Virus record (IMG/VR): IMGVR_UViG_2645727839_000001
Location: 1 to 64,000 of that record
Length of the DNA stretch: 64,000 bases
Source of the DNA: a virus
Lineage: Duplodnaviria > Caudoviricetes
Direction: 5' to 3' (one strand)
In this document: positions 1 to 64,000 of the stretch, piece by piece
Position numbering within the stretch: position 1 is the stretch's first letter
How the letters are laid out: each line of letters opens with the position of its first letter
Notes under the pieces: generated by a model
The model's input: the letters and a program-made list of their open reading frames with translations, nothing else
Told to the model about the DNA's origin: nothing
Database searches by the model: none
Made by a program: the position numbers and the translations under genes

Positions 1-426
1 CCATGACACTTCGTAATTCTTCACTGACGCACCGGTTGCTTGGAATGTTTCCAAAATATCTGGCTCGGCATCGAGAGTGGACGCATTGACGACCATCAGT
101 CGAACCGTTGAACCTACACCGCCACCGTACTGCTGCATCACAGCCTGAAATGAACGCTTATAATCTCGGATGTTTAGCGACACCGAAGCCTGTTCGCCCT
201 CGTCGCTCTTAAACGACACATCAAAATCAATAGCGACATAAAGTTCTTTTCGGTAAACAACATCATCTGAGTTACGTACCACTCGAAGTTGATGAGCCAC
301 GTTGCCCGTAGCTCGCTCGATAACATCAACCTCAAGGAAGATCAGAAACGGTACGGTTGAAGACAGCTTGTTCTTCTCAATGACCGTCTGAACGGATACG
401 GAATTCTCTGTTCCTTCATTTCTCAT
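1..426 (-). CDS. Tail tip / minor tail protein (gpL/DUF1833-like), runs off window start
   Basis: Manually translated ORF MRNEGTENSVSVQTVIEKNKLSSTVPFLIFLEVDV... open to position 1; follows the distal tail gene. Confidence 0.65.
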   Translation of the reverse strand, partial: MRNEGTENSVSVQTVIEKNKLSSTVPFLIFLEVDVIERATGNVAHQLRVVRNSDDVVYRKELYVAIDFDVSFKSDEGEQASVSLNIRDYKRSFQAVMQQYGGGVGSTVRLMVVNASTLDAEPDILETFQATGASVKNYEVSW

Positions 427-443
427 AATTCACCAGTGACTTA

Positions 444-809
444 TCAAACTTCTTCTAAAATAATGCCTGTAACGTCCCAATATTTCGCAATCCCTTTGCC
501 AACAAACTTGCCAGCAAATTGCTCCTTGAAGCGCACCATGTAAACTTTGCCATCATCAAAATCGGTGTACTCAAACATCTCTGAGCCACCTTTTACCTCA
601 TCCCAGAACGACAACAATTTCTTGTAGTCATCATCGTGGAGCATCGTATAGCCAAAACTAAATGTTCGACGAGGCTTGCGATAGAACCTTGGACGAGAGG
701 CAACATAGCCTCCCTCCATATCATTCTTAAGCGCAGGGTCTTCAATGTTGATGCCATACTTACTGCGATCTGGTTTGTCGCTAAGCTTTGGATAGGTTGG
801 TTGACTCAT
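444..809 (-). CDS. Distal tail protein (lambda gpM-like)
   Basis: 121 aa immediately after the tape measure gene; C-terminal ILEEV typical of Dit/gpM. Confidence 0.7.
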   Translation of the reverse strand: MSQPTYPKLSDKPDRSKYGINIEDPALKNDMEGGYVASRPRFYRKPRRTFSFGYTMLHDDDYKKLLSFWDEVKGGSEMFEYTDFDDGKVYMVRFKEQFAGKFVGKGIAKYWDVTGIILEEV

Positions 810-3800
810 GACAAAGCCCCTTTTAAGTTCTGACGAAATTTACCCGGACGGTTCGCAGCTTTCAAAACCACATCCAAAATGTATTTACTGCCATCAAACG
901 AACTACCTTGCTGCTCAGCCTCAACACTTTGACCTGATTCGTTGATCATGTTGATCTCAACGTTCGGTGCTGAATTGCCTTGATTCATCGTGACAGGAAT
1001 AGAACGGCCATCAGGAAGAGGAACAAACGCTTCGTTCATATCTCCTTCGCCAAACACAGCCATTTGAGGATTGTTCGCACGAACAACACCACCTTTGGCC
1101 AGCTTCTTAACGCCTTTACCTGCCTCCATGATTCCACCCTCTGCAAAGCTACCCATAGGCATACCCATAAAGCCCATAGCTTTTAAGATGCCCCACTGAA
1201 CAATGATTTGCATGATCATGCGAATGATGGATTGAGTTAGAGATTCAAAGTCGGCCTTACCTGTTGTCACTAGGTTGGTAATTTCGTTTGCCATACCATT
1301 GAATGCAGATGAAAACACATTCTCAATCTGGGCGGTTGTATCTGACCAATCTCGCATCAAGCTCTCTAAAGCCGTTTCGTTGGCAATCTCAAGCTCTGTA
1401 CCCAATGCTTCTTTATATGCCGCAATCAAGTCTTTAAGCTCTGCCTCTGTCATGCCTGTTTGAAGCGCAATCTTGGCAAGGTTCTGTTCCAAAGCTGTTA
1501 GATAACCAATCTGCTCATTGAACGCATCAGTCCTGACACTGCGCAATTCAGATTCACTCATGGTTTGTTCTTGAATACGACGAGTCAGTTTCTCGAAGCC
1601 TTGAATAGTCTTACCTTGATCTATTGCAACTTGCTTGTTTAGCAGCTTCTCTAGCTCTTCAATTTCACCGTTTAATCTTGAAATCTGATCGCGAGAAACG
1701 CCTGTCTCTGTGTTCCACTCAGCTAACTTAAGCTTGTTCTGCTCTATCATCTTTGAAAGTTGACGAGCACCAGAAGTCATCTTGAAATAAGGGTTTTGTT
1801 CGCCCTTTTTCTTTTGGTCGACAACCAAGCGAGCTTGCTGCTTAGCTAGGTTCTTTGAAATCTTCTCAAGTTCACGCTCGGCATCTACACGCTTTTTCAG
1901 TGCTTCGTATTGACGCATTGTGGCTTCATATTGATCTTGACCAATAGAGGCGTTTTTAACCCCCTGATTACTTACCTGCTGCAAAGTTTTGGCGAGAGTA
2001 ATATTGCCGCCGCTTAACTCAGCTTGCATACCTGCCATTTCGACCATTGCAGTTTTGTATTTCTGAGTGAAGATGTCGTAAACACCTTTACCACCGAACG
2101 TTTCAATCTCACCTGATTTTGCATTCACTCGCTTAGTAAAGGCTGTGAAGTCTTTGTCGATTTCATTAATCATGGTGTCACGACGAAGCTGAGCACCTTT
2201 GATTTGAGCTTCTTTTACCTCATCTGAAAGTTCTTTATTCAGCTTGATTAACTCAACCTGTTTGGCTGCTTTCTCCCTGATTAGAGCTTTCTTGTCGTCG
2301 GCAATCTGCTTTTGCATCGCAATGTCGATAGCTTTTCGGCGCTCTTCTGATTGCTGCTCAACATCTTCCGGTGTTAACTGACCTGCCGCTAAAGCGTCTT
2401 GCTTCCACTTCTCAAGTTCTTTCACTGAGCGTTGGTATTCATTAGCGATGATTTGACGAGTGCTGTGAAACTCAGTCGTTACCACTGCTTCAAGTTGATC
2501 ACCTGCTGACTTAGTAAAGCCGGATAACGCATTACTAACACCAGCTTCACCCTCGACAACAACTCGTTGAAGCTCTGCAATTTCTTTTCGGAAACGCTCC
2601 GCGCGAACCTTATCAAGCGTAGCTACATTGCCCTCTTCATCTGTGATGGCATCAAGACGGTCTTTGGTTTTTTCAAGCTCATCCTGCGAACTCTTAAGCC
2701 CTTTATTTAGCTTGGTGAACTCATCTGGTGAGATGAATGAATTACCCTCTGCTGCTTTCTCTCTGATCTCATCGAGCTTGTTACCAAACACATCAAATGC
2801 ATTTGCTACCTCGTAAGCAATCATGAGAACCGCACCAAGTGGGCCCGCCATTGTCATCAACGCTCGACCTGCCACACGAACAACGCCAGTTAATGCCGCC
2901 ATTGTCCCTTTCAACATTGCCGTTGTTAGTTGTAGCTGCTTAGTTCGATGTCCTGCCAGAATCATCTCGCGGTTGTAGAAACCCCATTGAACCATCGAAG
3001 CTTTCATGAGGCGGTCTTGCTGCTTCATAGCGCGATTGTATTCAACGGTTGGGGCGATAACGCTTGCTACATGCTGTTTGATACTGGCAAAGCCCTGCGC
3101 AGCTTCTCGAACGGTTGCGGCTGTTGCTGAAAGGTTCTTAACGACTGACCTAGCCCAATTAGCTGCCATATACACGGCAACTGCCTTTATTGCAGCCATT
3201 ACGTATTCGAAGTTCTCGACAACCATACGAGCAACGCGAACTACATCTGCAAGTCCATCACCTAATGACCTCGCAAACTCTTTGCCCTCGTTACTTTTCA
3301 TCAGCTCAATAAGATCAGAAACCTGATTCTTTAGCTCTTCGAATAGATCGCCTTTACCCATCTCTTGCATGATGATGTCACGTTGGGTACGCATCTGAGC
3401 AATCAGACCGTTCCATGTATTCATCATTGCTTTAGCTGAGCCGGAGTTACGCATCTCCATTTGGTCGAACATCGCAGCAAGCGCACCTTGAGCCTCGAGC
3501 GTACCCGATTCAACTAACTTGGTTAGTTCACTCATGGACACACCAAGACCTGCTGCCATCAAACGCATCGCTTCTGGAACTGCTTCACCTAATTGTTGGC
3601 GAAGCTCTTCCATACTGATTACGCCTTTACCAGCCATCTGCTGAATCGCTACCGATGCTCGAGTCAATGCCTCATCAGAGCCACCAAACTTAGCCACAGA
3701 GTCTACTAGAGACTGTAAGCTGCCATTGGTCGGGTCGATACCGGCACTACGGAATTTAACGAACGAATCCTGCAAAGCACTCATACTAAAAGGCGCTTCT

Positions 3801-4180
3801 TGAACCATGTTCATTAGGTAGTCAACGCTGTCACCTGCAATCTGAATTGATTCTTCGGTGGAACGTGCTTCTACGGCAAGACCTCTCATGATGACTGTCA
3901 TCTGCTCGAGCTGAGCATTAGCCTCAATGAAAGGTGTGTACATTAGGGAGAGTGTGTATCTGGTGGAGTCCAGAAGTTCACGAAAGCTGTTCAAACCTGT
4001 AACAGCTTCCGCTACTGAGCCAGCCCAACGCTTGAGAACCGTTCTCTGTTTTCTTACCGAACCAGAGGTGTTATCAACGCTTTCGCCAAATTTGTTAACC
4101 AGTTGATCGGCTTCCTTGATGGTTAGATTGAAGTCCTTACCATCAAGGTTTAGATTTACGGTAATATCACCGAGAGACAT
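806..4180 (-). CDS. Tail tape measure protein
   Basis: 1124 aa helical; N-terminal tape-measure motif QMAGKGVISMEELRQQLGEAVP; C-terminal FGEG..EAFVPL. Confidence 0.93.
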   Translation of the reverse strand: MSLGDITVNLNLDGKDFNLTIKEADQLVNKFGESVDNTSGSVRKQRTVLKRWAGSVAEAVTGLNSFRELLDSTRYTLSLMYTPFIEANAQLEQMTVIMRGLAVEARSTEESIQIAGDSVDYLMNMVQEAPFSMSALQDSFVKFRSAGIDPTNGSLQSLVDSVAKFGGSDEALTRASVAIQQMAGKGVISMEELRQQLGEAVPEAMRLMAAGLGVSMSELTKLVESGTLEAQGALAAMFDQMEMRNSGSAKAMMNTWNGLIAQMRTQRDIIMQEMGKGDLFEELKNQVSDLIELMKSNEGKEFARSLGDGLADVVRVARMVVENFEYVMAAIKAVAVYMAANWARSVVKNLSATAATVREAAQGFASIKQHVASVIAPTVEYNRAMKQQDRLMKASMVQWGFYNREMILAGHRTKQLQLTTAMLKGTMAALTGVVRVAGRALMTMAGPLGAVLMIAYEVANAFDVFGNKLDEIREKAAEGNSFISPDEFTKLNKGLKSSQDELEKTKDRLDAITDEEGNVATLDKVRAERFRKEIAELQRVVVEGEAGVSNALSGFTKSAGDQLEAVVTTEFHSTRQIIANEYQRSVKELEKWKQDALAAGQLTPEDVEQQSEERRKAIDIAMQKQIADDKKALIREKAAKQVELIKLNKELSDEVKEAQIKGAQLRRDTMINEIDKDFTAFTKRVNAKSGEIETFGGKGVYDIFTQKYKTAMVEMAGMQAELSGGNITLAKTLQQVSNQGVKNASIGQDQYEATMRQYEALKKRVDAERELEKISKNLAKQQARLVVDQKKKGEQNPYFKMTSGARQLSKMIEQNKLKLAEWNTETGVSRDQISRLNGEIEELEKLLNKQVAIDQGKTIQGFEKLTRRIQEQTMSESELRSVRTDAFNEQIGYLTALEQNLAKIALQTGMTEAELKDLIAAYKEALGTELEIANETALESLMRDWSDTTAQIENVFSSAFNGMANEITNLVTTGKADFESLTQSIIRMIMQIIVQWGILKAMGFMGMPMGSFAEGGIMEAGKGVKKLAKGGVVRANNPQMAVFGEGDMNEAFVPLPDGRSIPVTMNQGNSAPNVEINMINESGQSVEAEQQGSSFDGSKYILDVVLKAANRPGKFRQNLKGALS

Positions 4181-4181
4181 G

Positions 4182-4433
4182 CTATTTCCTCATCAGAGCA
4201 CGAAGTTTGTCACTAGCCCCCGGCTCTGCCTTGACGAAATAGCCCCCCATTCGATAGACCTCGCCTTTTAACAAGACAAGATGTTCAGTGGTTTGTGTAG
4301 CAGCCTCGCTAGACATTGCACATTGCGAGGTTGCGACAGCTCTTAAGTCTTTCTCGGCATTGATTCTATCTATACAGCCATGCATAACCCAAAATAGGTC
4401 GGCTGGCATTCGTAGAATCTTATCCGGGGCCAT
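4182..4433 (-). CDS. Tail assembly chaperone, frameshifted C-terminal (gpT-like) part
   Basis: In frame with the -1 frame of the upstream chaperone after GGGAAAG, no intervening stop. Confidence 0.8.
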   Translation of the reverse strand: MAPDKILRMPADLFWVMHGCIDRINAEKDLRAVATSQCAMSSEAATQTTEHLVLLKGEVYRMGGYFVKAEPGASDKLRALMRK

Positions 4434-4483
4434 CGAATAGAAGTTGGAGAAACGAGAAAAGACATAGATAAAATCGATGCCTG

Positions 4484-4807
4484 TTACTCGGACTTTCCCT
4501 GCTCTTCTTCTGCTTCCTTCTCAGCAATTACTTGTTCATCTGGTTTAGAAGCGTATTGAATGAGAGCTGTTAGTTGGCGCATGTTCAGACGCTTGATGTT
4601 GTCCATCGGACAATCAGGAATGATGTTGTGCGCGGTATCTAGCATCTCTTCTAGAATCTCATCAGGTGACGCAACTTCTGCTTTCTTAGCTACTCGAAGG
4701 GCGTTGACCATTTGACCCACTGTGCGCTCTGCTACATCGTAGGTATTACCAAATAGAACAACTGTGCGTTTTACCTTTGCTAGTTCATCTAGATTAAAAA
4801 GTTCCAT
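4484..4807 (-). CDS. Tail assembly chaperone (gpG-like)
   Basis: Between tail tube and tape measure genes; ends ...EQGKSE over a slippery heptamer. Confidence 0.82.
   Translation of the reverse strand: MELFNLDELAKVKRTVVLFGNTYDVAERTVGQMVNALRVAKKAEVASPDEILEEMLDTAHNIIPDCPMDNIKRLNMRQLTALIQYASKPDEQVIAEKEAEEEQGKSE
4493..4499 (-). other. -1 programmed ribosomal frameshift site G GGA AAG
   Basis: Same heptamer as lambda G/T; the -1 frame joins the 4182-4433 ORF. Confidence 0.85.
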
Positions 4808-4876
4808 GTTGTTTCTCTCTTTGTGTAAGTCAGTGGTGACTTATTAACGACCCCCAAAAAAAGAGGGTCGTCATAA

Positions 4877-5443
4877 TTAAGGTGTAACTGTCGCTGTTGT
4901 ATCACCGTAGATAAACAGAAGACCATCTTTGCTAAGGTCTGGGTAGCCTTTGAAGTTCGCTTGGTATACACGCTCTTGATCAAGTGTGTAAGCGAAGTTC
5001 ATGCCGCCCGGAGTTGCCGCAAGTGGAATGGTTAAATCTTCTGATTTGTCAGTGTCAGCTAAGCCGATTGGATGCAGGACAAGCTCTTTTGCAGAAGACA
5101 GAAGATCGGCACCAACCGATGCGCCCACTTCTACTTTCTTCTTGTCTGGATCTGAACCATCAGTAACCAACGTTGCGCCTGGCATAATCGTTACTAGGTT
5201 CTCAATCGTAGTCTCAACCATTGGCACAGATACGGTGATGTTACGACCCGTTAGGATCTCTTTAACTACCGTCTCACCAAATTGGTCAACTGTGGTTTCG
5301 TGAGTTGAAGTAGTTACCTCAACCTCTACGCCACCAGCCGTTAGACCTAGATCTTGACCATCATAAGTGACTCGACATGTACCAAGTTTAATGTTCTCGG
5401 TACTAGAGCCTGTGGCTCTTGCTGTTTTAGCTTTTGCAGCCAT
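4877..5443 (-). CDS. Major tail tube protein
   Basis: NIKLGTCRV..DLGLTAGGVEV..VDQFG motifs; position; start reassigned to ATG 5443 with GGAG RBS. Confidence 0.85.
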   Translation of the reverse strand: MAAKAKTARATGSSTENIKLGTCRVTYDGQDLGLTAGGVEVEVTTSTHETTVDQFGETVVKEILTGRNITVSVPMVETTIENLVTIMPGATLVTDGSDPDKKKVEVGASVGADLLSSAKELVLHPIGLADTDKSEDLTIPLAATPGGMNFAYTLDQERVYQANFKGYPDLSKDGLLFIYGDTTATVTP

Positions 5444-5853
5444 TAGTATTCTCCTTTGAAAGAACAAACTACATCAAAATTAACGGACGCTTCGTATAAG
5501 CCCGACTCTTGCTTTGGATAAACCAAAGGCTCATGACGAGCAAGAAACTCCACAATTCTGACGGAATCAGTCTCTAGATCTCCGAATTCAAAACCTGATA
5601 GAGCCGCTGTCACTTGGCGCATTACTCGAGACGACTTAGCAGGGTTGTTACTGCGAAATAGAATCTGAGTTGCGCCAGCGTACATGCCCGTATAGTTGTT
5701 TCGGTTTAAGGTTTGATTAGCGGCAAACAACAAGCCCTCTTTTACTTTCGCTGGCATGAAACCAACAAAGACCGTTTGCCCAATCTCTGGGTTAAAATCA
5801 ATCTCTGCGTCAGTACCAACCAACCTTTCTGCTAAGAAGTCTTGCAGTCTCAT
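5443..5853 (-). CDS. Tail terminator/completion protein
   Basis: 136 aa directly upstream of tail tube; synteny. Confidence 0.6.
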   Translation of the reverse strand: MRLQDFLAERLVGTDAEIDFNPEIGQTVFVGFMPAKVKEGLLFAANQTLNRNNYTGMYAGATQILFRSNNPAKSSRVMRQVTAALSGFEFGDLETDSVRIVEFLARHEPLVYPKQESGLYEASVNFDVVCSFKGEY

Positions 5854-6320
5854 CCTTTAATCGCCTTTTTAACCGCTTTCTTTGTTTCTCGAATGGCTTC
5901 GTCTTCAACTGCGTACAAGGCTCGCTCTACGAATTTGTTCCCTACACTAGCTCGAGGGTCTTCTGAGGCAACTAACGTGGCTTTATAAGCTGATAGTTCG
6001 CCTAGATTGTATTGTGATTCGTGAAGCCAGATTGAATAGTCGTAGTCCTGCCCCGAAAACTGTCGTAACAAATCCGGGTCCACACCTACCGTTATCTCTA
6101 CTCGTCTGTTTTGCCCTGTTCGTTTTTCTTGAGAGACGATGGCATCTTCAACGTGAAAGTCTTCAACCGGAACATTCAGCTTCGCAAGCTTTTCAACTCT
6201 AGCGGCATAACGCCTCATAACGTCAAGTGAGTGCTTTTGCACTCGTTCACCAATACGATGCAATCGAGCCATTATCTTGTCCGATTCCATCGACATACCG
6301 ATGCTCTTCTTAATCGCCAT
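5850..6320 (-). CDS. Neck/tail-completion protein (HK97 gp10-like)
   Basis: AKLNVPV..YSIWLHE..KFVERAL pattern; synteny. Confidence 0.62.
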   Translation of the reverse strand: MAIKKSIGMSMESDKIMARLHRIGERVQKHSLDVMRRYAARVEKLAKLNVPVEDFHVEDAIVSQEKRTGQNRRVEITVGVDPDLLRQFSGQDYDYSIWLHESQYNLGELSAYKATLVASEDPRASVGNKFVERALYAVEDEAIRETKKAVKKAIKG

Positions 6321-6696
6321 AAACGTTATCACCGTCAGCTTGTTGCGCTTGCAAACCTACTTCGTAATGAACTAAGTCGCCCAAAAGGTCATACAGCTCT
6401 TCAACGGTGACCACCTTTAGCTTTCTGCGTTTGATGATCATCATGTCACTAACCTTGACCTTGGAGCGTGGTGAGATACAAATCTCAACATCCGAAGTTT
6501 CCTGTCGTGCCATTGATTTACTCGCTGAGCGGTCTACTCGAATCGATACTTCCTTATCTTCTTCCTTGAACTTAAGAATCGTAATCGGGTAAACGCCCTG
6601 CTTTCTAAATCTGGCTTCACCGTATCTCGTAAAACCAGCCGCTCTATACAGAGCACCTTTGGCATTAGGAACGAAGCTGCTACTCATACACGCCAT
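6310..6696 (-). CDS. Putative head closure protein
   Basis: 128 aa beta-rich; synteny in neck cluster. Confidence 0.5.
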   Translation of the reverse strand: MACMSSSFVPNAKGALYRAAGFTRYGEARFRKQGVYPITILKFKEEDKEVSIRVDRSASKSMARQETSDVEICISPRSKVKVSDMMIIKRRKLKVVTVEELYDLLGDLVHYEVGLQAQQADGDNVYGD

Positions 6697-6736
6697 AAAA
6701 ATATTACCTCTCTTTTAGAGTTAAGTCACCAGTGAC

Positions 6737-7465
6737 TTATACAACAAGCAGAGCTTTTGTGGCGAAATGAAAGGTAGACCCCTCCAATTCAAAGTAACGG
6801 TTCAAATCTACGCTATCACCATCATTGTCACTACCCGGATTGTAGATCTTCGCAGTCTCCGCACCCAGTGACATTAGAATGAAAAACATAGTTTGACGTT
6901 GGATGGTTGTCATCATCCAATTCAGCTTTCGCTCTGCGGTATAAACTGAATCATAACCTCGACCCAAAGCATCAACGCTCTTCGGTGAAAAGGTCATTAA
7001 TAGCTTTTCACGCTCACTAAATAGAATGTGGTCTTCTCGACCCTCTTTCTGGTGAACACGAATTGATATCTTCAAGCGCATCTCTCGATACTTACGCAAA
7101 AGAGACTGAATATCTTCTCGCATTCTGAACTTAAGAGTCATCAAGGTATCACGCTCAATCGCTCTCAAATGCTCTGTGAACGCTTCGAACGAATCAATAC
7201 TAGCTGACTGCTCTTTATATGATTTATTCGCAATCTCGAAGCTTAGAGACTTTGCCTGACTAGCACTCTCCGACACTGTTGCAACAATGTCTGATTCTGC
7301 GCCATGCAGTACCGCTTCCAGTCTCGCTTTCAACTTATCCTCGGAGCGTGGTGACATTACACTCTGATCATACAGAGATGACGCCAACACACCCTTTAGG
7401 CCAAGAAGAAAAGCCTCATATCGACCGCGCATCAAGGTAAGTCTTTCTTCTAGTCTTTTCATCAT
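6737..7465 (-). CDS. Hypothetical virion morphogenesis protein
   Basis: Long helical ORF coupled to the upstream gene in the head-tail cluster. Confidence 0.45.
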   Translation of the reverse strand: MMKRLEERLTLMRGRYEAFLLGLKGVLASSLYDQSVMSPRSEDKLKARLEAVLHGAESDIVATVSESASQAKSLSFEIANKSYKEQSASIDSFEAFTEHLRAIERDTLMTLKFRMREDIQSLLRKYREMRLKISIRVHQKEGREDHILFSEREKLLMTFSPKSVDALGRGYDSVYTAERKLNWMMTTIQRQTMFFILMSLGAETAKIYNPGSDNDGDSVDLNRYFELEGSTFHFATKALLVV

Positions 7466-8247
7466 GAGCGTCCTAACCGAACTGACCACGAAATGTAGCT
7501 CTTGATAGCATCCAAAGCATCGTTGCCTAAAGGGATGCTCAGTGGCTTGTCACCGCGATAGAAGTTAGAACTGCTACCTACAGAACCAGACACAAGACCT
7601 GATTTTCGACGCTCTTCAATTGGAGAGCCGCCCAGGATGTAATTGGCCTGTAGAACCTGAGCATAGGAAAGCTCCTGCTTTTCTTTCTCAGATAATTCCT
7701 CACCACCTTGGAAGCAAGGGAATAGAGCCACCTTTCTTCTATCTCGAACGATAGAAAGCGGTACAGATTGCATTTCCTTGAATGCTTGAATGAATGCAGG
7801 TAGTCGCTCTTCAAAAGAACTATCCATTAAACATTCAACGCTAGACATAGAACCTGCCAATGACATCAGATATCCATAGTTAGCAAAACTGTTGGTTGGT
7901 GGCTCAAGGTCTACGAGCTTGTCTTCCAGATAGAATTCGACGTTATGACGGTGAATAAACCCCGTCTCTCCGACGAACTCAACCATCACACGGTAGAATG
8001 CTCGAGGTGCACCTTTGATAACCGGCATGTCAATCGGGTCCAATGGTGGGATAGTTAAGATAACTTCCTCATCGAAACCGCAGTTCGTCACGTTCTCCAA
8101 ATCGACAGGTTCATTTTCAATGACAGGTGCACTGTTCATGTCATAAACACTGTAGAACGCTTTCTCTAACGGACAACCTAATTCAACCTCTGTGGCTAGA
8201 GGTATCTGTAGGATGACGTTTTCACCCTTCTGAAAAACATAATCCAT
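7462..8247 (-). CDS. Putative head-tail adaptor
   Basis: C-terminal AQVLQA..GLVSGSVG pattern of adaptor proteins; synteny. Confidence 0.55.
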   Translation of the reverse strand: MDYVFQKGENVILQIPLATEVELGCPLEKAFYSVYDMNSAPVIENEPVDLENVTNCGFDEEVILTIPPLDPIDMPVIKGAPRAFYRVMVEFVGETGFIHRHNVEFYLEDKLVDLEPPTNSFANYGYLMSLAGSMSSVECLMDSSFEERLPAFIQAFKEMQSVPLSIVRDRRKVALFPCFQGGEELSEKEKQELSYAQVLQANYILGGSPIEERRKSGLVSGSVGSSSNFYRGDKPLSIPLGNDALDAIKSYISWSVRLGRS

Positions 8248-8264
8248 TTGGATTCCCCCGTAGG

Positions 8265-8891
8265 TTAGGCTTTCACCTCAAGAAGTTCGACAATCAACTC
8301 TTTAATTGAACGAGCCTTAACATCGTGCTTTTCCGCAATCTCACGAAGGCCACTAATGCCTTGCTTGTCTGCGATAGCTTCTAGCTCTTCCTGAGTGTAT
8401 AAGCCCTGCACTTCTTCTTGAGTAGGCTCAACTTCTGGTTCGGTAGCTTTAGGCTCTTCTGTTGAAGTCGTTTCAATCTTCACCTGTTTAGAAGCAACGG
8501 TCTTAAGAACAAATCGCTCGCTTGAGGCTTTGCCTGTCTCGTTATCACCCTCACAGTGATAGATGCCCTCATCAGCCTTAGTAACATTAGCTAGAGCCAA
8601 CGTTTCTGAGTTTTGATCAGGCAATAGAGCGTTGTCCTTGAACCAATTAAGATTCAGAGTGCCACCACCCTCTGCTTTAACATTGATGTTAAGGTCTTCA
8701 CCGAGTACTGCCTCTTGGCGAACATCAAGCGTCAAAGTTGGAACGTGAATGCATTCGACGCGAACACTTGCACCTAAACGCTCAGCGTCATGACGAGAAA
8801 GGAAATCCTCAGATACCCCGTTCACAAATGCCAATCTGCCTAAGTTACCCGTGTAAGAAGACAAGCCTGCCGAGCAAAGTTTGATTTTCAT
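8265..8891 (-). CDS. Ig-domain virion accessory protein with C-terminal HeH-like domain
   Basis: Ig motifs WFKDN..LALANVTKADEGIYHC; C-terminal GLREIAEKHDVK. Confidence 0.7.
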   Translation of the reverse strand: MKIKLCSAGLSSYTGNLGRLAFVNGVSEDFLSRHDAERLGASVRVECIHVPTLTLDVRQEAVLGEDLNINVKAEGGGTLNLNWFKDNALLPDQNSETLALANVTKADEGIYHCEGDNETGKASSERFVLKTVASKQVKIETTSTEEPKATEPEVEPTQEEVQGLYTQEELEAIADKQGISGLREIAEKHDVKARSIKELIVELLEVKA

Positions 8892-8968
8892 ATCTATATT
8901 CCTTATGGCAAAAAGGGGAGAGAAGTTACCTTCCCTCCCCTCAAATAAGTCACTGGTGACTTATCAAA

Positions 8969-9973
8969 TTACTTAGACTCAATGCCGCGAAGAACCGCTA
9001 GAGAACGAGTCGATTTCAGAGCTAGACCGCAGTACCACTTCATACGAGTACGAGTAGCATCTTTGTTCTGAACCGTACCGATATCTTCAACAACGATACC
9101 TGCGTTAGAACCACCAAACAGACCGTGAAGACCGTCCACTTCGTTTGTGCGAATCGCATAAACTTCGGTGAACTTCTTGCTTGTGTCACCCGTTAGAGTT
9201 GGCAAGTAGTCATTGATGATGATCGGTGTACCATCGTAAGACGGAACGCGACCGAAATCTTTAACAAGTACATAGTCTGGTACTAGACCACCTGATGAAG
9301 TACGAACTAATGATTTGTAAGTACGGTAAGTATCTTTACGCATCATTAGGAAGTCAGCATCACCCGGAATTGTATCCAGTAGCTCATCCAGTTTTTCGAA
9401 CGTTAGAGAGCCAGTTTTAATAGCTGAGTCTGCATCCGTTGGCGCGTTCGAGCTATCGATAGAGATAACTTGGTCAGCCCAATGATCTTTCCAATCTGTG
9501 TCAGAAACACCGTCAGTCCAAATCTTACGAATACCATCGAATTCCGAACCAACTTTTAGGTCTGGACCATTTGGATCGTTCGGGCTCTTACGAACGTTAC
9601 CACCATTAATCAACGCATCTTTGAAGCGACGACCCATACCTTTAGCTTTCATAGCAAGCTGAATAGCTTTCTGGTTATCGGTGTCCGACATTGTTGCGTC
9701 AATGAATTTATCAACGTCTACATCGCCGATTAGAATTTTCAAGTGCGTGGTTACGCTCTTGAATTCTGACGCCTCTTCTTGGATTTCAGCGTTAACTTCC
9801 AAGAATTGTGAATCAGCTAGTTTCGTTTCACGGTTGTAAACATACGCTTTACCATTTACTTGCGTAAAAGGAAGAAGAGCGTAAAGAGCTTCATCAGTGA
9901 TGATCTCTTCAATAACACCTGCAATTAGGTGGTTGTTACTGATTTCTTCAGCAACGGATTTTAGTAGCGGCAT
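8969..9973 (-). CDS. Major capsid protein
   Basis: LPF..GKAYVYNRE, GDVDVDKF, EFDG motifs; downstream of scaffold. Confidence 0.88.
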   Translation of the reverse strand: MPLLKSVAEEISNNHLIAGVIEEIITDEALYALLPFTQVNGKAYVYNRETKLADSQFLEVNAEIQEEASEFKSVTTHLKILIGDVDVDKFIDATMSDTDNQKAIQLAMKAKGMGRRFKDALINGGNVRKSPNDPNGPDLKVGSEFDGIRKIWTDGVSDTDWKDHWADQVISIDSSNAPTDADSAIKTGSLTFEKLDELLDTIPGDADFLMMRKDTYRTYKSLVRTSSGGLVPDYVLVKDFGRVPSYDGTPIIINDYLPTLTGDTSKKFTEVYAIRTNEVDGLHGLFGGSNAGIVVEDIGTVQNKDATRTRMKWYCGLALKSTRSLAVLRGIESK

Positions 9974-10005
9974 AACCAACTCCTGATTATCGCCAGCCTA
10001 CAGTC

Positions 10006-10971
10006 TTACTTATTACGAGCCGCTAGCCCCTGAGCGATTTTAGAAACACCAGATACTTGTTTCTCACCAGTTGCATCATGGTTCAAAGTTCGACTGCCAG
10101 AACCTGGCTTGATATTTGAACGTAAAAGAGCTTTGCTCTCTGGATGGCTGGTAATCAGTCGCTCGATGGCAGCCTCAAAGCCAAGCGAATTTGCTTGACC
10201 ATCAACTAATGGTGCTCGGCCTTCAACTCCACGCGGTTTGTCGAAGCCGACAATTGAACCATCTTGGATTTCGAAGTGTGCACCAAATTCTTTTTTCATC
10301 ATCGAAAGAGGCAATGTAGAACGCTCTTTGATGAAACCTGAATCCGCGAAGTGACGCCCGATTGTTAGATCTTCAACTTGAGAGTCTTTGCCCTTAAGTT
10401 GTTCTTGCAGTTGAGCAATCAAATCGTCTTTTTCTTGGATAGCAGTGTCTTTCAGCTCAAGGTCTTTGGTGTGTTGCGTTCGCATTTGGTCTACAACTGC
10501 GTCGTACTCACCTTTCTTCTCAAGCTCTTGGATGTCCCGTGCGTTCTTGTCGCTAATGATCGCTTTCAGGTCATCTTCTGAAATTTCACCCACGATACCT
10601 TTCAAGCTGTTTAGCTGAGCTTCTAGCTCTTGCGTCTTTTCGGTACCGCTTTTCTCAGCAGAACGGGCTTTTTCTTTCCACTTCATAACGTCTTTTAGAA
10701 GCTTGGCTTCCGAGTCGCTAAGATTTGGTTTGTCTTCACTGTCACCGTTGTCTTCCGGCGGTGTGTTATCCGCTGGTGGTGTGCTATCCGCAGGTGGCGT
10801 AGCATCGCCCTCACCTTCACCGTCCACAAAACAGATCGATGAATACTTGGCGCGATACACGTCTGCAGGATTGGCACAGCCAAAAAGCATTTCTGACGGA
10901 CGTTGAGCTTTAAAAGAACCACTGTTCTCCATTACGCTCAGTAACGAGTTTTTTTTAGTTTTAAGAGTCAT
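10006..10971 (-). CDS. Capsid scaffold protein
   Basis: Acidic/Pro linker, coiled coil, C-terminal GSGS motif; between portal and capsid. Confidence 0.75.
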   Translation of the reverse strand: MTLKTKKNSLLSVMENSGSFKAQRPSEMLFGCANPADVYRAKYSSICFVDGEGEGDATPPADSTPPADNTPPEDNGDSEDKPNLSDSEAKLLKDVMKWKEKARSAEKSGTEKTQELEAQLNSLKGIVGEISEDDLKAIISDKNARDIQELEKKGEYDAVVDQMRTQHTKDLELKDTAIQEKDDLIAQLQEQLKGKDSQVEDLTIGRHFADSGFIKERSTLPLSMMKKEFGAHFEIQDGSIVGFDKPRGVEGRAPLVDGQANSLGFEAAIERLITSHPESKALLRSNIKPGSGSRTLNHDATGEKQVSGVSKIAQGLAARNK

Positions 10972-12649
10972 TCTCTTGACCTTTATTATCAGTTGTTTTG
11001 GATTCGGATTGGCGAACGCCAGCTACTTCACGGTTACGTTTAGCTTCTTCCGTAATTGCCGACTGCTCACTGTTCATCGCGACAAGGCTTTGCTCTTGCA
11101 TTTCGTCCTGTCGCTCTACTCGCTTCTCTTCCATTACAGTCCAGTCATCGATCTCTTTAACCATTCGGTCTTTAAGATCTTTGCCAAGTTGAGGGAAGAG
11201 TTTTTCTAGCATTGACTTCATCTGCTCGCCACGAGCTGTAGGTGGCATTTGAACTAGTGCTAGTTGGTTTGCGATGTAGAATTCGTCGTAAAGCTCACGA
11301 ATATCAAAAGTGCGTGGGTATTTAACCAGTTCTTCTTCGGGGATCTTATTCCCTGACCAAAGCGAAACAACGGCAGCAATTTTGTTTTCCACTTGCTCCA
11401 TAGAGTCGGACTTCGAAGACAACAAGGCTGTCACTCGTTCGAAGTCTTTCGTCTTGGCTACGCCAGAAGCTTTGTCGGTATTCTCTGTAGATGTATCCTT
11501 GGCACGTTCTACACCTAAGCCAACCGAGTGGTAAATTTCACCGATGATTTGATTAATTGCGGAGCTAATCAGTGCTGCTTGCCTTGGGTCAGGGCTTAAG
11601 AAAAACGGTTGAGCGCCAGATTCCCCATCGTAGATGAAGATTCGCTTAGTACCGACTTCTAGTAGTTTTTCGTACTCATCATCTCCCGGCATTAAGCCTT
11701 GAGCTGGCATGGCCAACTGAGAAAATGTTTGGTCTTGGATAATGGCATCTAAGTTTGACGAGTAATTTGCGCAAGCCCGATCTAGATAAGCCACGTCTGC
11801 AATCAAAGCAGGTGAGTCATAAAGATCGTCACAAATTGTGTTATCAACCGGAATAACAGGTACAACACCCAGGTTGTGGCTACCTGAGCCTGTTAGTTCT
11901 AGATTATCGATATTTTCTCTAAAGGAAGGCTGGCTCACTACAGCGACAGGCAATTCAGCTTCCGTACATGCTCGACTTTGTTTATTGGTAGGTTCGAAAA
12001 CAAACCACTGCTCTCGCGTCCAAAGTCGGTATCGGTAAGTCATGTTGCCTGAACACTCTAGAGGGTTAGCGTCATCTCGAATTACTTCTCGAATCAATAC
12101 CCAATTCAAAATGCCGATATCGTCATAAGACATATCAAGAACATGTTCAGGAGTGACAAGGTAAGAATAAATTCCCGCATCACTTTTCTCAGCTAGAGCT
12201 TGGGAAACAGCTTCACCATCTTCTGTTAGCTCAACATCGTTATCTACAACGACCCAACAACGACCGTAGATAGAAGCTTGTTTCGAGATGGCGCGCGCAA
12301 ACTCATCAATGCTTAAACCATTGACGGTAGCCTTTTCCCAGAACGCGACTAATTCCTCAGAAGCATCCTCTCGATTTCGATCTGGTTTAGAGCGGAACAG
12401 ATACTTGTTAACTAAGTCCACGACTTCTCGAGTGTGATTAAAACGGTATGCTCGCTTAACGCGATCGCTATATTCGTTATCACCCTCTTTCATGTAGCGG
12501 AAGATATTATCTTTGAACCATCCGGGGCCACCATAGTAGCAACTCGCCATGAACTTCCAGTGCGGAAGTAGCGCGTTGTATTGTGGATGCCTACGCTTGA
12601 TCAAACGGGCTATCGCATTTGTATTAAAGCTGGATTGTTCAATAATCAT
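10961..12649 (-). CDS. Portal protein
   Basis: 562 aa after terL; YGRCWVVVD, HNLGVVPV, SGVAK motifs. Confidence 0.88.
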   Translation of the reverse strand: MIIEQSSFNTNAIARLIKRRHPQYNALLPHWKFMASCYYGGPGWFKDNIFRYMKEGDNEYSDRVKRAYRFNHTREVVDLVNKYLFRSKPDRNREDASEELVAFWEKATVNGLSIDEFARAISKQASIYGRCWVVVDNDVELTEDGEAVSQALAEKSDAGIYSYLVTPEHVLDMSYDDIGILNWVLIREVIRDDANPLECSGNMTYRYRLWTREQWFVFEPTNKQSRACTEAELPVAVVSQPSFRENIDNLELTGSGSHNLGVVPVIPVDNTICDDLYDSPALIADVAYLDRACANYSSNLDAIIQDQTFSQLAMPAQGLMPGDDEYEKLLEVGTKRIFIYDGESGAQPFFLSPDPRQAALISSAINQIIGEIYHSVGLGVERAKDTSTENTDKASGVAKTKDFERVTALLSSKSDSMEQVENKIAAVVSLWSGNKIPEEELVKYPRTFDIRELYDEFYIANQLALVQMPPTARGEQMKSMLEKLFPQLGKDLKDRMVKEIDDWTVMEEKRVERQDEMQEQSLVAMNSEQSAITEEAKRNREVAGVRQSESKTTDNKGQENDS

Positions 12650-12761
12650 CAGTTAACCAGTTGGTAAATTATTTCCCATGACATAAGATAAGTCACTAGT
12701 GACTTATCTTATTAGGCATAAGTTAAGCCAGTCATGTTAAAAAGTAAAGTATAGAGGCTAT

Positions 12762-13046
12762 ATGAGTTCAATTTACTGTAGGTCTAAGACCATTGCGGCA
12801 ACAGCAACATCCGCAGTTATCCTTGAAGAGACAACCCTTTTCTCACTCAACATCAAAGTAATAGGTGATGAAGAAGTGGACTTCTCATTCACTATTCCTC
12901 ACACATCACCCCCTGTAAAAGATCACTTCTCTCTTGCTAAAAATGAAGAGATTAATTTGGCTCCGGGTCACCCTTTCCGCTTAGCTCTTCATGCTGAGTC
13001 GAAAACAGCCGACAGCGATGTTCGACTATTTTACACCCTTCTCTAA
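12762..13046 (+). CDS. Hypothetical protein (moron, opposite strand inside late cluster)
   Basis: 94 aa ORF with GAGG RBS, flanked by two perfect palindromes. Confidence 0.6.
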   Translation: MSSIYCRSKTIAATATSAVILEETTLFSLNIKVIGDEEVDFSFTIPHTSPPVKDHFSLAKNEEINLAPGHPFRLALHAESKTADSDVRLFYTLL

Positions 13047-13081
13047 CAAATTGGTAAGTCACTAGTGACTTACCATATTCA

Positions 13082-14311
13082 TTAAATAGAAGTACCAACA
13101 ATTTTCACTTTGCGGCTTGGGAACTCAAGTTCAATTGGGTAACCCAATGCATCAGCCAAGTGCTCAATGTTCGCGGCTTTATCCACGTCCCTAGAACCCG
13201 GCTTATACATCGTTTGGTCTAATGAACTGATCATGTTCTTACATGATGAGTTAATCCGAAGTCTTACTTTACCAGTCGCATCTCTAAGCATCTTGTTTAC
13301 ACAGTTAACTCGGTCAGCAACCTTTGGGTGTTTACGACGATATTTTAGTTTTCTAAAGCCATGCTCTCGGAAGATATCCAAGTCAGATTCACCTCGAGCG
13401 TGTTGTCGGTTATTACCTGCCGGATCGGGATACACAATAATCTGGTTTGTATTCCGCCAGTATCTGCGCTCTAGTTCCTCTACCACTTCTTGAGTGTTCG
13501 AGTTATAGAAATAAATTTCATCAACTACCCACAATTCCCCATTGGGTTGAGGCTGCATAATCGCGCTACTCATTGGGTCAATGTTGAAATCCTGACCCAC
13601 CCAGATAGGTAGTTTTGGGTTAAATGGGAAATTACCAGTGTGCACCTGACGGTCGAACTGGTGATAAACCCTACCCGACATCGTTTCGAAAGAAGCTTCA
13701 AACTCCTGACGGAAAGACTTAGGGTCCATATCCTCTCTAGCATCCTCAAGCTCTTGCTCTGGAATGAAAGGAGATGTGATTGTAGGGAACTGCCAAGAAG
13801 CCCATTGTCTCTTAGTTGAGTCTTGACCTATCGAGTACACCTCATGCAAGTGGTTAAATGCTTTTGGGGTACCGATAAACAACGCATCACCACCCGTAGT
13901 AGCAAGCGTAGGTCGAATAACCTTAGTCCAGGTATCAGGGTGCATGTCCTGAAACTCATCAAGAACAACATAGTGAAGACCAACACCACGGAGTGTATCT
14001 GGTTGGTCTGCGCCTTTGCATTCAATGATTGAACCGTTCGTTAGACGAATTGACAGTTCGGTTTCGTGGATTTTGTAAACCCACTTTTTCGGTATCGCTT
14101 CCTTGAGTTCATCCCACATGATCATCTTGGCCATGCGGTACGAAGGTGCGATATACCAAACTTTTTGTTTTGGCTTACGTACTCGAGTAACCAGTATCGT
14201 TCGAGATAGAGCTGTCTTGCCCCAACGACGACCTGCCACCACACATTTAAAACGGTGGGGATCTCGATATACCATAGCTTGTTTGGGGTGTAGGCTTACG
14301 TCCATAGTCAC
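13082..14311 (-). CDS. terL: Terminase large subunit
   Basis: Walker A AGRRWGKT, Walker B VVLDE, GTP coupling motif, nuclease GQDFN..HLADAL. Confidence 0.95.
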   Translation of the reverse strand: MTMDVSLHPKQAMVYRDPHRFKCVVAGRRWGKTALSRTILVTRVRKPKQKVWYIAPSYRMAKMIMWDELKEAIPKKWVYKIHETELSIRLTNGSIIECKGADQPDTLRGVGLHYVVLDEFQDMHPDTWTKVIRPTLATTGGDALFIGTPKAFNHLHEVYSIGQDSTKRQWASWQFPTITSPFIPEQELEDAREDMDPKSFRQEFEASFETMSGRVYHQFDRQVHTGNFPFNPKLPIWVGQDFNIDPMSSAIMQPQPNGELWVVDEIYFYNSNTQEVVEELERRYWRNTNQIIVYPDPAGNNRQHARGESDLDIFREHGFRKLKYRRKHPKVADRVNCVNKMLRDATGKVRLRINSSCKNMISSLDQTMYKPGSRDVDKAANIEHLADALGYPIELEFPSRKVKIVGTSI

Positions 14312-14313
14312 CC

Positions 14314-14940
14314 CTACTCTTCCATCAAGACTTCATCATCGTCTTCACTTGGAGCTTCACCAACATTTCCGGTGGTGAATTCCTCGAGCTGCTGTCTTTG
14401 CGACTCGCGAATTTCTTCCACATCATCCGCAGTCATTTCATTGACTGTAAATGTTGGCAAATCTTCTTCTAGGTCAGAGATGTCGTCGATACGCAAAATC
14501 TGAGAAGCCGTTTGATAGTTGCCTCTCACAATGTCAGCGATACCCTTTAGGGTTTGAACGTCATCTTTGAATGAACCTAGAGGAACATTATCTTTTGCAG
14601 ACTGTTGGGCTATCAAAAGCGCACGTCTACTTAGACCATCAAGCCAAGCAAGATGGTTCTTTTGGGTGGTCAGAATCAACTCGCGAGTTTCTTCCGCCTG
14701 TTTCACCGTATCCTTTTGGATTACTTCGGCTACGGCTTTGTTGTGAAGCTCTGCGTCTTCACCTTTCTTGATGCCATCTCTCGCAAAGCGTTTGCGTAGG
14801 GACGTTTCGTTAACATCAAACTGAGTAGCCAATTCCTTGACCGTATAATCGCCCGATCTCCACATAATACAGATCGCACGATAGTCCTTAGCAGATATAC
14901 GTTTCTGCTTCGGCTTTTCTGTTGTCTTATCTTCGCTCAT
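14314..14940 (-). CDS. terS: Terminase small subunit
   Basis: N-terminal HTH, directly upstream of terL. Confidence 0.72.
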   Translation of the reverse strand: MSEDKTTEKPKQKRISAKDYRAICIMWRSGDYTVKELATQFDVNETSLRKRFARDGIKKGEDAELHNKAVAEVIQKDTVKQAEETRELILTTQKNHLAWLDGLSRRALLIAQQSAKDNVPLGSFKDDVQTLKGIADIVRGNYQTASQILRIDDISDLEEDLPTFTVNEMTADDVEEIRESQRQQLEEFTTGNVGEAPSEDDDEVLMEE

Positions 14941-15386
14941 AACTCACCAGTAGTTATGGCTGAAAGCGATAAAGAGATTATTTCGACATAGTGGCTGATG
15001 CTGACGCCAGAAACCTCGGGTACTGTTTCAACCTCCGACTTAAGGGATCACGGCAGTTTCGCATACGTCTAGACAGAGAAATTTGGTAAGAGGAACAGTG
15101 CGAACAAGCAGGTTCAAAGGGGTCAGTCTTACTACTTTGTTAACCATGACGAACAAAACGGTTCTATGTGCCATATCGAGGCGGATTAACAGAGCTTTCA
15201 AAGTCGAACGCCAAGATTAAAACTGATCCGCAAAGTTAAGTCAACGGTGACTTATTTTTATGTTACTCGAATCGTGGTTCAAATCCGCATCGTACAAGAA
15301 AATGTTAACGTTAATCGCAAAACGCTTGAAACCCCCGCCATTAAAGGGCTAAGACCGGATTTGTTTGTAATTTTGTCGTCCCTTTT

Positions 15387-15447
15387 ATATATATCTTCTT
15401 AAAAGAAGATATATATATTAATAGAACGAGATTTTTACCCTCTCCTA
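15387..15447. repeat. AT hairpin plus 24-bp direct repeat, copy 1
   Basis: ATATATATCTTCTT-AA-AAGAAGATATATAT then GAACGAGATTTTTACCCTCTCCTA. Confidence 0.8.
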
Positions 15448-15566
15448 GTCCAAAGACACTGCGGAAATAGATCTTATAACTCTGATTAGATCATTAGCTG
15501 CGGAACATAAAAAAAGCGTTCTAAATCGAATCAGAACGCTTTCAAATCATTTTTCTTAATCTGTGC

Positions 15567-15863
15567 TTAGCTTTCGAGTTCTACACTCTCAGAATCGCTT
15601 ACAGCGTTTGGTCGGAATATCTTAATCGTCAGCTCAGTAGCCTTAAACGTTTGACGTGATTTACCACGACGACATTCGGTACCAACCTTCTCAGCCAAAC
15701 CCTTATTGATCAGACTTCGAATTGAAAACTGCAATGATTGCTTGGTTGTCTCGTATGGAATGCGCTCTAGAATCTGATCTAGGTCAACGCACTCGACACA
15801 CTCCGTTTCGTTCCCTTGCAGGATGACTTGAAGGACATCTCTTTGCTTCCGGGTGAGGTTCAT
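15567..15863 (-). CDS. Winged-helix DNA-binding protein
   Basis: LTRKQRDVL..SLQFSIRSLINKGLAEK wHTH pattern. Confidence 0.7.
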   Translation of the reverse strand: MNLTRKQRDVLQVILQGNETECVECVDLDQILERIPYETTKQSLQFSIRSLINKGLAEKVGTECRRGKSRQTFKATELTIKIFRPNAVSDSESVELES

Positions 15864-16744
15864 AACTTCTCCAAATTTAATTGTTCTAGTGGGGGCTGAT
15901 TGTCGAATACTGAAATGAGCAGTCTTTCAGGTAATTTTCGATTGCAATCAGGGTTTGTAAAAATGCCGTACACGGGGGCTGCAAAGATGAGTTGTTGTAA
16001 TTCGCGCACAACATTGCCGATAGGCATCGAATTCACTTTGCTTTGTCCTGCATTTAAATTGCTTCCGGTCTTTTCACGAGCACTGTGACGGTAATAAAAA
16101 TCGCGAATTTCGGTTTCAACTGACTCACGCATCAATGGGGGCATCAACGTAAGTTCCTGCATCACTCGCTCATGGTCTGCCGGATGACATTCAAAATAAC
16201 GACGGAAGAATTTTAACCCTTTTGCGTAGTTAGCGGAATTCGCAAGATGAGCATGTTTGAATCCTGCTTTGGCATCAAACGGGTTAAATTTGCTCATGGA
16301 CGATTGAATCTCCATGAATCGAAGCCCTTCCATACGACAAACTAGGTTGATCATTCGGTAGCTAACCCCAACACCTCGATACATGGTGTCAGTAACCACT
16401 CGAGCTACACGTCGAATGTTTTTGTTCAACCACTTGCCGCGATGGACGTTCGTGGTCTTGGTATCATTGCCGGGTTTGAGTTTAGGAAAAACTCGATGAC
16501 GAGCAGCCAACATCAAAGAGACTGAGCTAGTCACTACAATTCCAACCAAGTCACCATCTTTCGACATACAACGCCAGAACCTAGCACCTGCAGGAATGGT
16601 CGAAGCCTTGTAATGCAGTTCGTGGAGTTCGTCCCAATCTTTCTTAGTGCCTCGCTCTACGTACATACCGTCGATAAGCGAAAATTTTGGTACCGGCTTT
16701 TTGATTCGTTCCACCAGCGCAATTTCATCATCCCTTAAGATCAT
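15860..16744 (-). CDS. GNAT-fold acyltransferase (putative DNA-base modifying)
   Basis: LHY, RVVTDTMYRGVGV acetyl-CoA motif A, SMSKFNPF..AGF. Confidence 0.72.
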   Translation of the reverse strand: MILRDDEIALVERIKKPVPKFSLIDGMYVERGTKKDWDELHELHYKASTIPAGARFWRCMSKDGDLVGIVVTSSVSLMLAARHRVFPKLKPGNDTKTTNVHRGKWLNKNIRRVARVVTDTMYRGVGVSYRMINLVCRMEGLRFMEIQSSMSKFNPFDAKAGFKHAHLANSANYAKGLKFFRRYFECHPADHERVMQELTLMPPLMRESVETEIRDFYYRHSAREKTGSNLNAGQSKVNSMPIGNVVRELQQLIFAAPVYGIFTNPDCNRKLPERLLISVFDNQPPLEQLNLEKL

Positions 16745-17384
16745 CTTGTGCCCTCTTGATATCTACCTCGACTCGTTCACGGAATCGCTTATCTACGTAG
16801 ATGGTAGGCGCAAGCTCTTCTCGCAAGTCTTTGTGAGTAGTGGCAACGATAACGGTCTTGTTTAGCTTACGAGCAAATTTCTGGATACTGAACGCAACGA
16901 CTTTCGCGGTAGTACGGTCAAGAACGGCACCAAATTCATCAGCTACCCAAACCTTCGCATCGCTGCTCAATAGCTTGGCAATACGGAATCGATAAAGCTG
17001 ACCATCCGATAGTTCGCTAGGTTTGCGAATGAACAGGTATGCATCGTTCAAACCTGCAAGACTCAAGATTCGAATAGCTTCTTCGGTTGAATTGCCTACT
17101 TGGTCAATTAGAGGTTTCTCTTCAAGCTCTACAGCATCGATGTTTGCCACTTCACATTCGTTCGCAAGCATCACCGCCAGTTCCTTAAGCAGTAACGACT
17201 TACCAGAACCGGACTGGCCCGTGATGTAGACGACATCGCCCTGCTCAATTTCCAGTTGGAAATCGTCATAGACCACAAACTCTTTATCCTGTAGTCCCAG
17301 ACCAAAAGACTCTGCACATTCAAGTACGCGATCAGAACGTTCTACCGAAGATTTGAATTTCTTATAGACTCGATACTTACGCAT
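16728..17384 (-). CDS. Soluble ABC-type ATPase
   Basis: Walker A GQSGSGKS, LSDGQ signature, VWVADE, ATTH; no permease nearby. Confidence 0.88.
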   Translation of the reverse strand: MRKYRVYKKFKSSVERSDRVLECAESFGLGLQDKEFVVYDDFQLEIEQGDVVYITGQSGSGKSLLLKELAVMLANECEVANIDAVELEEKPLIDQVGNSTEEAIRILSLAGLNDAYLFIRKPSELSDGQLYRFRIAKLLSSDAKVWVADEFGAVLDRTTAKVVAFSIQKFARKLNKTVIVATTHKDLREELAPTIYVDKRFRERVEVDIKRAQDDLKG

Positions 17385-17907
17385 CCTTTTTGCCCTCGCT
17401 AAAATCGAGAGCGGCACACTCAATAGCAAAGGCTTCTGCGCTACGATGATACGCCTCTAGGTCGCCCACTTTTGACATTGCATCTTCAAAGGCAATCGAC
17501 TCACCAACATCTTGGTTGTAATCCTCAATGTTGATGCAGTGAGACTCACCAACGACCTTGTGACCATTGTTAAGAGTAACTACCGCGATTGTCGTGCCAT
17601 GCACCACAGCAAAGTGCTTCTCTGCAACCATGAAGTAAAGTTGGTCTGCTGTGATTTGGTCTTTCTTGAACTCTTCTACCGAGTCGTAGTGAGATTCAAA
17701 TACAGATTTAGGATTTACGTAGCAGTAACCTTCTTCGCTAGAAACGTAGTAATCACCCTTAATTGGTAGATAGCGAGAAACCATCTCGCTGGATAAGACT
17801 TTGTTCTGGCCATCTTCTAAAGTGGCAATCAAAGAACCGCCTAACTCTTCGATTGATTTAATCTCTAGAGCCTCGACGATACGTAGTTTTGAGTAGAATT
17901 TTTTCAT
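17377..17907 (-). CDS. Two-domain phage protein with Gp49/Sf6 gp66-like C-terminal domain
   Basis: TTIAVVTLNNGHKVVGESHCI..YNQDVGESIA..A motif. Confidence 0.7.
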   Translation of the reverse strand: MKKFYSKLRIVEALEIKSIEELGGSLIATLEDGQNKVLSSEMVSRYLPIKGDYYVSSEEGYCYVNPKSVFESHYDSVEEFKKDQITADQLYFMVAEKHFAVVHGTTIAVVTLNNGHKVVGESHCINIEDYNQDVGESIAFEDAMSKVGDLEAYHRSAEAFAIECAALDFSEGKKDA

Positions 17908-17920
17908 GTTAAGTCACCGC

Positions 17921-18658
17921 TTACTTATCTAATTTGGTAAATGAATCCGCATGAGCAACTAAAGCGTCTAGCCCTTTAGTCATATGCTTTGCTTCGATGT
18001 GCGCCATAAAACGAGAAAGCAAACGAGCTTCTTTGGTGGTAACCATTTTGCCGTTAAAAATCTCAGCTAAAGGCACTGGTCGCTCATCGGTTTCTTCTAT
18101 CGCTTGGCGTGTTTCATTGGCTTTTTCTTCGACTTCTACCGATAGGTCACCAGACAGAGCACCTAGTTCAATCTCGCCCAAATCTTCCGTTAAGAACTCA
18201 AGCTCTCGCTCTCCGAAGATACCCAACATATCAATGCCGAAATCATGCAAGGTACGTAGCTCACTCTCCAACAGCTCCGTATCAATAGCACCTTCCGCTA
18301 CCTTGTTGTCTGCGAGTCGGAGTTGGTTTGCTTTCTCTTCCGAGATGCCCTCAAGTTTGACCACTGGCACTTTTGTAATGCCGTAACACAGTGCAGCAAG
18401 CCTCCGGCCGTGACCAGCAATAAGCACGTTATTGCCATCCACAATAACAGGAGCAGTCCAACGACCATCTCCGTCAATAGATGAACAAATTCGAGCAACT
18501 TGCTCATGAGTGTGGATCTTGACATTGTTCTCATACGGTACTAAATCCTTTACTGCAATTAGTGGGATTGCGTCAGGCATTTTGATTTGACCTGGCTTGT
18601 GCTTAGGTGCGAACTGAACCTCTCGAATCCACTCTTTTTCTACTTTGGTAACTGCCAT
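17921..18658 (-). CDS. ParB/Srx N-terminal domain protein
   Basis: LVPYENN, LIAGHGRRLAA, LRLADNK. Confidence 0.85.
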   Translation of the reverse strand: MAVTKVEKEWIREVQFAPKHKPGQIKMPDAIPLIAVKDLVPYENNVKIHTHEQVARICSSIDGDGRWTAPVIVDGNNVLIAGHGRRLAALCYGITKVPVVKLEGISEEKANQLRLADNKVAEGAIDTELLESELRTLHDFGIDMLGIFGERELEFLTEDLGEIELGALSGDLSVEVEEKANETRQAIEETDERPVPLAEIFNGKMVTTKEARLLSRFMAHIEAKHMTKGLDALVAHADSFTKLDK

Positions 18659-19341
18659 TACGATGCCTCGTTATAATCATCATGCGAGTAAACAATATGG
18701 GTTAGAGCGTCACCTGCATTCGTTAACTGGTCTGACTCTGTGTACCCTTCTTGGTGTTGAACCTTTTCTACGAACTCTTGAATTCGTGCTGCATCTTCCA
18801 CTGATACCTTGAAGCGCATAATTTGGTGAGTCTTAACCGCTTTGGAAGACACTGCATCTAGGTCTAACGTGTTAACGTCATCGTCATCCAAACCCAATGT
18901 ATCTAGGTCGATATCGACATCATGTTCGAAGATGTTCTTAACCTCTTCCTCAGAGATAGGCATGATTCCGAAGATCTCTTCTGCACTGCCGATTTCCTTG
19001 AAAACCTCAGAAAGTAGTTCGAGATTATCTTCGCCATAACGACCGTTATCCACTAGACCAACTTTCATGGCATCTTCATCTGAGATGCGACCCAAATTAG
19101 TAACCGGTATCTTGCCAATACCCAGACGAACGGCAGATTGTGAACGGTGCTCACCACCTAGTATTTCAAGGCTTCCATCTTCCAATTCGCGAACGATAAC
19201 TGGACGAACGAAACCAAGCGTTTCAATAGATTTATCCAGCTTATCTTCGTTCAGGATGTCCATCTGATTGGGGTTCCAAGGGTTTGGTTTCAGCGTAGAC
19301 GGGTCACAGTAGATAAGCTCTAGCTCATTCTGGTGCTTCAT
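18658..19341 (-). CDS. ParB/Srx N-terminal domain protein
   Basis: LKPNPWNPN, ILGGEHR. Confidence 0.85.
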   Translation of the reverse strand: MKHQNELELIYCDPSTLKPNPWNPNQMDILNEDKLDKSIETLGFVRPVIVRELEDGSLEILGGEHRSQSAVRLGIGKIPVTNLGRISDEDAMKVGLVDNGRYGEDNLELLSEVFKEIGSAEEIFGIMPISEEEVKNIFEHDVDIDLDTLGLDDDDVNTLDLDAVSSKAVKTHQIMRFKVSVEDAARIQEFVEKVQHQEGYTESDQLTNAGDALTHIVYSHDDYNEAS

Positions 19342-19422
19342 AAAACAGTTCTTCTTGTTAAGTCAGTAGTGACTTATACTATCTATAAGAAATTGTACTA
19401 GCAAGGAACACAGGGAGAAACA

Positions 19423-19698
19423 ATGGGTAAAGCCACTATTACCGAATTTGAACTGAAAGAGCTTCAACAGATGAGCAAACAAAACCGCGCTCTATTCCTC
19501 TTATCGAAAGGCGTTCATGCTGAATACTGTATCTATGAAGATCCAAAATCTGAATCCTTTCAAATGACAGGCGGTTGGTTTGTTCTGGTTGGAAACAACT
19601 TGATCACTGACGAAAGTTATAGCTCTGAAATGAATGCTATTGACGAGGGGTTAAAGCTATTAGAGCACTACGCTCGGGGGAAACATCTTGATCGTTAA
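19423..19698 (+). CDS. Hypothetical protein
   Basis: 91 aa ORF with GGAG RBS, overlapping helicase start. Confidence 0.6.
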   Translation: MGKATITEFELKELQQMSKQNRALFLLSKGVHAEYCIYEDPKSESFQMTGGWFVLVGNNLITDESYSSEMNAIDEGLKLLEHYARGKHLDR

Positions 19699-21382
19699 AA
19701 TAGCGCACAATGCGGTTCACGCTCGACTTATTAAGCCATCTCGAGAAGTGCGTTTACTTGTGTCAGATATGCTTTCTTTTAAAGTTGATGGTGCAGACTT
19801 CGTAAGCACTACCAGTTGGGACGGCTCAAGCTCATTCTATGCAATGAAGACCGATTCATTCCCTGCCGGATTTGTTCGACTAGTAAAACGTAAGCTCGAG
19901 TTGAGCGGTCACAAAACACAAGTCGTTAGCAAAGCAGCACCAGAACCATTAGGCGAAACTCTTCTCGCACCTCCGGGTTGGGAACCTGATGAACGTTACT
20001 CTTATCAAGCCGAAACCGTTCGCAGACTTATCTCATTAAGAGCAATGATCGCTCGAGTCGCAACAGGTGGTGGTAAGTCTATTATTTGCCAGCTTGCTTA
20101 CCTAAAAATCAAACGCCCTACTCTTTTCGTTACCACTCGAAAATCTCTGATGTACCAGATGGCAGAGGGCTTTGAAGAGATATCCGGCCTTCGTAGCGGC
20201 ATCATCGGTGACGGGCAATTTAAACCTGCTCATATCACTTGTGCAACGGTAGATACGCTAGTCTCTCGACTTGAAGTTACTACCGCAGATACTTATCTAA
20301 CTAAACGTTTAGAAGCAATCGAAGAAGAAGCATATAAAGCGTCTAAAAACGCTCTCAAGCGCGCCAAGCTTCCCTCTAGCGACAACATCATTAGAACAGC
20401 TCCCGACAGCGTGAAAGAGCATGTGAGAATCGTTAAGCAAGCAGCGATAAACGCGGTACGCAGTCAGTACCCGAAAGAAGCTCTCTGGAAAGAAGCCGTT
20501 GCCAAATCAGAACGCCAGAACAAACGAAGACTAGAAACCATTGAGTTCCTAAAGACCATCGAGTTTGCAGTACTTGAGGAAGCTCATGAGGTTTCGGGTA
20601 ATGGGTACTACGACATAATGAGTCACTGTACTAACGCCCATTATCGTCTTGCTCTAACTGCTACCCCATTCCTTAAGGACTCTCAAGAAGCGAACATGAG
20701 ACTCATGGCCTGTACTGGACCCATTGGTATTCATGTTTCCGAGAAAGACCTCATCGATAAAGGCATTCTGGCAACTCCATACTTCAAATACATCGCTATC
20801 AACAAGGTTGCTGGCGTCAATCGTGGTACGCCCTGGCAACGAGCCTATAAATCGGGCGTGGTCGATAACATATCTCGCAATACTCACATCGCAAATGAGT
20901 GTAAACGAGCAAAAAGCTACGGGCTTCCTGCAATGGTTCTTGTACAGCACAAGGAACACGGCAAGAAGTTGGAATCTCTCATCTCCAAGAGTGGCCTAAA
21001 GGTGTCATTCATATTCGGGGATCATGTTCAGGAAGAACGAAAAGAGGCTTTAACAGCCCTAAAGAACGGTCACATTGATGTTTTGATAGGCTCAACAATC
21101 CTAGACGTTGGTGTAGATTGTCCGGCTGTGGGTTTAGTCGTTCTAGCTGGTGGCGGTAAAGCGGAAGTTAACCTTCGTCAGCGTATTGGTCGTGGTCTTC
21201 GAGCTAAGAAGATGGGTCCCAATGTCTGCTTTGTGGTGGACTTTATGGATACCGGAAACAATCACCTCATAAAGCACTCGCGTATGAGAAGAGAGATCGT
21301 AGAAGACACACCGGGCTTTGTCGAAGGCATAGTTACTGGTGATTTTAATTACGAGAAAGTTGGCTTTTCAAAAGTCGCATAA
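19688..21382 (+). CDS. SF2 DEAH-like helicase
   Basis: ATGGGKS, EEAH, TAT, DVGVD, QRIGRGLR motifs. Confidence 0.92.
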   Translation: MIVKIAHNAVHARLIKPSREVRLLVSDMLSFKVDGADFVSTTSWDGSSSFYAMKTDSFPAGFVRLVKRKLELSGHKTQVVSKAAPEPLGETLLAPPGWEPDERYSYQAETVRRLISLRAMIARVATGGGKSIICQLAYLKIKRPTLFVTTRKSLMYQMAEGFEEISGLRSGIIGDGQFKPAHITCATVDTLVSRLEVTTADTYLTKRLEAIEEEAYKASKNALKRAKLPSSDNIIRTAPDSVKEHVRIVKQAAINAVRSQYPKEALWKEAVAKSERQNKRRLETIEFLKTIEFAVLEEAHEVSGNGYYDIMSHCTNAHYRLALTATPFLKDSQEANMRLMACTGPIGIHVSEKDLIDKGILATPYFKYIAINKVAGVNRGTPWQRAYKSGVVDNISRNTHIANECKRAKSYGLPAMVLVQHKEHGKKLESLISKSGLKVSFIFGDHVQEERKEALTALKNGHIDVLIGSTILDVGVDCPAVGLVVLAGGGKAEVNLRQRIGRGLRAKKMGPNVCFVVDFMDTGNNHLIKHSRMRREIVEDTPGFVEGIVTGDFNYEKVGFSKVA

Positions 21383-21389
21383 GGGAAGC

Positions 21390-21521
21390 ATGATCAAGTA
21401 TTACGTAGATGGACAGTTTGTAGCTCAGGTTCGTAGCAATGGTGGGCGAATGCCTTTGGCCACAATTGTGAATTCAGAGCGCAAGCCTATTACTGTTCGA
21501 CCAGAACCTAAGAAGAAATAA
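21390..21521 (+). CDS. Small hypothetical protein (43 aa)
   Basis: ATG after GGGAAG RBS, followed by terminator hairpin. Confidence 0.45.
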   Translation: MIKYYVDGQFVAQVRSNGGRMPLATIVNSERKPITVRPEPKKK

Positions 21522-21547
21522 CACAGGGGCGTAAGCCCCTTTTTAGT

Positions 21548-22018
21548 ATGAAGACTTACGTAGCGATCGGTGATACCGACAATCCAAAATTTCATAAGCT
21601 TGCGAAACTCTTTGCCGCTCGAATGCGTGATAAGGGTTTCACTCTCATAACATGCCATCGAGAACTAGAAGACAGTTTGATGATTGGTGCTAAGGGACAT
21701 GGCTATCGATTTTCAGATAAGGATTTAGACTTTCCCGGTGTCATTACCAAGTTCACCGAGTTCGACAGAATTAAAATGAGATCACTCGACCCTGCCATCA
21801 TCATGAAGCCAATTGCCGAGCAAAAGCTTGCTGCAATGGCTTATCAGATGCTTTTAGGTTTGGATTACTCCGGTAATCGTGCAAAGTTTCTAATTCTTTT
21901 TAACGGTGACAGGGTAACAGAGACTACTATAAGAATTGCCAATAAACAGGGCATCAAGATAGTAGATGTTAGTAAGAAATCCGGTCTTGAGTTTGTGATG
22001 AAGGTGATCAAGTCGTAA
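21548..22018 (+). CDS. Hypothetical protein, possible SLOG/DprA-like fold
   Basis: YVAIG..TETTIRIANKQGIKIVD pattern, weak. Confidence 0.45.
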   Translation: MKTYVAIGDTDNPKFHKLAKLFAARMRDKGFTLITCHRELEDSLMIGAKGHGYRFSDKDLDFPGVITKFTEFDRIKMRSLDPAIIMKPIAEQKLAAMAYQMLLGLDYSGNRAKFLILFNGDRVTETTIRIANKQGIKIVDVSKKSGLEFVMKVIKS

Positions 22019-22100
22019 ATTCTTTATTTACCTATTCTCTCAGACTAATATAAGCATAAGTCACAACTGACTTAACAAGATGAACAAAAAGGAGTAAACA

Positions 22101-22643
22101 ATGGTTATTTCATTCAATCAGCTACACCAACTTATCGAGCAAGGCGTTATCGACGCTCTACCTGAGAACGTGAACGCAGCATCAATCGATATTCGAATTG
22201 GTGATGAAATCATGATTGAAGACACGGTACGCACCGACCAAGTTGTAATTGATTTAGACCAAAAACAGGCACCCAATCTTAAGAAGATCAAGGTTGGTGA
22301 AGAAGGTGTCGTAATCCCACCGGGTGCTTTCTTCCTTGCTACCAGTATCGAGACGTTTAACCTTCCAGATACCATATCTGCTGAATTCAAACTGCGTTCG
22401 TCAGTGGCTCGTTCTGGTCTTCAACACATGCTTGCAGGTTGGTGTGATGCAGGTTGGCATGGCTCTCAGCTAACTATGGAATTCAAAAACGAACTACGTA
22501 ACCACTCTATGCTTGTGAAGCCGGGTATGCGTATCGGCCAGATGGTTTTCTTCGAGCATGAGTCAGCAAGCGAAGGTTCTTACGCCATCAAAGGCCGCTA
22601 CAACAACCAAGTAGGCGTTCAAGAAAGCAAAGGTATTTCGTGA
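22101..22643 (+). CDS. dcd: dCTP deaminase
   Basis: ASIDIRIG, RSSVARSGL, DAGWHG, GMRIGQMVF, GRY. Confidence 0.9.
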   Translation: MVISFNQLHQLIEQGVIDALPENVNAASIDIRIGDEIMIEDTVRTDQVVIDLDQKQAPNLKKIKVGEEGVVIPPGAFFLATSIETFNLPDTISAEFKLRSSVARSGLQHMLAGWCDAGWHGSQLTMEFKNELRNHSMLVKPGMRIGQMVFFEHESASEGSYAIKGRYNNQVGVQESKGIS

Positions 22644-22752
22644 GTTAGTGTAAAAATAAGTAAGCGGTGACTTTACTTATATTTTGCAGGTGTTATGGTC
22701 TTTTCAATAACATTAGCCATTCGTGGGGAGCTTAGCTCCCCTATTTTTTTAT

Positions 22753-23403
22753 ATGCATAAATCAGACATAGAATACGGACAAGTTCTTCTTACGGGTGAG
22801 ATAGCTTTTTATCTCCAACACCCAAAAGGTCGCCTCATCACTGAAAAAAACAAAGCGGAATTTCTCAAGAAATGGATCGGTAGACGCTTAAAGCAAAACA
22901 TCGATAACTCTGCGGTTAAGAAGTGCCTTAAGGCAATAAGAAACGACAAAAGAATAGCTGTTAACTGGACTGCTGCACTGGACGTCTATAACAGGCACGT
23001 AAAGCAATGCCGCAAGTTTGCTGCTGAGAAGACTAATGATCGTCAACTGCTCGATACCGTTGTTAAACGACTCGATGATGAGGGTTACTGCGTCAAAGAA
23101 AACGTTCAGATTGGAGCCACGTTCAATGAGGCCGAGAACATACGACACAAGAACTCTGGTGCTTTTCTAGTGATGGAGGCCGTCAATCAAGAGTTTGAAG
23201 ATGGCACTGTGCCAACTGGGCGATACCTTAGATTTTTAGTTACGTCCAAGAACGTAATGATGCGGTCTGTAGCTCTATTGGAAGATGCTTGCTTCCCTGT
23301 TCAATGTACTGAGCGCGAGGGGATCATCGCTGTTCGTTCCGCACAGGAGCATATAGGGATGGTTTTAGGAATGCTTGGAGAGAATCAAGATGACCGAAAT
23401 TAG
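22753..23403 (+). CDS. Hypothetical protein
   Basis: Long ORF; start reassigned to ATG after terminator. Confidence 0.6.
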   Translation: MHKSDIEYGQVLLTGEIAFYLQHPKGRLITEKNKAEFLKKWIGRRLKQNIDNSAVKKCLKAIRNDKRIAVNWTAALDVYNRHVKQCRKFAAEKTNDRQLLDTVVKRLDDEGYCVKENVQIGATFNEAENIRHKNSGAFLVMEAVNQEFEDGTVPTGRYLRFLVTSKNVMMRSVALLEDACFPVQCTEREGIIAVRSAQEHIGMVLGMLGENQDDRN

Positions 23404-23683
23404 AACTGAAAAATTACCCCATGATAGTAGCCCTAGTTGCCCCAACTGTAGGAAGACCTTAGATGGCTTTACAAGTCTACAGGGGTCATCTCCATCAGTG
23501 GGTGACGTTACTATCTGCCTTTACTGCAACTCTACGCTCGAGTTTGTGAACATACTTGGCAAACTAGACCTAAAGCCGGTATCAGCCGATGCCTTAATGG
23601 GTGTGGACTTTGTTGAGTTACAGCAAAATCGAAATCTGGCGAGTGCAGTGTTTAATGAAAAACAATATATGGATAAAAAATGA
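23390..23683 (+). CDS. Zinc-ribbon hypothetical protein
   Basis: CPNC..CLYC; GGAG RBS. Confidence 0.6.
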   Translation: MTEIRTEKLPHDSSPSCPNCRKTLDGFTSLQGSSPSVGDVTICLYCNSTLEFVNILGKLDLKPVSADALMGVDFVELQQNRNLASAVFNEKQYMDKK

Positions 23684-24078
23684 AATTTTTAAGAACAAAA
23701 GAAGAGTTTATTCGAGTAGATCAGATCTTATTAGCGTTTGAAGGTGAATATCTCGAGCGTGAACACTCGATTTTCTTACTTAGAAAGGGTAAGAGAGAAT
23801 TAGAGAAATTTACCATTCCAAGATCTTATCCGTCTCAAGTTAACCTTAAAGAGCTTGGGCTAGAAAGCAAAGACATTAGCCCAGCCGATCATCAAGACTC
23901 TTTAGTTTTCGCAAGAAGAGAAATTTGGGACAAAGTGATTTCATTTAAGGATATTGAAACAGGCTGTTTGCTGACGTTTGATATCTTTAAGGATAATGCT
24001 GAATTTGAATATGATGCCGCGTTCAAATTAAAGGTTTCAAGCCTAATTTCTCACCTTAATTCAGCACTTAATAAATAA
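23680..24078 (+). CDS. Hypothetical protein (AT-rich)
   Basis: 132 aa ORF coupled by ATGA overlap. Confidence 0.55.
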   Translation: MKFLRTKEEFIRVDQILLAFEGEYLEREHSIFLLRKGKRELEKFTIPRSYPSQVNLKELGLESKDISPADHQDSLVFARREIWDKVISFKDIETGCLLTFDIFKDNAEFEYDAAFKLKVSSLISHLNSALNK

Positions 24079-24114
24079 ACTTTGATAGTTGTTTGGGGGC
24101 GTTAGCCCCCTTTT

Positions 24115-24801
24115 TTACGCCTCGATATTCTTCTTGTTTTTACCAATCTTAAATTCCAAAGCAACAACACTCCTGCCCTGTTTGATCGGTTCGTAAGTTA
24201 CGAAAATATCAGAGGTATCGTTGATCTCTTTGATACACGGTTCAAGTATCTTTGAACGTAGGAATTTAAAGGCGTTGTAGCTCGCTCCTAGCATCAAACG
24301 CTCTCGGATGAACCCTAGCTCCATTTTTCGTCTACCAAGCTTCTCATGCTGTTTGAAGAGCTGATAGAAGCGGTATGAGTACTTCTTCTGGAAATCCGTA
24401 ACGTATTCTAAGCCGTAAGCCGTGTAATCGTGCAAAAGCATCTGGAAGAAAGGACGAAGATCGTGGTTAAGTTTTAGGGTAACTGTTCCCGTTCGGTGCT
24501 GAATTCGAGCCGTAACCCAGTTAATGTCTGCCTTTGAACCATCTTCCTCGTTGTATATCCATAACTTCTTGTCACGAATTCCGTTTACAGCCTTGCGTAA
24601 TTCACCGTAACTGCGGTCTTGGTTTATCTTAAAAGCACGAGCAAAATCAGGTGGGGATATCTCGAAATAAAGGTCATGTTCCTTCAAATCTTGCACTGTA
24701 CTAAGTGCGAATAATATCAGTCTAAGCTCCTGTAATTTCAGGTCAAACGCAGCCTCTATAAGCTCATTGGCTTGCGTTATATTCCTCACTTCTTTCTTCA
24801 T
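24115..24801 (-). CDS. Plasmid replication initiator (Rep_3/RepB family)
   Basis: QANELIEA, YSYRFYQL, ILEPCIKEIN..SDI..K.GRSV motifs; adjacent iterons. Confidence 0.92.
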   Translation of the reverse strand: MKKEVRNITQANELIEAAFDLKLQELRLILFALSTVQDLKEHDLYFEISPPDFARAFKINQDRSYGELRKAVNGIRDKKLWIYNEEDGSKADINWVTARIQHRTGTVTLKLNHDLRPFFQMLLHDYTAYGLEYVTDFQKKYSYRFYQLFKQHEKLGRRKMELGFIRERLMLGASYNAFKFLRSKILEPCIKEINDTSDIFVTYEPIKQGRSVVALEFKIGKNKKNIEA

Positions 24802-24932
24802 GAGTTCTCTCTGTGTGTAGTGGTGTTAGAGTAGAATACATCGTAACAAGTAGAACGCAATAGTACGATTTCTACCCTACTTGTATAAGCTGTGGTTAAC
24901 GTGTACATAACCCTGTATAAGCTGTTATATCT

Positions 24933-25048
24933 ACAGCGAATCTATATACCCTTAACAGCGAAAACGTATACCCCAAACAGCGAATCTATATACCCTTGAC
25001 AGCGAATTCGTATACCTAAACCCCCAAATCACAGCGAAAACGTATACC
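24933..25048 (+). repeat. Five 18-bp iterons ACAGCGAAwnnnwTACC
   Basis: Copies at 24933, 24955, 24977, 24999 (22-bp period) and 25031. Confidence 0.92.
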
Positions 25049-25059
25049 TTTTGTTCTGT

Positions 25060-25200
25060 AACTATATGATCTTATTCAGGAAAAACAGCCCTAAAATATT
25101 AAAATATAAGATCTTAAAAGAATAGATCTTAAAATAGATCTTAAAATATATTCTTTATAGAAAATAAAAATAGCAGGGTAAATTTTAGAGATAAGTAACT
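25060..25200. promoter_or_regulatory. AT-rich origin unwinding region with AGATCTTAAAA repeats
   Basis: Three AGATCTTAAAA units and dense GATC sites next to the iterons. Confidence 0.7.
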
Positions 25201-25446
25201 GGTGATTATTTCACCTAACAGATCTAGCGATCGGTTATTTGAAAAACTACTACTCGATCGTGAAATACTTCGACGCTCTGAATCGCACGCTAAGCACTGG
25301 TTCTTGAATAACTTGAACACTGAGTCAAAGAAATATAAAAAACTCGATAGAGAGCGATTTAGACGCGTTCTGATAGATTTACAGCGCAAGATCATAATGC
25401 AAGATCGATAATGATCAAAAACCGATCATCTCATTGATTTTAAAGG

Positions 25447-25530
25447 ACAGCGAATCTTTCTACCTTTAAATGTGAAACGGATCACAGCGAATTCTTATAC
25501 CTGTTAACGTATACAGCGAATTCTTCTACC
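25447..25530 (+). repeat. Three additional control iterons
   Basis: ACAGCGAAT..TACC at 25447, 25484, 25513. Confidence 0.85.
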
Positions 25531-25561
25531 TTTAAAAAAGGAGGCTTAAAGCCCCCTTAAA

Positions 25562-26152
25562 TCAATCACTTGCAACCATATTCTGCTTGGCATTTAGCAT
25601 CTGATAGAACTTAGCTCGGCTAATTCCGAGGCTCTTAGCAATCTCCGTCTTTGAGCTTCCCTGGCTCACCCATTCGCTAACTTCCTCTAGTGTGAAGTCA
25701 ACGGTGACAGCAGGACGGCCTAGCACCTTGCCCTTGGCTTTAGCTTTGGCTAACCCCTCTGCTTGTCGCTCTAGAATCAACTCACGTTCCATTTGAGCTA
25801 CTGTTGCCAAAATTCCTAGTATTCCTTTCTGAGTTGCGGTCATTTTGCTGTAGAACTGCAAACCATCTTTGTGAAATACGATATTCACGCCTCGAGCTGT
25901 TAATTCTTCAACAAGCTTTACGGCATCGCCAGCACCGGAACGACAAACGCGATCTAGTGAGTGAATGTGGAGCGTATCGCCATCTCGTAGATATTTTAGA
26001 CAACTTTGCAATTCAGGACGCTTAATTGTGCTTGCTGATAATTTTTCCTCAAAAACACGATCAAGCTGTACACCATCTAATTGCCTGTCTGTGTTTTGAT
26101 AAGCTGCTGATACACGAATGTACCCAACATTTTGTCCATTTGTAGTACTCAT
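25562..26152 (-). CDS. Serine resolvase
   Basis: GYIRVS, RPEL..CL..LRDGD, SLDR, ERELILERQ, GRP, C-terminal HTH. Confidence 0.93.
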   Translation of the reverse strand: MSTTNGQNVGYIRVSAAYQNTDRQLDGVQLDRVFEEKLSASTIKRPELQSCLKYLRDGDTLHIHSLDRVCRSGAGDAVKLVEELTARGVNIVFHKDGLQFYSKMTATQKGILGILATVAQMERELILERQAEGLAKAKAKGKVLGRPAVTVDFTLEEVSEWVSQGSSKTEIAKSLGISRAKFYQMLNAKQNMVASD

Positions 26153-26163
26153 AGCCCCTACTC

Positions 26164-26271
26164 TGTCTATTAAACTCTAAGAGAGCCTAGACAATACGTG
26201 TCTATAAATTAAAAATCAATTTAAATAGACATACCACTCCATACTGTCTAAAAAGTGTGGTTTTGTAGACA
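26164..26271. promoter_or_regulatory. res site with three subsites
   Basis: Three TGTCTA..TAGACA inverted repeats at 26164-26193, 26199-26231, 26245-26271 upstream of the resolvase. Confidence 0.85.
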
Positions 26272-26408
26272 ACTCCTTTGGGCAAAAATGGGTGGTTTCG
26301 TTAAGGGATGCCCTTTTGTAACCGATTTATTTTGAGAGGTGGGTTTACAGGTGTAAGTCCTTGTGCTGAGTGATGTTATAATTAGCTTCACACTAACAAG
26401 GAGAAATC

Positions 26409-26702
26409 ATGACAGAACATGAATTTAAAAAGCTTGAGAAGATGGCACTATCGGTTTCAAGTTACGCTTCACAAAGGGCTGCGCAATCAGAAATTAGGGA
26501 AATGGAGTTCTTTGCAAACACTCTCAAAGAACCATGCGATTCATACCTTAACGAAAAGCTCTCGAATGTAGTCAATGACGCCAAAGAAGCCTGTAAACAA
26601 GGTGTTGAGGCCGACTTCAAGATGTCATGTTTAATGACAAGCCTTTCTAAGTTGCAAGGAGCAATGGGGTCTGCAAAAACTCGAGCTGAAATGTTTGGGT
26701 AA
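26409..26702 (+). CDS. Hypothetical protein
   Basis: AAGGAG RBS, own TATAAT and terminator. Confidence 0.65.
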   Translation: MTEHEFKKLEKMALSVSSYASQRAAQSEIREMEFFANTLKEPCDSYLNEKLSNVVNDAKEACKQGVEADFKMSCLMTSLSKLQGAMGSAKTRAEMFG

Positions 26703-26737
26703 GGCGGTTGTCAAAGAGGGGCATTAAGCCCCTCTTC

Positions 26738-27046
26738 TTACAAGCAAACTCCGTGACTAGTACCGTCCGGTAGCTCGATATCGATTTTCAGTTTACAGCC
26801 AGCTGCTTCAACGTAACGCTTCAAAGAAGTCAGACGTAGGTTCTGACCTTCCTTCTCCAAGTTCGCTACTGTCGGTTGAGTAATACCCATAGCTGTAGCA
26901 AGCTCAACTTGAGACAGTTTTGCAATCTTGCGAAGCTCAGCTAGTTGAAGGTCAAACAGCATTTCCTCTGTTTTAGCTTTTGCTGCTTCTAGCACCTCTG
27001 GTGCCATTTTCGCGTCAAGTGCGCTTAGTGGATTGCTCTTAGCCAT
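26738..27046 (-). CDS. higA: HigA-type XRE HTH antitoxin
   Basis: LSQVELATAMGITQPTVANLE HTH; downstream of toxin. Confidence 0.85.
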   Translation of the reverse strand: MAKSNPLSALDAKMAPEVLEAAKAKTEEMLFDLQLAELRKIAKLSQVELATAMGITQPTVANLEKEGQNLRLTSLKRYVEAAGCKLKIDIELPDGTSHGVCL

Positions 27047-27386
27047 TTTTCAGCTCCTCTAGATGCTCATCGTACTCTGCATCGGCCATTGGGATCATGT
27101 CTTTGTAGAATCGTTTATCTCCGGTTTTATCTCCACCGCACAAAACGATACCTGTTCTAGTTGGGTCAAAAGCAAAGAAAATGCGAATTGGTTTTCCGTT
27201 GCTCTGAACTCGTAGCTCTTTCATGTTTGTGTGCTTTGAGCCATTGAGTGTGTCAGCGTGAGGTCTTGGTAACTGTGGACCCTTTTCGACTAACAAACCC
27301 AAAGAAGCACGAACGTTTATTTGGTCATCTGGCTCTAAACTTAAGAACCAATCGTCAAACAACTCTCTAGTTGATACGTCCCACAT
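27039..27386 (-). CDS. higB: HigB/RelE-family toxin
   Basis: GPQLPRPHADTL.GS, MKELRV, RIFFAFDP.R, GGDK. Confidence 0.88.
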   Translation of the reverse strand: MWDVSTRELFDDWFLSLEPDDQINVRASLGLLVEKGPQLPRPHADTLNGSKHTNMKELRVQSNGKPIRIFFAFDPTRTGIVLCGGDKTGDKRFYKDMIPMADAEYDEHLEELKNG

Positions 27387-27554
27387 AACTCTCTCTGCAA
27401 TGAATTATAGAACATATTCTATATAGATCAAAGTCTATATTCAACATTAGCCATCATGTTTTTGTCACGTATTGTGTAACTTGGTTAAGCGATCATGGTT
27501 GACCATCTCTTATGCTTGTATAATCATAAGGTAACCCCTCAAAGAGACTAAGAG

Positions 27555-27962
27555 ATGGATCCGAAGAATCTAGACAAGGTAATCAACAAGATTTCCAAAA
27601 TGTCAGAAAAAGAGATGAGTGATGTGGCTAGTGAAATGGCGCGTTATGAAGGCGACCGAGAAGCTAAAGAGTTTGGTATCGAACGACTAACCATTCTTAC
27701 CTCTTCTGACACTGAGATACTCCTAATCAAACCAAATCAGTTGTTCCCATCATGGCAGCTCAATTTATTCGGGAGTGGCAGTATTAATTTTGATGGCCAG
27801 CCGGATTTCGAATGTAGTGAAATTCCCGGAAGCCTTTATAGATTCGCTGTCAAAGACGGAAGTGTGACTTATTGGGCTGATGCTAAGGATAGATTTCAGT
27901 TAGACAAGATTTCTAAGTTTGTCGGAGTTGAGATAGTTAACCCAATTGAAACTAGCTCATAA
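27555..27962 (+). CDS. Hypothetical protein
   Basis: 135 aa ORF with own promoter-like sequence and terminator. Confidence 0.6.
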   Translation: MDPKNLDKVINKISKMSEKEMSDVASEMARYEGDREAKEFGIERLTILTSSDTEILLIKPNQLFPSWQLNLFGSGSINFDGQPDFECSEIPGSLYRFAVKDGSVTYWADAKDRFQLDKISKFVGVEIVNPIETSS

Positions 27963-28032
27963 AAAAAGGGCGCATAATGCGCCCTTTTGGTTAGTCGGCC
28001 CTACAGTAGCTCTTCATTTTCAAAACTGAACG

Positions 28033-28470
28033 TTATGTCAGAGAAGCAGAAGAGCTGATCGACTTCTTTATGATTTTTGCTCTTGTGTTGTCGTAAATTA
28101 AGTTGAACAAAAATGCGTAAACCGTGAGGAAAAGTGAAACGCCAACGTCCATCCAAAATGCTTCCATAAAACCAACACCTAAGATGTGTGCTATCACTGG
28201 TATCGTTAGAACCAACAAGCCAATCTCAAATAAGGTTACGTGAAACACGCGAAACAAAAATGTACGTTTGGTTTTATCCCCTTTTGCGAACTGATCAAAA
28301 ACCCAGTTGAAAACAAAGTTCCAAATCATCGCTATCGTAGCTACCATGATCATAGTACCGGACAGTGCGCTAGTATCATGGTTCGTAAATAGTGCTAATC
28401 CAACTATTGATATTATTACGGCTAAAACTTCAAATAATATCGCTTGAAATACTCGCTCCAGAGTTCCCAT
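28033..28470 (-). CDS. PACE family efflux transporter
   Basis: ERVFQAILFE, WNFVFNWVFD, RVFHVTLFE, YAFLFNLIYD. Confidence 0.88.
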   Translation of the reverse strand: MGTLERVFQAILFEVLAVIISIVGLALFTNHDTSALSGTMIMVATIAMIWNFVFNWVFDQFAKGDKTKRTFLFRVFHVTLFEIGLLVLTIPVIAHILGVGFMEAFWMDVGVSLFLTVYAFLFNLIYDNTRAKIIKKSISSSASLT

Positions 28471-28721
28471 TTGCTTAATCTCTCTTTGTGTAGTTTGCAC
28501 TAAGTGTGCTGAATAAGTGAGAGCGATTATATGAGTACGTTTTCGGGGTTTGTCTCAATCTAAAGTATGAGATGTCGAGTTAATTAAAAAATATGAACAG
28601 AAGTTTTTATTTTCATTCGAAGGTACAATTGAAAAATAGGGGTAAACTTACCCCTTACCGATTTATCAGCGTCTTTCGTCTTAATAATACAGTCACTAGT
28701 GACTTAGTTAAAGGGTGATTT

Positions 28722-29030
28722 ATGGCAGATAAACCGAGAGCTGGCCCTGCGTGGGCTGCGCAGATGGCGACAGTCATTGTGACAAGCGTAACGATGATGG
28801 TGGGATGGATTGTTTTTACGGTAAACCAGAACCAAATTTCAATCGTTGCAATTGACCAAAGGCTTGAAGCTATTTCGGAACGAAGTGATATGAGAGCAGG
28901 TCATGTGGATGATGAACTCTCAAGTATCAGCAAGAAACTCGACAGCTTGACTGACATTTTAATTGGAGAAATTAAGATTCAGTCAGTTGCTAAGGTTTCT
29001 GAAGATGACAACAAGGATGCAGGGGGCTAA
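28722..29030 (+). CDS. Single-TM coiled-coil membrane protein
   Basis: N-terminal hydrophobic helix then coiled coil. Confidence 0.6.
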   Translation: MADKPRAGPAWAAQMATVIVTSVTMMVGWIVFTVNQNQISIVAIDQRLEAISERSDMRAGHVDDELSSISKKLDSLTDILIGEIKIQSVAKVSEDDNKDAGG

Positions 29031-29053
29031 GCCCCCTTTTTTATATTTGAGGA

Positions 29054-30016
29054 ATGGAAAGTATGGAATGGAAAGTAGAATCGCACAGCTCAACAACGTG
29101 GGATGAAGTCCTTTATGTAGAAGACACTACAACCGAGAGATTAGGCACTTTCGATGTGCGCAAGTACACCTTTGAGAAGAAAGGCGACAAGAAGATTGCC
29201 GCATTCGCAGAGGGCCACACTCGAATTGCTCCAACCTGGGCGATGATGTACCTCTCTACCCTCTCTGGTTGTCCAGTGGGTTGTAAGATGTGCGGAACGG
29301 TAGGAACGTTCGTAAACAAACTATCTGCCGAGCAGATGATTGACCAAATCGAGATCATGATGCAATGCATGACCCTTGATGAAGCCGACATGGATAGTCT
29401 TTTGATTAAGTGGATGTACATGGGCGAACCAATGCTCAACGCTCGAGAGTACACCAAAGCACTTCGGTACATTCTAGAAAAGTACCCTAACTGGAATCAC
29501 GTAATCTCTACCACCTGCCCTAGCGTAGACTTCGAACCTCTTTATGAGATTGGTCGCGACTTCGGGGATCGTATTGAGTTCACTATCTCAATTCATGGCA
29601 TTTCTGAGCTAGAACGTAATCAGGTTATTCCATTTCAAGGCAAGATGACGCTGCAAGGTGCTATCGAAGTTGGTGAGAAGTGGTTTGATATTACTGGTCG
29701 CAAAGTCAGTTACTCATACAACCTACTAAACTCTCGAGAGAGTGAATCCGAAGTTAAGACGCTGGTGGAGTTGTTTGACGTAAACAAGTGGATTCCATGT
29801 ATTCAGTACATGCACACCATCGACGAAGACCAAGTGGACAACGAAAACCGCAATCATATTGAATGGTGTGATGCTGCTGACGCGAAAGTTGATGCCTTTA
29901 TGGAAATGCTTCGTCAGCGTGGTTACTCGCGAACGCAAGGTTACTACACTAATCGAGATGAGCTTAAACGAGGTTGCGGCTCTCTAATTGAATTTCAGAG
30001 TTACCTTAAACGATAA
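29054..30016 (+). CDS. RlmN/Cfr-like radical SAM protein
   Basis: CPVGCKMC, MGEP, SIH, C-terminal GCG(S)L. Confidence 0.8.
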   Translation: MESMEWKVESHSSTTWDEVLYVEDTTTERLGTFDVRKYTFEKKGDKKIAAFAEGHTRIAPTWAMMYLSTLSGCPVGCKMCGTVGTFVNKLSAEQMIDQIEIMMQCMTLDEADMDSLLIKWMYMGEPMLNAREYTKALRYILEKYPNWNHVISTTCPSVDFEPLYEIGRDFGDRIEFTISIHGISELERNQVIPFQGKMTLQGAIEVGEKWFDITGRKVSYSYNLLNSRESESEVKTLVELFDVNKWIPCIQYMHTIDEDQVDNENRNHIEWCDAADAKVDAFMEMLRQRGYSRTQGYYTNRDELKRGCGSLIEFQSYLKR

Positions 30017-30224
30017 GTAAAAAAAATCCCCACGAGTAGTCGGTCGTGGGGATGTTGTGCAACAAAAGTTTCTTTTGTCCATAGATCGTTTAAATGAATA
30101 TATCTCAACACAAAGGTTAAGTCACTAGTGACTTTTGTATTTTCTTGGCATCATAAGCTTGTTTGTTCATTGAAACATATTTAGCATCGATCAATAATCG
30201 ACCATCGATCGGCGGGAGAAATAC

Positions 30225-30821
30225 ATGAAGAGATATAATAACCACTGTCGAGATGATGGATTATCTAAAAAACTAGCCCCAGAGTCGTGGAAAGCGGCAG
30301 ATGGAAAGCGATATAAACAGTGGAAAGCATCACTTGGAGAACCAAGTGAATTTGAAGAAAGAACCTACCCTGAATGGATAGAGATGTTCGAGCAGCTAGA
30401 GAGCCTATTTTATCTCGAGCAATTCACAGGTCGTCTATTTCACGAAGTCATGCTCGATTTAGAGATGGTTCAGCCAGTTAGAACTTTGGCTCTTGCCGCA
30501 AGACACGTTCAGGCGAACGTTATGATTGACGAGCTAAACAAACGCTGCGACCTAGTGACGGAATTACAAGGCAAGCTTAGAGCGTTGGGAGTTGGTTCTA
30601 TATCGGTTGGTTACATTGCTGACAATTCAATACCGGACAAGCAAATAGATAAGGCTAATAAGATTATCGAACAGCTTAAGAGCGGTGAGATTCAACCTAG
30701 AAAAACGGGTAAGCATGGGTACATGTCGATTCAGGTAGGGAATAAATATCGACTGTTGAACAAAGGCGACGGCTACGAGCTGTTAAGCCACGAATGCTAT
30801 AACCGAGTTATCGACGAATAA
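30225..30821 (+). CDS. Hypothetical protein with C-terminal ParE-like domain
   Basis: SIQVGNKYRLL..YELLSHECYN pattern. Confidence 0.55.
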   Translation: MKRYNNHCRDDGLSKKLAPESWKAADGKRYKQWKASLGEPSEFEERTYPEWIEMFEQLESLFYLEQFTGRLFHEVMLDLEMVQPVRTLALAARHVQANVMIDELNKRCDLVTELQGKLRALGVGSISVGYIADNSIPDKQIDKANKIIEQLKSGEIQPRKTGKHGYMSIQVGNKYRLLNKGDGYELLSHECYNRVIDE

Positions 30822-30950
30822 AATAAAGGGCAGAAACTCTGCCCTCTTTATCGCTTTTAGCCATGCATTTATGCCTTTCTAAATCATACCCTGTCATTTT
30901 CCTTATAGCCATCCCATAATGTCCCAATTTGTACTCAAGGGACTCCATCA

Positions 30951-31433
30951 GTGAAATTAAGCCTAATCGCAGCCATGACTCGAGATAGAGTTATTGGCAA
31001 AGACAACGAAATGCCGTGGCATCTTCCTGCAGACTTCAAATGGTTCAAGCAATGCACTATGGGTAAACCAATCATCATGGGCCGAAAGACTTATGAATCG
31101 ATTGGACGTCCATTGCCAGGGCGAACCAACATCGTTGTTAGTCGTGACCCAGAACTTAAAATCGAGAACGTGAAAACATTCACTAGTATTGATGATGCGA
31201 TTCGCTCTGTAAGCGAAGCAGAAGAGATTCTAATCATCGGGGGAGACTCTATCTATACTCAGACACTCAAACGAGCAGACCGACTCTATGTGACGATTAT
31301 AGATACTGGCTTAGAGGGAGATGCTTTCTTTCCGGATTACGATTTGAAGGATTGGAACATCACTCATCGCGAGATGCACTATGCAGATGACAAGAACGCC
31401 TACGATATGAAGTTTCTTATTCTGGACAAATAA
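30951..31433 (+). CDS. folA: Dihydrofolate reductase (FolA/DfrA family)
   Basis: VIG..N.MPWHLPADF, MGRKTYESIGRPLPGR.N, GG, GDAFFP. Confidence 0.93.
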   Translation: MKLSLIAAMTRDRVIGKDNEMPWHLPADFKWFKQCTMGKPIIMGRKTYESIGRPLPGRTNIVVSRDPELKIENVKTFTSIDDAIRSVSEAEEILIIGGDSIYTQTLKRADRLYVTIIDTGLEGDAFFPDYDLKDWNITHREMHYADDKNAYDMKFLILDK

Positions 31434-31472
31434 AAAAGCCCACCGTTTGGTGGGCTTGCTTATTGAGTTAGA

Positions 31473-31982
31473 TTAGCAGCGAGATTTCTCCAAGTTGAAT
31501 TTCAACTCACCAATCTCTTCTTGCTGTGGAGAGTTACCAACAAACAGGAAGCACTTAGTTGCAATAACCTCTTCGTCTGATGACTTCTCATCGCCAAAGT
31601 GGAAAGCAGTGCCCTTAAGAACGTGGTTAACACCATCTTCACTAATTACGTGATGATCGATATTGCTCATAGCTAGGTCTGTATTCATAGCGGCTTTTAG
31701 GTTCTCAACATCATTGGTGCTGATATTGCCATAGTGAACGTTAATCTCTTGGCCACCAGCCTCAATCACAGCCTTCTCGCTTTTCTCTTTGCCTTCGATA
31801 GCTGCCTTGCCATAGACAATGCCGTTTGCACTCTGCACTGCCCCTTTGACACCACTTAGTACTGACTCCCGAGCATCGCTCTGTAGATTAAGGAATCGCG
31901 GAGCTGCGGTAACAGCGAGAATGCCTAAACAGACAATAACGACCACTAATTCAATTAGCGTAAAGCCATTTTGCTTTTTCAT
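31473..31982 (-). CDS. Type IV pilin, MshA-like
   Basis: Prepilin [32 protein letters not shown]; C-terminal Cys pair. Confidence 0.85.
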
Positions 31983-31986
31983 CTTG

Positions 31987-32310
31987 TTACTTACCTACGT
32001 TGCCATATAGATGGATTGTTACGATACCTAACACAATCAGAAGCATCCCTAAAAGTGTCGCGTTGTTCGGAGCAAATCCTCGATAGATACTGACCATAGC
32101 TAACAAGACAATTCCCCCACCTGCCCATATTGCGTAAGTGATAGGAATCGGCAGTACTTTTGCTGTCATGGATAACAAGTACAGTGCTGCCATATAGAGC
32201 ACTCCAACCCAAAGGGTTGGAAATAGCTTTGTGAATCCCTTAGTTACAGGAATCAAAGTTGCGGCGCAAACCTCAAGAATGATGCCTAATATCAAATAAA
32301 ACCAGTGCAT
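31987..32310 (-). CDS. SMR family efflux protein (EmrE/QacE-like)
   Basis: 4 TM, conserved Glu in TM1, GFTKL.P, YAIWAG. Confidence 0.85.
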
Positions 32311-32327
32311 AAATTACCTCTGAAAAG

Positions 32328-32654
32328 TTAAAAAACAATCACTAATACAACAACAATTGCTAATACAGCGGCAGCACCCAACAAGAACCCCCATTGGAGG
32401 AAAAAGTGACTGTCGATTAGCTTGTCTAGCTGAGATTGAATTTGAGAAGCCTCTTTGATGGCCTCAAGCTTTTCTCGGTACAACTCGCAGTTTAACTGAC
32501 GAGCTTTTTCTTTCTGCTCTTCGGGTAAACCGGCTGGATTTGAAATGTAGTTGTACGTGTACTTCTCAATTGCCATATGTGCAGATTCCTCCGCTTCAAT
32601 GCGACTTTTATTCAAGGTACGGTACAACCAAAGGACTTGAATGAAGTTCCTCAT
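32328..32654 (-). CDS. Hypothetical protein with C-terminal TM
   Basis: CACAAAGAG leader; C-terminal hydrophobic helix. Confidence 0.65.
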   Translation of the reverse strand: MRNFIQVLWLYRTLNKSRIEAEESAHMAIEKYTYNYISNPAGLPEEQKEKARQLNCELYREKLEAIKEASQIQSQLDKLIDSHFFLQWGFLLGAAAVLAIVVVLVIVF

Positions 32655-32879
32655 AGTTGTTCTCTTTGTGTAGTGTTAGTGAGCTTATATTGTGCAGTGT
32701 TTGACTAGGCATTACTAGTATAAGAAGTGGGGTTTTAGGGGGTATTCCGTAGGTATAAGGAAAGCGATTTTTTTATAGGCTGGGACTGGAACCTTCCGGG
32801 TCGAAGCATCAAGCCCGTATATGGGGAAATGACAAAAGCTAAATGAGGGGAGCTATCAACTCCCCTTGTTACTTAGTTG

Positions 32880-33548
32880 TTAAGCGCGTTCAATATCGGT
32901 TTCGTCTAGCTCAATTTCTGCACTCTCTGGAAGCTTGCTGATTAGAGCGGTTTTAGCTAGTAGGTCTTTAGTTACTACGTGATCAAGGTCTAGAGTGTAG
33001 AATGATTCTCTAGAGATCTTCTCTTCACTCATTGCACCTAAGCAGTTCATTGCATGGAAGCAATTACGTGTCCACGTTCTCGCGCTCTCTGGTGTGTAGT
33101 TCGTTTTTGTTGTCTGACTAATACACTTGCGCACAATAGCGGTTTGAATATCGCGAGCTGACACCGTAGCGCGTTTGGTGAAGCATTCGAAGAACACAAA
33201 GAAGCATTCACGCTGGACAGCTTTATCACCTACGATGTTTTGAACAAAGGCTAATAGCGTATCGAATGCGTAGATTGAGCTAGTAGATAGAACCGCGCTC
33301 TCATGGTCTTTGCAGTGTTTGAAGACGTACTTTTGAGCCTCTTTGCTGCACTTCTCAAACTTAGTTAAACGCTTCTTACGAGCTGCCGCGTTGTGTACGT
33401 TATCACGTAGCTTCTTAAGAGCTTCTTTGTGTTGTTCTGTTTCTTGCGCTTGTTCGTTGTGTGCAATGATATCGTTAAGCTTAGCGTTGCGCTCTTCAAC
33501 TGCTGTAGATACTGATTTAAGCGATAGTTTGATAGTTGCGTTAGTCAT
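32880..33548 (-). CDS. Hypothetical protein, GG/CC-depleted gene
   Basis: Start reassigned to MTNATIK; own promoter-like sequence and terminator. Confidence 0.7.
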   Translation of the reverse strand: MTNATIKLSLKSVSTAVEERNAKLNDIIAHNEQAQETEQHKEALKKLRDNVHNAAARKKRLTKFEKCSKEAQKYVFKHCKDHESAVLSTSSIYAFDTLLAFVQNIVGDKAVQRECFFVFFECFTKRATVSARDIQTAIVRKCISQTTKTNYTPESARTWTRNCFHAMNCLGAMSEEKISRESFYTLDLDHVVTKDLLAKTALISKLPESAEIELDETDIERA

Positions 33549-34113
33549 AATAGTTACTCTCTTAATAAGTGTATGTAATGCGCTTAATGCGCTTGTTTGT
33601 CGTTGTCGTGTTGACGAGATGAATAATAGCAAATCCTGCGACTTCGTAAAGTAAAAAATCATAAAAAACTTAACTTTTATTAAAGTATTTACGAGGTGCT
33701 TTGGAAGTGACTGTTTCCGCAAGGAAAGAAAGTGGAGCGAGGGAGAAAAAAGACCTAGATAAAAAGGACTAAACCTTTGACCTGACGTTACCTTAGATTT
33801 CCACGATTGGTATCAAACGGTCTAAAAGCTAAAGCCATCTAAAGAGATTCCCATGGTACTCATGCCCTCCACCACGGCATTCAGACGTTCCCAAGCTCAT
33901 TTCAGTGGTAATTGCCCCTATACGGTTTTGCTCCCGTACCCAAAATCGGGAAAGAATTGGGTTTTGAAGTCCCACGGTAGAACAACCAAGGCATGACCGG
34001 AGCTGGTGGAGGAAGTTCCAAGGTTAAGAGAGTCCCTTGGTTGCGGCACTGAAAGTCCCATGGTGTTTAGTTCAGATACAAAAAAGCCTCTCTAGTGTTG
34101 AGAGGCTTTATGT

Positions 34114-34200
34114 TTAGAAGAAGTAAGCTAGTACAAGACCAGCGACGACAGCGAGTGCCATTACAACGAACTCGCTATTTTTTCTAATAGCGTTAGCCAT
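34114..34200 (-). CDS. Putative 28-aa hydrophobic peptide
   Basis: MANAIRKNSEFVVMALAVVAGLVLAYFF followed by terminator hairpin. Confidence 0.4.
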   Translation of the reverse strand: MANAIRKNSEFVVMALAVVAGLVLAYFF

Positions 34201-34355
34201 TTTGCTTCTTTTCCCCATACGTTAAACACCTTTGCTACTGCGTAGACCCAGAATGTGGTCTTGAGCGCAATTGCGATACTCTCAAGCTTAAGCTTGGTAG
34301 TTTCCCATTTGAGCTTCTTTGCGTTAGCGGCTCTTTCTTTGTGCACCAATGACAC
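34161..34355 (-). CDS. Small basic hypothetical protein
   Basis: GTG start after GAGG RBS. Confidence 0.4.
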   Translation of the reverse strand: MSLVHKERAANAKKLKWETTKLKLESIAIALKTTFWVYAVAKVFNVWGKEAKWLTLLEKIASSL

Positions 34356-34530
34356 TGTATACCTCTTAATGTATATCAGAGTTCTTATACTAGCAACGCG
34401 AGTCAGGGCAATCGGGTCGGTAGTCAGCACCTCATCAATAGTGCCTTGATGTAGTTCCCATGGTATTTGCATCAGATATTAAAAGGCTACCGCTTGGGTA
34501 GCCTGATAGCCAGAGACCGTTAGACCGTGA

Positions 34531-34851
34531 CTAGTGAACCTCTTTACGTTTGGAGTACTTACGCTTTTTAGGTTTGGTGATTTCAATCATCTTCTTGAGG
34601 GTTTCTTCAACTGGTTCGTCGAACTCGGTTCTGAGGACATATAGCCAGTCTCTAGTTAGTTTGGCTTTAGCTTCTTTGGCGTCTTGTCTTTCTTTGGCGG
34701 AGGGGATGAATTCTTGGAGTACGTCTGCCAGTTCTAGCAAGGCGTTGTCGGGTAGTTGTTTTAGCATGGCTCGGGTTCTTCGCTGCCCCTGCCCTAATAC
34801 CTCAGCTATATGGTCAGAAGGTGATTTCTGCTTGAAGGTGTAGTGATCCAT
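34531..34851 (-). CDS. Truncated H-NS-like protein (putative)
   Basis: IAEVL..RRTRAMLKQLP..LLELADVL resembles the H-NS oligomerisation domain; basic tail. Confidence 0.45.
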   Translation of the reverse strand: MDHYTFKQKSPSDHIAEVLGQGQRRTRAMLKQLPDNALLELADVLQEFIPSAKERQDAKEAKAKLTRDWLYVLRTEFDEPVEETLKKMIEITKPKKRKYSKRKEVH

Positions 34852-34894
34852 AGTGTTTCTCTTTGTGTGGTGTAAACCTATCCGTGTGTGCTTT

Positions 34895-34962
34895 AAAAAA
34901 ATAGGGGCCGCTAAGCCCCGCACACACAAAGAGATCGGAGCGTGTCGCTCGTCTCAATTCAT
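34895..34962 (-). ncRNA. Candidate sRNA-1 with anti-leader seed
   Basis: Promoter 34969-34991, 5' hairpin, exposed UUUGUGUGUG, GGGGC/GCCCC terminator with U-tract. Confidence 0.55.
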
Positions 34963-36040
34963 GTTCTTATATTAACAGCGTTACTCAGGTAATTAAAGTC
35001 ACCACTGACTAAGTGCCTTGGTGATGCCGGATAAGGCGGAGAAAGCCCCATGGTGTTTGTACGAAACAGGCACTCTACCTATACGGATTTCGCCCCTTTC
35101 TCCGGTTTTCAGGATAAACCACTTTCTCCATCGAGGTGGCGCGATATTTTCTACCTTGGCCAGAAGAGGTAAACCTATTAACCGTGGTTGATTATTCTGG
35201 TGTGCCGCTGACCGATACTGGTCTTCCTATAAGAATTTTCTACGATTTGTTGACACTGGAGCTTAAAAGACCACGATAACTAACACTTTTCCCCCAAATT
35301 CTCCCTATTCTCCCCTTATCTATTACTACATACCTTACTACTACTCTTACCTACTCTATCTCTATAGTTACTACCTAATATCTACTTACTATATCTATAC
35401 CGGAGAGTATTGTTCTTCTTTCTATCCGCAGGTTAAGAGCGAGGTAAAGTGACAATTCATTTTAAGGTTTTTCTCTACTGGTAAACTTTACTTTCAATAT
35501 AGACCTTTATTGTACTTTGCTTATACAAGCCGGAGTTATTGAATTTCTCTGTAAGCCTTGTTGTGTATGGGTTTGTTTGAGTTTTTAGGACAGTTAAACA
35601 ATTTACTTTTTTCTTCTACGGTTTGAGTACATTTGCCTTACTCTTGTTTAGTAGGTTTGAAGAGTATTAGCCATGTTTAGCCAGACCATAAAAGACCGTT
35701 TATCTTGTTTTCTTTTTCTCTCACTGGTGTGATTTTGATTTGAGTTGTTTAGGGTTGGATTGGGGTTAGTTCCGGTTGATTAGCTTTGTTATTAGTTACC
35801 GTGTCACATAGCAGTCACGCCACCAGCTTCTCTTTCTCTCTACTGTTTGAGTACAAATACTGAATCAAGGGAGTAATGTTTCTGTCGCTCTGTTGTCTTC
35901 TGAGAGTCTTGGGGTTGTCTTTTTGATGTCTACAGTCAGCTTTTGATTGAAAAGCTCTTAGAATTGATTTGAGAGAGTGATTTAGATATGAAAAAGGGCT
36001 AACTTTCGTTAACCCTTGTTATTGGTTTTATCTACTGTAA

Positions 36041-36559
36041 TTAGAACGTGTAACCCAAGTAAGCTGCGAAACCAACGCCCTCTGCTATCTCTGTTGAGAA
36101 GCGAGCCGTTAAACCAAATGAGCTTGTGTATTGAATACCGGTACCCAAACTTAGCTGAGAGCTAGTTCCTTCTGAATTGCATGGAATCAACCAACCACAT
36201 GTGTAGCCATCGAACAGAGTTACCGAGTCTTTCTTACTGCCAATCCCTACCCTACCGAACAGGTCCCATTGTTTGTTTAACGGGAACATACCTGTTGGTG
36301 CAATGTAAGTGTGGCTCTGTTCATACTTAAAAGCCCAAGTTTCAGTCTTTAGCTTTTTGTAGCCTACCTCTAGTGCAAAGTAGGGATTGAAGCGGTAGCC
36401 CATGAAAACATCTGTACCAACTGAATCGAGTTCAGGTGATGAAGTGCTTAGTTCTATCATACCGCCGCCCATAACATAAATGTCACCTGCTCTTACTGGT
36501 GATGGTGCTGCGATTGCTGATGTGGCAATAAGTGTTAGAGCCAATATTGTCTTTTTCAT
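36041..36559 (-). CDS. Outer membrane beta-barrel (OmpA-like 8-stranded)
   Basis: Signal peptide, GYRFNPYFALEVGY, C-terminal YLGYTF. Confidence 0.85.
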   Translation of the reverse strand: MKKTILALTLIATSAIAAPSPVRAGDIYVMGGGMIELSTSSPELDSVGTDVFMGYRFNPYFALEVGYKKLKTETWAFKYEQSHTYIAPTGMFPLNKQWDLFGRVGIGSKKDSVTLFDGYTCGWLIPCNSEGTSSQLSLGTGIQYTSSFGLTARFSTEIAEGVGFAAYLGYTF

Positions 36560-36612
36560 GGTGTTCTCTTTGTGTTTGTCTTGTTGACGAGATAGATAAT
36601 AAGGAACGGGAA

Positions 36613-36645
36613 AAGGCTATTCACTCGAGGTTGAGTGAATAGCCT
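36613..36645 (-). terminator. Intrinsic terminator after the giant lipoprotein gene
   Basis: AGGCTATTCACTC/GAGTGAATAGCCT stem with T-tract on the minus strand. Confidence 0.75.
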
Positions 36646-36664
36646 GAACGTTAGTGGTTATCGA

Positions 36665-39600
36665 TTAAGATTGTGATGGGTATGCTTCTTTAAAAAGCTC
36701 ATGCATGTTGGAGAATAGTTTCGCATCTCCGAACTTACCTTTCTGAAAACCCTTAGTCTTAGCATCGAAGCCAATTGAATACTTGGTATTCAAGATTGCT
36801 TGATTAGGCTCTTTAGATATCTCAAGCAAGTTCATAGGCGTCCACGCATGAGGGACTTTGGTGTACTCATCTACAAAGTTATTCGATACCATCATGATAT
36901 GGCCACCGACTCGAGCTGCACGTCGAGTTTCGGCAAACAGTGTGCTCGTGTCGTTGTTCCAGAACACAGTGGTATCGATGTTTTCGAATGTAGAGGTTTG
37001 GCTTCCGTCCTCAACAAAAGCGATAAACTTAGGAGATAACATTTCACCATTGTTTATGCTTTCACTCGAGATCTTGAATGAAGCCCAACCGTAGTTGTAC
37101 CCCGATGGGTTATGAGAGTTACCCATGTAAAACCCAATATCGATTTCTAGAGCGTTAACGCCATCATCATACTGACAGCTAACGTCTATGATATTTGAGC
37201 CATACTTGTCTTCGCATACTTTGTGAATAGAACGATCAGGTAAACCTAAACCTGCTTCTGCTTCTAGCCATAAATTAGGCGCCTCAATACCCACTTCATT
37301 ATCCTCTCGATCTACTGGCTTCTCACCCGGTACAACACCAGAATCAGGATCTAAAGGTTTATCAACCTCTTCACCCGGTGTTCCCGGTTTCGGCACAGTT
37401 ACTTCATCTTCTTTGTTATCTACTTCTTCACCCGGTACCCAACCATTACCATTATCAGGCTCGATAGGATTAATTCCAGACTCTACATCTCCGGTATTAT
37501 CTTCTGGCTTAGTACCGGGCTTCCAGCCATCTCCGTTATCTGGATCGATAGGCTTAATTCCAGACTCTACATCACCAGTGTTATCTTCTGGCTTAGTACC
37601 GGGCTTCCAGCCATTACCACTATCAGGATCGATAGGCTTAATTCCAGACTCTACATCACCAGTGTTATCTTCTGGCTTAGTACCGGGCTTCCAGCCATCT
37701 CCGTTATCTGGATTGATAATTTCATCGCTAGGCTTACTAGGTGGATTAATCGGCGTCTCTCCGTCAGGAGTACTTGGTCGACCCGGAACGGCATGATCTG
37801 GATTGTTAGGGTCAGTCATGTCTTCACCCGGTATACCCGGAGCAACCTCGACGCTGTTATCTTCCTTATCTGAACCATCTACCCAACCGTCACCGTTATC
37901 AGGTTCTATTGGTTTGATTCCCGGCTCATAAGGAATATCAGGTTCACCTTGACCCGGTTTACTTGGTCGCCATCCGTTGCCATTATCTGGGTCAGTCATG
38001 TCAGTCCCATCTTCCGGCTTGGGTGTAAACTCAAAATCAGGGTCAATAGGTTCTACTAGACCAAAATCTTTATCACCGATAAAAATTGAGTCATCTTCTT
38101 TATCAGTACCCGGAACCCAACCGTCACCATTAGTGCTATCGTCTGGTGTTAAACCCGGAGCCCAGGGGATATCTGGATCACCACCATTCGGTTTGCCAGG
38201 CACCCAACCATTGCCATTGTCAGGTTCTATTGGCTTAGTACCCGGAGCCCAGGGAAGATCAGGTTCGCCTCCATTTGGCTTGCCGGGAATCCAACCATTA
38301 CCGTTATCTGGATTAGTCATATCTTCACCCGGAGCTACATCACCAGTATTATCTTCTGGTTTAGTTCCCGGTTTCCAACCATTACCGTTATCTGGATTAG
38401 TCATATCTTCACCCGGAGCTACATCACCAGTATTATCTTCTGGTTTAGTTCCCGGTTTCCATCCATTGCCGTTGTCTGGGTCAATTGGTTTAATACCAGA
38501 CTCTACATCTCCGGTGTTGTCTTCTGGTTTAGTACCGGGTTTCCACCCATTACCATTGTCAGGATTGATTGGCTTAGTACCGGGTTTAACATCACCAGTA
38601 TTGTCTTCTGGTTTAGTACCCGGCATCCACCCATTACCATTGTCAGGATTGATTACATCGGTTCCATCTTCTGGCTTAGGTGTAAACTCGAAGTCACTAT
38701 CTAAGTCAATATCACCCACGTAAACCCAATTTAAGTAGTCGTTCTCAACCGTAACAATGTAACCACCGTTGTAGTAAGACTTCGTACCGTCTTCGTTCTC
38801 GATCACTTTGAAAGTAAAGTGATGGTTGTTAACCGTGTGAACGTTAACTTCACCTCTTAAGCCGTTACCGAACGTAGCAATAGAAGTTTTCTTATAGAAG
38901 ACTCTACCTGCCTCTACACGAAGGTCTGGTTTAAAATCAGTACCAATGTCTAAGAACGGTGGGATTGGATTAACAGTTGGTGGAGTGATGTTAAAATCAC
39001 CGTCTAGCTCAGCATCACCTACATAAACCCAATTCAGTAGCCCGTCATCTTCTACTGAAATCATAAACCCACCGTTGTAGTAAGCTGTTTCGCCATTGCC
39101 TAATTCGACAATTCGGAATACAAGCTTTTCACCACCACGAAGACGTAAAGTTACCTCGTTTTTATGAGACAAACCTACATGAGCAATAGAAGTCTTCTTG
39201 TAGTAAAGCTGCCCCTGCTCTAGATAAATCTCTGGATTGAAATCTACACCGATGTCTAAGAACGGTGGAAGAGGGTTTTCTATTGGTGGCATGATCTCGT
39301 AGTCGCTATCACCATTCCAGTTACCTTCTTCACCTACTTCCCAATCTGGGTTTGTATCAGGTGGTGTAATTGGCTTTGTTCCGTTGTCAGGACGCTCAAT
39401 GCCTACTTCAACATCATTATCAGGTGTCGTAGTAGGTGCATCAGGAACCCATCCATTACCATTGTCAGGTTCAGTTGGTTTAGTACCCGGTTCTACTAAG
39501 CTAGGCATATCCAAATCAAGATCGCCTACATAGTTCCAATCAACCTTACCGTTCTCATCAACAGTAACTTTGTAGCCGCCATTGTAGTAAGACTTAGAGC

Positions 39601-40285
39601 CATCAGAGTTTGTGACCTCTTTGAACTCATACATTTTGCCGTCTTTAGCGCGAAGTCGAATGGTTCCCGGCTCGCCCTTTCCAACGTGGCCAATAGACTC
39701 ACCTTTGACGTAAAGCTGTCCATCATCTTTGTTGAAATTAGCTTCTGGTTTGAAATCGACACCAAGATCAGGTTGTGAAGGAGTAGTACCTACCTCTTCA
39801 TCGGGTGTAGTTGGCTTCTCACCCGGCACCCAACCATCAGTGTTGTCTTCTGGTTTGGTACCATCTTCTGGTTTAGGGGTGAATTCAAAATCAGGGTCAG
39901 TAGGTACTTCTAATCCAAAGTCCTTATCTCCAATGAAGTCAGGTTCACCCGGCCATATTGGAAGCTCGACGCTAGGGTAATCTGGAACTTCGACATCAGG
40001 AGAGCCGCCGCCCGGTAGTGGTGCAGACTCTTCATCACCCGGAGTTGTTGGGGTTCCCGGAGTCCAACCGCTATCTGGAGTAGTTGGTTTAGATCCCGGT
40101 GCGATATCACCATTATTGTTTTCTTTGTCTGAGCCATCTACCCAACCGTCACCATTATCTGGGTTGATAGGATCAATGGGTTCAACTACAGCTGGTGGCT
40201 TTTCTGGTGCCAAAGTGTCTCGACTATCATCGTTACAACCGACGAGCGAGAGCCCTATGGCAATGCACAGTATTGATTTGTTCAT
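36665..40285 (-). CDS. Giant Pro/Asp/Gly repeat lipoprotein
   Basis: Lipobox LVGC; many DPDNGNGW repeats; three internal YYNGG domains. Confidence 0.8.
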   Translation of the reverse strand: MNKSILCIAIGLSLVGCNDDSRDTLAPEKPPAVVEPIDPINPDNGDGWVDGSDKENNNGDIAPGSKPTTPDSGWTPGTPTTPGDEESAPLPGGGSPDVEVPDYPSVELPIWPGEPDFIGDKDFGLEVPTDPDFEFTPKPEDGTKPEDNTDGWVPGEKPTTPDEEVGTTPSQPDLGVDFKPEANFNKDDGQLYVKGESIGHVGKGEPGTIRLRAKDGKMYEFKEVTNSDGSKSYYNGGYKVTVDENGKVDWNYVGDLDLDMPSLVEPGTKPTEPDNGNGWVPDAPTTTPDNDVEVGIERPDNGTKPITPPDTNPDWEVGEEGNWNGDSDYEIMPPIENPLPPFLDIGVDFNPEIYLEQGQLYYKKTSIAHVGLSHKNEVTLRLRGGEKLVFRIVELGNGETAYYNGGFMISVEDDGLLNWVYVGDAELDGDFNITPPTVNPIPPFLDIGTDFKPDLRVEAGRVFYKKTSIATFGNGLRGEVNVHTVNNHHFTFKVIENEDGTKSYYNGGYIVTVENDYLNWVYVGDIDLDSDFEFTPKPEDGTDVINPDNGNGWMPGTKPEDNTGDVKPGTKPINPDNGNGWKPGTKPEDNTGDVESGIKPIDPDNGNGWKPGTKPEDNTGDVAPGEDMTNPDNGNGWKPGTKPEDNTGDVAPGEDMTNPDNGNGWIPGKPNGGEPDLPWAPGTKPIEPDNGNGWVPGKPNGGDPDIPWAPGLTPDDSTNGDGWVPGTDKEDDSIFIGDKDFGLVEPIDPDFEFTPKPEDGTDMTDPDNGNGWRPSKPGQGEPDIPYEPGIKPIEPDNGDGWVDGSDKEDNSVEVAPGIPGEDMTDPNNPDHAVPGRPSTPDGETPINPPSKPSDEIINPDNGDGWKPGTKPEDNTGDVESGIKPIDPDSGNGWKPGTKPEDNTGDVESGIKPIDPDNGDGWKPGTKPEDNTGDVESGINPIEPDNGNGWVPGEEVDNKEDEVTVPKPGTPGEEVDKPLDPDSGVVPGEKPVDREDNEVGIEAPNLWLEAEAGLGLPDRSIHKVCEDKYGSNIIDVSCQYDDGVNALEIDIGFYMGNSHNPSGYNYGWASFKISSESINNGEMLSPKFIAFVEDGSQTSTFENIDTTVFWNNDTSTLFAETRRAARVGGHIMMVSNNFVDEYTKVPHAWTPMNLLEISKEPNQAILNTKYSIGFDAKTKGFQKGKFGDAKLFSNMHELFKEAYPSQS
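37430..38650. repeat. 84-bp (28-aa) tandem coding repeats, two clusters
   Basis: Unit PGTKPEDNTGDVESGIKPIDPDNGNGWK in near-identical copies. Confidence 0.85.
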
Positions 40286-40299
40286 ACTAATCTCCAACC

Positions 40300-40815
40300 C
40301 TAGAATCGGTAGCCGGCCATTAACATCAAGCTAGAGTAATTATCTAACTCGAAATCGGTGAGGTTGAAGTTGTATTGAAGACGAATGAAATGGTCTTGAT
40401 CGTCAGTTGTGTATTCAGCGCCTAGACCCAAAGCAGGTTTGAAGTCGCGGTTAGAATCACAAGTTGGACAATCCCAATCGATGTGTTGGAAGTTAAACCC
40501 AACCTTAGTGAAAAGATCGAAGTTTTGGTTGATCGCATAGTCAAACTTACCAGCGATAGATAAGTTCCACAGGTGCTCAGTATCGCCTTGATTGCGATTG
40601 AAGAGGTGTGTAGTTTCAACTTCTACAGACATTACGCTGTCGATCTCATGACCGAAGCCTGCCGCCACAGTAACAGGGTTACCTTTGTAGTCGTCTACGA
40701 ATGTTACGCCAGTACCGCCGTAAACATAAGCTTGAGGTGCTAGTGTTTCAGCTTGTACAGATAGAGTTGCTCCGGTCGCCATAAGAATGGCTGTTGCGAT
40801 TAATTGCTTTTTCAT
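40300..40815 (-). CDS. Outer membrane beta-barrel
   Basis: Signal peptide, C-terminal MAGYRF. Confidence 0.85.
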   Translation of the reverse strand: MKKQLIATAILMATGATLSVQAETLAPQAYVYGGTGVTFVDDYKGNPVTVAAGFGHEIDSVMSVEVETTHLFNRNQGDTEHLWNLSIAGKFDYAINQNFDLFTKVGFNFQHIDWDCPTCDSNRDFKPALGLGAEYTTDDQDHFIRLQYNFNLTDFELDNYSSLMLMAGYRF

Positions 40816-40997
40816 AATGGAATATCCAGTTTATTACTGTTGTTTTACGTCGATTAAGGAGGAAAAAAATCGACGTTAAACGCTTCCATTGTGCTAGTGC
40901 ATCTCCGGCATATATACCGAGATAGCACGAACCTTTGTTGTTATCACGACGTTGGTGATTCATGGTTGATACTCTCTATGGATTTAGATTGTTTGGG

Positions 40998-41429
40998 CTA
41001 ATTTAGTGTAATTGGCGCAAACAGCTTTTGTGGCATGTCGTAACCTTGCTGACTTGGCAATAAGCCATTTTCATCGGGCAATACTACTTGTACCACTGAC
41101 AAATGCTTTCCATTGCGATAGAACGAGTGAAGTTCCAGTATTTCATCCATGAAGGTTTCTACGTCTACCCTTACAAATTCTAGTGGCATGTTTACTAGGA
41201 AATCGTTTGATACCCCCGAGTTAAATCCGTTCTCTTTCCAGTGATGAAAGATGTCCGTAATGATTCTATGCATTAGGTCTTGACGGACTGGTACAGTGAC
41301 GACCAGCTCAGGAAGGTTCGATTCTGTAAAGCCTACCGTGTAGAACTTTGCATCACCGCAACATTGACTGATATTGACAAAACCATGTCGTTCAATACAT
41401 GTCGTTAAGTGACTCTGTTCAGGTTTCAT
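40998..41429 (-). CDS. DUF4262-like protein
   Basis: IERHG, FYTVG..LPELVV, QVVLPDENG.LP..GY. Confidence 0.7.
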   Translation of the reverse strand: MKPEQSHLTTCIERHGFVNISQCCGDAKFYTVGFTESNLPELVVTVPVRQDLMHRIITDIFHHWKENGFNSGVSNDFLVNMPLEFVRVDVETFMDEILELHSFYRNGKHLSVVQVVLPDENGLLPSQQGYDMPQKLFAPITLN

Positions 41430-41592
41430 AGTGCTCTCTTTGTGTAGTGAGTTCGTTTTCAATGAGATCATTATGCTCGATTCTTAGTGGGAGATCGGGC
41501 TACCTCAATGAAAGCCCGCTAGTTTAACCTTATTTCATATTCGGTCAAGCGGTTCAAAAAATAATCAACTCTTATACTAGCCTTCGGAACTC

Positions 41593-41925
41593 TTATACTA
41601 GCTTTCGGGCACGTAAAGCAAGCTCTGGGTTCTCTAGGCAAAGCTCATCACGTCGATTCTCTAGCATGGCTAGGCTCTCTTTCATTGTGACGCGGCTTTT
41701 AACTATCTTTAGAGAGATATACAGGTAGAACAAACTAAAGCCCAGCTGTGTTATCCCTAAAAAAGTATCCCCCATAACCATCATGCTACCCATAACCAAT
41801 GTTAAAGCCATCATAATTCGGCAAATCAAGATAGTTCGACCAGAACGTTTAACGCTTTGCTTGGCAAACCTAATATGAACACAGAGGTGGTTATATTCGG
41901 CTTCTGGATTACGCGCTAAATTCAT
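41593..41925 (-). CDS. Two-TM hypothetical protein
   Basis: Two hydrophobic helices; coupled to the upstream gene. Confidence 0.55.
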   Translation of the reverse strand: MNLARNPEAEYNHLCVHIRFAKQSVKRSGRTILICRIMMALTLVMGSMMVMGDTFLGITQLGFSLFYLYISLKIVKSRVTMKESLAMLENRRDELCLENPELALRARKLV

Positions 41926-42722
41926 ATGCTAAAGCCTGTATTTAATGGAATAACCGCTTCACTTAGTGGCATCTTGATTGGTTTACCACGATATAGATCT
42001 TTTGCATCACCAGAAACCACAACCGTATTGATGTAGTCTTCATTCAGTTTGCCTTTCTCTAAGCCTACGGTCAGGAACAATACGTGGTTATCATCAAAGA
42101 AGAACTGCCCTACTTGCAGCTCACCTAAATCACAAGGTTCTTTTAGCTGATCGTCTCTCATGCATTTCAGGAACAGAATCGAATTAGGTGTTGATGCGTC
42201 GAGTTCTGCCTTGCCGTTTTCGAGGTCTTTAGCTAGTACAGCAAGTTTGCGAAGAGACATTAATGGTCGAAGAGCTCGCTGAGCCTCTTTTTCATTTGGA
42301 GCTGCGGCTTTGATAATTTCGATTATCTTGTCCATCTTTTCGATTTCGTTGCCGAAGTTGGTATCTGATTTAGATTTGTTTTCTCCGCGAAGACGGTTAA
42401 GAACCTCATTAAAGTCTTCTTTGCTGTTCACCTCGAACTTCTTAGCACTAACCTTCATGCCCTTTTGTTGAGATAGGTAATTAGAAGTAAACTCCTGCAA
42501 TAGTTCGCCAGTTCGCACATCTTTAGCCGCAAGACAGCCTTCGTTTGCACCAAGAGCAACGCTATCCGGCATGAACACTTCGTGGCGGTAACCTTCTTTG
42601 TCGATGATAGTGCCAACCAAAGGTCGGTTAGTTACATCGTAATCTTCCACGCAGAAGCCTTTTTCGTTAATAGCCCAATTTTTAAGTGCCTCTAATACGC
42701 GCTTGTTACTATCGATCTTCAT
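41922..42722 (-). CDS. Hypothetical protein
   Basis: 266 aa, GAGGA RBS, palindrome upstream. Confidence 0.65.
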   Translation of the reverse strand: MKIDSNKRVLEALKNWAINEKGFCVEDYDVTNRPLVGTIIDKEGYRHEVFMPDSVALGANEGCLAAKDVRTGELLQEFTSNYLSQQKGMKVSAKKFEVNSKEDFNEVLNRLRGENKSKSDTNFGNEIEKMDKIIEIIKAAAPNEKEAQRALRPLMSLRKLAVLAKDLENGKAELDASTPNSILFLKCMRDDQLKEPCDLGELQVGQFFFDDNHVLFLTVGLEKGKLNEDYINTVVVSGDAKDLYRGKPIKMPLSEAVIPLNTGFSI

Positions 42723-42769
42723 ACATCCTCTTATAAGTCATTGGTGACTTAACATATTAAACAAAAAAT

Positions 42770-42928
42770 TTACCAGTTTTCAGGGTCTAGGCAGTCAGCT
42801 TCGCCCCAGGTACATGCGCCACATGTATCTAAGGACATTTCCAAATTGCCTGTCGTTCGATTAATGATATCAACTGTTGGTGAAGCACCGCAGTTACAGC
42901 ACGAACCTTTTTCGTTTGGCACAGCCAT
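42770..42928 (-). CDS. Small Cys-rich (zinc-finger) protein, 52 aa
   Basis: Manually translated MAVPNEKGSCCNCGASP..CGACTWGEADCLDPENW. Confidence 0.6.
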   Translation of the reverse strand: MAVPNEKGSCCNCGASPTVDIINRTTGNLEMSLDTCGACTWGEADCLDPENW

Positions 42929-42938
42929 ACTTGTTGAT

Positions 42939-43160
42939 TCAGACATCGCATTCTTCCTCTCGAATGTAGCTAACCATTTTTACTTTCTTACCCGTTAGTT
43001 CACCAATACGTTTGGCTAGTGGACGCATCTTGTCGGCAATATCTTTCTTGCCAGTAACAAGAGGCATCCAGCCTTCACCTGTATGGTGACCAACAATGCC
43101 CTCACCCTCATCTCCGCCATTATCAGCTATAAAAGCGAAGAGCTGTTTCAATTCCGACAT
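42939..43160 (-). CDS. Hypothetical protein
   Basis: 73 aa, GAGGG RBS. Confidence 0.6.
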   Translation of the reverse strand: MSELKQLFAFIADNGGDEGEGIVGHHTGEGWMPLVTGKKDIADKMRPLAKRIGELTGKKVKMVSYIREEECDV

Positions 43161-43176
43161 GTTGTTCCCTCTTATT

Positions 43177-43271
43177 GGATTAGGAGAGGGTTTTTTAGCA
43201 GTCCCTTATATATATCTATCTTTGATAGATATATTTATATAACGAACGAGATTTTTACCCTCTCCTAATCC
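43177..43271. repeat. AT hairpin plus 24-bp direct repeat, copy 2, inside a 15-bp inverted repeat
   Basis: ATATATCTATC-TTT-GATAGATATAT then the same 24-mer at 43244-43267. Confidence 0.8.
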
Positions 43272-43651
43272 ATCTCAATGTAACTGCGGTATGCACTAAT
43301 AAAGAATTCAGATTCTTTAGCTGCGGCAACACCGGTTATTTCATGAGATGGAACTAGGGTTTGCGGTACCGGGCGACCTAACAAGATCTCGTAATCCACC
43401 AGCCGACGAACGCCTTTAATTACTGCCTGACCCACAGCTGGCTTACTAAGACCCATTTGGGTAGCCGCAATCTCATAGCTTTGGCCTGCAACAATGGTGT
43501 TATTAACAGCCTCAAGCATCTTCGATGAGATCTTAGGTCGGATTGATAACACCATATCTTGATAGATAACCTTAAGTTTGGCGGCAATCTTAGGTTCGCT
43601 AACGTTGATAGCTTCTCTAAGAGCCAAGATGTGCTCAGTTGTTACCTGCAT
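43265..43651 (-). CDS. HTH protein (TrfB/KorA-like)
   Basis: IVAGQSYEIAATQMGLSKPAVGQAV. Confidence 0.6.
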   Translation of the reverse strand: MQVTTEHILALREAINVSEPKIAAKLKVIYQDMVLSIRPKISSKMLEAVNNTIVAGQSYEIAATQMGLSKPAVGQAVIKGVRRLVDYEILLGRPVPQTLVPSHEITGVAAAKESEFFISAYRSYIEMD

Positions 43652-43823
43652 CTTTAACCTCCAACTTCTCGGTGCGTTGAACAGTGATTTCACTACCCAG
43701 ATCATCAACGGCTAGCTGGATACGACCATTCTTGTAATCTTTAGCAATAACACGGCAAATTTCTTTACCGTCTTTGGACATAATGGAAAGAGATTGTCCC
43801 TTTCCTCTGTTAAGAATTAACAC
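43635..43823 (-). CDS. csrA: CsrA/RsmA-like RNA-binding protein
   Basis: MLILNR..GQSL.I..GRIQLAVD..ITVQRTE matches the CsrA pattern. Confidence 0.72.
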   Translation of the reverse strand: MLILNRGKGQSLSIMSKDGKEICRVIAKDYKNGRIQLAVDDLGSEITVQRTEKLEVKDAGNN

Positions 43824-44157
43824 TTAGTTTTCCTTCAATGTTTCCAAATAGGTTAGGAAACTCTTTTTGAAGGCATTCGACTAGCATTTGCTGATGACCG
43901 CTCGATAACATTTCACTGATACCATCCGTCTTGCTTTGCATAACATAGCCATTAGTGAAACGGCATTTGTTGCTTGCTTCGTTTAGCAAAGAGATTTGGT
44001 TTTCAAACGTAGAAACGTGAATGGTGCCAGTTGCGTCAGCAGAAGAGATTCGATGGTAAGTCACTCCTAACTTATTAGTCAGGGCAACATAAAGGAAACC
44101 TCGAGCTTGGCTTTCGATAGGATGAACAAGTGCTAGTAATTCGATAGTGCCTTTCAT
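43810..44157 (-). CDS. Hypothetical protein
   Basis: CACAAAGAG leader; first gene of the csrA operon. Confidence 0.6.
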   Translation of the reverse strand: MKGTIELLALVHPIESQARGFLYVALTNKLGVTYHRISSADATGTIHVSTFENQISLLNEASNKCRFTNGYVMQSKTDGISEMLSSGHQQMLVECLQKEFPNLFGNIEGKLSVNS

Positions 44158-44437
44158 AGTGATTTTCTCTCTCTTTGTGTGTGATTCTTATAGTAACAGT
44201 GAGCATGTGGCATGTAAACGCAATGAAAAAATAAACTTAACTTAAGAAATAAACTTTATTTCTTGCAATTATATTACCTTTTCTGTGAGCAATTCTAAGA
44301 GCTTTTGATAGATAACTAGAGCAAGTGCTCGAGATATGCACTCCCAGATGCTTGAGAGCGCACAGAGCGCGTTTAAATGAGTGATTTATTGAATTGATAG
44401 AACTATCAGACAAAAGAAAAGGGACTTAAAGTCCCTT

Positions 44438-44824
44438 TCATAAAACATGCTCTGGTTGTTGGTGCCAGGGCCCATAATGTTGGTGCTCAAAAGCATTTAG
44501 TTTGGCACTGTAGTAATCGTAATGAACGCATTGGTCTGGATCTATTTTACCAATAAGGTAATACAGCTCTTTCGGTATGCTGATTTCATTGCCATTTGAG
44601 ATGTCTTTTACCATGATCATCTCACCAATTGGGAGGCTAACCTTAACCTCTAACCAACAATGAGATATCTCCAAGCCTTTTATTGGGCCCTGCCCTGTAA
44701 CCACCCCATGAACCAATCGATAGTTATCGTCATGAGGTAGGTTGTCAAAATGGATATGGAAACAATCACCCATTTGACGGTCTTCGGGAATTGTTTCTAG
44801 GATTTCTTCTTTGGTTGCTCGCAT
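44438..44824 (-). CDS. Hypothetical protein (HCW motif)
   Basis: GDCF..LVHG..SHCWLE..YGPW. Confidence 0.6.
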   Translation of the reverse strand: MRATKEEILETIPEDRQMGDCFHIHFDNLPHDDNYRLVHGVVTGQGPIKGLEISHCWLEVKVSLPIGEMIMVKDISNGNEISIPKELYYLIGKIDPDQCVHYDYYSAKLNAFEHQHYGPWHQQPEHVL

Positions 44825-45093
44825 CGGTTTCTTAACTTTAGTCCGGCTTTAAAGGTGCAGACACGACGAGCGGTAATAGTTACAGGTTCTTTCGTCTTAG
44901 GGTTGCGACCCGGACGACTCGGCTTTTCTCTGGTAACAAAGTTACCAAAGCCAGAAAGTTTCAGTTCACCTTCAACGATCTCATTGCTTAAGGTGCTAAA
45001 GAAATCATCCACGAAACTTTTTGAATCGCGAATTGTGAAGCCTAGTTTGTTCTGTAGACTTTCTGCCAAAACTGCTTTGGTTAATGTGCTCAT
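44797..45093 (-). CDS. ihfA: Integration host factor alpha-like
   Basis: LTKA.LAE, KLSGFGNF..R.K..RPGRNPKT.E..ITARRV.TF. Confidence 0.88.
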   Translation of the reverse strand: MSTLTKAVLAESLQNKLGFTIRDSKSFVDDFFSTLSNEIVEGELKLSGFGNFVTREKPSRPGRNPKTKEPVTITARRVCTFKAGLKLRNRCEQPKKKS

Positions 45094-45146
45094 AGTGCCT
45101 CTCTTTGTGTTTTATTAGTCATTGGTGACTTAACAACTGAGGCGTG

Positions 45147-46052
45147 TTAAGCCTCAGTATTTAGCTTCTCGGCAAGTACGCTATCTGGATTTAGCGTCAG
45201 TGTCTTACCTGCAAGTGTGCCAATCTTCATGAAGTTAATAACCTGCATGAGCTGACTTGATTGAGCCGAAGCCGTACCTTTTGAGTACTTCTCTTGGTAT
45301 CGGTCGCGTAGCTCAGTCGATGAGAGAGTACCGTTTTTAAATAACATGTCCAGAGCAATGTCGGTATACACAGAGAGTGCCACGCCAGAGTTCAGGTGTT
45401 GGAACATGTTCAGTACTTTTTCACCTACTTTCTTTGGAAGTTTGTCGATATCGTTAAGACGGCTGTTAATCAAACCTGTCATATCTTCAACTTCTGTGTC
45501 GGCTTTAACTAGAACCATGTGAGTATTGATAGACTCGCCTAGTTTTACCTTAACGGCTTCTGACTTGGATAGGCCTGATACACCGGGACCACGTTTAGCT
45601 GCGGTCTTTTTAGTTTCAGGTTTAGCCACCGGTTCTTCCGAACTCTCGTCTTCCGTTGGGATCTTCTTGTTAGCTGCCTTCTTCTTGTTACTCTCAACCT
45701 CAGAAGTTTTAGTTTCTGGCTTAGCTAGAACCTCGTCTTCCTCAACCTCGTCTTCTTCGTAAAGCTCGGTGTTGTCTTGAGTTGCAGGGTCAGAAGCCAG
45801 TAGCTCTTCCAGTTCATCATCTAGATCATCTAGAACGATATCGCTTTTAGCCTCTACTTCGCTATCGTCAGCACCTTCTAGTACTAACTCATCGATGCCA
45901 TCAAGTAGCTCATCAAGCTCTTCGGAAGCATCATCTGCCTTTACAGGAGTTGTAACAGGAGCATCAGCCTCTAGCTCTTCGATGTCCAAGTCAGCCAGTA
46001 ATGCGTCTAGCTCGTTTTCTTGTGATTTAGCAGTTGCAGTTGAAACGCTCAT
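45147..46052 (-). CDS. Acidic N-terminus plus winged-helix-like C-terminus protein
   Basis: Very Asp/Glu-rich N-terminal region; C-terminal YSKGTASAQSSQ helix. Confidence 0.65.
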   Translation of the reverse strand: MSVSTATAKSQENELDALLADLDIEELEADAPVTTPVKADDASEELDELLDGIDELVLEGADDSEVEAKSDIVLDDLDDELEELLASDPATQDNTELYEEDEVEEDEVLAKPETKTSEVESNKKKAANKKIPTEDESSEEPVAKPETKKTAAKRGPGVSGLSKSEAVKVKLGESINTHMVLVKADTEVEDMTGLINSRLNDIDKLPKKVGEKVLNMFQHLNSGVALSVYTDIALDMLFKNGTLSSTELRDRYQEKYSKGTASAQSSQLMQVINFMKIGTLAGKTLTLNPDSVLAEKLNTEA

Positions 46053-46148
46053 AAGTGCCTCTCTTTGTGAATTAGTGTATTTCGTTTCGATGAGTACATA
46101 TTAAGTGACTTGAATTGGCAGTCCTACTCAGCCACTTAATAATGCCTG

Positions 46149-46616
46149 TTAAGACCAGAGCCCTAAGTCGGATGACGATGAGGCTGGCGCAGCCGTTGAA
46201 ATTTCTTCCTCTACCTCATTAGGTTCGGGTTCGTAGATAGTCTCTTCTTTGACTTCTGGCTCTTTGATTAGAATGTTGCCTTTCTCTACGAATTCCATCT
46301 CATCATCGAGATCTGATTTGGTAAATTGAAGAAGTACATCCTCAAATCCCACGTTCATCTCTTCTTCCGAACGGAATGTATTGGTTAAAGAAACATCTTT
46401 TATCCAATTACCATTCACATTGTTATGAACGAAAAGTGTGAATAACTTTCGGTCTTCCGGTGCAGTTCGAGAATCAGCCTCCCCTCGCCATTCCGCAGAT
46501 ACCATAATGTCGTTATTGCAGTACTCTCGAAAGACTCGGTATTCATCTCGAGCTAGAAGTTTGCGCCACGCTTCTTTCTTAATACGTGCGCCTTTCTTGT
46601 TATAGAACTGGATCAT
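46149..46616 (-). CDS. Hypothetical protein
   Basis: 155 aa; palindrome abuts start. Confidence 0.6.
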   Translation of the reverse strand: MIQFYNKKGARIKKEAWRKLLARDEYRVFREYCNNDIMVSAEWRGEADSRTAPEDRKLFTLFVHNNVNGNWIKDVSLTNTFRSEEEMNVGFEDVLLQFTKSDLDDEMEFVEKGNILIKEPEVKEETIYEPEPNEVEEEISTAAPASSSSDLGLWS

Positions 46617-46727
46617 AAGTCACCCGTTACTTTATTTAGTGAGTGCTTATGTTAATTGCTGAGGAATGGGGATGAAAGGACGGGTATAAAAAAGCCCTAC
46701 ATGAGTAGGGCTTGGTCTTACTGGATA

Positions 46728-47252
46728 TTACATCGACATAATATATTTTTTATTTGAAGCCGACTTTACTTTGATTCTCTGCATCAAGGTGCCACCTTCG
46801 GGAACAATTGAGTCTGAACTTACTTGCCACGTAATGCCCGAGACAATGAAGTACTCACCTGCCGGAACATCTTCAAACTCGAATGAACCTGTAGCGTCAC
46901 ATACGGATACTAGGTTGTAATTAAGAAATTCAGCCGGAGCTTGAGGTGGTGTGCCACCAGCAGAGAAAGGACTTGTTGAGCGAAAGCCCTTAACAGTATT
47001 GCCGTAGATAATGGAAATACGTTCTTCTGAGTAAGGTGATACAGGGACCATATCTATTTGGTAGCCTGCGCATGTTTTAACTTCACCGCCAACGGTACGT
47101 AGGAATGCTTGACCACGCACTGTTGCATCACCTTCTTCTTGTGACCATTCAACGTCTGATGGTGCGAAAGTATTTTGCATTGGGGTAACAGTTGCGCAAC
47201 CTGCAAGGGCTATTGAACCGATCGCTACGGCGATAAGTGATAATTTTTTCAT
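46728..47252 (-). CDS. Lipoprotein with beta-sandwich domain
   Basis: Lipobox LAGC; CDATGSFEFEDVPAGEY. Confidence 0.75.
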   Translation of the reverse strand: MKKLSLIAVAIGSIALAGCATVTPMQNTFAPSDVEWSQEEGDATVRGQAFLRTVGGEVKTCAGYQIDMVPVSPYSEERISIIYGNTVKGFRSTSPFSAGGTPPQAPAEFLNYNLVSVCDATGSFEFEDVPAGEYFIVSGITWQVSSDSIVPEGGTLMQRIKVKSASNKKYIMSM

Positions 47253-47325
47253 GGTAATTGTTCTCTTTGTGCTTAGTGTGATGCGAATATTAGAGATTAG
47301 TGGATGGGTTTTCAATACTACAGAC

Positions 47326-47430
47326 ACAACAAAGCCGCCCGACTGGGCGGCTTTTATGCGTAGGCCACTACCCTACTGAACAATTAAAATTGTTCTACAC
47401 AAAGAGAAACCACTAAAAGTAGTTTCACCA
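47326..47430 (-). ncRNA. Candidate sRNA-2 with anti-leader seed
   Basis: TATACT -10 at 47436-47441; three hairpins plus GCCGCCC/GGGCGGC terminator; 19-nt perfect complement to leader 62262-62280. Confidence 0.65.
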
Positions 47431-47449
47431 GTGCGAGTATATGCGGTTC

Positions 47450-47998
47450 TTAAGATGCATTCAACCGAAAGTAGCCTAAACGCTCGCCTTCAAAGAGCGA
47501 ACGAGCCAAAACATCAGTGTCATAGTCGGCTCTGTGAGCTGATTCTGGGTCGTAATCCACACCCATAGCCCAACATAACTCTGCTAGATTGGGTACTTTA
47601 CCCATTGAAGTTGCTGTTCTCCCCTCAACCATAGTGTCATAGACTTCAAACTGAGGAACTTCAAAGCCATCAGCCATCAAATTGAAAGCAATGATTGGGA
47701 AATCGAACGAATAGCCATTATGCGCAACGGCATAATCGCACTTCTCAAGAATCTTAATTAGCTTAGGCGCAACCTCTTTGAATGCAGGTTTGCCTTTCAA
47801 ATCATCAGCACTAATGCCGTGTACAACTTGAGCCTTTGGATCGATTGCTTTAGGCGTCCAAATCAATTCGTTCCATGTAGTTCCGACCTGACGCCAACCT
47901 GCTTCTTGCTTGCGGTATACGCCAACAGCAATCTCGATGATCTTATCTTCTTCAACGTTTAAGCCTGTGCTCTCAACGTCCAGAACAGCAACTATCAT
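47450..47998 (-). CDS. DEDDh 3'-5' exonuclease (DnaQ-like)
   Basis: LDVESTG, VHGI, AHN..FD, HRADYD. Confidence 0.9.
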   Translation of the reverse strand: MIVAVLDVESTGLNVEEDKIIEIAVGVYRKQEAGWRQVGTTWNELIWTPKAIDPKAQVVHGISADDLKGKPAFKEVAPKLIKILEKCDYAVAHNGYSFDFPIIAFNLMADGFEVPQFEVYDTMVEGRTATSMGKVPNLAELCWAMGVDYDPESAHRADYDTDVLARSLFEGERLGYFRLNAS

Positions 47999-48241
47999 TT
48001 ACATCTCCATATTAAGCCAGCGTATTTCAGCGGCTACGTAATCTGAAAGGACTATCATTTTTCGAATCGGTGACAGGTACATCCACTTAATGTGACTACT
48101 GGAAAAGTAGTTTGCTGCGAAGCCACCATCCTCAGAACCGATAGCTTTTTGAATCTCAGCTAATGCCTCATTAAACTCAACACTATCCGTATCGCCTGCA
48201 ACCTGAGCTGCTTGTTTAATTAGTTCATTTAGATTCTTCAC
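47999..48241 (-). CDS. Hypothetical protein
   Basis: Coupled in operon. Confidence 0.55.
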   Translation of the reverse strand: MKNLNELIKQAAQVAGDTDSVEFNEALAEIQKAIGSEDGGFAANYFSSSHIKWMYLSPIRKMIVLSDYVAAEIRWLNMEM

Positions 48242-48675
48242 ACCTCAACAAAGCCTCGCTCTAACAACTGAGAGATAAGCTTTAGATAAGCGACATGGCT
48301 CGTTTTTGTTGGGTCATCGGCATCTTCAAAGCTCTTTACCGAATCTTTAGGTTCGCCACCGTCTGAAATCTTGGTCATGACAAAGCTATCCTCAGTCATT
48401 ACTCGTTTCATAATGACCAACATCCCCTTTGTGCGAAAGACTCTTCGCATAACGACAGGTTCGCCATTTTGACTAGCGTGTTCAGATATCCAATCTGTAA
48501 CGTCATCATCAATTAGACCGCACGTTACGAGGTTGATAGCTGTTAGAGATTGATAAAAAGCCTCATCTGACATCATCCCCTTATCGTGACTATTCGCCAT
48601 CTCTGACAAACTCTCGAGGGTTTTGCGGTTCAGCTCTTCTTTTATTGTTGGAGGGGTATCTACATCAGTGGTCAT
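48238..48675 (-). CDS. Hypothetical protein
   Basis: 145 aa; leader variant CACGAAGAG. Confidence 0.6.
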   Translation of the reverse strand: MTTDVDTPPTIKEELNRKTLESLSEMANSHDKGMMSDEAFYQSLTAINLVTCGLIDDDVTDWISEHASQNGEPVVMRRVFRTKGMLVIMKRVMTEDSFVMTKISDGGEPKDSVKSFEDADDPTKTSHVAYLKLISQLLERGFVEV

Positions 48676-48741
48676 GTGATTTCTCTTCGTGTTAAGTCAG
48701 TAGTGACTTGTTATTATATGAGTATAAAGATGGCGGAGCAA

Positions 48742-49380
48742 TTAGTGAGATTGCTTGCCGTCTCTAATTGATTCAGCTTTGCGAAAGCTTTTAAGGATAG
48801 TTCGCATCAAACCATCCATTCTCTCTTCAAAGCCGATAGTCTTTTTGTCTAGCGTATAGCAGGAAAGTTTGGTTGATGGGTCAACGAACAAACCACGAAT
48901 AAGCAGTTCATGTTTGTTCATGTACAAGGGATTCATGACACCTTTGTAATCTTCGTAGACAACAGGTATGCCTTGAGGCACCAAAACCAAGCTAGAGAAA
49001 CGCTTGTTGGCTTCTTTAATGCAAGCCTCTACGTATTGCATCATGCGTTCACTTTGCATTTGGGTCGTTTTGTTGGGGATGTAATCCATCATTGCGTAAG
49101 CCGCCATATCAATAGGCGTTCTGTCAGTGACAAAAGCCTTATGTTGTGACCACACATCAATAGCGCCATCTAAAATCGCCCACTGAATGTTGAGCCGCTC
49201 ATCGAATGAGAGTTTCGCATTAGGTTTTAAACCTGCTTCTTTGAAGATGTTCGATGTACTGGTTTGAGCAAAGGGGAGTTCAGTTCGAAGAGACAGCTCT
49301 TTAGCCAGAGATGTTTTGCCAGTTCTATGAGTCCCGGCTAGTCCAATTGCGAAGTTTGAAAGGTCGTAATTTTTAGTCAT
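48742..49380 (-). CDS. P-loop nucleotide kinase-like protein
   Basis: GTHRTGKT, DRTPID. Confidence 0.72.
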   Translation of the reverse strand: MTKNYDLSNFAIGLAGTHRTGKTSLAKELSLRTELPFAQTSTSNIFKEAGLKPNAKLSFDERLNIQWAILDGAIDVWSQHKAFVTDRTPIDMAAYAMMDYIPNKTTQMQSERMMQYVEACIKEANKRFSSLVLVPQGIPVVYEDYKGVMNPLYMNKHELLIRGLFVDPSTKLSCYTLDKKTIGFEERMDGLMRTILKSFRKAESIRDGKQSH

Positions 49381-49468
49381 TTTATTTTAGTCATTGCATA
49401 GTGAGTTGCTATTTTATCGACTCGCAATCGGCATTGACACAAGGCTTACACAAGGAAAAACAACCCCT

Positions 49469-50179
49469 ATGACTACAGCACAAAGCGTTATCAGAGATAG
49501 ACGTTCGGCAAGAGTGTTCGTGAAAAACCACGACTACGATCCAAACATCATCAGTGAATGCCTCAAGCTTGCTCACCTTGCCCCCAATAGTTCTAACTTA
49601 CAGTTATGGGAGTTTCACCGTGTCACGACAGAAAACAAAAAGGCACTAATGAAACTCGCTTGCCTAAACCAATCGGCTGCAGCGACTTCCAGTGAACTGA
49701 TTGTCTTTGTAGGAACGCCTCAAAGGTGGAAAGCCAGTGTTGAACACCACGCTAGTCGAATTGCAGCCTTGCCAGGTTATTTGGAGAATGATGATTTAGC
49801 CTACGCACACCGATACTTCACTAAGACTGTCCCTTTTAACTATCGCAATGACAGGTTTGGCTTAATGGGGCTAGTTCGTAAGCTTATGAACTTCACGACC
49901 GGATTGTTTAAGCCCATTCCAAGAGAGGTCTTCCGTTCTGATATTCGCGCCACCATTCACAAGAACAACGCTCTAGCCATCATGACCTTTTGTTTAGCCA
50001 TGAAAGAACAAGGTCTTGATACCTGCATAATGGAGGGATTCGATTCAGTTCGTGTAAAGAAAATATTAGGTTTGGATAGCGAAAGCATAATCACCGCAGT
50101 TGTCGCATGTGGCAAAGCTGCGCCAGAGGGGATTTACGGTAATCGCGTAAGATTCCCCTGCCCTATCTTCAAGCATTAA
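49469..50179 (+). CDS. Nitroreductase family protein
   Basis: RRSAR.F, APNSSNLQLWEF, GLDTCIMEGFD. Confidence 0.88.
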   Translation: MTTAQSVIRDRRSARVFVKNHDYDPNIISECLKLAHLAPNSSNLQLWEFHRVTTENKKALMKLACLNQSAAATSSELIVFVGTPQRWKASVEHHASRIAALPGYLENDDLAYAHRYFTKTVPFNYRNDRFGLMGLVRKLMNFTTGLFKPIPREVFRSDIRATIHKNNALAIMTFCLAMKEQGLDTCIMEGFDSVRVKKILGLDSESIITAVVACGKAAPEGIYGNRVRFPCPIFKH

Positions 50180-50228
50180 AAAAGGGGCTGTTAACCCCTA
50201 GCTGAAAAGACAAAGAAAAGAGGGGGCA

Positions 50229-50486
50229 CTACTCCCCTTTGGACTCGTTACTGTCCTGTTCTGCGGTTAGAGCTGCGTTTTGTTCACGTAGCTCTTGAAT
50301 CTGTTGGCCTTGGTCTTCGATGTACAAAGCCATTTCTGCCTTTTCGTGGCGATGACCGTTAATCTCGGCTTCAAGAATTTGATTCTTCTTAGCTAGTAGT
50401 GGTAGCTGACGCAATTGATCAACAATCTGTTGGCTTAGTTGAGTTTGCGGTTGTTCTTGTGTTGCTTCTGTAGTTTGTTCTGTCAT
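50229..50486 (-). CDS. Coiled-coil hypothetical protein
   Basis: 85 aa, AGGA RBS. Confidence 0.55.
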   Translation of the reverse strand: MTEQTTEATQEQPQTQLSQQIVDQLRQLPLLAKKNQILEAEINGHRHEKAEMALYIEDQGQQIQELREQNAALTAEQDSNESKGE

Positions 50487-50529
50487 TGGACTATCCTGTA
50501 ACGAGTAAAGTTAAGTAAGTGGTGACTTA

Positions 50530-51009
50530 TCACCATGAGCCAAAATTATCATATTTTTTTGGCTGAGTCTCGAACTCTGCCACTTCTTCTAGATCTTGTT
50601 CGATATCTACCTCATCCACGTAAATATCTGAATAGGTATGCCCCTTAATTCTAGGGCTATCATGTTTATGTTTATCAAAGCTGATAGACATACCACCACC
50701 ACGGGACATCGACTCATAAATAGGAAACTCTTCGATAGGCTCTGGACACCTACCTCTTAGCTTGCATTCAGCCGTAGCCATCACCGTAGCTCTATCAGGT
50801 TCTATTGCGTAATCTTTGAAATGCCTACTAGTGATACTCACGTAAGGGCAATTGGTGCACTCTGTTCCTAAATCCCTTTTCAGATTCGCGATAGCCTTTT
50901 CTTCGCACACCTTGGGCATTGATAACTTCGAAGAAAAGGCCGCTTCCATGCGGCCAGAGCTATAAGAAATGGAACACTTGAGCGTTTCACCTTCTTTTAG
51001 CGATTTCAT
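50530..51009 (-). CDS. Hypothetical protein ending FGSW
   Basis: 159 aa ORF in operon. Confidence 0.6.
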   Translation of the reverse strand: MKSLKEGETLKCSISYSSGRMEAAFSSKLSMPKVCEEKAIANLKRDLGTECTNCPYVSITSRHFKDYAIEPDRATVMATAECKLRGRCPEPIEEFPIYESMSRGGGMSISFDKHKHDSPRIKGHTYSDIYVDEVDIEQDLEEVAEFETQPKKYDNFGSW

Positions 51010-51011
51010 TA

Positions 51012-51575
51012 CTATCTAGTCATCCTTAAAATAGCCAGTACCGATTGAAAATCTTCCGTCTTAAGTCCGGCATAGATAGCAGCAAGAGCATCAGCCAAGT
51101 GCTCATTCGTATTGGTGATTTGCAATTCGCCTTTCACTTTACGAGTAAGCCATTTCAGCTCTGGTTGGTCTGCAACAGCCCAAACGATTTGCTCTTCTTT
51201 GCTTGCTGTCTTATGACCTGCACCTGCAAGTTTCACTTCGTCAGGGGATACCTGAATCATTGGTATCTGCATAGAAGCCAGTAAGCCGATACAAATACCG
51301 TAACTTGCCATTGCTCGAGCTGATTGAGAACCAACAGGGACTTCAACGAACGCCACAGCAGCACCATCTATCTGAGAACGAATAGCGTCAGCCAAATCTC
51401 TAGCTCGAGAAAGGTCATCACTGTTCTTACGAACAGTTTTTTTGTTCTTGCCTGTCGCGGTTTTTTGCAGATAAAGCGATTGGCCTGTTACCTTCTTGGT
51501 ATCAGCGTCCACTTCTGCTTTCACAAAACCCCAGTTACTAAGAGATGGGTCCATACCTATGACGGAGATTTTCAT
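51012..51575 (-). CDS. RuvC-like Holliday junction resolvase
   Basis: IGMDPSLSNWG, FVE, EVK..G..TASK, EHLADA. Confidence 0.78.
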   Translation of the reverse strand: MKISVIGMDPSLSNWGFVKAEVDADTKKVTGQSLYLQKTATGKNKKTVRKNSDDLSRARDLADAIRSQIDGAAVAFVEVPVGSQSARAMASYGICIGLLASMQIPMIQVSPDEVKLAGAGHKTASKEEQIVWAVADQPELKWLTRKVKGELQITNTNEHLADALAAIYAGLKTEDFQSVLAILRMTR

Positions 51576-51781
51576 TCTTCTTCCTCTGTCACCTTATCTA
51601 AGGCATCAAGGTATTCTTGAGTGTCATCACCGGATACCAGAATCACAGCGGCAAGAGCCTTATCACCCTCGCCTCGAAATGAAAGAGTCATAGAACCTGC
51701 GTTTAACTCTGCCATCTCGTCTGCTACTTCCTTGATGGTCATGTTGCACATCTCATTGGCGTCAATAAATCTCTTAAGCAT
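51572..51781 (-). CDS. Hypothetical protein
   Basis: Coupled in operon. Confidence 0.55.
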   Translation of the reverse strand: MLKRFIDANEMCNMTIKEVADEMAELNAGSMTLSFRGEGDKALAAVILVSGDDTQEYLDALDKVTEEEE

Positions 51782-52230
51782 TACCAGCTCCCAAATTTTT
51801 CATTAGATATGTAAGGTGTGTCGTCGGCAGGTACGTCATACATATCTGCATTAGTTACTTCACGGTCAGTTGCTTCGCCTACATCACGCATAAGCTTTGC
51901 AAAGTCACCTGATGCTAATCGGTCACCAAGTAGCGTCATTTTTGCCTCAATGAACTCGACATCATTCATGGAAGCCGGCACTGGCATTTCGTTGTAGTCA
52001 GGTTTCAGAACGACAATGAGTTCGTCGGTCTTTTTAGAGCGGTAAGCATCGTAAACAAACAGAGGAACGGAGTTGTCCACCAGCTTGTTTCGATATTGTC
52101 CGTCATAACGTTTAACGATTATCTTGAGTGGCATAGATAGGCGCACTCGAAGACGATCTTCATCTGGAACTTCTTTGATGTACTGCCTAATCAATCCGTA
52201 GGCTTTTAAATCATGACCAGGAGTCGCCAT
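51781..52230 (-). CDS. Hypothetical protein ending FGSW
   Basis: ORF in operon. Confidence 0.6.
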   Translation of the reverse strand: MATPGHDLKAYGLIRQYIKEVPDEDRLRVRLSMPLKIIVKRYDGQYRNKLVDNSVPLFVYDAYRSKKTDELIVVLKPDYNEMPVPASMNDVEFIEAKMTLLGDRLASGDFAKLMRDVGEATDREVTNADMYDVPADDTPYISNEKFGSW

Positions 52231-52771
52231 CTTCCATCCCCACTTGAGCAATTTCTTCTAACTCGGCATCTGCTTCACGCAAACCAGCCGCTTGCTTAAG
52301 AATGGTCATCAGCGACTCACTCTTTGATACCACCTGATCCATTGGGATATTGAAGTGCAGTCCCTCTGGACCCTCGCCTAGACATAGTTGGAATATCAAG
52401 CCGTCTTTAGGGTTGCGAACGAATTCTAATAGGTGGAATTCGGTGCCACGTTCGATTTCAACTTTCTTAGGTTCTTCGGTGCTATTCACATAGCCGTCCC
52501 ATTCAACGTCTTCATCGATAAAGACAGGTAGTGAGTCTTTGTTGCGATCAACAATCTCATCTACGGCAATAGCTAGGTCTTCTAGAGTCTCGTAGCGGTA
52601 CTTAATGAGGCGACGATACAGTTCTTGAAGCTTATCGAGACGGTGGTGGTCTAGATCAATAAGCTGACTTGTTAGGTCTACGGGTAGCTCTACAAATTCC
52701 TTTACGAAAGCAGAGTTTTTGGTTTCTTCGATGCTCTGTTTGATAACGGACATCATCATATTGTTACTCAT
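52211..52771 (-). CDS. Hypothetical protein
   Basis: 186 aa, AGGA RBS. Confidence 0.62.
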   Translation of the reverse strand: MSNNMMMSVIKQSIEETKNSAFVKEFVELPVDLTSQLIDLDHHRLDKLQELYRRLIKYRYETLEDLAIAVDEIVDRNKDSLPVFIDEDVEWDGYVNSTEEPKKVEIERGTEFHLLEFVRNPKDGLIFQLCLGEGPEGLHFNIPMDQVVSKSESLMTILKQAAGLREADAELEEIAQVGMEDGDSWS

Positions 52772-52845
52772 ATTTATCCTATTTCCATAACCTAGAGTAA
52801 GTCACTAGTGACTTACTCTATCACTTAAGAAGAGGCAGTGAAACA

Positions 52846-54786
52846 TCAGGACAATGCATGTCCCTCAATTCGTGATAACCCACCCTCTTTAACAATGGTC
52901 ACACTGTTTGAAATCCAAGACTTCAAATCGGTGTGAGAGATGACAATTGCTGTACCTCGCTCTTTAGCCTTTTCAGTCAAGATAGACATCAAACGCTCAA
53001 GACCAGATTTGTCGATAGCCTGATCGATTTCATCTGCGATTAACAGTTCAATTGGTTTTGATGCTCGACTCGATACCAAGTCTTGCAGTGCCAGATAAGT
53101 CGCTAAACGTACCTTACGCTTTTCACCACCTGACAGTGACTTGAATGACTTACCGCCAGTCAGTGATTCTACCGCAATTGAGAACTTCTCTTTCAAAGAG
53201 CCTTTTGAATCTTTAGCCAGAGTTGTCCATACAGCAGTAATGTTGCCGTCCGACATAATAGACAGGTAGTGAGAAGTTCGATCATTTAGATATGGGGTTA
53301 CTTGATCAAGTAGATGAGCGCGAACACCTGCCGGACTAAACACTTTCGCTGTGCCTTCTGCCACTAACAAGTCATATTCAGCCTCTTCAACTTTTTTCAC
53401 GGCTTCTAACCGTTCTGCAGCCAGCTCATCTTTCTGTTTCTCAAACTTGGCCACCATACTCGTATGAGGATTTTTCATCGCCTTTGTATCTTTCAACAGT
53501 CCGGCGCGAGTCTTTAGTTTGTCTTTGAGTTTCGTTGCTTCTGTACTAGCAATGGTTAGCTCATTCTTGCGCTCTGATAGCTTGCTGAGAGCGTTTTTAT
53601 ATTTCGTTGTGTCGAAACTAGAGCTATCAATTCCCTCTAGCTCAGAACGCAATTCACGCACGATTTTAGCTTGAGCCGCAATGATACGTTTTTGCTCAAT
53701 CATTTTATCAGTGGCTTCTTTGACTTTGCGAGAGTGAGCCTTGATGTGGTTCTTGCGAGCATCAGGATCATCGATATCTTGTCCACACTCATCACAAGAC
53801 GGTGACTCTGCGCTACTAACCTCTGTAAGCTTAGCGTTTGCCGATTTCAATTCAGCTTCTAGGGTATCTAAAAGACCTTTTTCTCTTCGCAGTGAGCTGG
53901 TGGAGCTTTTGAGTTCACCGTCTTTAACTCGGTGGTCGGCTGCTTTTTCGTTTGTAAGCTCAATAGCCTTCTCGAGCTTCGCAATCTTGCCATCAATCTC
54001 TTTGATTTCTGCTGATACATCCTTATCCTCCGCACTCGATAGCTTTTTCTTCAAAGCTATCACCTCAGTAGTGAGAGTTTTCAGGGATTCGGCTTGCTCA
54101 ACTTCCCATTTTTCAACTTGAGCCTTAACTGATTCAATATTTGAATCAACCATTGTAGTTTTCGAGTCGATACCGCTAACAACGCCATTGGCCTCCGACA
54201 CCACGCCTTTAGCTTTGGACGCCTTTTTGGTTGCAATTGTGTAGCCTCGTTGAAGACGATCAATGCCTGCGGCCTCTTCAACGATCACTTTAAGTGCTTT
54301 GTCGGTCATAGCTGGCAAATCTACTAAGTTCTCCTGACCTGCATAGATAGCAGCGCAGAATACATCCTTAGAACAACCGACCAACTTAGATACAGCCTCT
54401 TGAGTGAGCTTATCTGTGCCTAGAGTTTTATCAACCCATGCCCCCTCTTCGCTCTTTTCGAGCATAAGACGGTTCTTATTCTCTTTGTGTTTACGGTGAC
54501 GAGAGATACGCCATTGGATATCTGCATCTTCAATTAAGATAGATACGCGACATCCTTTACCTGCGGTTTTATTCACTACGTCGTCACCGGACTCACCTCG
54601 AGCCGTGATGCCATAAATCGCCCACGATAGACTATCTGCTATCGTAGACTTACCTGCGCCATTACTATCTTGAGATGTATCATCTCGGTTCTCACCTTGA
54701 AGAAGAACAAGACCACGCTCGTTCAACTTCAACTCTGCTTCCCCTATGGCGAGAAAGTTATTAATTTGGGCTTCTAGTATTTTCAT
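52846..54786 (-). CDS. SbcC/Rad50-like SMC ATPase
   Basis: NGAGKS, CDEC zinc hook, LSGGE, LLIADE, ISH. Confidence 0.9.
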   Translation of the reverse strand: MKILEAQINNFLAIGEAELKLNERGLVLLQGENRDDTSQDSNGAGKSTIADSLSWAIYGITARGESGDDVVNKTAGKGCRVSILIEDADIQWRISRHRKHKENKNRLMLEKSEEGAWVDKTLGTDKLTQEAVSKLVGCSKDVFCAAIYAGQENLVDLPAMTDKALKVIVEEAAGIDRLQRGYTIATKKASKAKGVVSEANGVVSGIDSKTTMVDSNIESVKAQVEKWEVEQAESLKTLTTEVIALKKKLSSAEDKDVSAEIKEIDGKIAKLEKAIELTNEKAADHRVKDGELKSSTSSLRREKGLLDTLEAELKSANAKLTEVSSAESPSCDECGQDIDDPDARKNHIKAHSRKVKEATDKMIEQKRIIAAQAKIVRELRSELEGIDSSSFDTTKYKNALSKLSERKNELTIASTEATKLKDKLKTRAGLLKDTKAMKNPHTSMVAKFEKQKDELAAERLEAVKKVEEAEYDLLVAEGTAKVFSPAGVRAHLLDQVTPYLNDRTSHYLSIMSDGNITAVWTTLAKDSKGSLKEKFSIAVESLTGGKSFKSLSGGEKRKVRLATYLALQDLVSSRASKPIELLIADEIDQAIDKSGLERLMSILTEKAKERGTAIVISHTDLKSWISNSVTIVKEGGLSRIEGHALS

Positions 54787-55133
54787 TGTTTCTCTTCGGA
54801 ATTAGGTATGTGGTAGATAAACTCTTGCAACTCGGGGTGTTCAAACAGTTCAGTAGGCGATTCAAAGCCTGCCCAAGCTACGTCTCTTGGTTTGCCATCG
54901 GTTAGGTCTAGCAGTCTGTTGTTATCTATATATCCGATACCAATCTCTTGACCTAACGTGTAAGCCCCATGCTCTACCATCAATAAATGATCAATTGCGT
55001 GATAACTGCTCCAACCCTCTTCGCTATCAACACCTTGAATTAGATAAATAGCACCGGATTCATGCGCTTCTTTTGCACTCTTGTAGTGCTCGGATCGGTA
55101 AGTGAAAATCTCAGTCATTGTTTGGATCTCCAC
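54783..55133 (-). CDS. Hypothetical protein
   Basis: Between the sbcD-like and sbcC-like genes. Confidence 0.55.
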   Translation of the reverse strand: MEIQTMTEIFTYRSEHYKSAKEAHESGAIYLIQGVDSEEGWSSYHAIDHLLMVEHGAYTLGQEIGIGYIDNNRLLDLTDGKPRDVAWAGFESPTELFEHPELQEFIYHIPNSEEKQ

Positions 55134-55461
55134 AGCTCATGTAGGCTTCAATCTTCTTAACTGCCGCCTCTGGATTTATTCCTTCGAAATCTAATCCGTC
55201 TGGTGCAACGATACGAACATCGCCAAACCCGATATCACATTCGATAGCGAGAGTTACGCCATTCGACTTACACTTAGCTGTCATGCGAGGTGATATAACG
55301 ATGCAGTTCTCACGGTAACTAAACAGCTTGCAATATAAGGGGTGGTCTCTTTCTAGTTGACGAAACGAACCATTCGATAACGTCTCAAACTCCCAACTTT
55401 TTCGACCTAATAACTTTCTAACGCGACCTAAATTCGCTCTCATTTCGGTTAGAGTAGACAT
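55111..55461 (-). CDS. Hypothetical protein
   Basis: Coupled to the sbcD-like stop. Confidence 0.55.
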   Translation of the reverse strand: MSTLTEMRANLGRVRKLLGRKSWEFETLSNGSFRQLERDHPLYCKLFSYRENCIVISPRMTAKCKSNGVTLAIECDIGFGDVRIVAPDGLDFEGINPEAAVKKIEAYMSCGDPNND

Positions 55462-56540
55462 TAAGCTTCTTCCTCAACCTCTCGTAAAATTGACTCGCAA
55501 GATATCTCCACATCTTCCTGCTTCACGTCGAGCTTTTGCTTTGAAAGCCATTCCGAGATGCTTTTGTTGATCGACTCACCTGCTTCAATCGTTGCCCCAC
55601 CCTCACGTTCGGCTACTTTGCCTTTGGGTTGAGCCTGAATGAGAACACCTTCTGCTTTGCACTCGTCTACCAACCAAGAACGCATCTTCTCAATCTGACT
55701 TTGAGTTGCAGTGCCAAGACGAACACGGACGTAATGACCCTCGCAGAAATCTTTCGCCTCTTCTTCTGTCGTAATCACCGCAGAATCGTAATCACGAAAC
55801 TCTGGCGCAGTACTTCGAATATGGATAATTTCATCGAGATCGTTAATCATCAGATAACCGGCAACCGAATCGATATCACCCCACGTTTGATGCGTTGTAG
55901 CACCTACAGAACAAACCGTTTCTGTTAGTTCCTTATGGTTGTGATAGTGACCTGAGAACACACGATTAAAGCCAAACTTATCTAATGCTTCTGCTGTGAT
56001 ACCGTGAGATGGCAAACCCTCGATAACTCCATCTACCGGAGCATGAATCATCAACGTGTAGTTGGCAGTTTGTTCACCTAGATCTTCTGCTACTCGACCA
56101 ATCTCATCTAAGTAGTCCTTTGCCTTGTTGTGCCAGGGAATCATCACCACCTGATCGTCAGGGAAGAACTGAGTTTCTGAAACAACCGTTACGCCTTTGA
56201 TAGTACGTAGAGACTCAATACCATTACTGATTGCACTTGAATCATTGGTTTCTAAATCGTGGTTGCCAGCTAGGAAGCGAATTTCAACTCCCATATCGCT
56301 GATTTCGGTAAACGCATCAATCGTTGGATATAGAACTGATGGTGCAATAGAGCCTCGAACGTGAAACAAATCGCCAGCGTGATACAAACGAGTGCCACCG
56401 TTTTCTTTCACAGACGTAGCCGCAGCCTTTAGTTCGCGTAGGATTTCAATCAATCGACTGTTTAAGCCACCTACGTCTTTAGAGAAAGCTCCCCAATTGT
56501 GCAGATGACTATCTGAGGCGATGCCGTACTTTATTTTCAT
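55461..56540 (-). CDS. SbcD/Mre11-like metallophosphoesterase nuclease
   Basis: SDSH, GDLFH, GNHD, GHYH. Confidence 0.9.
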   Translation of the reverse strand: MKIKYGIASDSHLHNWGAFSKDVGGLNSRLIEILRELKAAATSVKENGGTRLYHAGDLFHVRGSIAPSVLYPTIDAFTEISDMGVEIRFLAGNHDLETNDSSAISNGIESLRTIKGVTVVSETQFFPDDQVVMIPWHNKAKDYLDEIGRVAEDLGEQTANYTLMIHAPVDGVIEGLPSHGITAEALDKFGFNRVFSGHYHNHKELTETVCSVGATTHQTWGDIDSVAGYLMINDLDEIIHIRSTAPEFRDYDSAVITTEEEAKDFCEGHYVRVRLGTATQSQIEKMRSWLVDECKAEGVLIQAQPKGKVAEREGGATIEAGESINKSISEWLSKQKLDVKQEDVEISCESILREVEEEA

Positions 56541-56608
56541 TTTGACCTCTTTGTGATTCTCTTACATAAGTAAGCAGTGACTTAATAATATACTTAGGAA
56601 TAAGGTGT

Positions 56609-57382
56609 TTAAAGAGCAATTGGAAATGAGGGCTGCTGTGGCGTCATGTTTTGCCAATGTTGCTGCTGCTGACTCACAATTTGGTGAAGTAAGGATGTTC
56701 TTTCTTCCAAAGAAAGCGGTTTTCTGTCTTTGTGCTCGGCAAAAACAATCGTCTCGTACTCTTCTAGTGTCAGAGCGTCACCGTGTATGATACATAGACG
56801 ACCAAGTGACAGTTGATGAATGACGAGATTACAAAGAATTTGTGCCCCACACATACGCGCACAGAGACGATCTTTATCTACACCGTGTATCGATACGTAA
56901 TGAAGTAAGTCAGGTTTATTTAACCAAACCTCTCGAATGGCAGACATAAGCATTGCACCTGCACCGCAGCAAGGTTCACCTATGCCAAAGTCTTCGTTCT
57001 TAGTGGCTCTTTCTTCTAGTTGATCCCAACAATCATGCATTGTCATTTGGCACATGAGTTGAGTAACGCTATCCGGTGTGAAGAATTGACCTAGAGCCTT
57101 TTTATGACCTCGAGAGGCGAGCTCCATATAAATGGGACCCAAGATGTCAGCAAATGGGTAAGCTTGAACGGCAGAGCCATAAGTCTTAGTAGCCTCAAAC
57201 AGAACTTCACGTTCTTTTTCAGATAGTGGCGCAGGATGTTTCTGACCGAACTCGCAAAAGAGATCGTCTACTAACATCTCCATTGGGTTACGTGTTGAAG
57301 TGGTGTAAAGCTTCTCGAGTAAAGAGGTGATTTTGGATACGTATGTTTCTTTACTTGAGTATAGAATTTTTGCCTCTGACAT
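56609..57382 (-). CDS. N6-methyltransferase-like protein (truncated HsdM-type)
   Basis: LGQFFTP, EPCCGAGAML, GDAL; no NPPY/F. Confidence 0.72.
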   Translation of the reverse strand: MSEAKILYSSKETYVSKITSLLEKLYTTSTRNPMEMLVDDLFCEFGQKHPAPLSEKEREVLFEATKTYGSAVQAYPFADILGPIYMELASRGHKKALGQFFTPDSVTQLMCQMTMHDCWDQLEERATKNEDFGIGEPCCGAGAMLMSAIREVWLNKPDLLHYVSIHGVDKDRLCARMCGAQILCNLVIHQLSLGRLCIIHGDALTLEEYETIVFAEHKDRKPLSLEERTSLLHQIVSQQQQHWQNMTPQQPSFPIAL

Positions 57383-57602
57383 AATCGTTTGCTCTCTAAC
57401 TAAACTAACGTTATTTTAAAAGTCAGAGCTAGGCGATTAAATCTAGGCAGAAAGAAAAGCCATCCTTAGCTGTAGGGTTCCTTTCTCGTTATTTTGCTTG
57501 ATCTTGCGGACAAAGTGCTAAAACCAAACAGGCCCAATTGTACTGTTTGTGGTCAATTGTCCATTAGAAATTTAGCTCTTGTGTGACCCAGCAAGGCTAA
57601 CT

Positions 57603-58115
57603 CTATGATTCAATGCATCTACGTAGGTTAATGACAGAGAGAATGTCGTTAGACCTTACGAACATACCGCCGTAACACCTAACTAGGATGTCATATAACT
57701 CTTGAGGCGTAGAATCTTTGCCAATCAGCATATGATTGTGGGAGCTATGCTTGTTTAGCATCTCAGTCATATCGCCACTTTCAGAGCTTTCAACAATGGC
57801 ATGGCCAATTACCTCCATCTCTTTAGACAACAAAGCAACTTTCTGACCCTCGTATACTCTTTTCGACCATGCAGCGCCTAAACGAACGGTGTTAAACCTA
57901 TCATCTAGCCCCAAATAAGGCGGTCTGAATAGAATTGGTAATACGTAGTTATCGCAAGCGTAGATTCTCGCTTGAGTACCATACTTTCTAATTGCTCTCT
58001 GAATGGACTGTCTAGCCTTGCAGTTAGACTCGACCACGCACATCTCGCACAATTCTCTGGTTTTCGCACTAAAGGTTGTACCCTCTAGCTTTAACGATCT
58101 TAAGTTTAAGTCCAT
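57603..58115 (-). CDS. Hypothetical protein
   Basis: 170 aa; Cys cluster, FNTVRLG. Confidence 0.55.
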   Translation of the reverse strand: MDLNLRSLKLEGTTFSAKTRELCEMCVVESNCKARQSIQRAIRKYGTQARIYACDNYVLPILFRPPYLGLDDRFNTVRLGAAWSKRVYEGQKVALLSKEMEVIGHAIVESSESGDMTEMLNKHSSHNHMLIGKDSTPQELYDILVRCYGGMFVRSNDILSVINLRRCIES

Positions 58116-58141
58116 ACCAAAAAGGGGCTTACGCCCCTCTC

Positions 58142-59146
58142 CTATTCTTCATCTACCATTAAGCCTTCAATCTGCTCCCAAACAGTCGGCTCACGTAAAG
58201 CCAGTGCTCGTAGTTGATTGCGACGATACTTTTTGCCGTCCCACAAAATGTATCCCTTACTTGGTTGCTCGAGTAAGCCAATCTCAAGTAAGTGATCGAT
58301 TGAAGAACCAATAACGTCGAACTTACCAGAGCCGTCCGGCATATAAAGGAAGTCCCATTCTACTTTCTTAAATGGCGCACTTACTTTGTTCTTCACACAC
58401 TCTGCGGTAACTCGTTGACCGATTTTCTCTTTCTTGTCTGAGCCTGTAATTTGGCTACGAGTAAGCTTGATACGAACCGATGCGTAGAATCGAGGTGCGT
58501 TACCACCGGGTGAAGAGGTTTTATCGCCATACACGACACCAATCTTTTCTCGAATCTGGTTTAAGAAGATGGCAAGCATGTTGTTCTCTTCGCAGATTTG
58601 AGCCAAAGCAGGGAAACTCGCTGACGTACAACGAGCTAAAGCCGTGTTGTCGTTCATGTTGAAGTCTTCAGCATCTTTATCTAGCTTCTGCATTGGCACC
58701 ATGCCAGCTAGTGAGTCGAAAACGATAACAATAGGCGCGTCTTTCTCAATGAACTTGTTCTCTCGAATGGCATAGGCAATCTTCTTTGCGTTATCCATCG
58801 ACTGTTCAAAGGTTCGAGGCGTCTTAAACACCCATCGGTTAGGGTCAGTTTCTAAGCCTAGTTTCTTTGCAAGCCTTACATCAAACGAACGTTCGTGATC
58901 CATAAAGCAAGCAATGCCACCAGCCTTTTGCGCTGACACCATAATCTGAGTAGCGATTGCTGTTTTACCGCAACTCTCACCACCAAATATCTCAATGATT
59001 CTCGAACATGGAGCACCACCATCGTATTTACTCGAGATGGCTTTGTTGAGTGGCTTAAAGCCGGTATCCAACCAAACGGACACTTGTTGATGCTCGTCGT
59101 TGCCGCCAATGGCAGACTGCAAAGCATCAGCTAACGATTTAGCCAT
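58142..59146 (-). CDS. recA: RecA-like recombinase
   Basis: GGESCGKT, DHE, VFDS, FLNQIREKIG, PGGNA..FYAS, KNKVSAPF. Confidence 0.93.
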   Translation of the reverse strand: MAKSLADALQSAIGGNDEHQQVSVWLDTGFKPLNKAISSKYDGGAPCSRIIEIFGGESCGKTAIATQIMVSAQKAGGIACFMDHERSFDVRLAKKLGLETDPNRWVFKTPRTFEQSMDNAKKIAYAIRENKFIEKDAPIVIVFDSLAGMVPMQKLDKDAEDFNMNDNTALARCTSASFPALAQICEENNMLAIFLNQIREKIGVVYGDKTSSPGGNAPRFYASVRIKLTRSQITGSDKKEKIGQRVTAECVKNKVSAPFKKVEWDFLYMPDGSGKFDVIGSSIDHLLEIGLLEQPSKGYILWDGKKYRRNQLRALALREPTVWEQIEGLMVDEE

Positions 59147-59155
59147 GTAATCACC

Positions 59156-60088
59156 TTAGAATAATGAGTCCCACATTGAGATCTCTTTTAGAATGGTTTT
59201 GAACTGACGGTCTTCGCAGAACTCACGGAACTTAGCCGCATCACGATGACCTTTAGTAATGTTCATATCGCCTTTTGATGGCTTCGGGCCATCTCGTAAG
59301 TCCATCAAGCGATAGTTGAGGTTGAATGCATCAATAAGAGACTTGTCACCGCACATAGCATTGATCTTGTTACGTGCTCGGTTAAGTGTCGCATTGGCAA
59401 AACAACCTTTTTGAAACTCACCGTTTTCGTCATATTTGCGGCATAACTCAGCTACGCCACCTTCGTCAGTGACAATCGCCAACGCAGTCTTTTCACCAAT
59501 GCCAGGAATACCACCGATGTTGTCAGACTTGTCTCCCTTGAGAGCCTTAACTTCAATGAAGTCCTGCCAATCTCGGCAACCTGTGAACTCTTCGAAAGTA
59601 TCGATAGTGACGGTGCGATTATTGATAGGGTCTACCCACTGGCTGTCTTCTGTTACCAGTTGTAGCCAATCTTGGTCTGCGGTTAGAAAGTCAATCTTGA
59701 AGCCTTTCTTGATGAGTCGTTCACCAAGAACCCAAGCTAAGTCGTCAGCTTCAAAACCAGTAGCTTTTAACTGGTCTATACCGAGATAGAACAGAGCGCG
59801 AATGATTTGAGGGCGTTGAACCTTGAACTCTTTTCGCATCTGCTTAAGTTCGTCGGTGCTTTCTCGATTTGCTTTGTAGTCTGGGAATTCTATCGAACGC
59901 CAATCTTTAGGGCTGTCCCATAGAATGATTATTTTGGAGCGTGGATTGTTCTCTCGAATGTTCTTGATGGTACGTAACATTCCAAAGATTGCTTGAACTG
60001 GTTGCCCGTCACCAGTTTTAAGTGGGCGAGAGTTTTGGGCTGCATAGCCCAAGCTGTTGCCGTCAACGACAATTGCGTGTTTAGCCAT
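59156..60088 (-). CDS. 5'-3' exonuclease / flap endonuclease
   Basis: VDGNS, YKANR, EADD, DQD, GDKSDNI.GIPGIGEKTA. Confidence 0.92.
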   Translation of the reverse strand: MAKHAIVVDGNSLGYAAQNSRPLKTGDGQPVQAIFGMLRTIKNIRENNPRSKIIILWDSPKDWRSIEFPDYKANRESTDELKQMRKEFKVQRPQIIRALFYLGIDQLKATGFEADDLAWVLGERLIKKGFKIDFLTADQDWLQLVTEDSQWVDPINNRTVTIDTFEEFTGCRDWQDFIEVKALKGDKSDNIGGIPGIGEKTALAIVTDEGGVAELCRKYDENGEFQKGCFANATLNRARNKINAMCGDKSLIDAFNLNYRLMDLRDGPKPSKGDMNITKGHRDAAKFREFCEDRQFKTILKEISMWDSLF

Positions 60089-60138
60089 TTTTCACCTCAA
60101 AGAATAAAGGGGCTCAACGCCCCTTTCTCAACTAGACA

Positions 60139-61014
60139 TTAACCGTCTAAGTCAGCCAGTAACTCATCTAGCTCGTCCTCGTTGATATCATCTTCGATTG
60201 GAGCTTCTTTCATTTCTGGTACTTCTTCGAAGTCAGCATCTACCGCGTCGTCTTTCAACTCTTCGGCAATTGATTTGGACAGTGACTTGTCTTCTATAGC
60301 ACCCATCTCACCTGCACCTGCTGTCGCTGGCGAAGATTTTGGAGCCATCAAAAGACCTGCTGCTGAACCAACGGCTGTTAGTGCTTTGTGCAGACCTGAT
60401 TCATTTTCTTGCGACACGTATTCGTCTAGGTTAAGAGCTTTACCTAGTACCTCTTTCGGTACAGATTCACTCTTAGCTGCCGGAATAACCGTGTACTTGG
60501 TATCGTTACGACCACTACCCTCTCGGCTAATCGTCAAATCAACACCTTCTTTCAAGTCTGTGATGTCACCGTATTCAGCAATGATTTCACAAATTGATTC
60601 GAAGATACCGATACCTGCTGCGATAAGAACAGGTTCCTTGTTATTTGCATCGCCACGAACGATTGCATTCATTAGATACTGTTGACCAGAGTTAGCATCT
60701 TTCAGTAGTTCAATGGTTTCATCGTCGTGAGCACTCTTGATCCCCATGCCGATTGCTTTACAGATTTCACAATCTTGACCAAACGTCTTCTCAGTACAAA
60801 CGTAAACCGCTTCTGTTTCGCCTTTGTCGTTCTTGATGTAGTGAGAACCAAAGTCATGAAAGAACTGAGGGTCGTCACCAAGACGCCAAGATGGAAGAAG
60901 ACGAATCTTTGTTTTACCGATAGGAAACTTAAAAGGACGTGCGCGACCTTTTTTGGCTTGAATTTCTTTCTGCTTCTTAGCAACAAGATCCATGATGGTT
61001 AGTGCTTTAGACAT
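60139..61014 (-). CDS. ssDNA-binding protein (T4 gp32-like)
   Basis: IRLLP, H..C..CEIC zinc site, acidic tail ELDELLADLDG. Confidence 0.72.
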   Translation of the reverse strand: MSKALTIMDLVAKKQKEIQAKKGRARPFKFPIGKTKIRLLPSWRLGDDPQFFHDFGSHYIKNDKGETEAVYVCTEKTFGQDCEICKAIGMGIKSAHDDETIELLKDANSGQQYLMNAIVRGDANNKEPVLIAAGIGIFESICEIIAEYGDITDLKEGVDLTISREGSGRNDTKYTVIPAAKSESVPKEVLGKALNLDEYVSQENESGLHKALTAVGSAAGLLMAPKSSPATAGAGEMGAIEDKSLSKSIAEELKDDAVDADFEEVPEMKEAPIEDDINEDELDELLADLDG

Positions 61015-61200
61015 ACGTGTTTTCCTGTGTAAATTAAATTAATAGGGTCAAGACTTAACGACCACGTTCAGGCACTGAGTATAAGGTAAGTCACTAGTGA
61101 CTGAACAGTGTTAATTTTACGAAACTGAGACAGGTGAAACAAATAGGGATTTAAGAAAAACCAGAAAGGAAAGCCCCTCTTTTGAGGGGCTGGGGGTTAG

Positions 61201-61563
61201 CTATTCCGGTGCAGTCATGTCGGATAAAGCAGAAGACGTATTGGAGCCTACCTCTTCTGCATAGCTATTCGTTGCCTTGCGAGTTTTGGCGATCTCATCA
61301 AGGATGTTGTTTGGGTTGTGAGGGCTGTATGGATTGGTTGGGTCCATAAGTTGCTCTGCACTTGTTAGTCGCCTTTTTGGCGGCTCACTATAAGAATTCA
61401 AAGATGGTATTTGAAAATCTCGTTTTTTCCTATTTGTTACATTCAACATATTAAGTCTGGTTTCGTTATGGCGTTTACGTTCTGTTAGCCAAGCAATGCA
61501 AAAGAATATATCCAAACCAAGCGTGACAAAGAGCCAGAATGAAAGACCACCTAAAAGTTCCAT
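61201..61563 (-). CDS. N-terminal TM hypothetical protein
   Basis: Hydrophobic N-terminus; overlaps upstream gene. Confidence 0.5.
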   Translation of the reverse strand: MELLGGLSFWLFVTLGLDIFFCIAWLTERKRHNETRLNMLNVTNRKKRDFQIPSLNSYSEPPKRRLTSAEQLMDPTNPYSPHNPNNILDEIAKTRKATNSYAEEVGSNTSSALSDMTAPE

Positions 61564-62261
61564 ACAAACACTCTATCCAACTCAGGCCGACTTGCTCTTG
61601 AGAAGATAGCCGGACTTGTGAAGATTTGCGGGTCTAAGTCCATAAGTGGGGAGTTTTGATGAACAGAGAGATTGCCAACAAGAACAAATGTCTTAACACC
61701 TGCTCTGATCATCTTCTTGTAATCGACACCAAACATGTTGCCGCCACGTTCGTGAGAAGATTCCATGTATTTGTGTGTAACCCAAGAAGCTACCACCACT
61801 TTAGGCTTAAAGTTCTTGAATGCTTTGTTGGCGTCTATCTCTACAACATCTTTGCCGTAGTTCACAGTGGGTTGATGCGCTAGACCATATAGAGCTGCGG
61901 TTGCGTACTTATGATTGTTCTTAGGGTGTTGTTGATAGTTATCAACCATTCGAATACCCAAGCTACGACCATATACCCCGTTACCTGCTCCGATTTCCAT
62001 TGCTCTGGATTTGTCTTCTGGTAAGAAGCTACTGATAAAGTTGATAAGCTCTAAAGACGGGATAGAGTAAAAAGCGTGTTTATGGCAGAAAATTCTTAGC
62101 TTACTTCGTGGTATTTCAGCGAGTACATCCATCGGGAGTACCTTCAACTGCCCTTCTTCATCAAGAAGCAAAGCCTCAACATCGCTAACGTCTTCGGGCT
62201 CTAAAATAGATAGGCTACCAAGCATTGTGGATACTTGATCAAAAAGCTTTTCTGAGTGCAT
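61551..62261 (-). CDS. Class I SAM-dependent methyltransferase-like protein
   Basis: MEIGAGNG motif I; VVVASW. Confidence 0.65.
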   Translation of the reverse strand: MHSEKLFDQVSTMLGSLSILEPEDVSDVEALLLDEEGQLKVLPMDVLAEIPRSKLRIFCHKHAFYSIPSLELINFISSFLPEDKSRAMEIGAGNGVYGRSLGIRMVDNYQQHPKNNHKYATAALYGLAHQPTVNYGKDVVEIDANKAFKNFKPKVVVASWVTHKYMESSHERGGNMFGVDYKKMIRAGVKTFVLVGNLSVHQNSPLMDLDPQIFTSPAIFSRASRPELDRVFVWNF

Positions 62262-62466
62262 GTGGTTTCTCTTTGTGTAGTGATAAGTCAGTGATGACTA
62301 ATTACATTATAAAGAAACAGAGTAGGCACTTCTACAGTCAGCAGTGACTAATATAAGATTTTATTGGGAATTTCCAAAAAACCGCAGACGGGAATTTCGT
62401 TTTCTGGGGGTGGTTAGCCCCCAAGATATAAAGAATCTTTGTTGGTTAACAGCTCTAACCTGTCAA

Positions 62467-62730
62467 CTAACTGTCTAAAGACAACCACTCTTCCTTAGAC
62501 ATGTCAAAGTACACATGTGGCTCTGGTAAATCTTGCGAACGCCTAAGAAAGTCAGCCATTCTAGAATGGTAAGTTGGATTTTTCTGCATTCTAACTTTGT
62601 TAGTACAAAGCTGCGCCCTACGTTTGGGCGATATACTCGCCCAAATTTCGTCACTATAGCCGTAGAACGCTTGCGTACCTTTAGCTGAGTAGCTTGGGAA
62701 CCACAGAATACCCTCTGGTGGTAACTTCAT
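62467..62730 (-). CDS. Hypothetical protein
   Basis: Coupled by ATGA overlap. Confidence 0.5.
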   Translation of the reverse strand: MKLPPEGILWFPSYSAKGTQAFYGYSDEIWASISPKRRAQLCTNKVRMQKNPTYHSRMADFLRRSQDLPEPHVYFDMSKEEWLSLDS

Positions 62731-63299
62731 CGGTTCTCTTTAGACTCCCTAATTTTACCCAACACCTTAGCTTTCATATCTTCTTTTCCCGCCTCTTTGC
62801 TTTTCAGGAATAGCTCTCCCTTAAATTCTTCGAGCTGGTGTTTTGAGCATTGAACGAGCATATCCCTGCGGTGTTTCAGGGCTTCTGTTGCTTGCTTTGC
62901 CATGTCAGCGATCATTCGCGCATCGTTGTACCGTTTCACCGCAGCTCGGTAACGTTTATCAATCATTACGCCTTTGGAAATAAAGGACTCTGTTACTTTC
63001 TCACCTTTATTCTTATTGCGTATCTCATGATAGAGCTTGGCTTCTACAATCTCCATGTCGTTCTTCGCCCTGTCCGATTGCAACTGTGCCTTAGCTGCTT
63101 GAGTACCATAGTACGAGTAAAGCGAGGCTTGTTTTGCCATCGCTTCATCTAGGTCATGGTCTGAGAACGAAACGTCCTTCTTTAATTGGTAAGGGTCGAT
63201 GAACTGGCGAAGTGAAGCTGATATCTTCAAGGCATCGCGCTCCGCCTCTTCTTCCGCCAATGCGATTTCGTCTAGCTCGTCCGGTGATAAATCACTCAT
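62727..63299 (-). CDS. Coiled-coil protein, UvsY-like recombination mediator candidate
   Basis: Helical; KVTE..I..D..Y..AL.HRRDML pattern; GAGG RBS. Confidence 0.5.
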   Translation of the reverse strand: MSDLSPDELDEIALAEEEAERDALKISASLRQFIDPYQLKKDVSFSDHDLDEAMAKQASLYSYYGTQAAKAQLQSDRAKNDMEIVEAKLYHEIRNKNKGEKVTESFISKGVMIDKRYRAAVKRYNDARMIADMAKQATEALKHRRDMLVQCSKHQLEEFKGELFLKSKEAGKEDMKAKVLGKIRESKENR

Positions 63300-63397
63300 A
63301 AATACCTCTAATTTTCTCGCTCTGTGAGAGCGTTTTAAATTAGACGACAAACAGCAAGCGCGTTCTCTGGGAAGCTCTCTGTCGTCTTCTCAGTGCG

Positions 63398-64000
63398 TTA
63401 AATAATGTCTGCCGTTTGCTCGAATACGTTCTCTAAATAAGACGCTCGAGCAGGTTCAAAGTAAAGCATTGCCGGATTGATACCAAACAAGATAGTCATA
63501 TCCCGTTTAGCACAGTAATGGGATTGGCCTGCCAACTCTTCCCACGAACCTTTCACATCTGGCGCAAGGTGACGAATCGATACTGAACCCAATGCCACCA
63601 CCACTGACGGTTTCAATATCTCTAACTCTTTGTCGAGAATAGAACCGTAGTCGATAGCCATCTGATTACTAATCTTCTCACCTTTGTTCTTCTCTGATTT
63701 CAAGAAGGCAGTATGGTAAGCATCAGAACGTTTTAAACCTGCTGACTGCATTGCCTCGATAACTGGCTTATAACCCTTACCCTCAGTCATTTGCCCCTTC
63801 TCTACCTCTGTCCATGTTGGCGCATCAGTAACGACGACGAACTTAGCTCGTTTTGGTAGATATGGTTTAGGATGAGAGCGACCTGCTGTTTCTTCACAAC
63901 ATGTACGAGCCTCTTTCAGCACTTCTACTAGTAGTGCACCATCTTCTTTACCCAATTTGATATTACGATCGGACTTTAGATTCTCTACTACCAGACCTGG
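63398..64000 (-). CDS. C-terminal UDG-like domain, probably of DNA polymerase III alpha (partial)
   Basis: ORF open to window end; ELEILKP.VVVALG, GINPAMLYF; recalled architecture of DnaE in SSU5/pHCM2-type elements. Confidence 0.65.
   Translation of the reverse strand, partial: PGLVVENLKSDRNIKLGKEDGALLVEVLKEARTCCEETAGRSHPKPYLPKRAKFVVVTDAPTWTEVEKGQMTEGKGYKPVIEAMQSAGLKRSDAYHTAFLKSEKNKGEKISNQMAIDYGSILDKELEILKPSVVVALGSVSIRHLAPDVKGSWEELAGQSHYCAKRDMTILFGINPAMLYFEPARASYLENVFEQTADII

Follow-up and report, generated by a model that had tools for sequence, protein, structure and literature searches.

An 11-nt leader tag ahead of unrelated genes of a Vibrio-type phage-plasmid and its exact complement in two candidate small RNAs

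Shine-Dalgarno sites and unstructured A/C-rich translation enhancers are established elements of bacterial initiation, and the same region of a message can also be a target of regulators. T4 RegA is a protein that attaches to loosely conserved sites in the initiation regions of numerous early mRNAs, and CsrA controls many mRNAs through GGA motifs in or close to their ribosome-binding sites. In bacterial small-RNA regulons the target sites are usually degenerate and have evolved one by one. To our knowledge, the lysogeny control of SSU5-type phage-plasmids is poorly known. For the Vibrio phage-plasmid VP882, the primary paper on the small RNA VpdS is reportedly that of Sprenger et al. 2024. The passages on phage-plasmid RNAs in PMC12197685 present VpdS as an Hfq-binding, trans-acting RNA that changes the abundance of several mRNAs of phage and host, and c4, an antisense RNA encoded by the phage-plasmids P1 and P7, as one that blocks translation and acts on its own operon, icd/ant.

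The locus described here was analysed in a window of 64,000 nucleotides, with the remainder of the genome used for counts where stated. It resembles c4, as that RNA is presented in those passages, in that a phage-plasmid would encode a candidate small RNA with short complementarity around the ribosome-binding site, the pairing bases lying where the fold of the RNA leaves them exposed (PMC12197685). Whereas c4 is presented there as acting on its own operon, a single 11-nt target here extends over about 23 unlinked units and is matched by two candidate RNAs, referred to as A and B; no similarity to c4 was found in sequence or in Rfam. VpdS is alike in acting in trans as a small RNA that a Vibrio phage-plasmid encodes, with candidates in its place here. 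VP882 is, however, another type of phage, and the VpdS targets are not described in the same passages as sharing one identical leader tag.

Distribution and placement of the tag

The 9-nt tag CACAAAGAG occurred 15 times in the window versus 0.88 expected, and none of 100 dinucleotide shuffles of the window contained at least 15 copies. The whole genome (115,468 bp) held 24 exact copies, comprising 17 leaders, one copy inside a SbcC-like gene and six copies elsewhere, as well as 35 copies with one mismatch, six of which were in leaders. Together these defined 23 tagged genes (17 exact and six one-mismatch), in all of which the tag lay on the mRNA strand 5-13 nt, mostly 6-8 nt, upstream of the ATG. 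The first-pass annotation of this DNA had placed the tag at 12 sites and variants before rep and at 48683; every one of them was found where it had been placed, the 12 tags on the minus strand, and the window yielded three further exact copies and the variant CTCAAAGAG beyond that list. The sites in the window are as follows, with the gap between tag and ATG given for each leader.

4817..4825, minus strand: tag CACAAAGAG, 9 nt from ATG 4807; phrog_893, tail-assembly region
24807..24815, minus strand: variant CACAGAGAG, 5 nt from ATG 24801 of the Rep3 initiator gene
27538..27546, plus strand: variant CTCAAAGAG, 8 nt from ATG 27555 of a 135-aa ORF with no family
28482..28490, minus strand: leader tag, 11 nt from ATG 28470 of the PACE (BTP) efflux gene
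32662..32670, minus strand: leader tag, 7 nt from ATG 32654
34859..34867, minus strand: leader tag, 7 nt from ATG 34851 of a 106-aa ORF
36566..36574, minus strand: leader tag, 6 nt from ATG 36559 of the OMP beta-barrel gene
41436..41444, minus strand: leader tag, 6 nt from ATG 41429 (DUF4262)
44171..44179, minus strand: leader tag, 13 nt from ATG 44157
45101..45109, minus strand: leader tag, 7 nt from ATG 45093 of the HU/IHF-family gene
46061..46069, minus strand: leader tag, 8 nt from ATG 46052 (phrog_5235)
47263..47271, minus strand: leader tag, 10 nt from ATG 47252 (phrog_14789)
48683..48691, minus strand: variant CACGAAGAG, 7 nt from ATG 48675
54481..54489, minus strand: exact copy inside the SbcC-like gene, 15 nt 5' of an in-frame ATG; probably no leader
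56547..56555, minus strand: leader tag followed by G (giving GAGG), 6 nt from ATG 56540 of the SbcD-like gene
62269..62277, minus strand: leader tag, 7 nt from ATG 62261

The PACE (Pfam BTP), beta-barrel OMP and HU/IHF-family assignments were confirmed by Pfam, and the gene at ATG 32654 heads an operon with SMR and pilin-like genes further down. Alignment of the 23 leaders extended the conserved block to 11 nt, ACACAAAGAGA. Information content was high only at −1 to +9 and fell to about 0.45 bit or less in the flanks on both sides, and within the block CAC and the flanking A were as invariant as GAG. The genes so preceded belong mainly to replication, recombination, regulation, maintenance and cargo, including the Rep gene and repressor-like genes, and BLASTP among the 23 downstream proteins gave no mutual match at E≤1e-3. 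Of the 74 genes whose upstream gap is at least 40 nt, 21 carried the tag, versus two of the 69 with a smaller gap, and it marks the first cistron after an intergenic gap. The proposal that unrelated core and cargo genes share one leader is supported by the fixed distance to the ATG, the restriction to first cistrons and the lack of relationship among the proteins.

The tag is anchored to the start codon and not to promoter-like elements. Its distance from a palindrome, P, read by eye, varied from about 1 to 39 nt, and −10-like hexamers, also picked by eye, lay at variable distances of 8-35 nt upstream of it. At the tag of 4817..4825, P is 1 nt upstream. This variability bears on the possibility that a phage transcription factor or a phage-specific polymerase recognises the motif in DNA, as an operator or promoter element, which the promoter-proximal location of the motif, often beside the operator-like site P, might suggest; the tag may also loosely resemble the transcribed end of T7/SP6-type promoters. 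We consider this very unlikely, given that only the distance to the ATG is fixed, that the motif strongly favours the strand of the gene, and that neither a phage RNA polymerase nor a sigma factor was found among the 143 ORFs scanned (PHROGs, Pfam). Very probably, the tag is the core of a leader that acts at the level of RNA.

The tag as a probable ribosome-binding leader

The tagged leaders are A/C-rich (45% A, 23% C), nearly unstructured 5'UTRs, with a mean folding energy over −25 to +12 of −1.1 kcal/mol versus −3.9 kcal/mol otherwise (Mann-Whitney p=5.5e-8). This open structure, the position of the tag ahead of the ATG and partial pairing of GAG with the 16S tail (...GGATCACCTCCTTA, read from a Vibrio-type 16S gene) liken it to a Shine-Dalgarno site within a translation enhancer. 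In contrast to such a site, the tag formed a duplex of only −2.9 kcal/mol with the 16S tail versus about −7 to −12 kcal/mol at canonical sites of the same genome, and it is confined to the first cistrons of one gene class. GAG is the only part of the tag that pairs (GAGG in two copies), and the match of CAC and the flanking A to 16S does not exceed chance.

These properties are relevant to an alternative in which the block is a lineage-specific ribosome-binding leader only, namely an open A/C-rich 5'UTR with AAGAG as a weak Shine-Dalgarno and no dedicated regulator. The Shine-Dalgarno-like spacing and the lack of structure fit this alternative, as do AGAG-type hexamers, which rank among the more frequent words upstream of ORFs in a Vibrio-type chromosome (AGAGAA 11, AAGAGA 10 and GAGAGA 10 of 325 ORFs). 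AAGAG-type sites preceded 16 of the 325 host-type ORFs and two chromosomal PACE homologues, suggesting that part of the motif may be an ordinary minor Shine-Dalgarno class. However, a Shine-Dalgarno role leaves the invariance of CAC and the flanking A unexplained, and 174 of 200 shuffled motifs paired with the 16S tail at least as well as the tag did.

The complete tag is not a host habit. The first-pass annotation had named equal abundance upstream of host Vibrio genes as an observation that would overturn its reading; in four Vibrio-type genomes the tag was about as frequent as its reversed-sequence control, so it was not equally common there. It was also absent from distant SSU5-type relatives (capsid identity at most 52%), which have ordinary Shine-Dalgarno sequences. 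A Vibrio-type chromosome encodes a PACE protein that was the closest homologue there (63% identity); the region upstream of its gene is different, containing AGAGGA and lacking the tag, which in this one case agrees with the suggestion that cargo was fitted with the phage leader.

GGA occurred within −20 to −1 of one of the 23 tagged leaders versus 47 of 120 other genes, and AAGAG stands in place of a canonical Shine-Dalgarno. Such a pattern might be expected if the leader served mainly to avoid recognition of GGA or GGAG, either by host CsrA or by a nuclease like T4 RegB, which cuts GGAG in Shine-Dalgarno sites. Like CsrA-controlled leaders, the tagged leaders place control at the ribosome-binding site of many mRNAs, but with the defining GGA so rare they could at most be non-targets. 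Mere loss of GGA would suffice for avoidance and make an invariant 11-mer needless, the phage's own structural genes retain GGAG or GAGG sites, and the PHROG and Pfam scans contained no CsrA- or RegB-like gene, so that we regard avoidance as the main function as distinctly unlikely. From the earlier suggestion of escape from CsrA, then, the nearly GGA-free character of the leaders stands; 73 of the 120 other genes also lack GGA in −20 to −1, and nothing links CsrA to this phage.

Two intergenic loci carrying the complement

Two intergenic loci contain the tag in antisense to their predicted transcripts.

34897..34962, minus strand: candidate small RNA A, about 66 nt, both ends inferred
34925-34933, plus strand: exact tag copy within the locus of candidate A
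47325..47429, minus strand: candidate small RNA B, about 105 nt, with promoter-like site, hairpins and terminator
47398-47406, plus strand: exact tag copy within the locus of candidate B

Both candidates carry UCUCUUUGUGU, the exact complement of the 11-nt block, at 34924-34934 in A and 47397-47407 in B, and it is the sole stretch that they have in common. Only at these two loci was the complement intergenic and on the locally transcribed strand, rather than merely the opposite strand of a leader. Candidate A consists of a 5' hairpin, UCUCUUUGUGUGUG and a terminator, GGGGCUUAGCGGCCCC, with a U run. Upstream is an extended −10-like TGtTAATAT, seen by eye only and lacking a −35 element; promoter prediction at this locus found none, and the fold of the 66-nt RNA was unremarkable in stability (z = −1.9, matched by 12 of 200 shuffles). 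Candidate B has a hairpin (47426-47406), the linker UCUCUUUGUGUAG, two further hairpins and a terminator (47354-47331), preceded by a promoter-like TTGAAT-17-TATACT at 47464-47436 that matches the consensus at 9 of 12 positions; none of 200 shuffles was as stable (z = −6.4). In both, the complement, or seed, had an unpaired probability of 0.6-0.98 at seven of its 11 bases, with the first four paired in the predicted folds. Rfam gave no match at gathering level in the window, none with E≤1 in 34700-36100, and in 47200-47520 only sub-threshold, terminator-driven matches (best 27.9 bits versus a cutoff of 55). Both loci look like small RNA genes, with transcription predicted from these features.

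The predicted pairing of the seed was stronger with tagged than with other genes. Mean seed-only duplex energies were −18.9 (A) and −21.1 (B) kcal/mol for the 17 exact leaders and −9.2 (A) and −9.7 (B) kcal/mol for 120 other genes, with a range of −15 to −29 kcal/mol across tagged leaders. The 17 genes ranked best by seed pairing were all tagged; since the complement is itself defined by the tag, this result is in part circular. Among the six one-mismatch leader variants, five have an A-to-G or C-to-U change, for which a G-U pair with the seed would survive; as an argument this is weak, because wobble would in any case tolerate seven of the nine possible transitions and a Shine-Dalgarno core would also forbid G-to-A. 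The idea that the leader is a common target of small RNAs thus gained an exact 11-nt complement at two small-RNA-like loci, a support drawn from sequence.

If the block were a ribosome-binding leader only, the antisense copies would be by-products, such as inverted leader copies or U-rich terminator tails. Consistent with this, the complement in A and B alike directly follows a hairpin that was also scored as terminator-like and so could sit in a 3'UTR or a weak terminator, and a 19-nt stretch of the leader at 62269..62277 is the perfect complement of candidate B, as expected of an inverted copy. The similarity between B and this leader ends, however, after the 19 nt on both sides. Moreover, by our own arithmetic approximately 10 kb of intergenic DNA, counting both strands, should contain about 0.005 copies of an exact 11-mer, yet two antisense copies were found, both flanked by a hairpin on one side and a terminator on the other. 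Together with the invariance outside the putative Shine-Dalgarno, this leaves a leader with no dedicated regulator plausible but doubtful.

Near-perfect identity over 9-11 nt in the 23 leaders, a fixed place by the start codon and one gene class would also fit a translational operator for a phage or host RNA-binding protein, or the cut site of a sequence-specific RNase. The T4 RegA regulon is similar in uniting unrelated mRNAs of one temporal class under coordinate translational control by a common site over the initiation region, but differs from the present case, in which the tag is almost invariant and the sole partner visible in the sequence is RNA. An RNA-binding regulator was absent from the 93 plus 50 ORFs scanned with PHROGs and from the 67 of 93 window ORFs scanned with Pfam, which is weak evidence because many small ORFs have no family. 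A protein operator also leaves the two antisense copies unexplained, and we consider it unlikely.

A proposed joint control of the tagged genes

We propose, tentatively and with somewhat less than even confidence, an RNA-level leader together with two small RNAs that address it. The 11-nt block would head about 23 transcription units, ahead of the ATG of the first gene, and would have two roles. Its AAGAG part would act as a weak Shine-Dalgarno in an open A/C-rich 5'UTR that gives ribosomes easy access, and the whole block would be the common address of the two phage-encoded candidate RNAs, each of which would present the complement between its 5' hairpin and its terminator. Both loci would be transcribed and their RNAs would pair with the leaders. 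Pairing would hide the ribosome-binding site and alter the translation of all tagged operons jointly, repression being the more likely direction.

The occurrence of the tag and of its exact complement in two candidate RNAs suggests that the phage may switch many genes at once. An invariant tag on about 23 operons, read by two RNAs with a shared seed, could allow one RNA signal to switch a whole gene class, a possibility that we hold more tentatively still; this switching would take place during the decision between plasmid and lytic growth. New cargo would fall under phage control merely by landing behind a tagged leader. If so, one identical tag would provide simple, portable post-transcriptional control over newly acquired genes, including efflux pumps, outer-membrane proteins and a nucleoid protein, and an experimental handle on how SSU5-type phage-plasmids coordinate maintenance with lytic growth. 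Even with no regulator, the leader is compact, open and GGA-free and is evidently functional ahead of many coding sequences in a Vibrio-type host, which is of practical interest for expression design. As a separate observation, the product of phrog_14789 (ATG 47252) has an N-terminus that resembles a signal peptide.

Occurrence and position of the leader tag

A 9-nt tag recurs before the start codons of functionally diverse genes in this genome, with gene calls being crude ORF picks throughout. All twelve tag sites reported in the first-pass annotation were present, on the minus strand and 6-13 nt before an ATG, and both variant leaders that it named were recovered among six one-mismatch leaders. 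The window holds 15 copies of the tag versus 0.88 expected, a number reached in 0/100 shuffles. The 24 copies in the whole genome comprise 17 leaders, one copy inside an SbcC-like gene and six located elsewhere; of the one-mismatch copies in the genome, 6/35 are leaders. When leaders were aligned on the motif, high conservation was confined to the motif plus one base on each side, defining the 11-nt block ACACAAAGAGA, and information content dropped to ~0.45 bit or less on both sides. Paralogy was rejected as the source of the shared tag, as no two of the 23 downstream proteins are paralogous, and so was a duplicated promoter/leader cassette, as flanking similarity is lost within a few bases. 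None of the long repeat families of the genome includes the tag.

The distance from tag to ATG is tight (5-13 nt, mostly 6-8), and the orientation of a leader tag is always that of its gene. Of 74 genes preceded by a gap of ≥40 nt, 21 bear the tag, compared to only 2 of 69 close-packed genes, and with a single exception the tagged genes map to the non-structural part of the genome (24-89 kb). Taken together, these features point to a tag that belongs to the 5'UTR of first cistrons, not to a DNA promoter or operator. The spacing also argues against the rival reading of the tag as a DNA-level site, since its distances to an upstream palindrome, P (~1 to 39 nt, judged by eye on the alignment), and to −10-like hexamers (8 to 35 nt, hexamers picked by eye) are variable, and PHROG and Pfam scans found no phage RNA polymerase or σ factor. 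On the strength of these sequence patterns, we consider it very probable that the tag acts as an RNA-level leader. Among the tagged genes are rep and two HTH genes that look repressor-like (88241 and 88612, plus strand, outside the window).

An exact tag copy at genome positions 89300-89330 (plus strand; L137:5300-5330), outside the window, overlaps the annotated ATG of ORF 89300-90010; after it come the usual spacer (aaaatcact) and an ATC, and the start of this ORF may be misplaced or non-canonical.

Host genomes, phage relatives and ribosome binding

Comparison with four Vibrio-type genomes, recognised by their Qrr small-RNA genes, revealed that the motif is not equally common before host genes, and the tag was rejected as a host-wide feature. 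These genomes contained 56, 32, 28 and 38 copies of the 9-mer versus 49, 36, 41 and 47 for the reversed control, and 5, 4, 3 and 1 copies of the 11-mer versus 4, 4, 1 and 1, compared to 17 copies of the 11-mer in the phage genome. Among 301 Gammaproteobacteria the maximum was 60 tag copies, in 5.3 Mb, which holds without G045, G147 and G302, and in 400 kb of one Vibrio-type genome (G329) the tag preceded an ATG in one of six copies. AAGAG occurred at −18 to −4 in 16/325 ORFs (crude ORF call, 400 kb of one Vibrio-type genome) versus 27/131 in the phage, and the full tag in 1/325 (one Vibrio-type genome, 400 kb) versus 12/131; thus, AGAG-type sites are a minor host class and the full tag is the phage's own. 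The closest chromosomal homologue of the phage PACE efflux gene (63% identity) has a different leader. Two other chromosomal PACE homologues (L264 and L267, in Vibrio-type genomes G329 and G400; 35% identity to the phage copy) carry AAAGAGAG-type sequences 6-7 nt before the ATG, one of them, CATAAAGAG, a single mismatch from the tag, so that AGAG-type ribosome-binding sites may represent a genuine minor class in these hosts.

Megablast and blastn searches against phages and plasmids found no related sequence, and the best identities obtained in viral, genome and metagenome collections were 52% for the capsid and 44% for the exonuclease. A 15-mer scan of the viral collection returned 111 loci, of which the 80 listed were single matches on different contigs. 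The distant SSU5-type relative G001 (105,923 bp, about 50% capsid identity) has no tag copies; its ribosome-binding sites are ordinary GGAG or AAGG, and no other shared leader word was found in it. Ten tag copies occurred in 1.17 Mb of 80 capsid-linked loci. The lack of the tag in these relatives, all of them distant, marks it as what appears to be a recent invention of this lineage. Among the matches listed, a full-text literature search for the 9-mer gave only unrelated eukaryotic work, and literature on SSU5, Vibrio and phage-plasmids included none about leaders.

The tag can act only weakly as a Shine-Dalgarno sequence: pairing of its GAG with the 16S tail, whose sequence was verified against a 16S gene of Vibrio type, gives −2.9 kcal/mol versus −7 to −12 kcal/mol for canonical structural-gene sites in the same genome. 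Extra 16S rRNA pairing was rejected, as the best candidate complement, close to position 1480, is 7 nt long and was equalled or bettered by 174 of 200 shuffled leaders; rRNA pairing of the invariant CAC of the tag does not exceed chance. The tagged leaders are rich in A and C and have almost no structure (mean, −1.1 versus −3.9 kcal/mol; p=5.5e-8), so initiation on them may rely on accessibility. The near-absence of GGA from tagged leaders noticed in the first reading was borne out (1/23 versus 47/120), which is what the rival reading of the leader as avoidance of a GGA-recognising factor describes; escape from CsrA as the role of the leader is speculation.

Candidate antisense RNAs

Two non-leader tag copies are intergenic and in opposite orientation, such that the locally transcribed minus strand reads UCUCUUUGUGU. 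These are the only intergenic antisense cases of the tag in the genome, and their promoter and terminator matches are consensus matches only:

34962-34897, minus strand: candidate RNA A, 30 nt upstream of another tagged leader; small hairpin, complement, terminator with a U run
47429-47325, minus strand: candidate RNA B, 3' of the exonuclease gene; promoter-like TTGAAT-17-TATACT, 9-bp hairpin, complement in a single-stranded linker, two more hairpins, GC-rich terminator

The fold of the 108-nt stretch at locus B is unusually stable (z = −6.4). At locus A the promoter is only an extended −10, seen by eye, and the fold of a 66-nt RNA is not exceptional. The last seven bases of the seed, the 11-nt complement of the leader block, are unpaired in the predicted folds of both RNAs, and tRNA and Rfam scans gave no useful match.

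The stretch common to A and B is exactly 11 nt long, and its complement coincides exactly with the conserved 11-nt leader block. None of the rival explanations accounts for this match of boundaries, whether the tag is taken as a plain leader specific to this lineage, its antisense copies being incidental, as a protein operator, as avoidance of a GGA-recognising factor or as a DNA-level site. Over 19 nt, candidate RNA B is also perfectly antisense to the leader at 62269. Scoring of full-length RNA-RNA duplexes carried no information, since terminators pair with one another, and was replaced by seed-only scoring; in the resulting energy ranking of 143 genes, which is partly circular, the first 17 places were all tagged leaders. 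A G-U pair with the seed is kept in five of the six one-mismatch leader variants, which adds little because most transitions would preserve it anyway.

These observations raise the possibility, to which we give a little under an even chance, that the tag is both an RNA-level leader and a common antisense address for two predicted phage small RNAs. Pairing of these RNAs would occlude the ribosome-binding site and repress translation, and repression by such occlusion is the likely direction of effect. The proposed occlusion matches that by the c4 RNA of P1 and P7, as described in the review PMC12197685, which also presents VpdS of VP882, another Vibrio phage-plasmid, as a trans-acting phage small RNA. 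If true, the new element here would be the sharing of one identical tag by many unlinked operons, among them those of acquired cargo, rep and the two repressor-like HTH genes.

Between the terminator of a barrel gene and candidate RNA A lies an A/C-rich region of ~0.8 kb (35190-36000, minus strand) without an ORF of at least 60 aa on that strand. Within it, the copies of a 26-nt imperfect repeat are spaced 224 nt apart, and no Rfam family matched.

Palindrome P and the phage-plasmid background

Palindrome P (18 bp, TAAGTCACnnGTGACTTA) is more widespread than the tag:

4827-4842, 6723-6738, 8947-8962, 12690-12705, 13056-13071, 19360-19375, 42735-42750, 48694-48709, 52799-52814 and others: P sites in the window
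G001, L130 and L131: P elsewhere, G001 being the distant relative

With up to one mismatch the genome has 35 P sites, 33 of them no more than 130 nt ahead of a gene start, and with up to two mismatches 43, versus 2-12 in shuffles. P lies upstream of structural and non-structural operons alike, as well as about 10 tagged leaders. It is common to distant relatives with 39-66% G+C, including eight copies in G001 and 45 copies in 20 of the 80 capsid-linked loci, versus 0 for a control palindrome. Pairing of C6 with G9 leaves only a 2-nt centre, which suggests that P is not an RNA hairpin but a DNA operator at which a dimeric regulator of SSU5-type phage-plasmids acts.

The virus record is a single one of 115,468 bp (43.7% G+C), the window being its first 64 kb. 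PHROG and Pfam scans identified a siphovirus-type structural module, replication and recombination genes, and the plasmid functions of a Rep3 initiator with iterons and ParA/ParB genes. Cargo includes a PACE/BTP efflux protein, an SMR pump, two OMP beta-barrels, an HU/IHF-family protein, DHFR and toxin-antitoxin pairs. The capsid protein shares 43% identity with its counterpart in Salmonella phage SSU5 and at most 49.6% with capsids on Acinetobacter plasmids; among named protein relatives, those from Vibrio owensii (65%) and Vibrio splendidus (54%) come closest. We read the genome as an SSU5-type phage-plasmid and infer a Vibrio-like host. Two iteron clusters upstream of the Rep3 gene, flanking a small ORF (25141-25395), look like an iteron-type plasmid origin:

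24933-25054: iterons of ~22 bp, ACAGCGAA....TATACC
25447-25536: second cluster of the same iterons

ORF 36665-40297 (1210 aa) has no PHROG or Pfam match and consists mostly of 84-nt (28-aa) tandem repeats. An OMP beta-barrel gene stands on either side, the downstream one with the leader tag, and the region (36041-40815) may be a surface-protein cargo module. A cargo island at 26738-32654, with genes on mixed strands, encodes a HigB-like toxin and HTH antitoxin, PACE efflux, a radical-SAM protein, a ParE-like domain protein, DHFR, a pilin-like protein with an N-methylation motif and an SMR pump; a serine recombinase/invertase gene lies at 25562-26152.

What the first reader, a model, noticed from the sequence alone, without database searches (positions are those of the whole stretch)
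47326..47441. Candidate trans-acting sRNA with a perfect 19-nt complement to a ribosome-binding region 15 kb away
Seen: on the minus strand a TATACT -10 is followed by hairpin GAAACUACU/AGUGGUUUC, unpaired UCUUUGUGUA, hairpins GAACAAUU/AAUUGUUC and GUAGG/CCUAC, and a GCCGCCC terminator. 47395-47413 is the exact reverse complement of 62262-62280, the 19 nt directly before the ATG of the SAM-methyltransferase-like gene. The core CUCUUUGUGUAG also pairs with the leaders at 28482, 32662 and 41436. No ORF follows on the + strand. Inference: a phage-encoded sRNA that silences a regulon of genes sharing one leader, conceptually like GcvB (GU-rich seed against CA-rich leaders) or P1 c4 antisense RNA. 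I do not know of such a system described for this phage-plasmid group.
Basis: partly seen in the sequence, partly recalled or inferred. Interest (0 to 1): 0.88.

Follow-up and report, generated by a model that had tools for sequence, protein, structure and literature searches.

The report
Candidate anti-leader RNAs in phage-plasmid
A phage that can also live as a plasmid gives about twenty of its genes the same short leader and carries two small gene-free units whose RNA would mirror that leader, which could let it damp all those genes at once, although no transcript has been seen yet.

Summary
47395-47413 is the exact reverse complement of 62262-62280, and it lies between a sigma-70-like promoter and an intrinsic terminator on the minus strand. 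It sits beside stable hairpins and no ORF follows it.

The matched 19-mer is not one gene's RBS. It is the consensus 5' leader of at least 21 genes in this 115-kb SSU5-like phage-plasmid. Of 17 exact copies of the 11-nt leader core, 15 are in sense orientation. Only two are inverted, and both are intergenic and lie just 5' of a terminator: the finding, and a second unit I found at 34895-34971.

Predicted net binding to all 21 leaders is -10 to -20 kcal/mol, against a mean of -4 for 128 other start regions.

My best reading (0.4) is one or two trans-acting anti-leader RNAs that block ribosome binding. Rivals are cis pairing in read-through or 5'-3' UTR form (0.22), an inverted leader relic (0.25), and a DNA site or plus-strand promoter (0.08).

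There is no expression data and no relative carrying the motif, so neither conservation nor covariation could be tested. No Rfam family matches. I rate it a new variant of phage antisense control (c4, sar).

The parts
47459..47464 (-). -35-like hexamer TTGAAT of unit 1, inside the 3' end of the exonuclease gene
   Evidence: TTGAAT-17-TATACT, 9 of 12 matches. The count of such sites in the region is at chance level (3 found, 2.9 expected).
47436..47441 (-). -10-like hexamer TATACT of unit 1
   Evidence: The same hexamer precedes the sense leader of the gene starting at 81777.
47325..47429 (-). predicted ~105-nt non-coding RNA (unit 1). The ends are inferred from the -10 hexamer and the terminator.
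   Evidence: fold; promoter and terminator; no minus-strand ORF of 30 aa or more inside the unit apart from the over-extended GTG frame of the next gene. Expression is not shown.
47406..47426 (-). hairpin 1 (9 bp including one U-G pair); its 3' arm is the 5' part of the anti-leader
   Evidence: The U-G pair becomes an A-C mismatch on the plus strand: -22.3 kcal/mol for the minus-strand fold against -15.5 for the plus.
47395..47413 (-). 19-nt anti-leader; the fully unpaired core is about 47397-47403
   Evidence: exact complement of 62262-62280; the plus-strand copy scores 23.8 bits on the leader PWM, rank 8 of 31 hits; similarity to other loci is confined to these 19 nt.
47378..47395 (-). hairpin 2 (7 bp, 4-nt loop)
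47360..47376 (-). hairpin 3 (5 bp)
   Evidence: (centroid)
47331..47354 (-). intrinsic terminator hairpin (10 bp, 7 G-C), followed by an interrupted U-tract
62262..62282 (-). leader of the 236-aa gene (ATG 62261); perfect 19-bp partner of unit 1
   Evidence: 19 bp, 0 G-U; net -20.1 kcal/mol, best of 21
47253..47276 (-). leader of the lipoprotein-like gene 46728-47252, the cis neighbour downstream of unit 1
   Evidence: 12 bp, 1 G-U; pairs with the anti-leader in the read-through fold; rank 14 of 21
48676..48696 (-). 5' leader of the operon that ends with the exonuclease gene and unit 1
   Evidence: 17 contiguous bp including 2 G-U; -18.4 kcal/mol, rank 3 of 21
34966..34971 (-). -10-like hexamer TATAAG of unit 2
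   Evidence: read. The same hexamer precedes the sense leaders at 32669 and 44178. The consensus scan did not list it as a full promoter.
34895..34959 (-). predicted ~65-nt non-coding RNA (unit 2), found here
   Evidence: no credible ORF; fold -21.3 kcal/mol, z -2.0; the seed lies between a 5' hairpin and the terminator
34921..34934 (-). 14-nt anti-leader of unit 2; a perfect complement of the leaders of the genes starting at 44157 and at 88241 (the latter lies outside the window)
34904..34919 (-). terminator hairpin of unit 2, followed by a tail with seven consecutive U
4808..4830 (-). sense leader (gene ATG 4807)
24802..24822 (-). sense leader (gene ATG 24801)
28471..28495 (-). sense leader (gene ATG 28470, BTP-domain membrane protein)
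32655..32675 (-). sense leader (gene ATG 32654)
34852..34872 (-). sense leader (gene ATG 34851), directly downstream of unit 2
36560..36579 (-). sense leader (gene ATG 36559, outer-membrane beta-barrel-like protein)
41430..41449 (-). sense leader (gene ATG 41429, DUF4262 protein)
44158..44184 (-). sense leader (gene ATG 44157)
45094..45114 (-). sense leader (gene ATG 45093)
46053..46074 (-). sense leader (gene ATG 46052)

Best explanation
Unit 1 (47429..47325, minus strand) is a small non-coding RNA gene of an SSU5-like phage-plasmid, and unit 2 (34959..34895) probably is too. Each is transcribed from its own sigma-70-type promoter and ends at an intrinsic terminator.

Between a 5' hairpin and the next hairpin, each RNA exposes a U/G-rich 'anti-leader'. 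This stretch is complementary to the C/A- and purine-rich leader (the 11-nt core plus flanks, ending 4-12 nt before AUG) that at least 21 first genes of transcription units share in place of a canonical Shine-Dalgarno sequence. Pairing of 11-19 bp covers roughly positions -19 to -4 and would keep the 30S subunit off these mRNAs. One or two RNAs would therefore set a common translational threshold for all leader-bearing transcripts.

What is shown: the sequences, their complementarity, the folds, the terminators, and that only two inverted copies exist. What is inferred: transcription, the RNA ends, action in trans, the repressive outcome, and the timing (lysogeny or a late shut-off of early genes).
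For: (1) The 19-nt complement is exact (0 of 100 shuffles).

(2) Of 17 exact copies of the 11-nt core in the 115,468-bp genome, 13 are followed within 4-12 nt by ATG and an ORF of 40 aa or more. Two lie in sense orientation inside genes. Only 2 are inverted, and both are intergenic on the transcribed strand of minus-gene arrays.

(3) Both inverted copies lie 43 nt or less 5' of a terminator hairpin. Only 639 of 5781 (11%) comparable intergenic positions lie within 70 nt of one, which gives roughly 0.012 for both by chance.

(4) Similarity to the leaders stops exactly at the leader boundaries, and no flanking homology to any locus exists.

(5) The fold is stable and strand-asymmetric: -22.3 kcal/mol on the minus strand against -15.5 on the plus, with a G-U pair in hairpin 1.

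(6) Net cofold binding of unit 1 to 21 of 21 leaders is -10.2 to -20.1 kcal/mol (mean -15.2). For 128 other start regions the mean is -4.1 and the 5th percentile -9.3. Unit 2 gives means of -14.2 against -5.3.

(7) The cis neighbour ranks only 14 of 21, so the seed fits the consensus better than its own downstream gene.

(8) The two seeds match the two leader subtypes. Unit 2 is a perfect 14-mer complement of the leaders at 44157 and 88241.

(9) The motif keeps a near-constant distance to ATG (4-12 nt) but a variable distance to the -10 hexamers (8-36 nt). That points to an RNA- or translation-level role. Only 3 of 21 leader genes have a canonical SD tetramer, against 51 of 128 other genes.
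Against: No transcript evidence of any kind exists. No related sequence carries the element or the leader. The syntenic spot after the exonuclease gene holds an ordinary coding gene in G002, G009, G010 and L020 (read); in phage nickie the annotation table shows a 74-nt gap before the next CDS (that sequence was not read). So neither conservation nor covariation supports the element.

Promoter-like hits occur at chance frequency (3 against 2.9), and the unit-2 promoter was not listed by the scan. The seeds are only partly free, with 4-5 kcal/mol to open 11 nt. The unit-1 terminator has an interrupted U-tract. The unit-2 fold is only weakly better than shuffles (z -2.0, 7 of 200).

The leader class includes a repressor-like gene and genes expected to be on in lysogeny, so a simple 'silence the lytic genes' logic does not hold. 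Read-through RNA folds with the anti-leader on the next leader, so trans action is not required.
Confidence: 0.4

Rival explanations
1. A cis-acting anti-RBS element in a 3' UTR or intergenic spacer. The anti-leader is part of the long operon mRNA (leader at 48696, two small genes, the exonuclease gene, then the anti-leader and terminator). It could pair with the leader of the next gene when the terminator is read through, so the lipoprotein gene is translated only from its own promoter. Or it could pair with the operon's own 5' leader, a 5'-3' UTR interaction like that recalled for icaR in Staphylococcus.
For: The MFE and centroid folds of the read-through RNA 47430..47225 pair the anti-leader with the lipoprotein leader (-64.1 kcal/mol, z -5.4). 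The operon's own leader forms 17 contiguous bp with the anti-leader, its two deviations from consensus being kept as G-U pairs, and it ranks 3 of 21 in net energy. Both inverted copies sit directly upstream of a leader-bearing gene. The lipoprotein gene has its own promoter-like site downstream of the anti-leader and its own terminator.
Against: The seed fits the distant 62261 leader (19 of 19) and the consensus better than the cis neighbour (12 bp with 1 G-U, rank 14 of 21). For unit 2, the read-through fold pairs the seed with a different downstream stretch, not with the next leader, and the upstream gene is cut off from unit 2 by its own terminator at 36017..35994. A strong terminator lies between the anti-leader and the leader in both units.
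Confidence: 0.22
2. A relic without function. The leader, with its promoter context, is a recombination-prone cassette present about 20 times. The two inverted copies are leftovers of lost or inverted plus-strand genes, and they happen to lie in spacers created when accessory genes were inserted.
For: The element and the adjacent lipoprotein gene are absent at the syntenic position in all 5 relatives checked, so the spacer is young. A -10-like hexamer lies at the usual distance upstream of the plus-strand copy (47385-47390, read). Divergent gene pairs with leaders in both orientations exist, for example around 19361. There is no conservation or expression evidence.
Against: The copy is 19 of 19 identical to a leader and scores 23.8 bits on the PWM, yet homology ends exactly at the leader's two ends. 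No ORF remnant follows. Both inverted copies sit between a -10 hexamer and a terminator on the opposite strand, roughly 0.012 by position alone. Hairpin 1 is built from the leader complement plus a matching arm and is better on the minus strand. Unit 2 has no plus-strand -10 within 20 nt.
Confidence: 0.25
3. The motif is read at the DNA level or from the plus strand. Either a regulator binds the leader sequence as double-stranded DNA and the inverted copies are extra sites, or the plus-strand copy is a live promoter-leader that drives an antisense RNA into the 3' end of the exonuclease gene.
For: The motif is over-represented on both strands of intergenic DNA. A -10-like hexamer lies upstream on the plus strand. 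The terminator at 47331-47354 is symmetric enough to work in both directions.
Against: The motif is anchored to the ATG (4-12 nt) and not to -10 elements (8-36 nt). The scan found 0 plus-strand promoter-like sites in 46600-48100. The plus-strand RNA fold is weaker, and no ORF or terminator follows on the plus strand. The phage already has a separate dispersed DNA operator, the 14-bp palindrome in 28 copies.
Confidence: 0.08

Closest known systems
P1/P7 c4 antisense RNA (immI: c4-icd-ant)
   Same: A phage-plasmid-encoded small RNA of ~77 nt that acts in trans by pairing around a ribosome binding site to block translation (review PMC12197685, passages seen; PMC8546580 introduction passage). P1 also spreads one repressor's operators over the whole genome, 22 sites. 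Here a 14-bp palindrome occurs 28 times. c4 lies upstream of its target on the same strand (recalled), as unit 1 lies upstream of a leader-bearing gene.
   Different: No match to any Rfam model at the gathering threshold or at E<=10 other than weak terminator-driven hits; no C4 row appears. c4 has one target operon, the antirepressor. Here the complement is the shared leader of at least 21 genes, and no antirepressor homologue is adjacent. c4 is cut out of a longer transcript by RNase P (title of the reference cited). Here an own promoter and terminator are predicted.
P22 sar and lambda OOP antisense RNAs
   Same: Short phage RNAs of 68-77 nt that repress one phage gene by base pairing; sar blocks initiation of ant translation (PMC12197685, passages and table seen).
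   Different: OOP is transcribed opposite its own target and is listed as cis. sar is listed as trans in that table, but I recall it as also being transcribed opposite ant. Each has one target. Here the targets lie up to 15-40 kb away and are many.
GcvB-type 'one seed, many leaders' sRNAs
   Same: The logic recalled from the literature is the same: a G/U-rich single-stranded seed pairs with C/A-rich stretches in the 5' UTRs of many mRNAs. The predicted seed here is U/G-rich, and the target core is C/A- and purine-rich.
   Different: The element is not a family member: no GcvB row even at E<=10. The targets are the phage's own standardised leaders, with 11-19 bp of near-perfect pairing, not diverse host mRNAs.
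T4 RegA (and RegB)
   Same: The functional idea, recalled and not tested, is the same: a phage factor that acts on the translation initiation regions of many early mRNAs to shut them down together.
   Different: RegA and RegB are proteins. Here the proposed factor is RNA, and the recognition element is a standardised leader.

Membership tests
Rfam C4 antisense RNA (P1/P7 c4) | Match to the family covariance model | tested here: not met
   0 families at gathering score in the whole window. In 47200-47520 at E<=10, 22 weak rows were returned and none is C4.
Rfam C4 antisense RNA (P1/P7 c4) | Sits in an immunity operon upstream of icd/ant (antirepressor) | tested here: not met
   The downstream gene is a lipoprotein-like protein of PHROG 14789 (unknown function) and the upstream gene is a DnaQ-like exonuclease. 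No antirepressor was found among the 10 neighbours scanned.
Rfam C4 antisense RNA (P1/P7 c4) | Matured by RNase P from a longer transcript | not testable with these tools
   No RNA data; no run was listed.
GcvB | Match to the family covariance model | tested here: not met
   No GcvB row at E<=10.
Trans-acting base-pairing sRNA (generic) | Own promoter and a discrete transcript | tested here: inconclusive
   TTGAAT-17-TATACT is correctly placed, but such hits occur at chance frequency. No RNA run was listed.
Trans-acting base-pairing sRNA (generic) | Intrinsic terminator at the 3' end | tested here: met
   Unit 1: 10-bp stem with 7 G-C, and an interrupted U-tract. Unit 2: 6-bp stem with 5 G-C, followed by a U-rich tail.
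Trans-acting base-pairing sRNA (generic) | Single-stranded seed complementary to the translation initiation regions of distant mRNAs | tested here: met
   21 of 21 leaders form 11-19 contiguous bp, with net energy -10.2 to -20.1 kcal/mol. The seed is only partly free, with an opening cost of 4-5 kcal/mol.
Trans-acting base-pairing sRNA (generic) | Conservation or covariation in relatives | tested here: not met
   No relative has the element or the leader motif. Pattern hits: 6 in total in G001-G005 (0-2 each), about the same as the reversed-pattern control (6 in total). No hits in the palindrome-bearing loci L178-L224. The syntenic spacers are coding or short.
Leader-peptide attenuator (Phe/Leu leader) | Model match above threshold, a translatable leader peptide, and an alternative antiterminator | tested here: not met
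   Phe_leader 27.9 bits against a gathering score of 55; Leu_leader 19.8-25.9 against 50. The only frame is a 14-codon GTG frame with no upstream purine-rich ribosome site (read).
SSU5-supercommunity phage-plasmid (context) | Related head genes, replication-gene synteny and a partition system | tested here: met
   Portal 49-56% identical to ten 94-118-kb IMG/VR records, about 50% to phage nickie and 48% to SSU5-like E. coli phages, and 51.5% to Acinetobacter plasmids. The SSB-exonuclease-recombinase-SbcCD-dnaQ order matches nickie. ParA- and ParB-like genes are present.

The most novel reading that the evidence does not exclude
This phage-plasmid has standardised the 5' UTR of about twenty transcription units into one leader. 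It encodes two sibling anti-leader RNAs, one constitutive and one next to an operator, that titrate all leader-bearing mRNAs together. That would be an RNA-based, genome-wide translational threshold: an 'RNA RegA', or a c4 generalised to the whole phage. It would sharpen the lysogeny-to-lytic switch or shut off early genes.
Probability: 0.3. Interest if true: 0.85.

Novelty: new variant of a known kind. Interest (0 to 1): 0.62.

Why it matters
Known phage antisense RNAs (c4, sar, OOP) each control one gene. A phage RNA aimed at a leader shared by some twenty of the phage's own transcription units would be a different design: global, dosage-sensitive translational control written into a standardised 5' UTR.

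SSU5-like phage-plasmids are widespread. The portal search alone matched 966 plasmid records. Their lysis-lysogeny control is little described, and my searches found no RNA regulator reported for them.

The system is also directly testable. It offers 11-19-bp pairings, two seeds and two leader subtypes, which suits compensatory-mutation tests. The shared leader and the 28-copy palindromic operator give a compact map of this phage's regulatory grammar whether or not the RNAs prove real.

Tried and rejected
Rfam. There was nothing at gathering score in the window. At E<=10, both regions gave only weak hits, far below the gathering scores; around unit 1 they look terminator-driven.

Relatives by sequence.
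- blastn 'distant' of 46700-48100 against phages gave no match.
- megablast of 40000-60000 against plasmids gave no match.
- The 19-mer in viral contigs gave 0 stretches.
That scan was uninformative.

Relatives by protein.
- Lipoprotein in viral contigs: none.
- Exonuclease in viral contigs: 2 loci at 28-31% identity.
- Exonuclease in genome contigs: 15 loci; full-length matches are 35% identical or less.
- Exonuclease in metagenome contigs: 37 loci, the best being L020 at 44%.
- Portal in viral contigs: none confirmed.
- The 1210-aa protein against phages: no match.
- The operator palindrome did find 47 stretches, including ten SSU5-like records, but these lack the leader.
- k-mer and flank inspection of nickie (50 kb of its 112 kb) and of G002 showed no shared leader. 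nickie has one similar leader.

RNA evidence. No RNA holder was listed and no run of any kind was listed.

Other ideas considered and rejected.
- A leader-peptide attenuator, because there is no ribosome site or antiterminator and the model hits are sub-threshold.
- A plus-strand gene after the inverted copies. There is none after 47397. After 34924 there is only a 16-codon GTG frame, read, too short to weigh.
- The 'SAM methyltransferase' label for the 236-aa gene.

Caveats. In some searches the start coordinates typed for two leaders (true ATGs at 41429 and 47252) were off by 1-6 nt. The windows still held the motifs, but the positions relative to ATG printed for those two rows are shifted. 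The family searches used 46728-47255, and 10 also used 28033-28479 and 40998-41435; these carry 1-3 extra codons upstream of the true ATG. Gene maps in the scripts are crude longest-ORF calls. Paper supplements were not requested. The look-up of encoding contigs was not called because it is closed.
Full report
WHAT THE WINDOW IS

The window is bases 1-64000 of a 115,468-bp IMG/VR virus record with 43.6% G+C. It encodes:
- portal, large terminase and major head proteins;
- a replication and recombination block: SSB-like protein, exonuclease, UvsX/RecA-like recombinase, SbcD/SbcC-like proteins and a DnaQ-like exonuclease;
- DnaB-like helicase, primase and ligase;
- ParA-like and ParB-like partition proteins;
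- HTH regulators.

The portal is about 50% identical to Pseudomonas phage nickie and 47-48% to SSU5-like E. coli, Klebsiella and Rhizobium phages. It is 51.5% identical to ~107-kb Acinetobacter plasmids and 49-56% to ten 94-118-kb IMG/VR records. Gene order matches nickie. This is therefore a divergent member of the SSU5 supercommunity of phage-plasmids. Its host is unknown.

CHECK OF THE OBSERVATION

The 19-mer is present exactly twice, at 47395-47413 (+) and 62262-62280 (-), and 0 of 100 shuffles reached two matches. The second copy abuts the ATG of a 236-aa minus-strand ORF.

Unit 1 lies on the minus strand, in the 197-nt spacer between the DnaQ-like exonuclease gene (47450-47998) and a lipoprotein-like gene (46728-47252). 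That gene belongs to PHROG 14789, and its homologues occur in Pseudomonas and Pasteurella temperate phages. The spacer contains:
- TTGAAT-17-TATACT at 47464..47436;
- three hairpins;
- a 10-bp terminator hairpin at 47354..47331;
- a second promoter-like site for the lipoprotein gene at 47315..47287.

The fold is far more stable than shuffles (z -6.7 with the terminator, z -4.0 without). It is stronger on the minus strand than on the plus strand (-22.3 against -15.5 kcal/mol), because a U-G pair in hairpin 1 becomes an A-C mismatch on the plus strand.

Two points need correcting. Only 7 nt of the anti-leader are fully unpaired, and opening 11 nt costs 4-5 kcal/mol. The 'SAM methyltransferase' label for the target gene has no support.

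WHAT THE 19-MER REALLY IS

It is not a private RBS. The 11-nt core occurs 17 times exactly in the genome; from genome size alone I expect about 0.05. Those 17 copies divide as follows:
- 13 are followed within 4-12 nt by ATG and an ORF of 40 aa or more;
- 2 lie in sense orientation inside genes;
- 2 are inverted.

With near-matches, at least 21 genes carry the leader. I built a position weight matrix from 16 leaders. It scores the plus-strand copy at 47393 at 23.8 bits, rank 8 of 31 hits. Among the 20 hits of 19 bits or more, 47393 is one of only two without a following start and ORF. The other, 89298, is a sense leader whose usual ATG position holds an in-frame ATC.

Of the 21 leader genes, 19 have an upstream gap of 45 nt or more, so they are first genes of transcription units. 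Only 3 of 21 have a canonical SD tetramer, against 51 of 128 other genes. The motif keeps a tight distance to the ATG (4-12 nt) but a loose one to upstream -10-like hexamers (8-36 nt). I therefore read it as an RNA-level translation initiation element and not as a promoter part.

The class is functionally mixed. It includes:
- a repressor-like HTH gene (88241-88585) and a PadR-like regulator (88612-89145);
- a BTP-domain membrane protein and an outer-membrane beta-barrel-like protein;
- the lipoprotein gene;
- a DUF4262 protein;
- several genes of unknown function.

A SECOND UNIT

The other inverted exact copy (34924-34934 on the plus strand) also lies in a spacer of a minus-strand gene array. 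Read on the minus strand, the spacer holds:
- a TATAAG hexamer at 34971..34966, the same -10 as two bona fide leader promoters;
- a 5-bp hairpin;
- a 14-nt anti-leader at 34934..34921;
- a terminator at 34919..34904 with a long U tail.

No credible ORF is present. This seed is a perfect 14-mer complement of the leader subtype found before the genes at 44157 and 88241. Unit 1 fits the other subtype. The two units share nothing except the 11-nt core, so they are not duplicates of each other.

IS THE PLACEMENT MORE THAN CHANCE?

Both inverted copies lie 43 nt or less upstream of a minus-strand terminator hairpin. With my own crude terminator scan, 639 of 5781 (11%) intergenic positions inside minus-gene arrays lie within 70 nt of such a hairpin. 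That gives roughly 0.012 for both copies. This figure is rough, because some of the counted hairpins belong to the units themselves. Homology to the leaders ends exactly at the leader's first conserved base and at the base before the ATG, and there is no flanking similarity to any locus.

PREDICTED PAIRING

Cofold energies, net of both partners' own folds, are as follows:
- Unit 1 against all 21 leaders: -10.2 to -20.1 kcal/mol, mean -15.2.
- Unit 1 against 128 other start regions: mean -4.1, 5th percentile -9.3, minimum -13.8.
- Unit 2: mean -14.2 for the leaders against -5.3 for the others.

Ungapped helices are 11-19 bp long and cover about -19 to -4 relative to the ATG. The best partner is the 62261 leader (19 bp). 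The operon's own 5' leader at 48696 forms 17 bp, with its two deviations from consensus kept as G-U pairs. The cis neighbour at 47276 forms 12 bp and ranks 14 of 21.

MECHANISM AND RIVALS

My preferred reading (0.4) is that one or two small RNAs act in trans and occlude the shared ribosome binding region. That would impose a common, titratable threshold on all leader-bearing mRNAs. Unit 1 has a promoter without the operator palindrome. A palindrome copy lies 25 nt upstream of the unit-2 -10 hexamer.

The cis rival (0.22) is serious. The read-through RNA folds with the anti-leader on the lipoprotein leader, and the own-operon 5' leader pairs well. However, the unit-2 read-through fold does not use the next leader, and the unit-1 seed fits the consensus better than its neighbour.

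The relic rival (0.25) rests on three things: the absence of the element at the syntenic site in 5 of 5 relatives checked (L020, nickie, G002, G009, G010), a -10-like hexamer upstream of the plus-strand copy, and the lack of any expression or conservation data.

A DNA-site or plus-strand-promoter reading (0.08) is disfavoured. The motif is anchored to the ATG, and the scan found 0 plus-strand promoter-like sites.

COMPARISON WITH KNOWN SYSTEMS

In logic the element is closest to P1/P7 c4, a trans-acting RNA of a phage-plasmid that covers a ribosome binding site. P1 also has 22 dispersed repressor operators (passages seen). It also resembles P22 sar and lambda OOP. The 'one U/G-rich seed, many C/A-rich leaders' idea recalls GcvB, and the 'shut many initiation regions at once' idea recalls T4 RegA; both comparisons are from memory.

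It is not a member of any Rfam family. There were 0 hits at gathering score, and at E<=10 only terminator-driven rows such as Phe_leader at 27.9 bits against a threshold of 55. Four full-text searches returned no paper describing an RNA regulator of SSU5-like phage-plasmids or a phage sRNA aimed at a shared phage leader. I saw only search listings and abstracts for these, plus passages of PMC12197685 and PMC8546580.

WHAT COULD NOT BE DONE

- No sequencing run was listed.
- No close relative exists in phages, plasmids, viral contigs, genome contigs or metagenome contigs.
- The relatives that share the operator palindrome do not share the leader.

Conservation and covariation, the strongest computational tests, therefore remain open.

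VERDICT

I rate it a new variant of phage antisense control if real, with interest 0.62.

Noticed in passing
window 34895-34971 (-): A second promoter-to-terminator unit with an inverted leader core. It has a TATAAG hexamer, a small hairpin, a 14-nt anti-leader and a terminator with a long U tail, and it sits directly upstream of the leader of the gene starting at 34851. It is now part of the main reading.
   Followed up: yes
28 sites genome-wide, e.g. window 4828, 12691, 13057, 48695, 62286, 62336: The 14-bp palindrome AGTCA-N4-TGACT (often a 20-bp extended palindrome) occurs 28 times, 27 of them intergenic and just upstream of gene starts; 50 shuffles gave a mean of 0.46 and a maximum of 2. 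Relatives share it: 25, 18 and 10 copies in G002, G009 and G010, and L020 has one. In G002 it fills the spacer of sigma-70-type promoters. It looks like a dispersed repressor operator, as the C1 operators are in P1.
   Followed up: partly
window 34960-36040: About 1 kb without a credible ORF, with strong strand asymmetry (GC skew down to -0.51, AT skew to -0.44) and four copies of a CAGTAGAGAAAAA-like repeat. It could be an origin, a partition site or a long non-coding RNA. Unexplained.
   Followed up: partly
genome 89298-89323 (L176:5298-5323): A sense leader whose usual start position holds an in-frame ATC instead of ATG. An ATG lies 21 nt upstream, inside the leader. This may be a non-canonical start or a shifted start.
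   Followed up: partly
window 46692-47315: The lipoprotein-like gene (signal peptide with a lipobox-like cysteine, PHROG 14789) has its own promoter-like site and terminator. Homologues at about 29% identity occur in Pseudomonas aeruginosa temperate phages. It is a typical 'moron' inserted after dnaQ, and it is absent at this site in relatives.
   Followed up: partly
window 36041-36559 and 28033-28470: Two further accessory membrane genes carry the shared leader: an OmpA/AcfA-like beta-barrel protein (weak NCBIfam hits) and a BTP-domain (AceI-like) protein.
   Followed up: no
L174:48283-48310 (phage nickie, before gp009): Phage nickie has a single leader containing the same 11-nt core shortly before an ATG. 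It has no family of such leaders in the 50 kb examined.
   Followed up: partly
G002 (L236-L241), 9 sites: A different repeated 11-mer (CGTTTCGATAA and its complement, 9 copies) appears in the loops of small hairpins in intergenic DNA of this relative. Its function is unknown.
   Followed up: no
window 47384-47428 (-): A 14-codon GTG frame with three consecutive Leu codons overlaps hairpin 1 and the anti-leader. Weak Rfam Leu/Phe-leader hits (20-28 bits, thresholds 50-55) come from the terminator. There is no ribosome site, so I judged it not to be an attenuator.
   Followed up: yes
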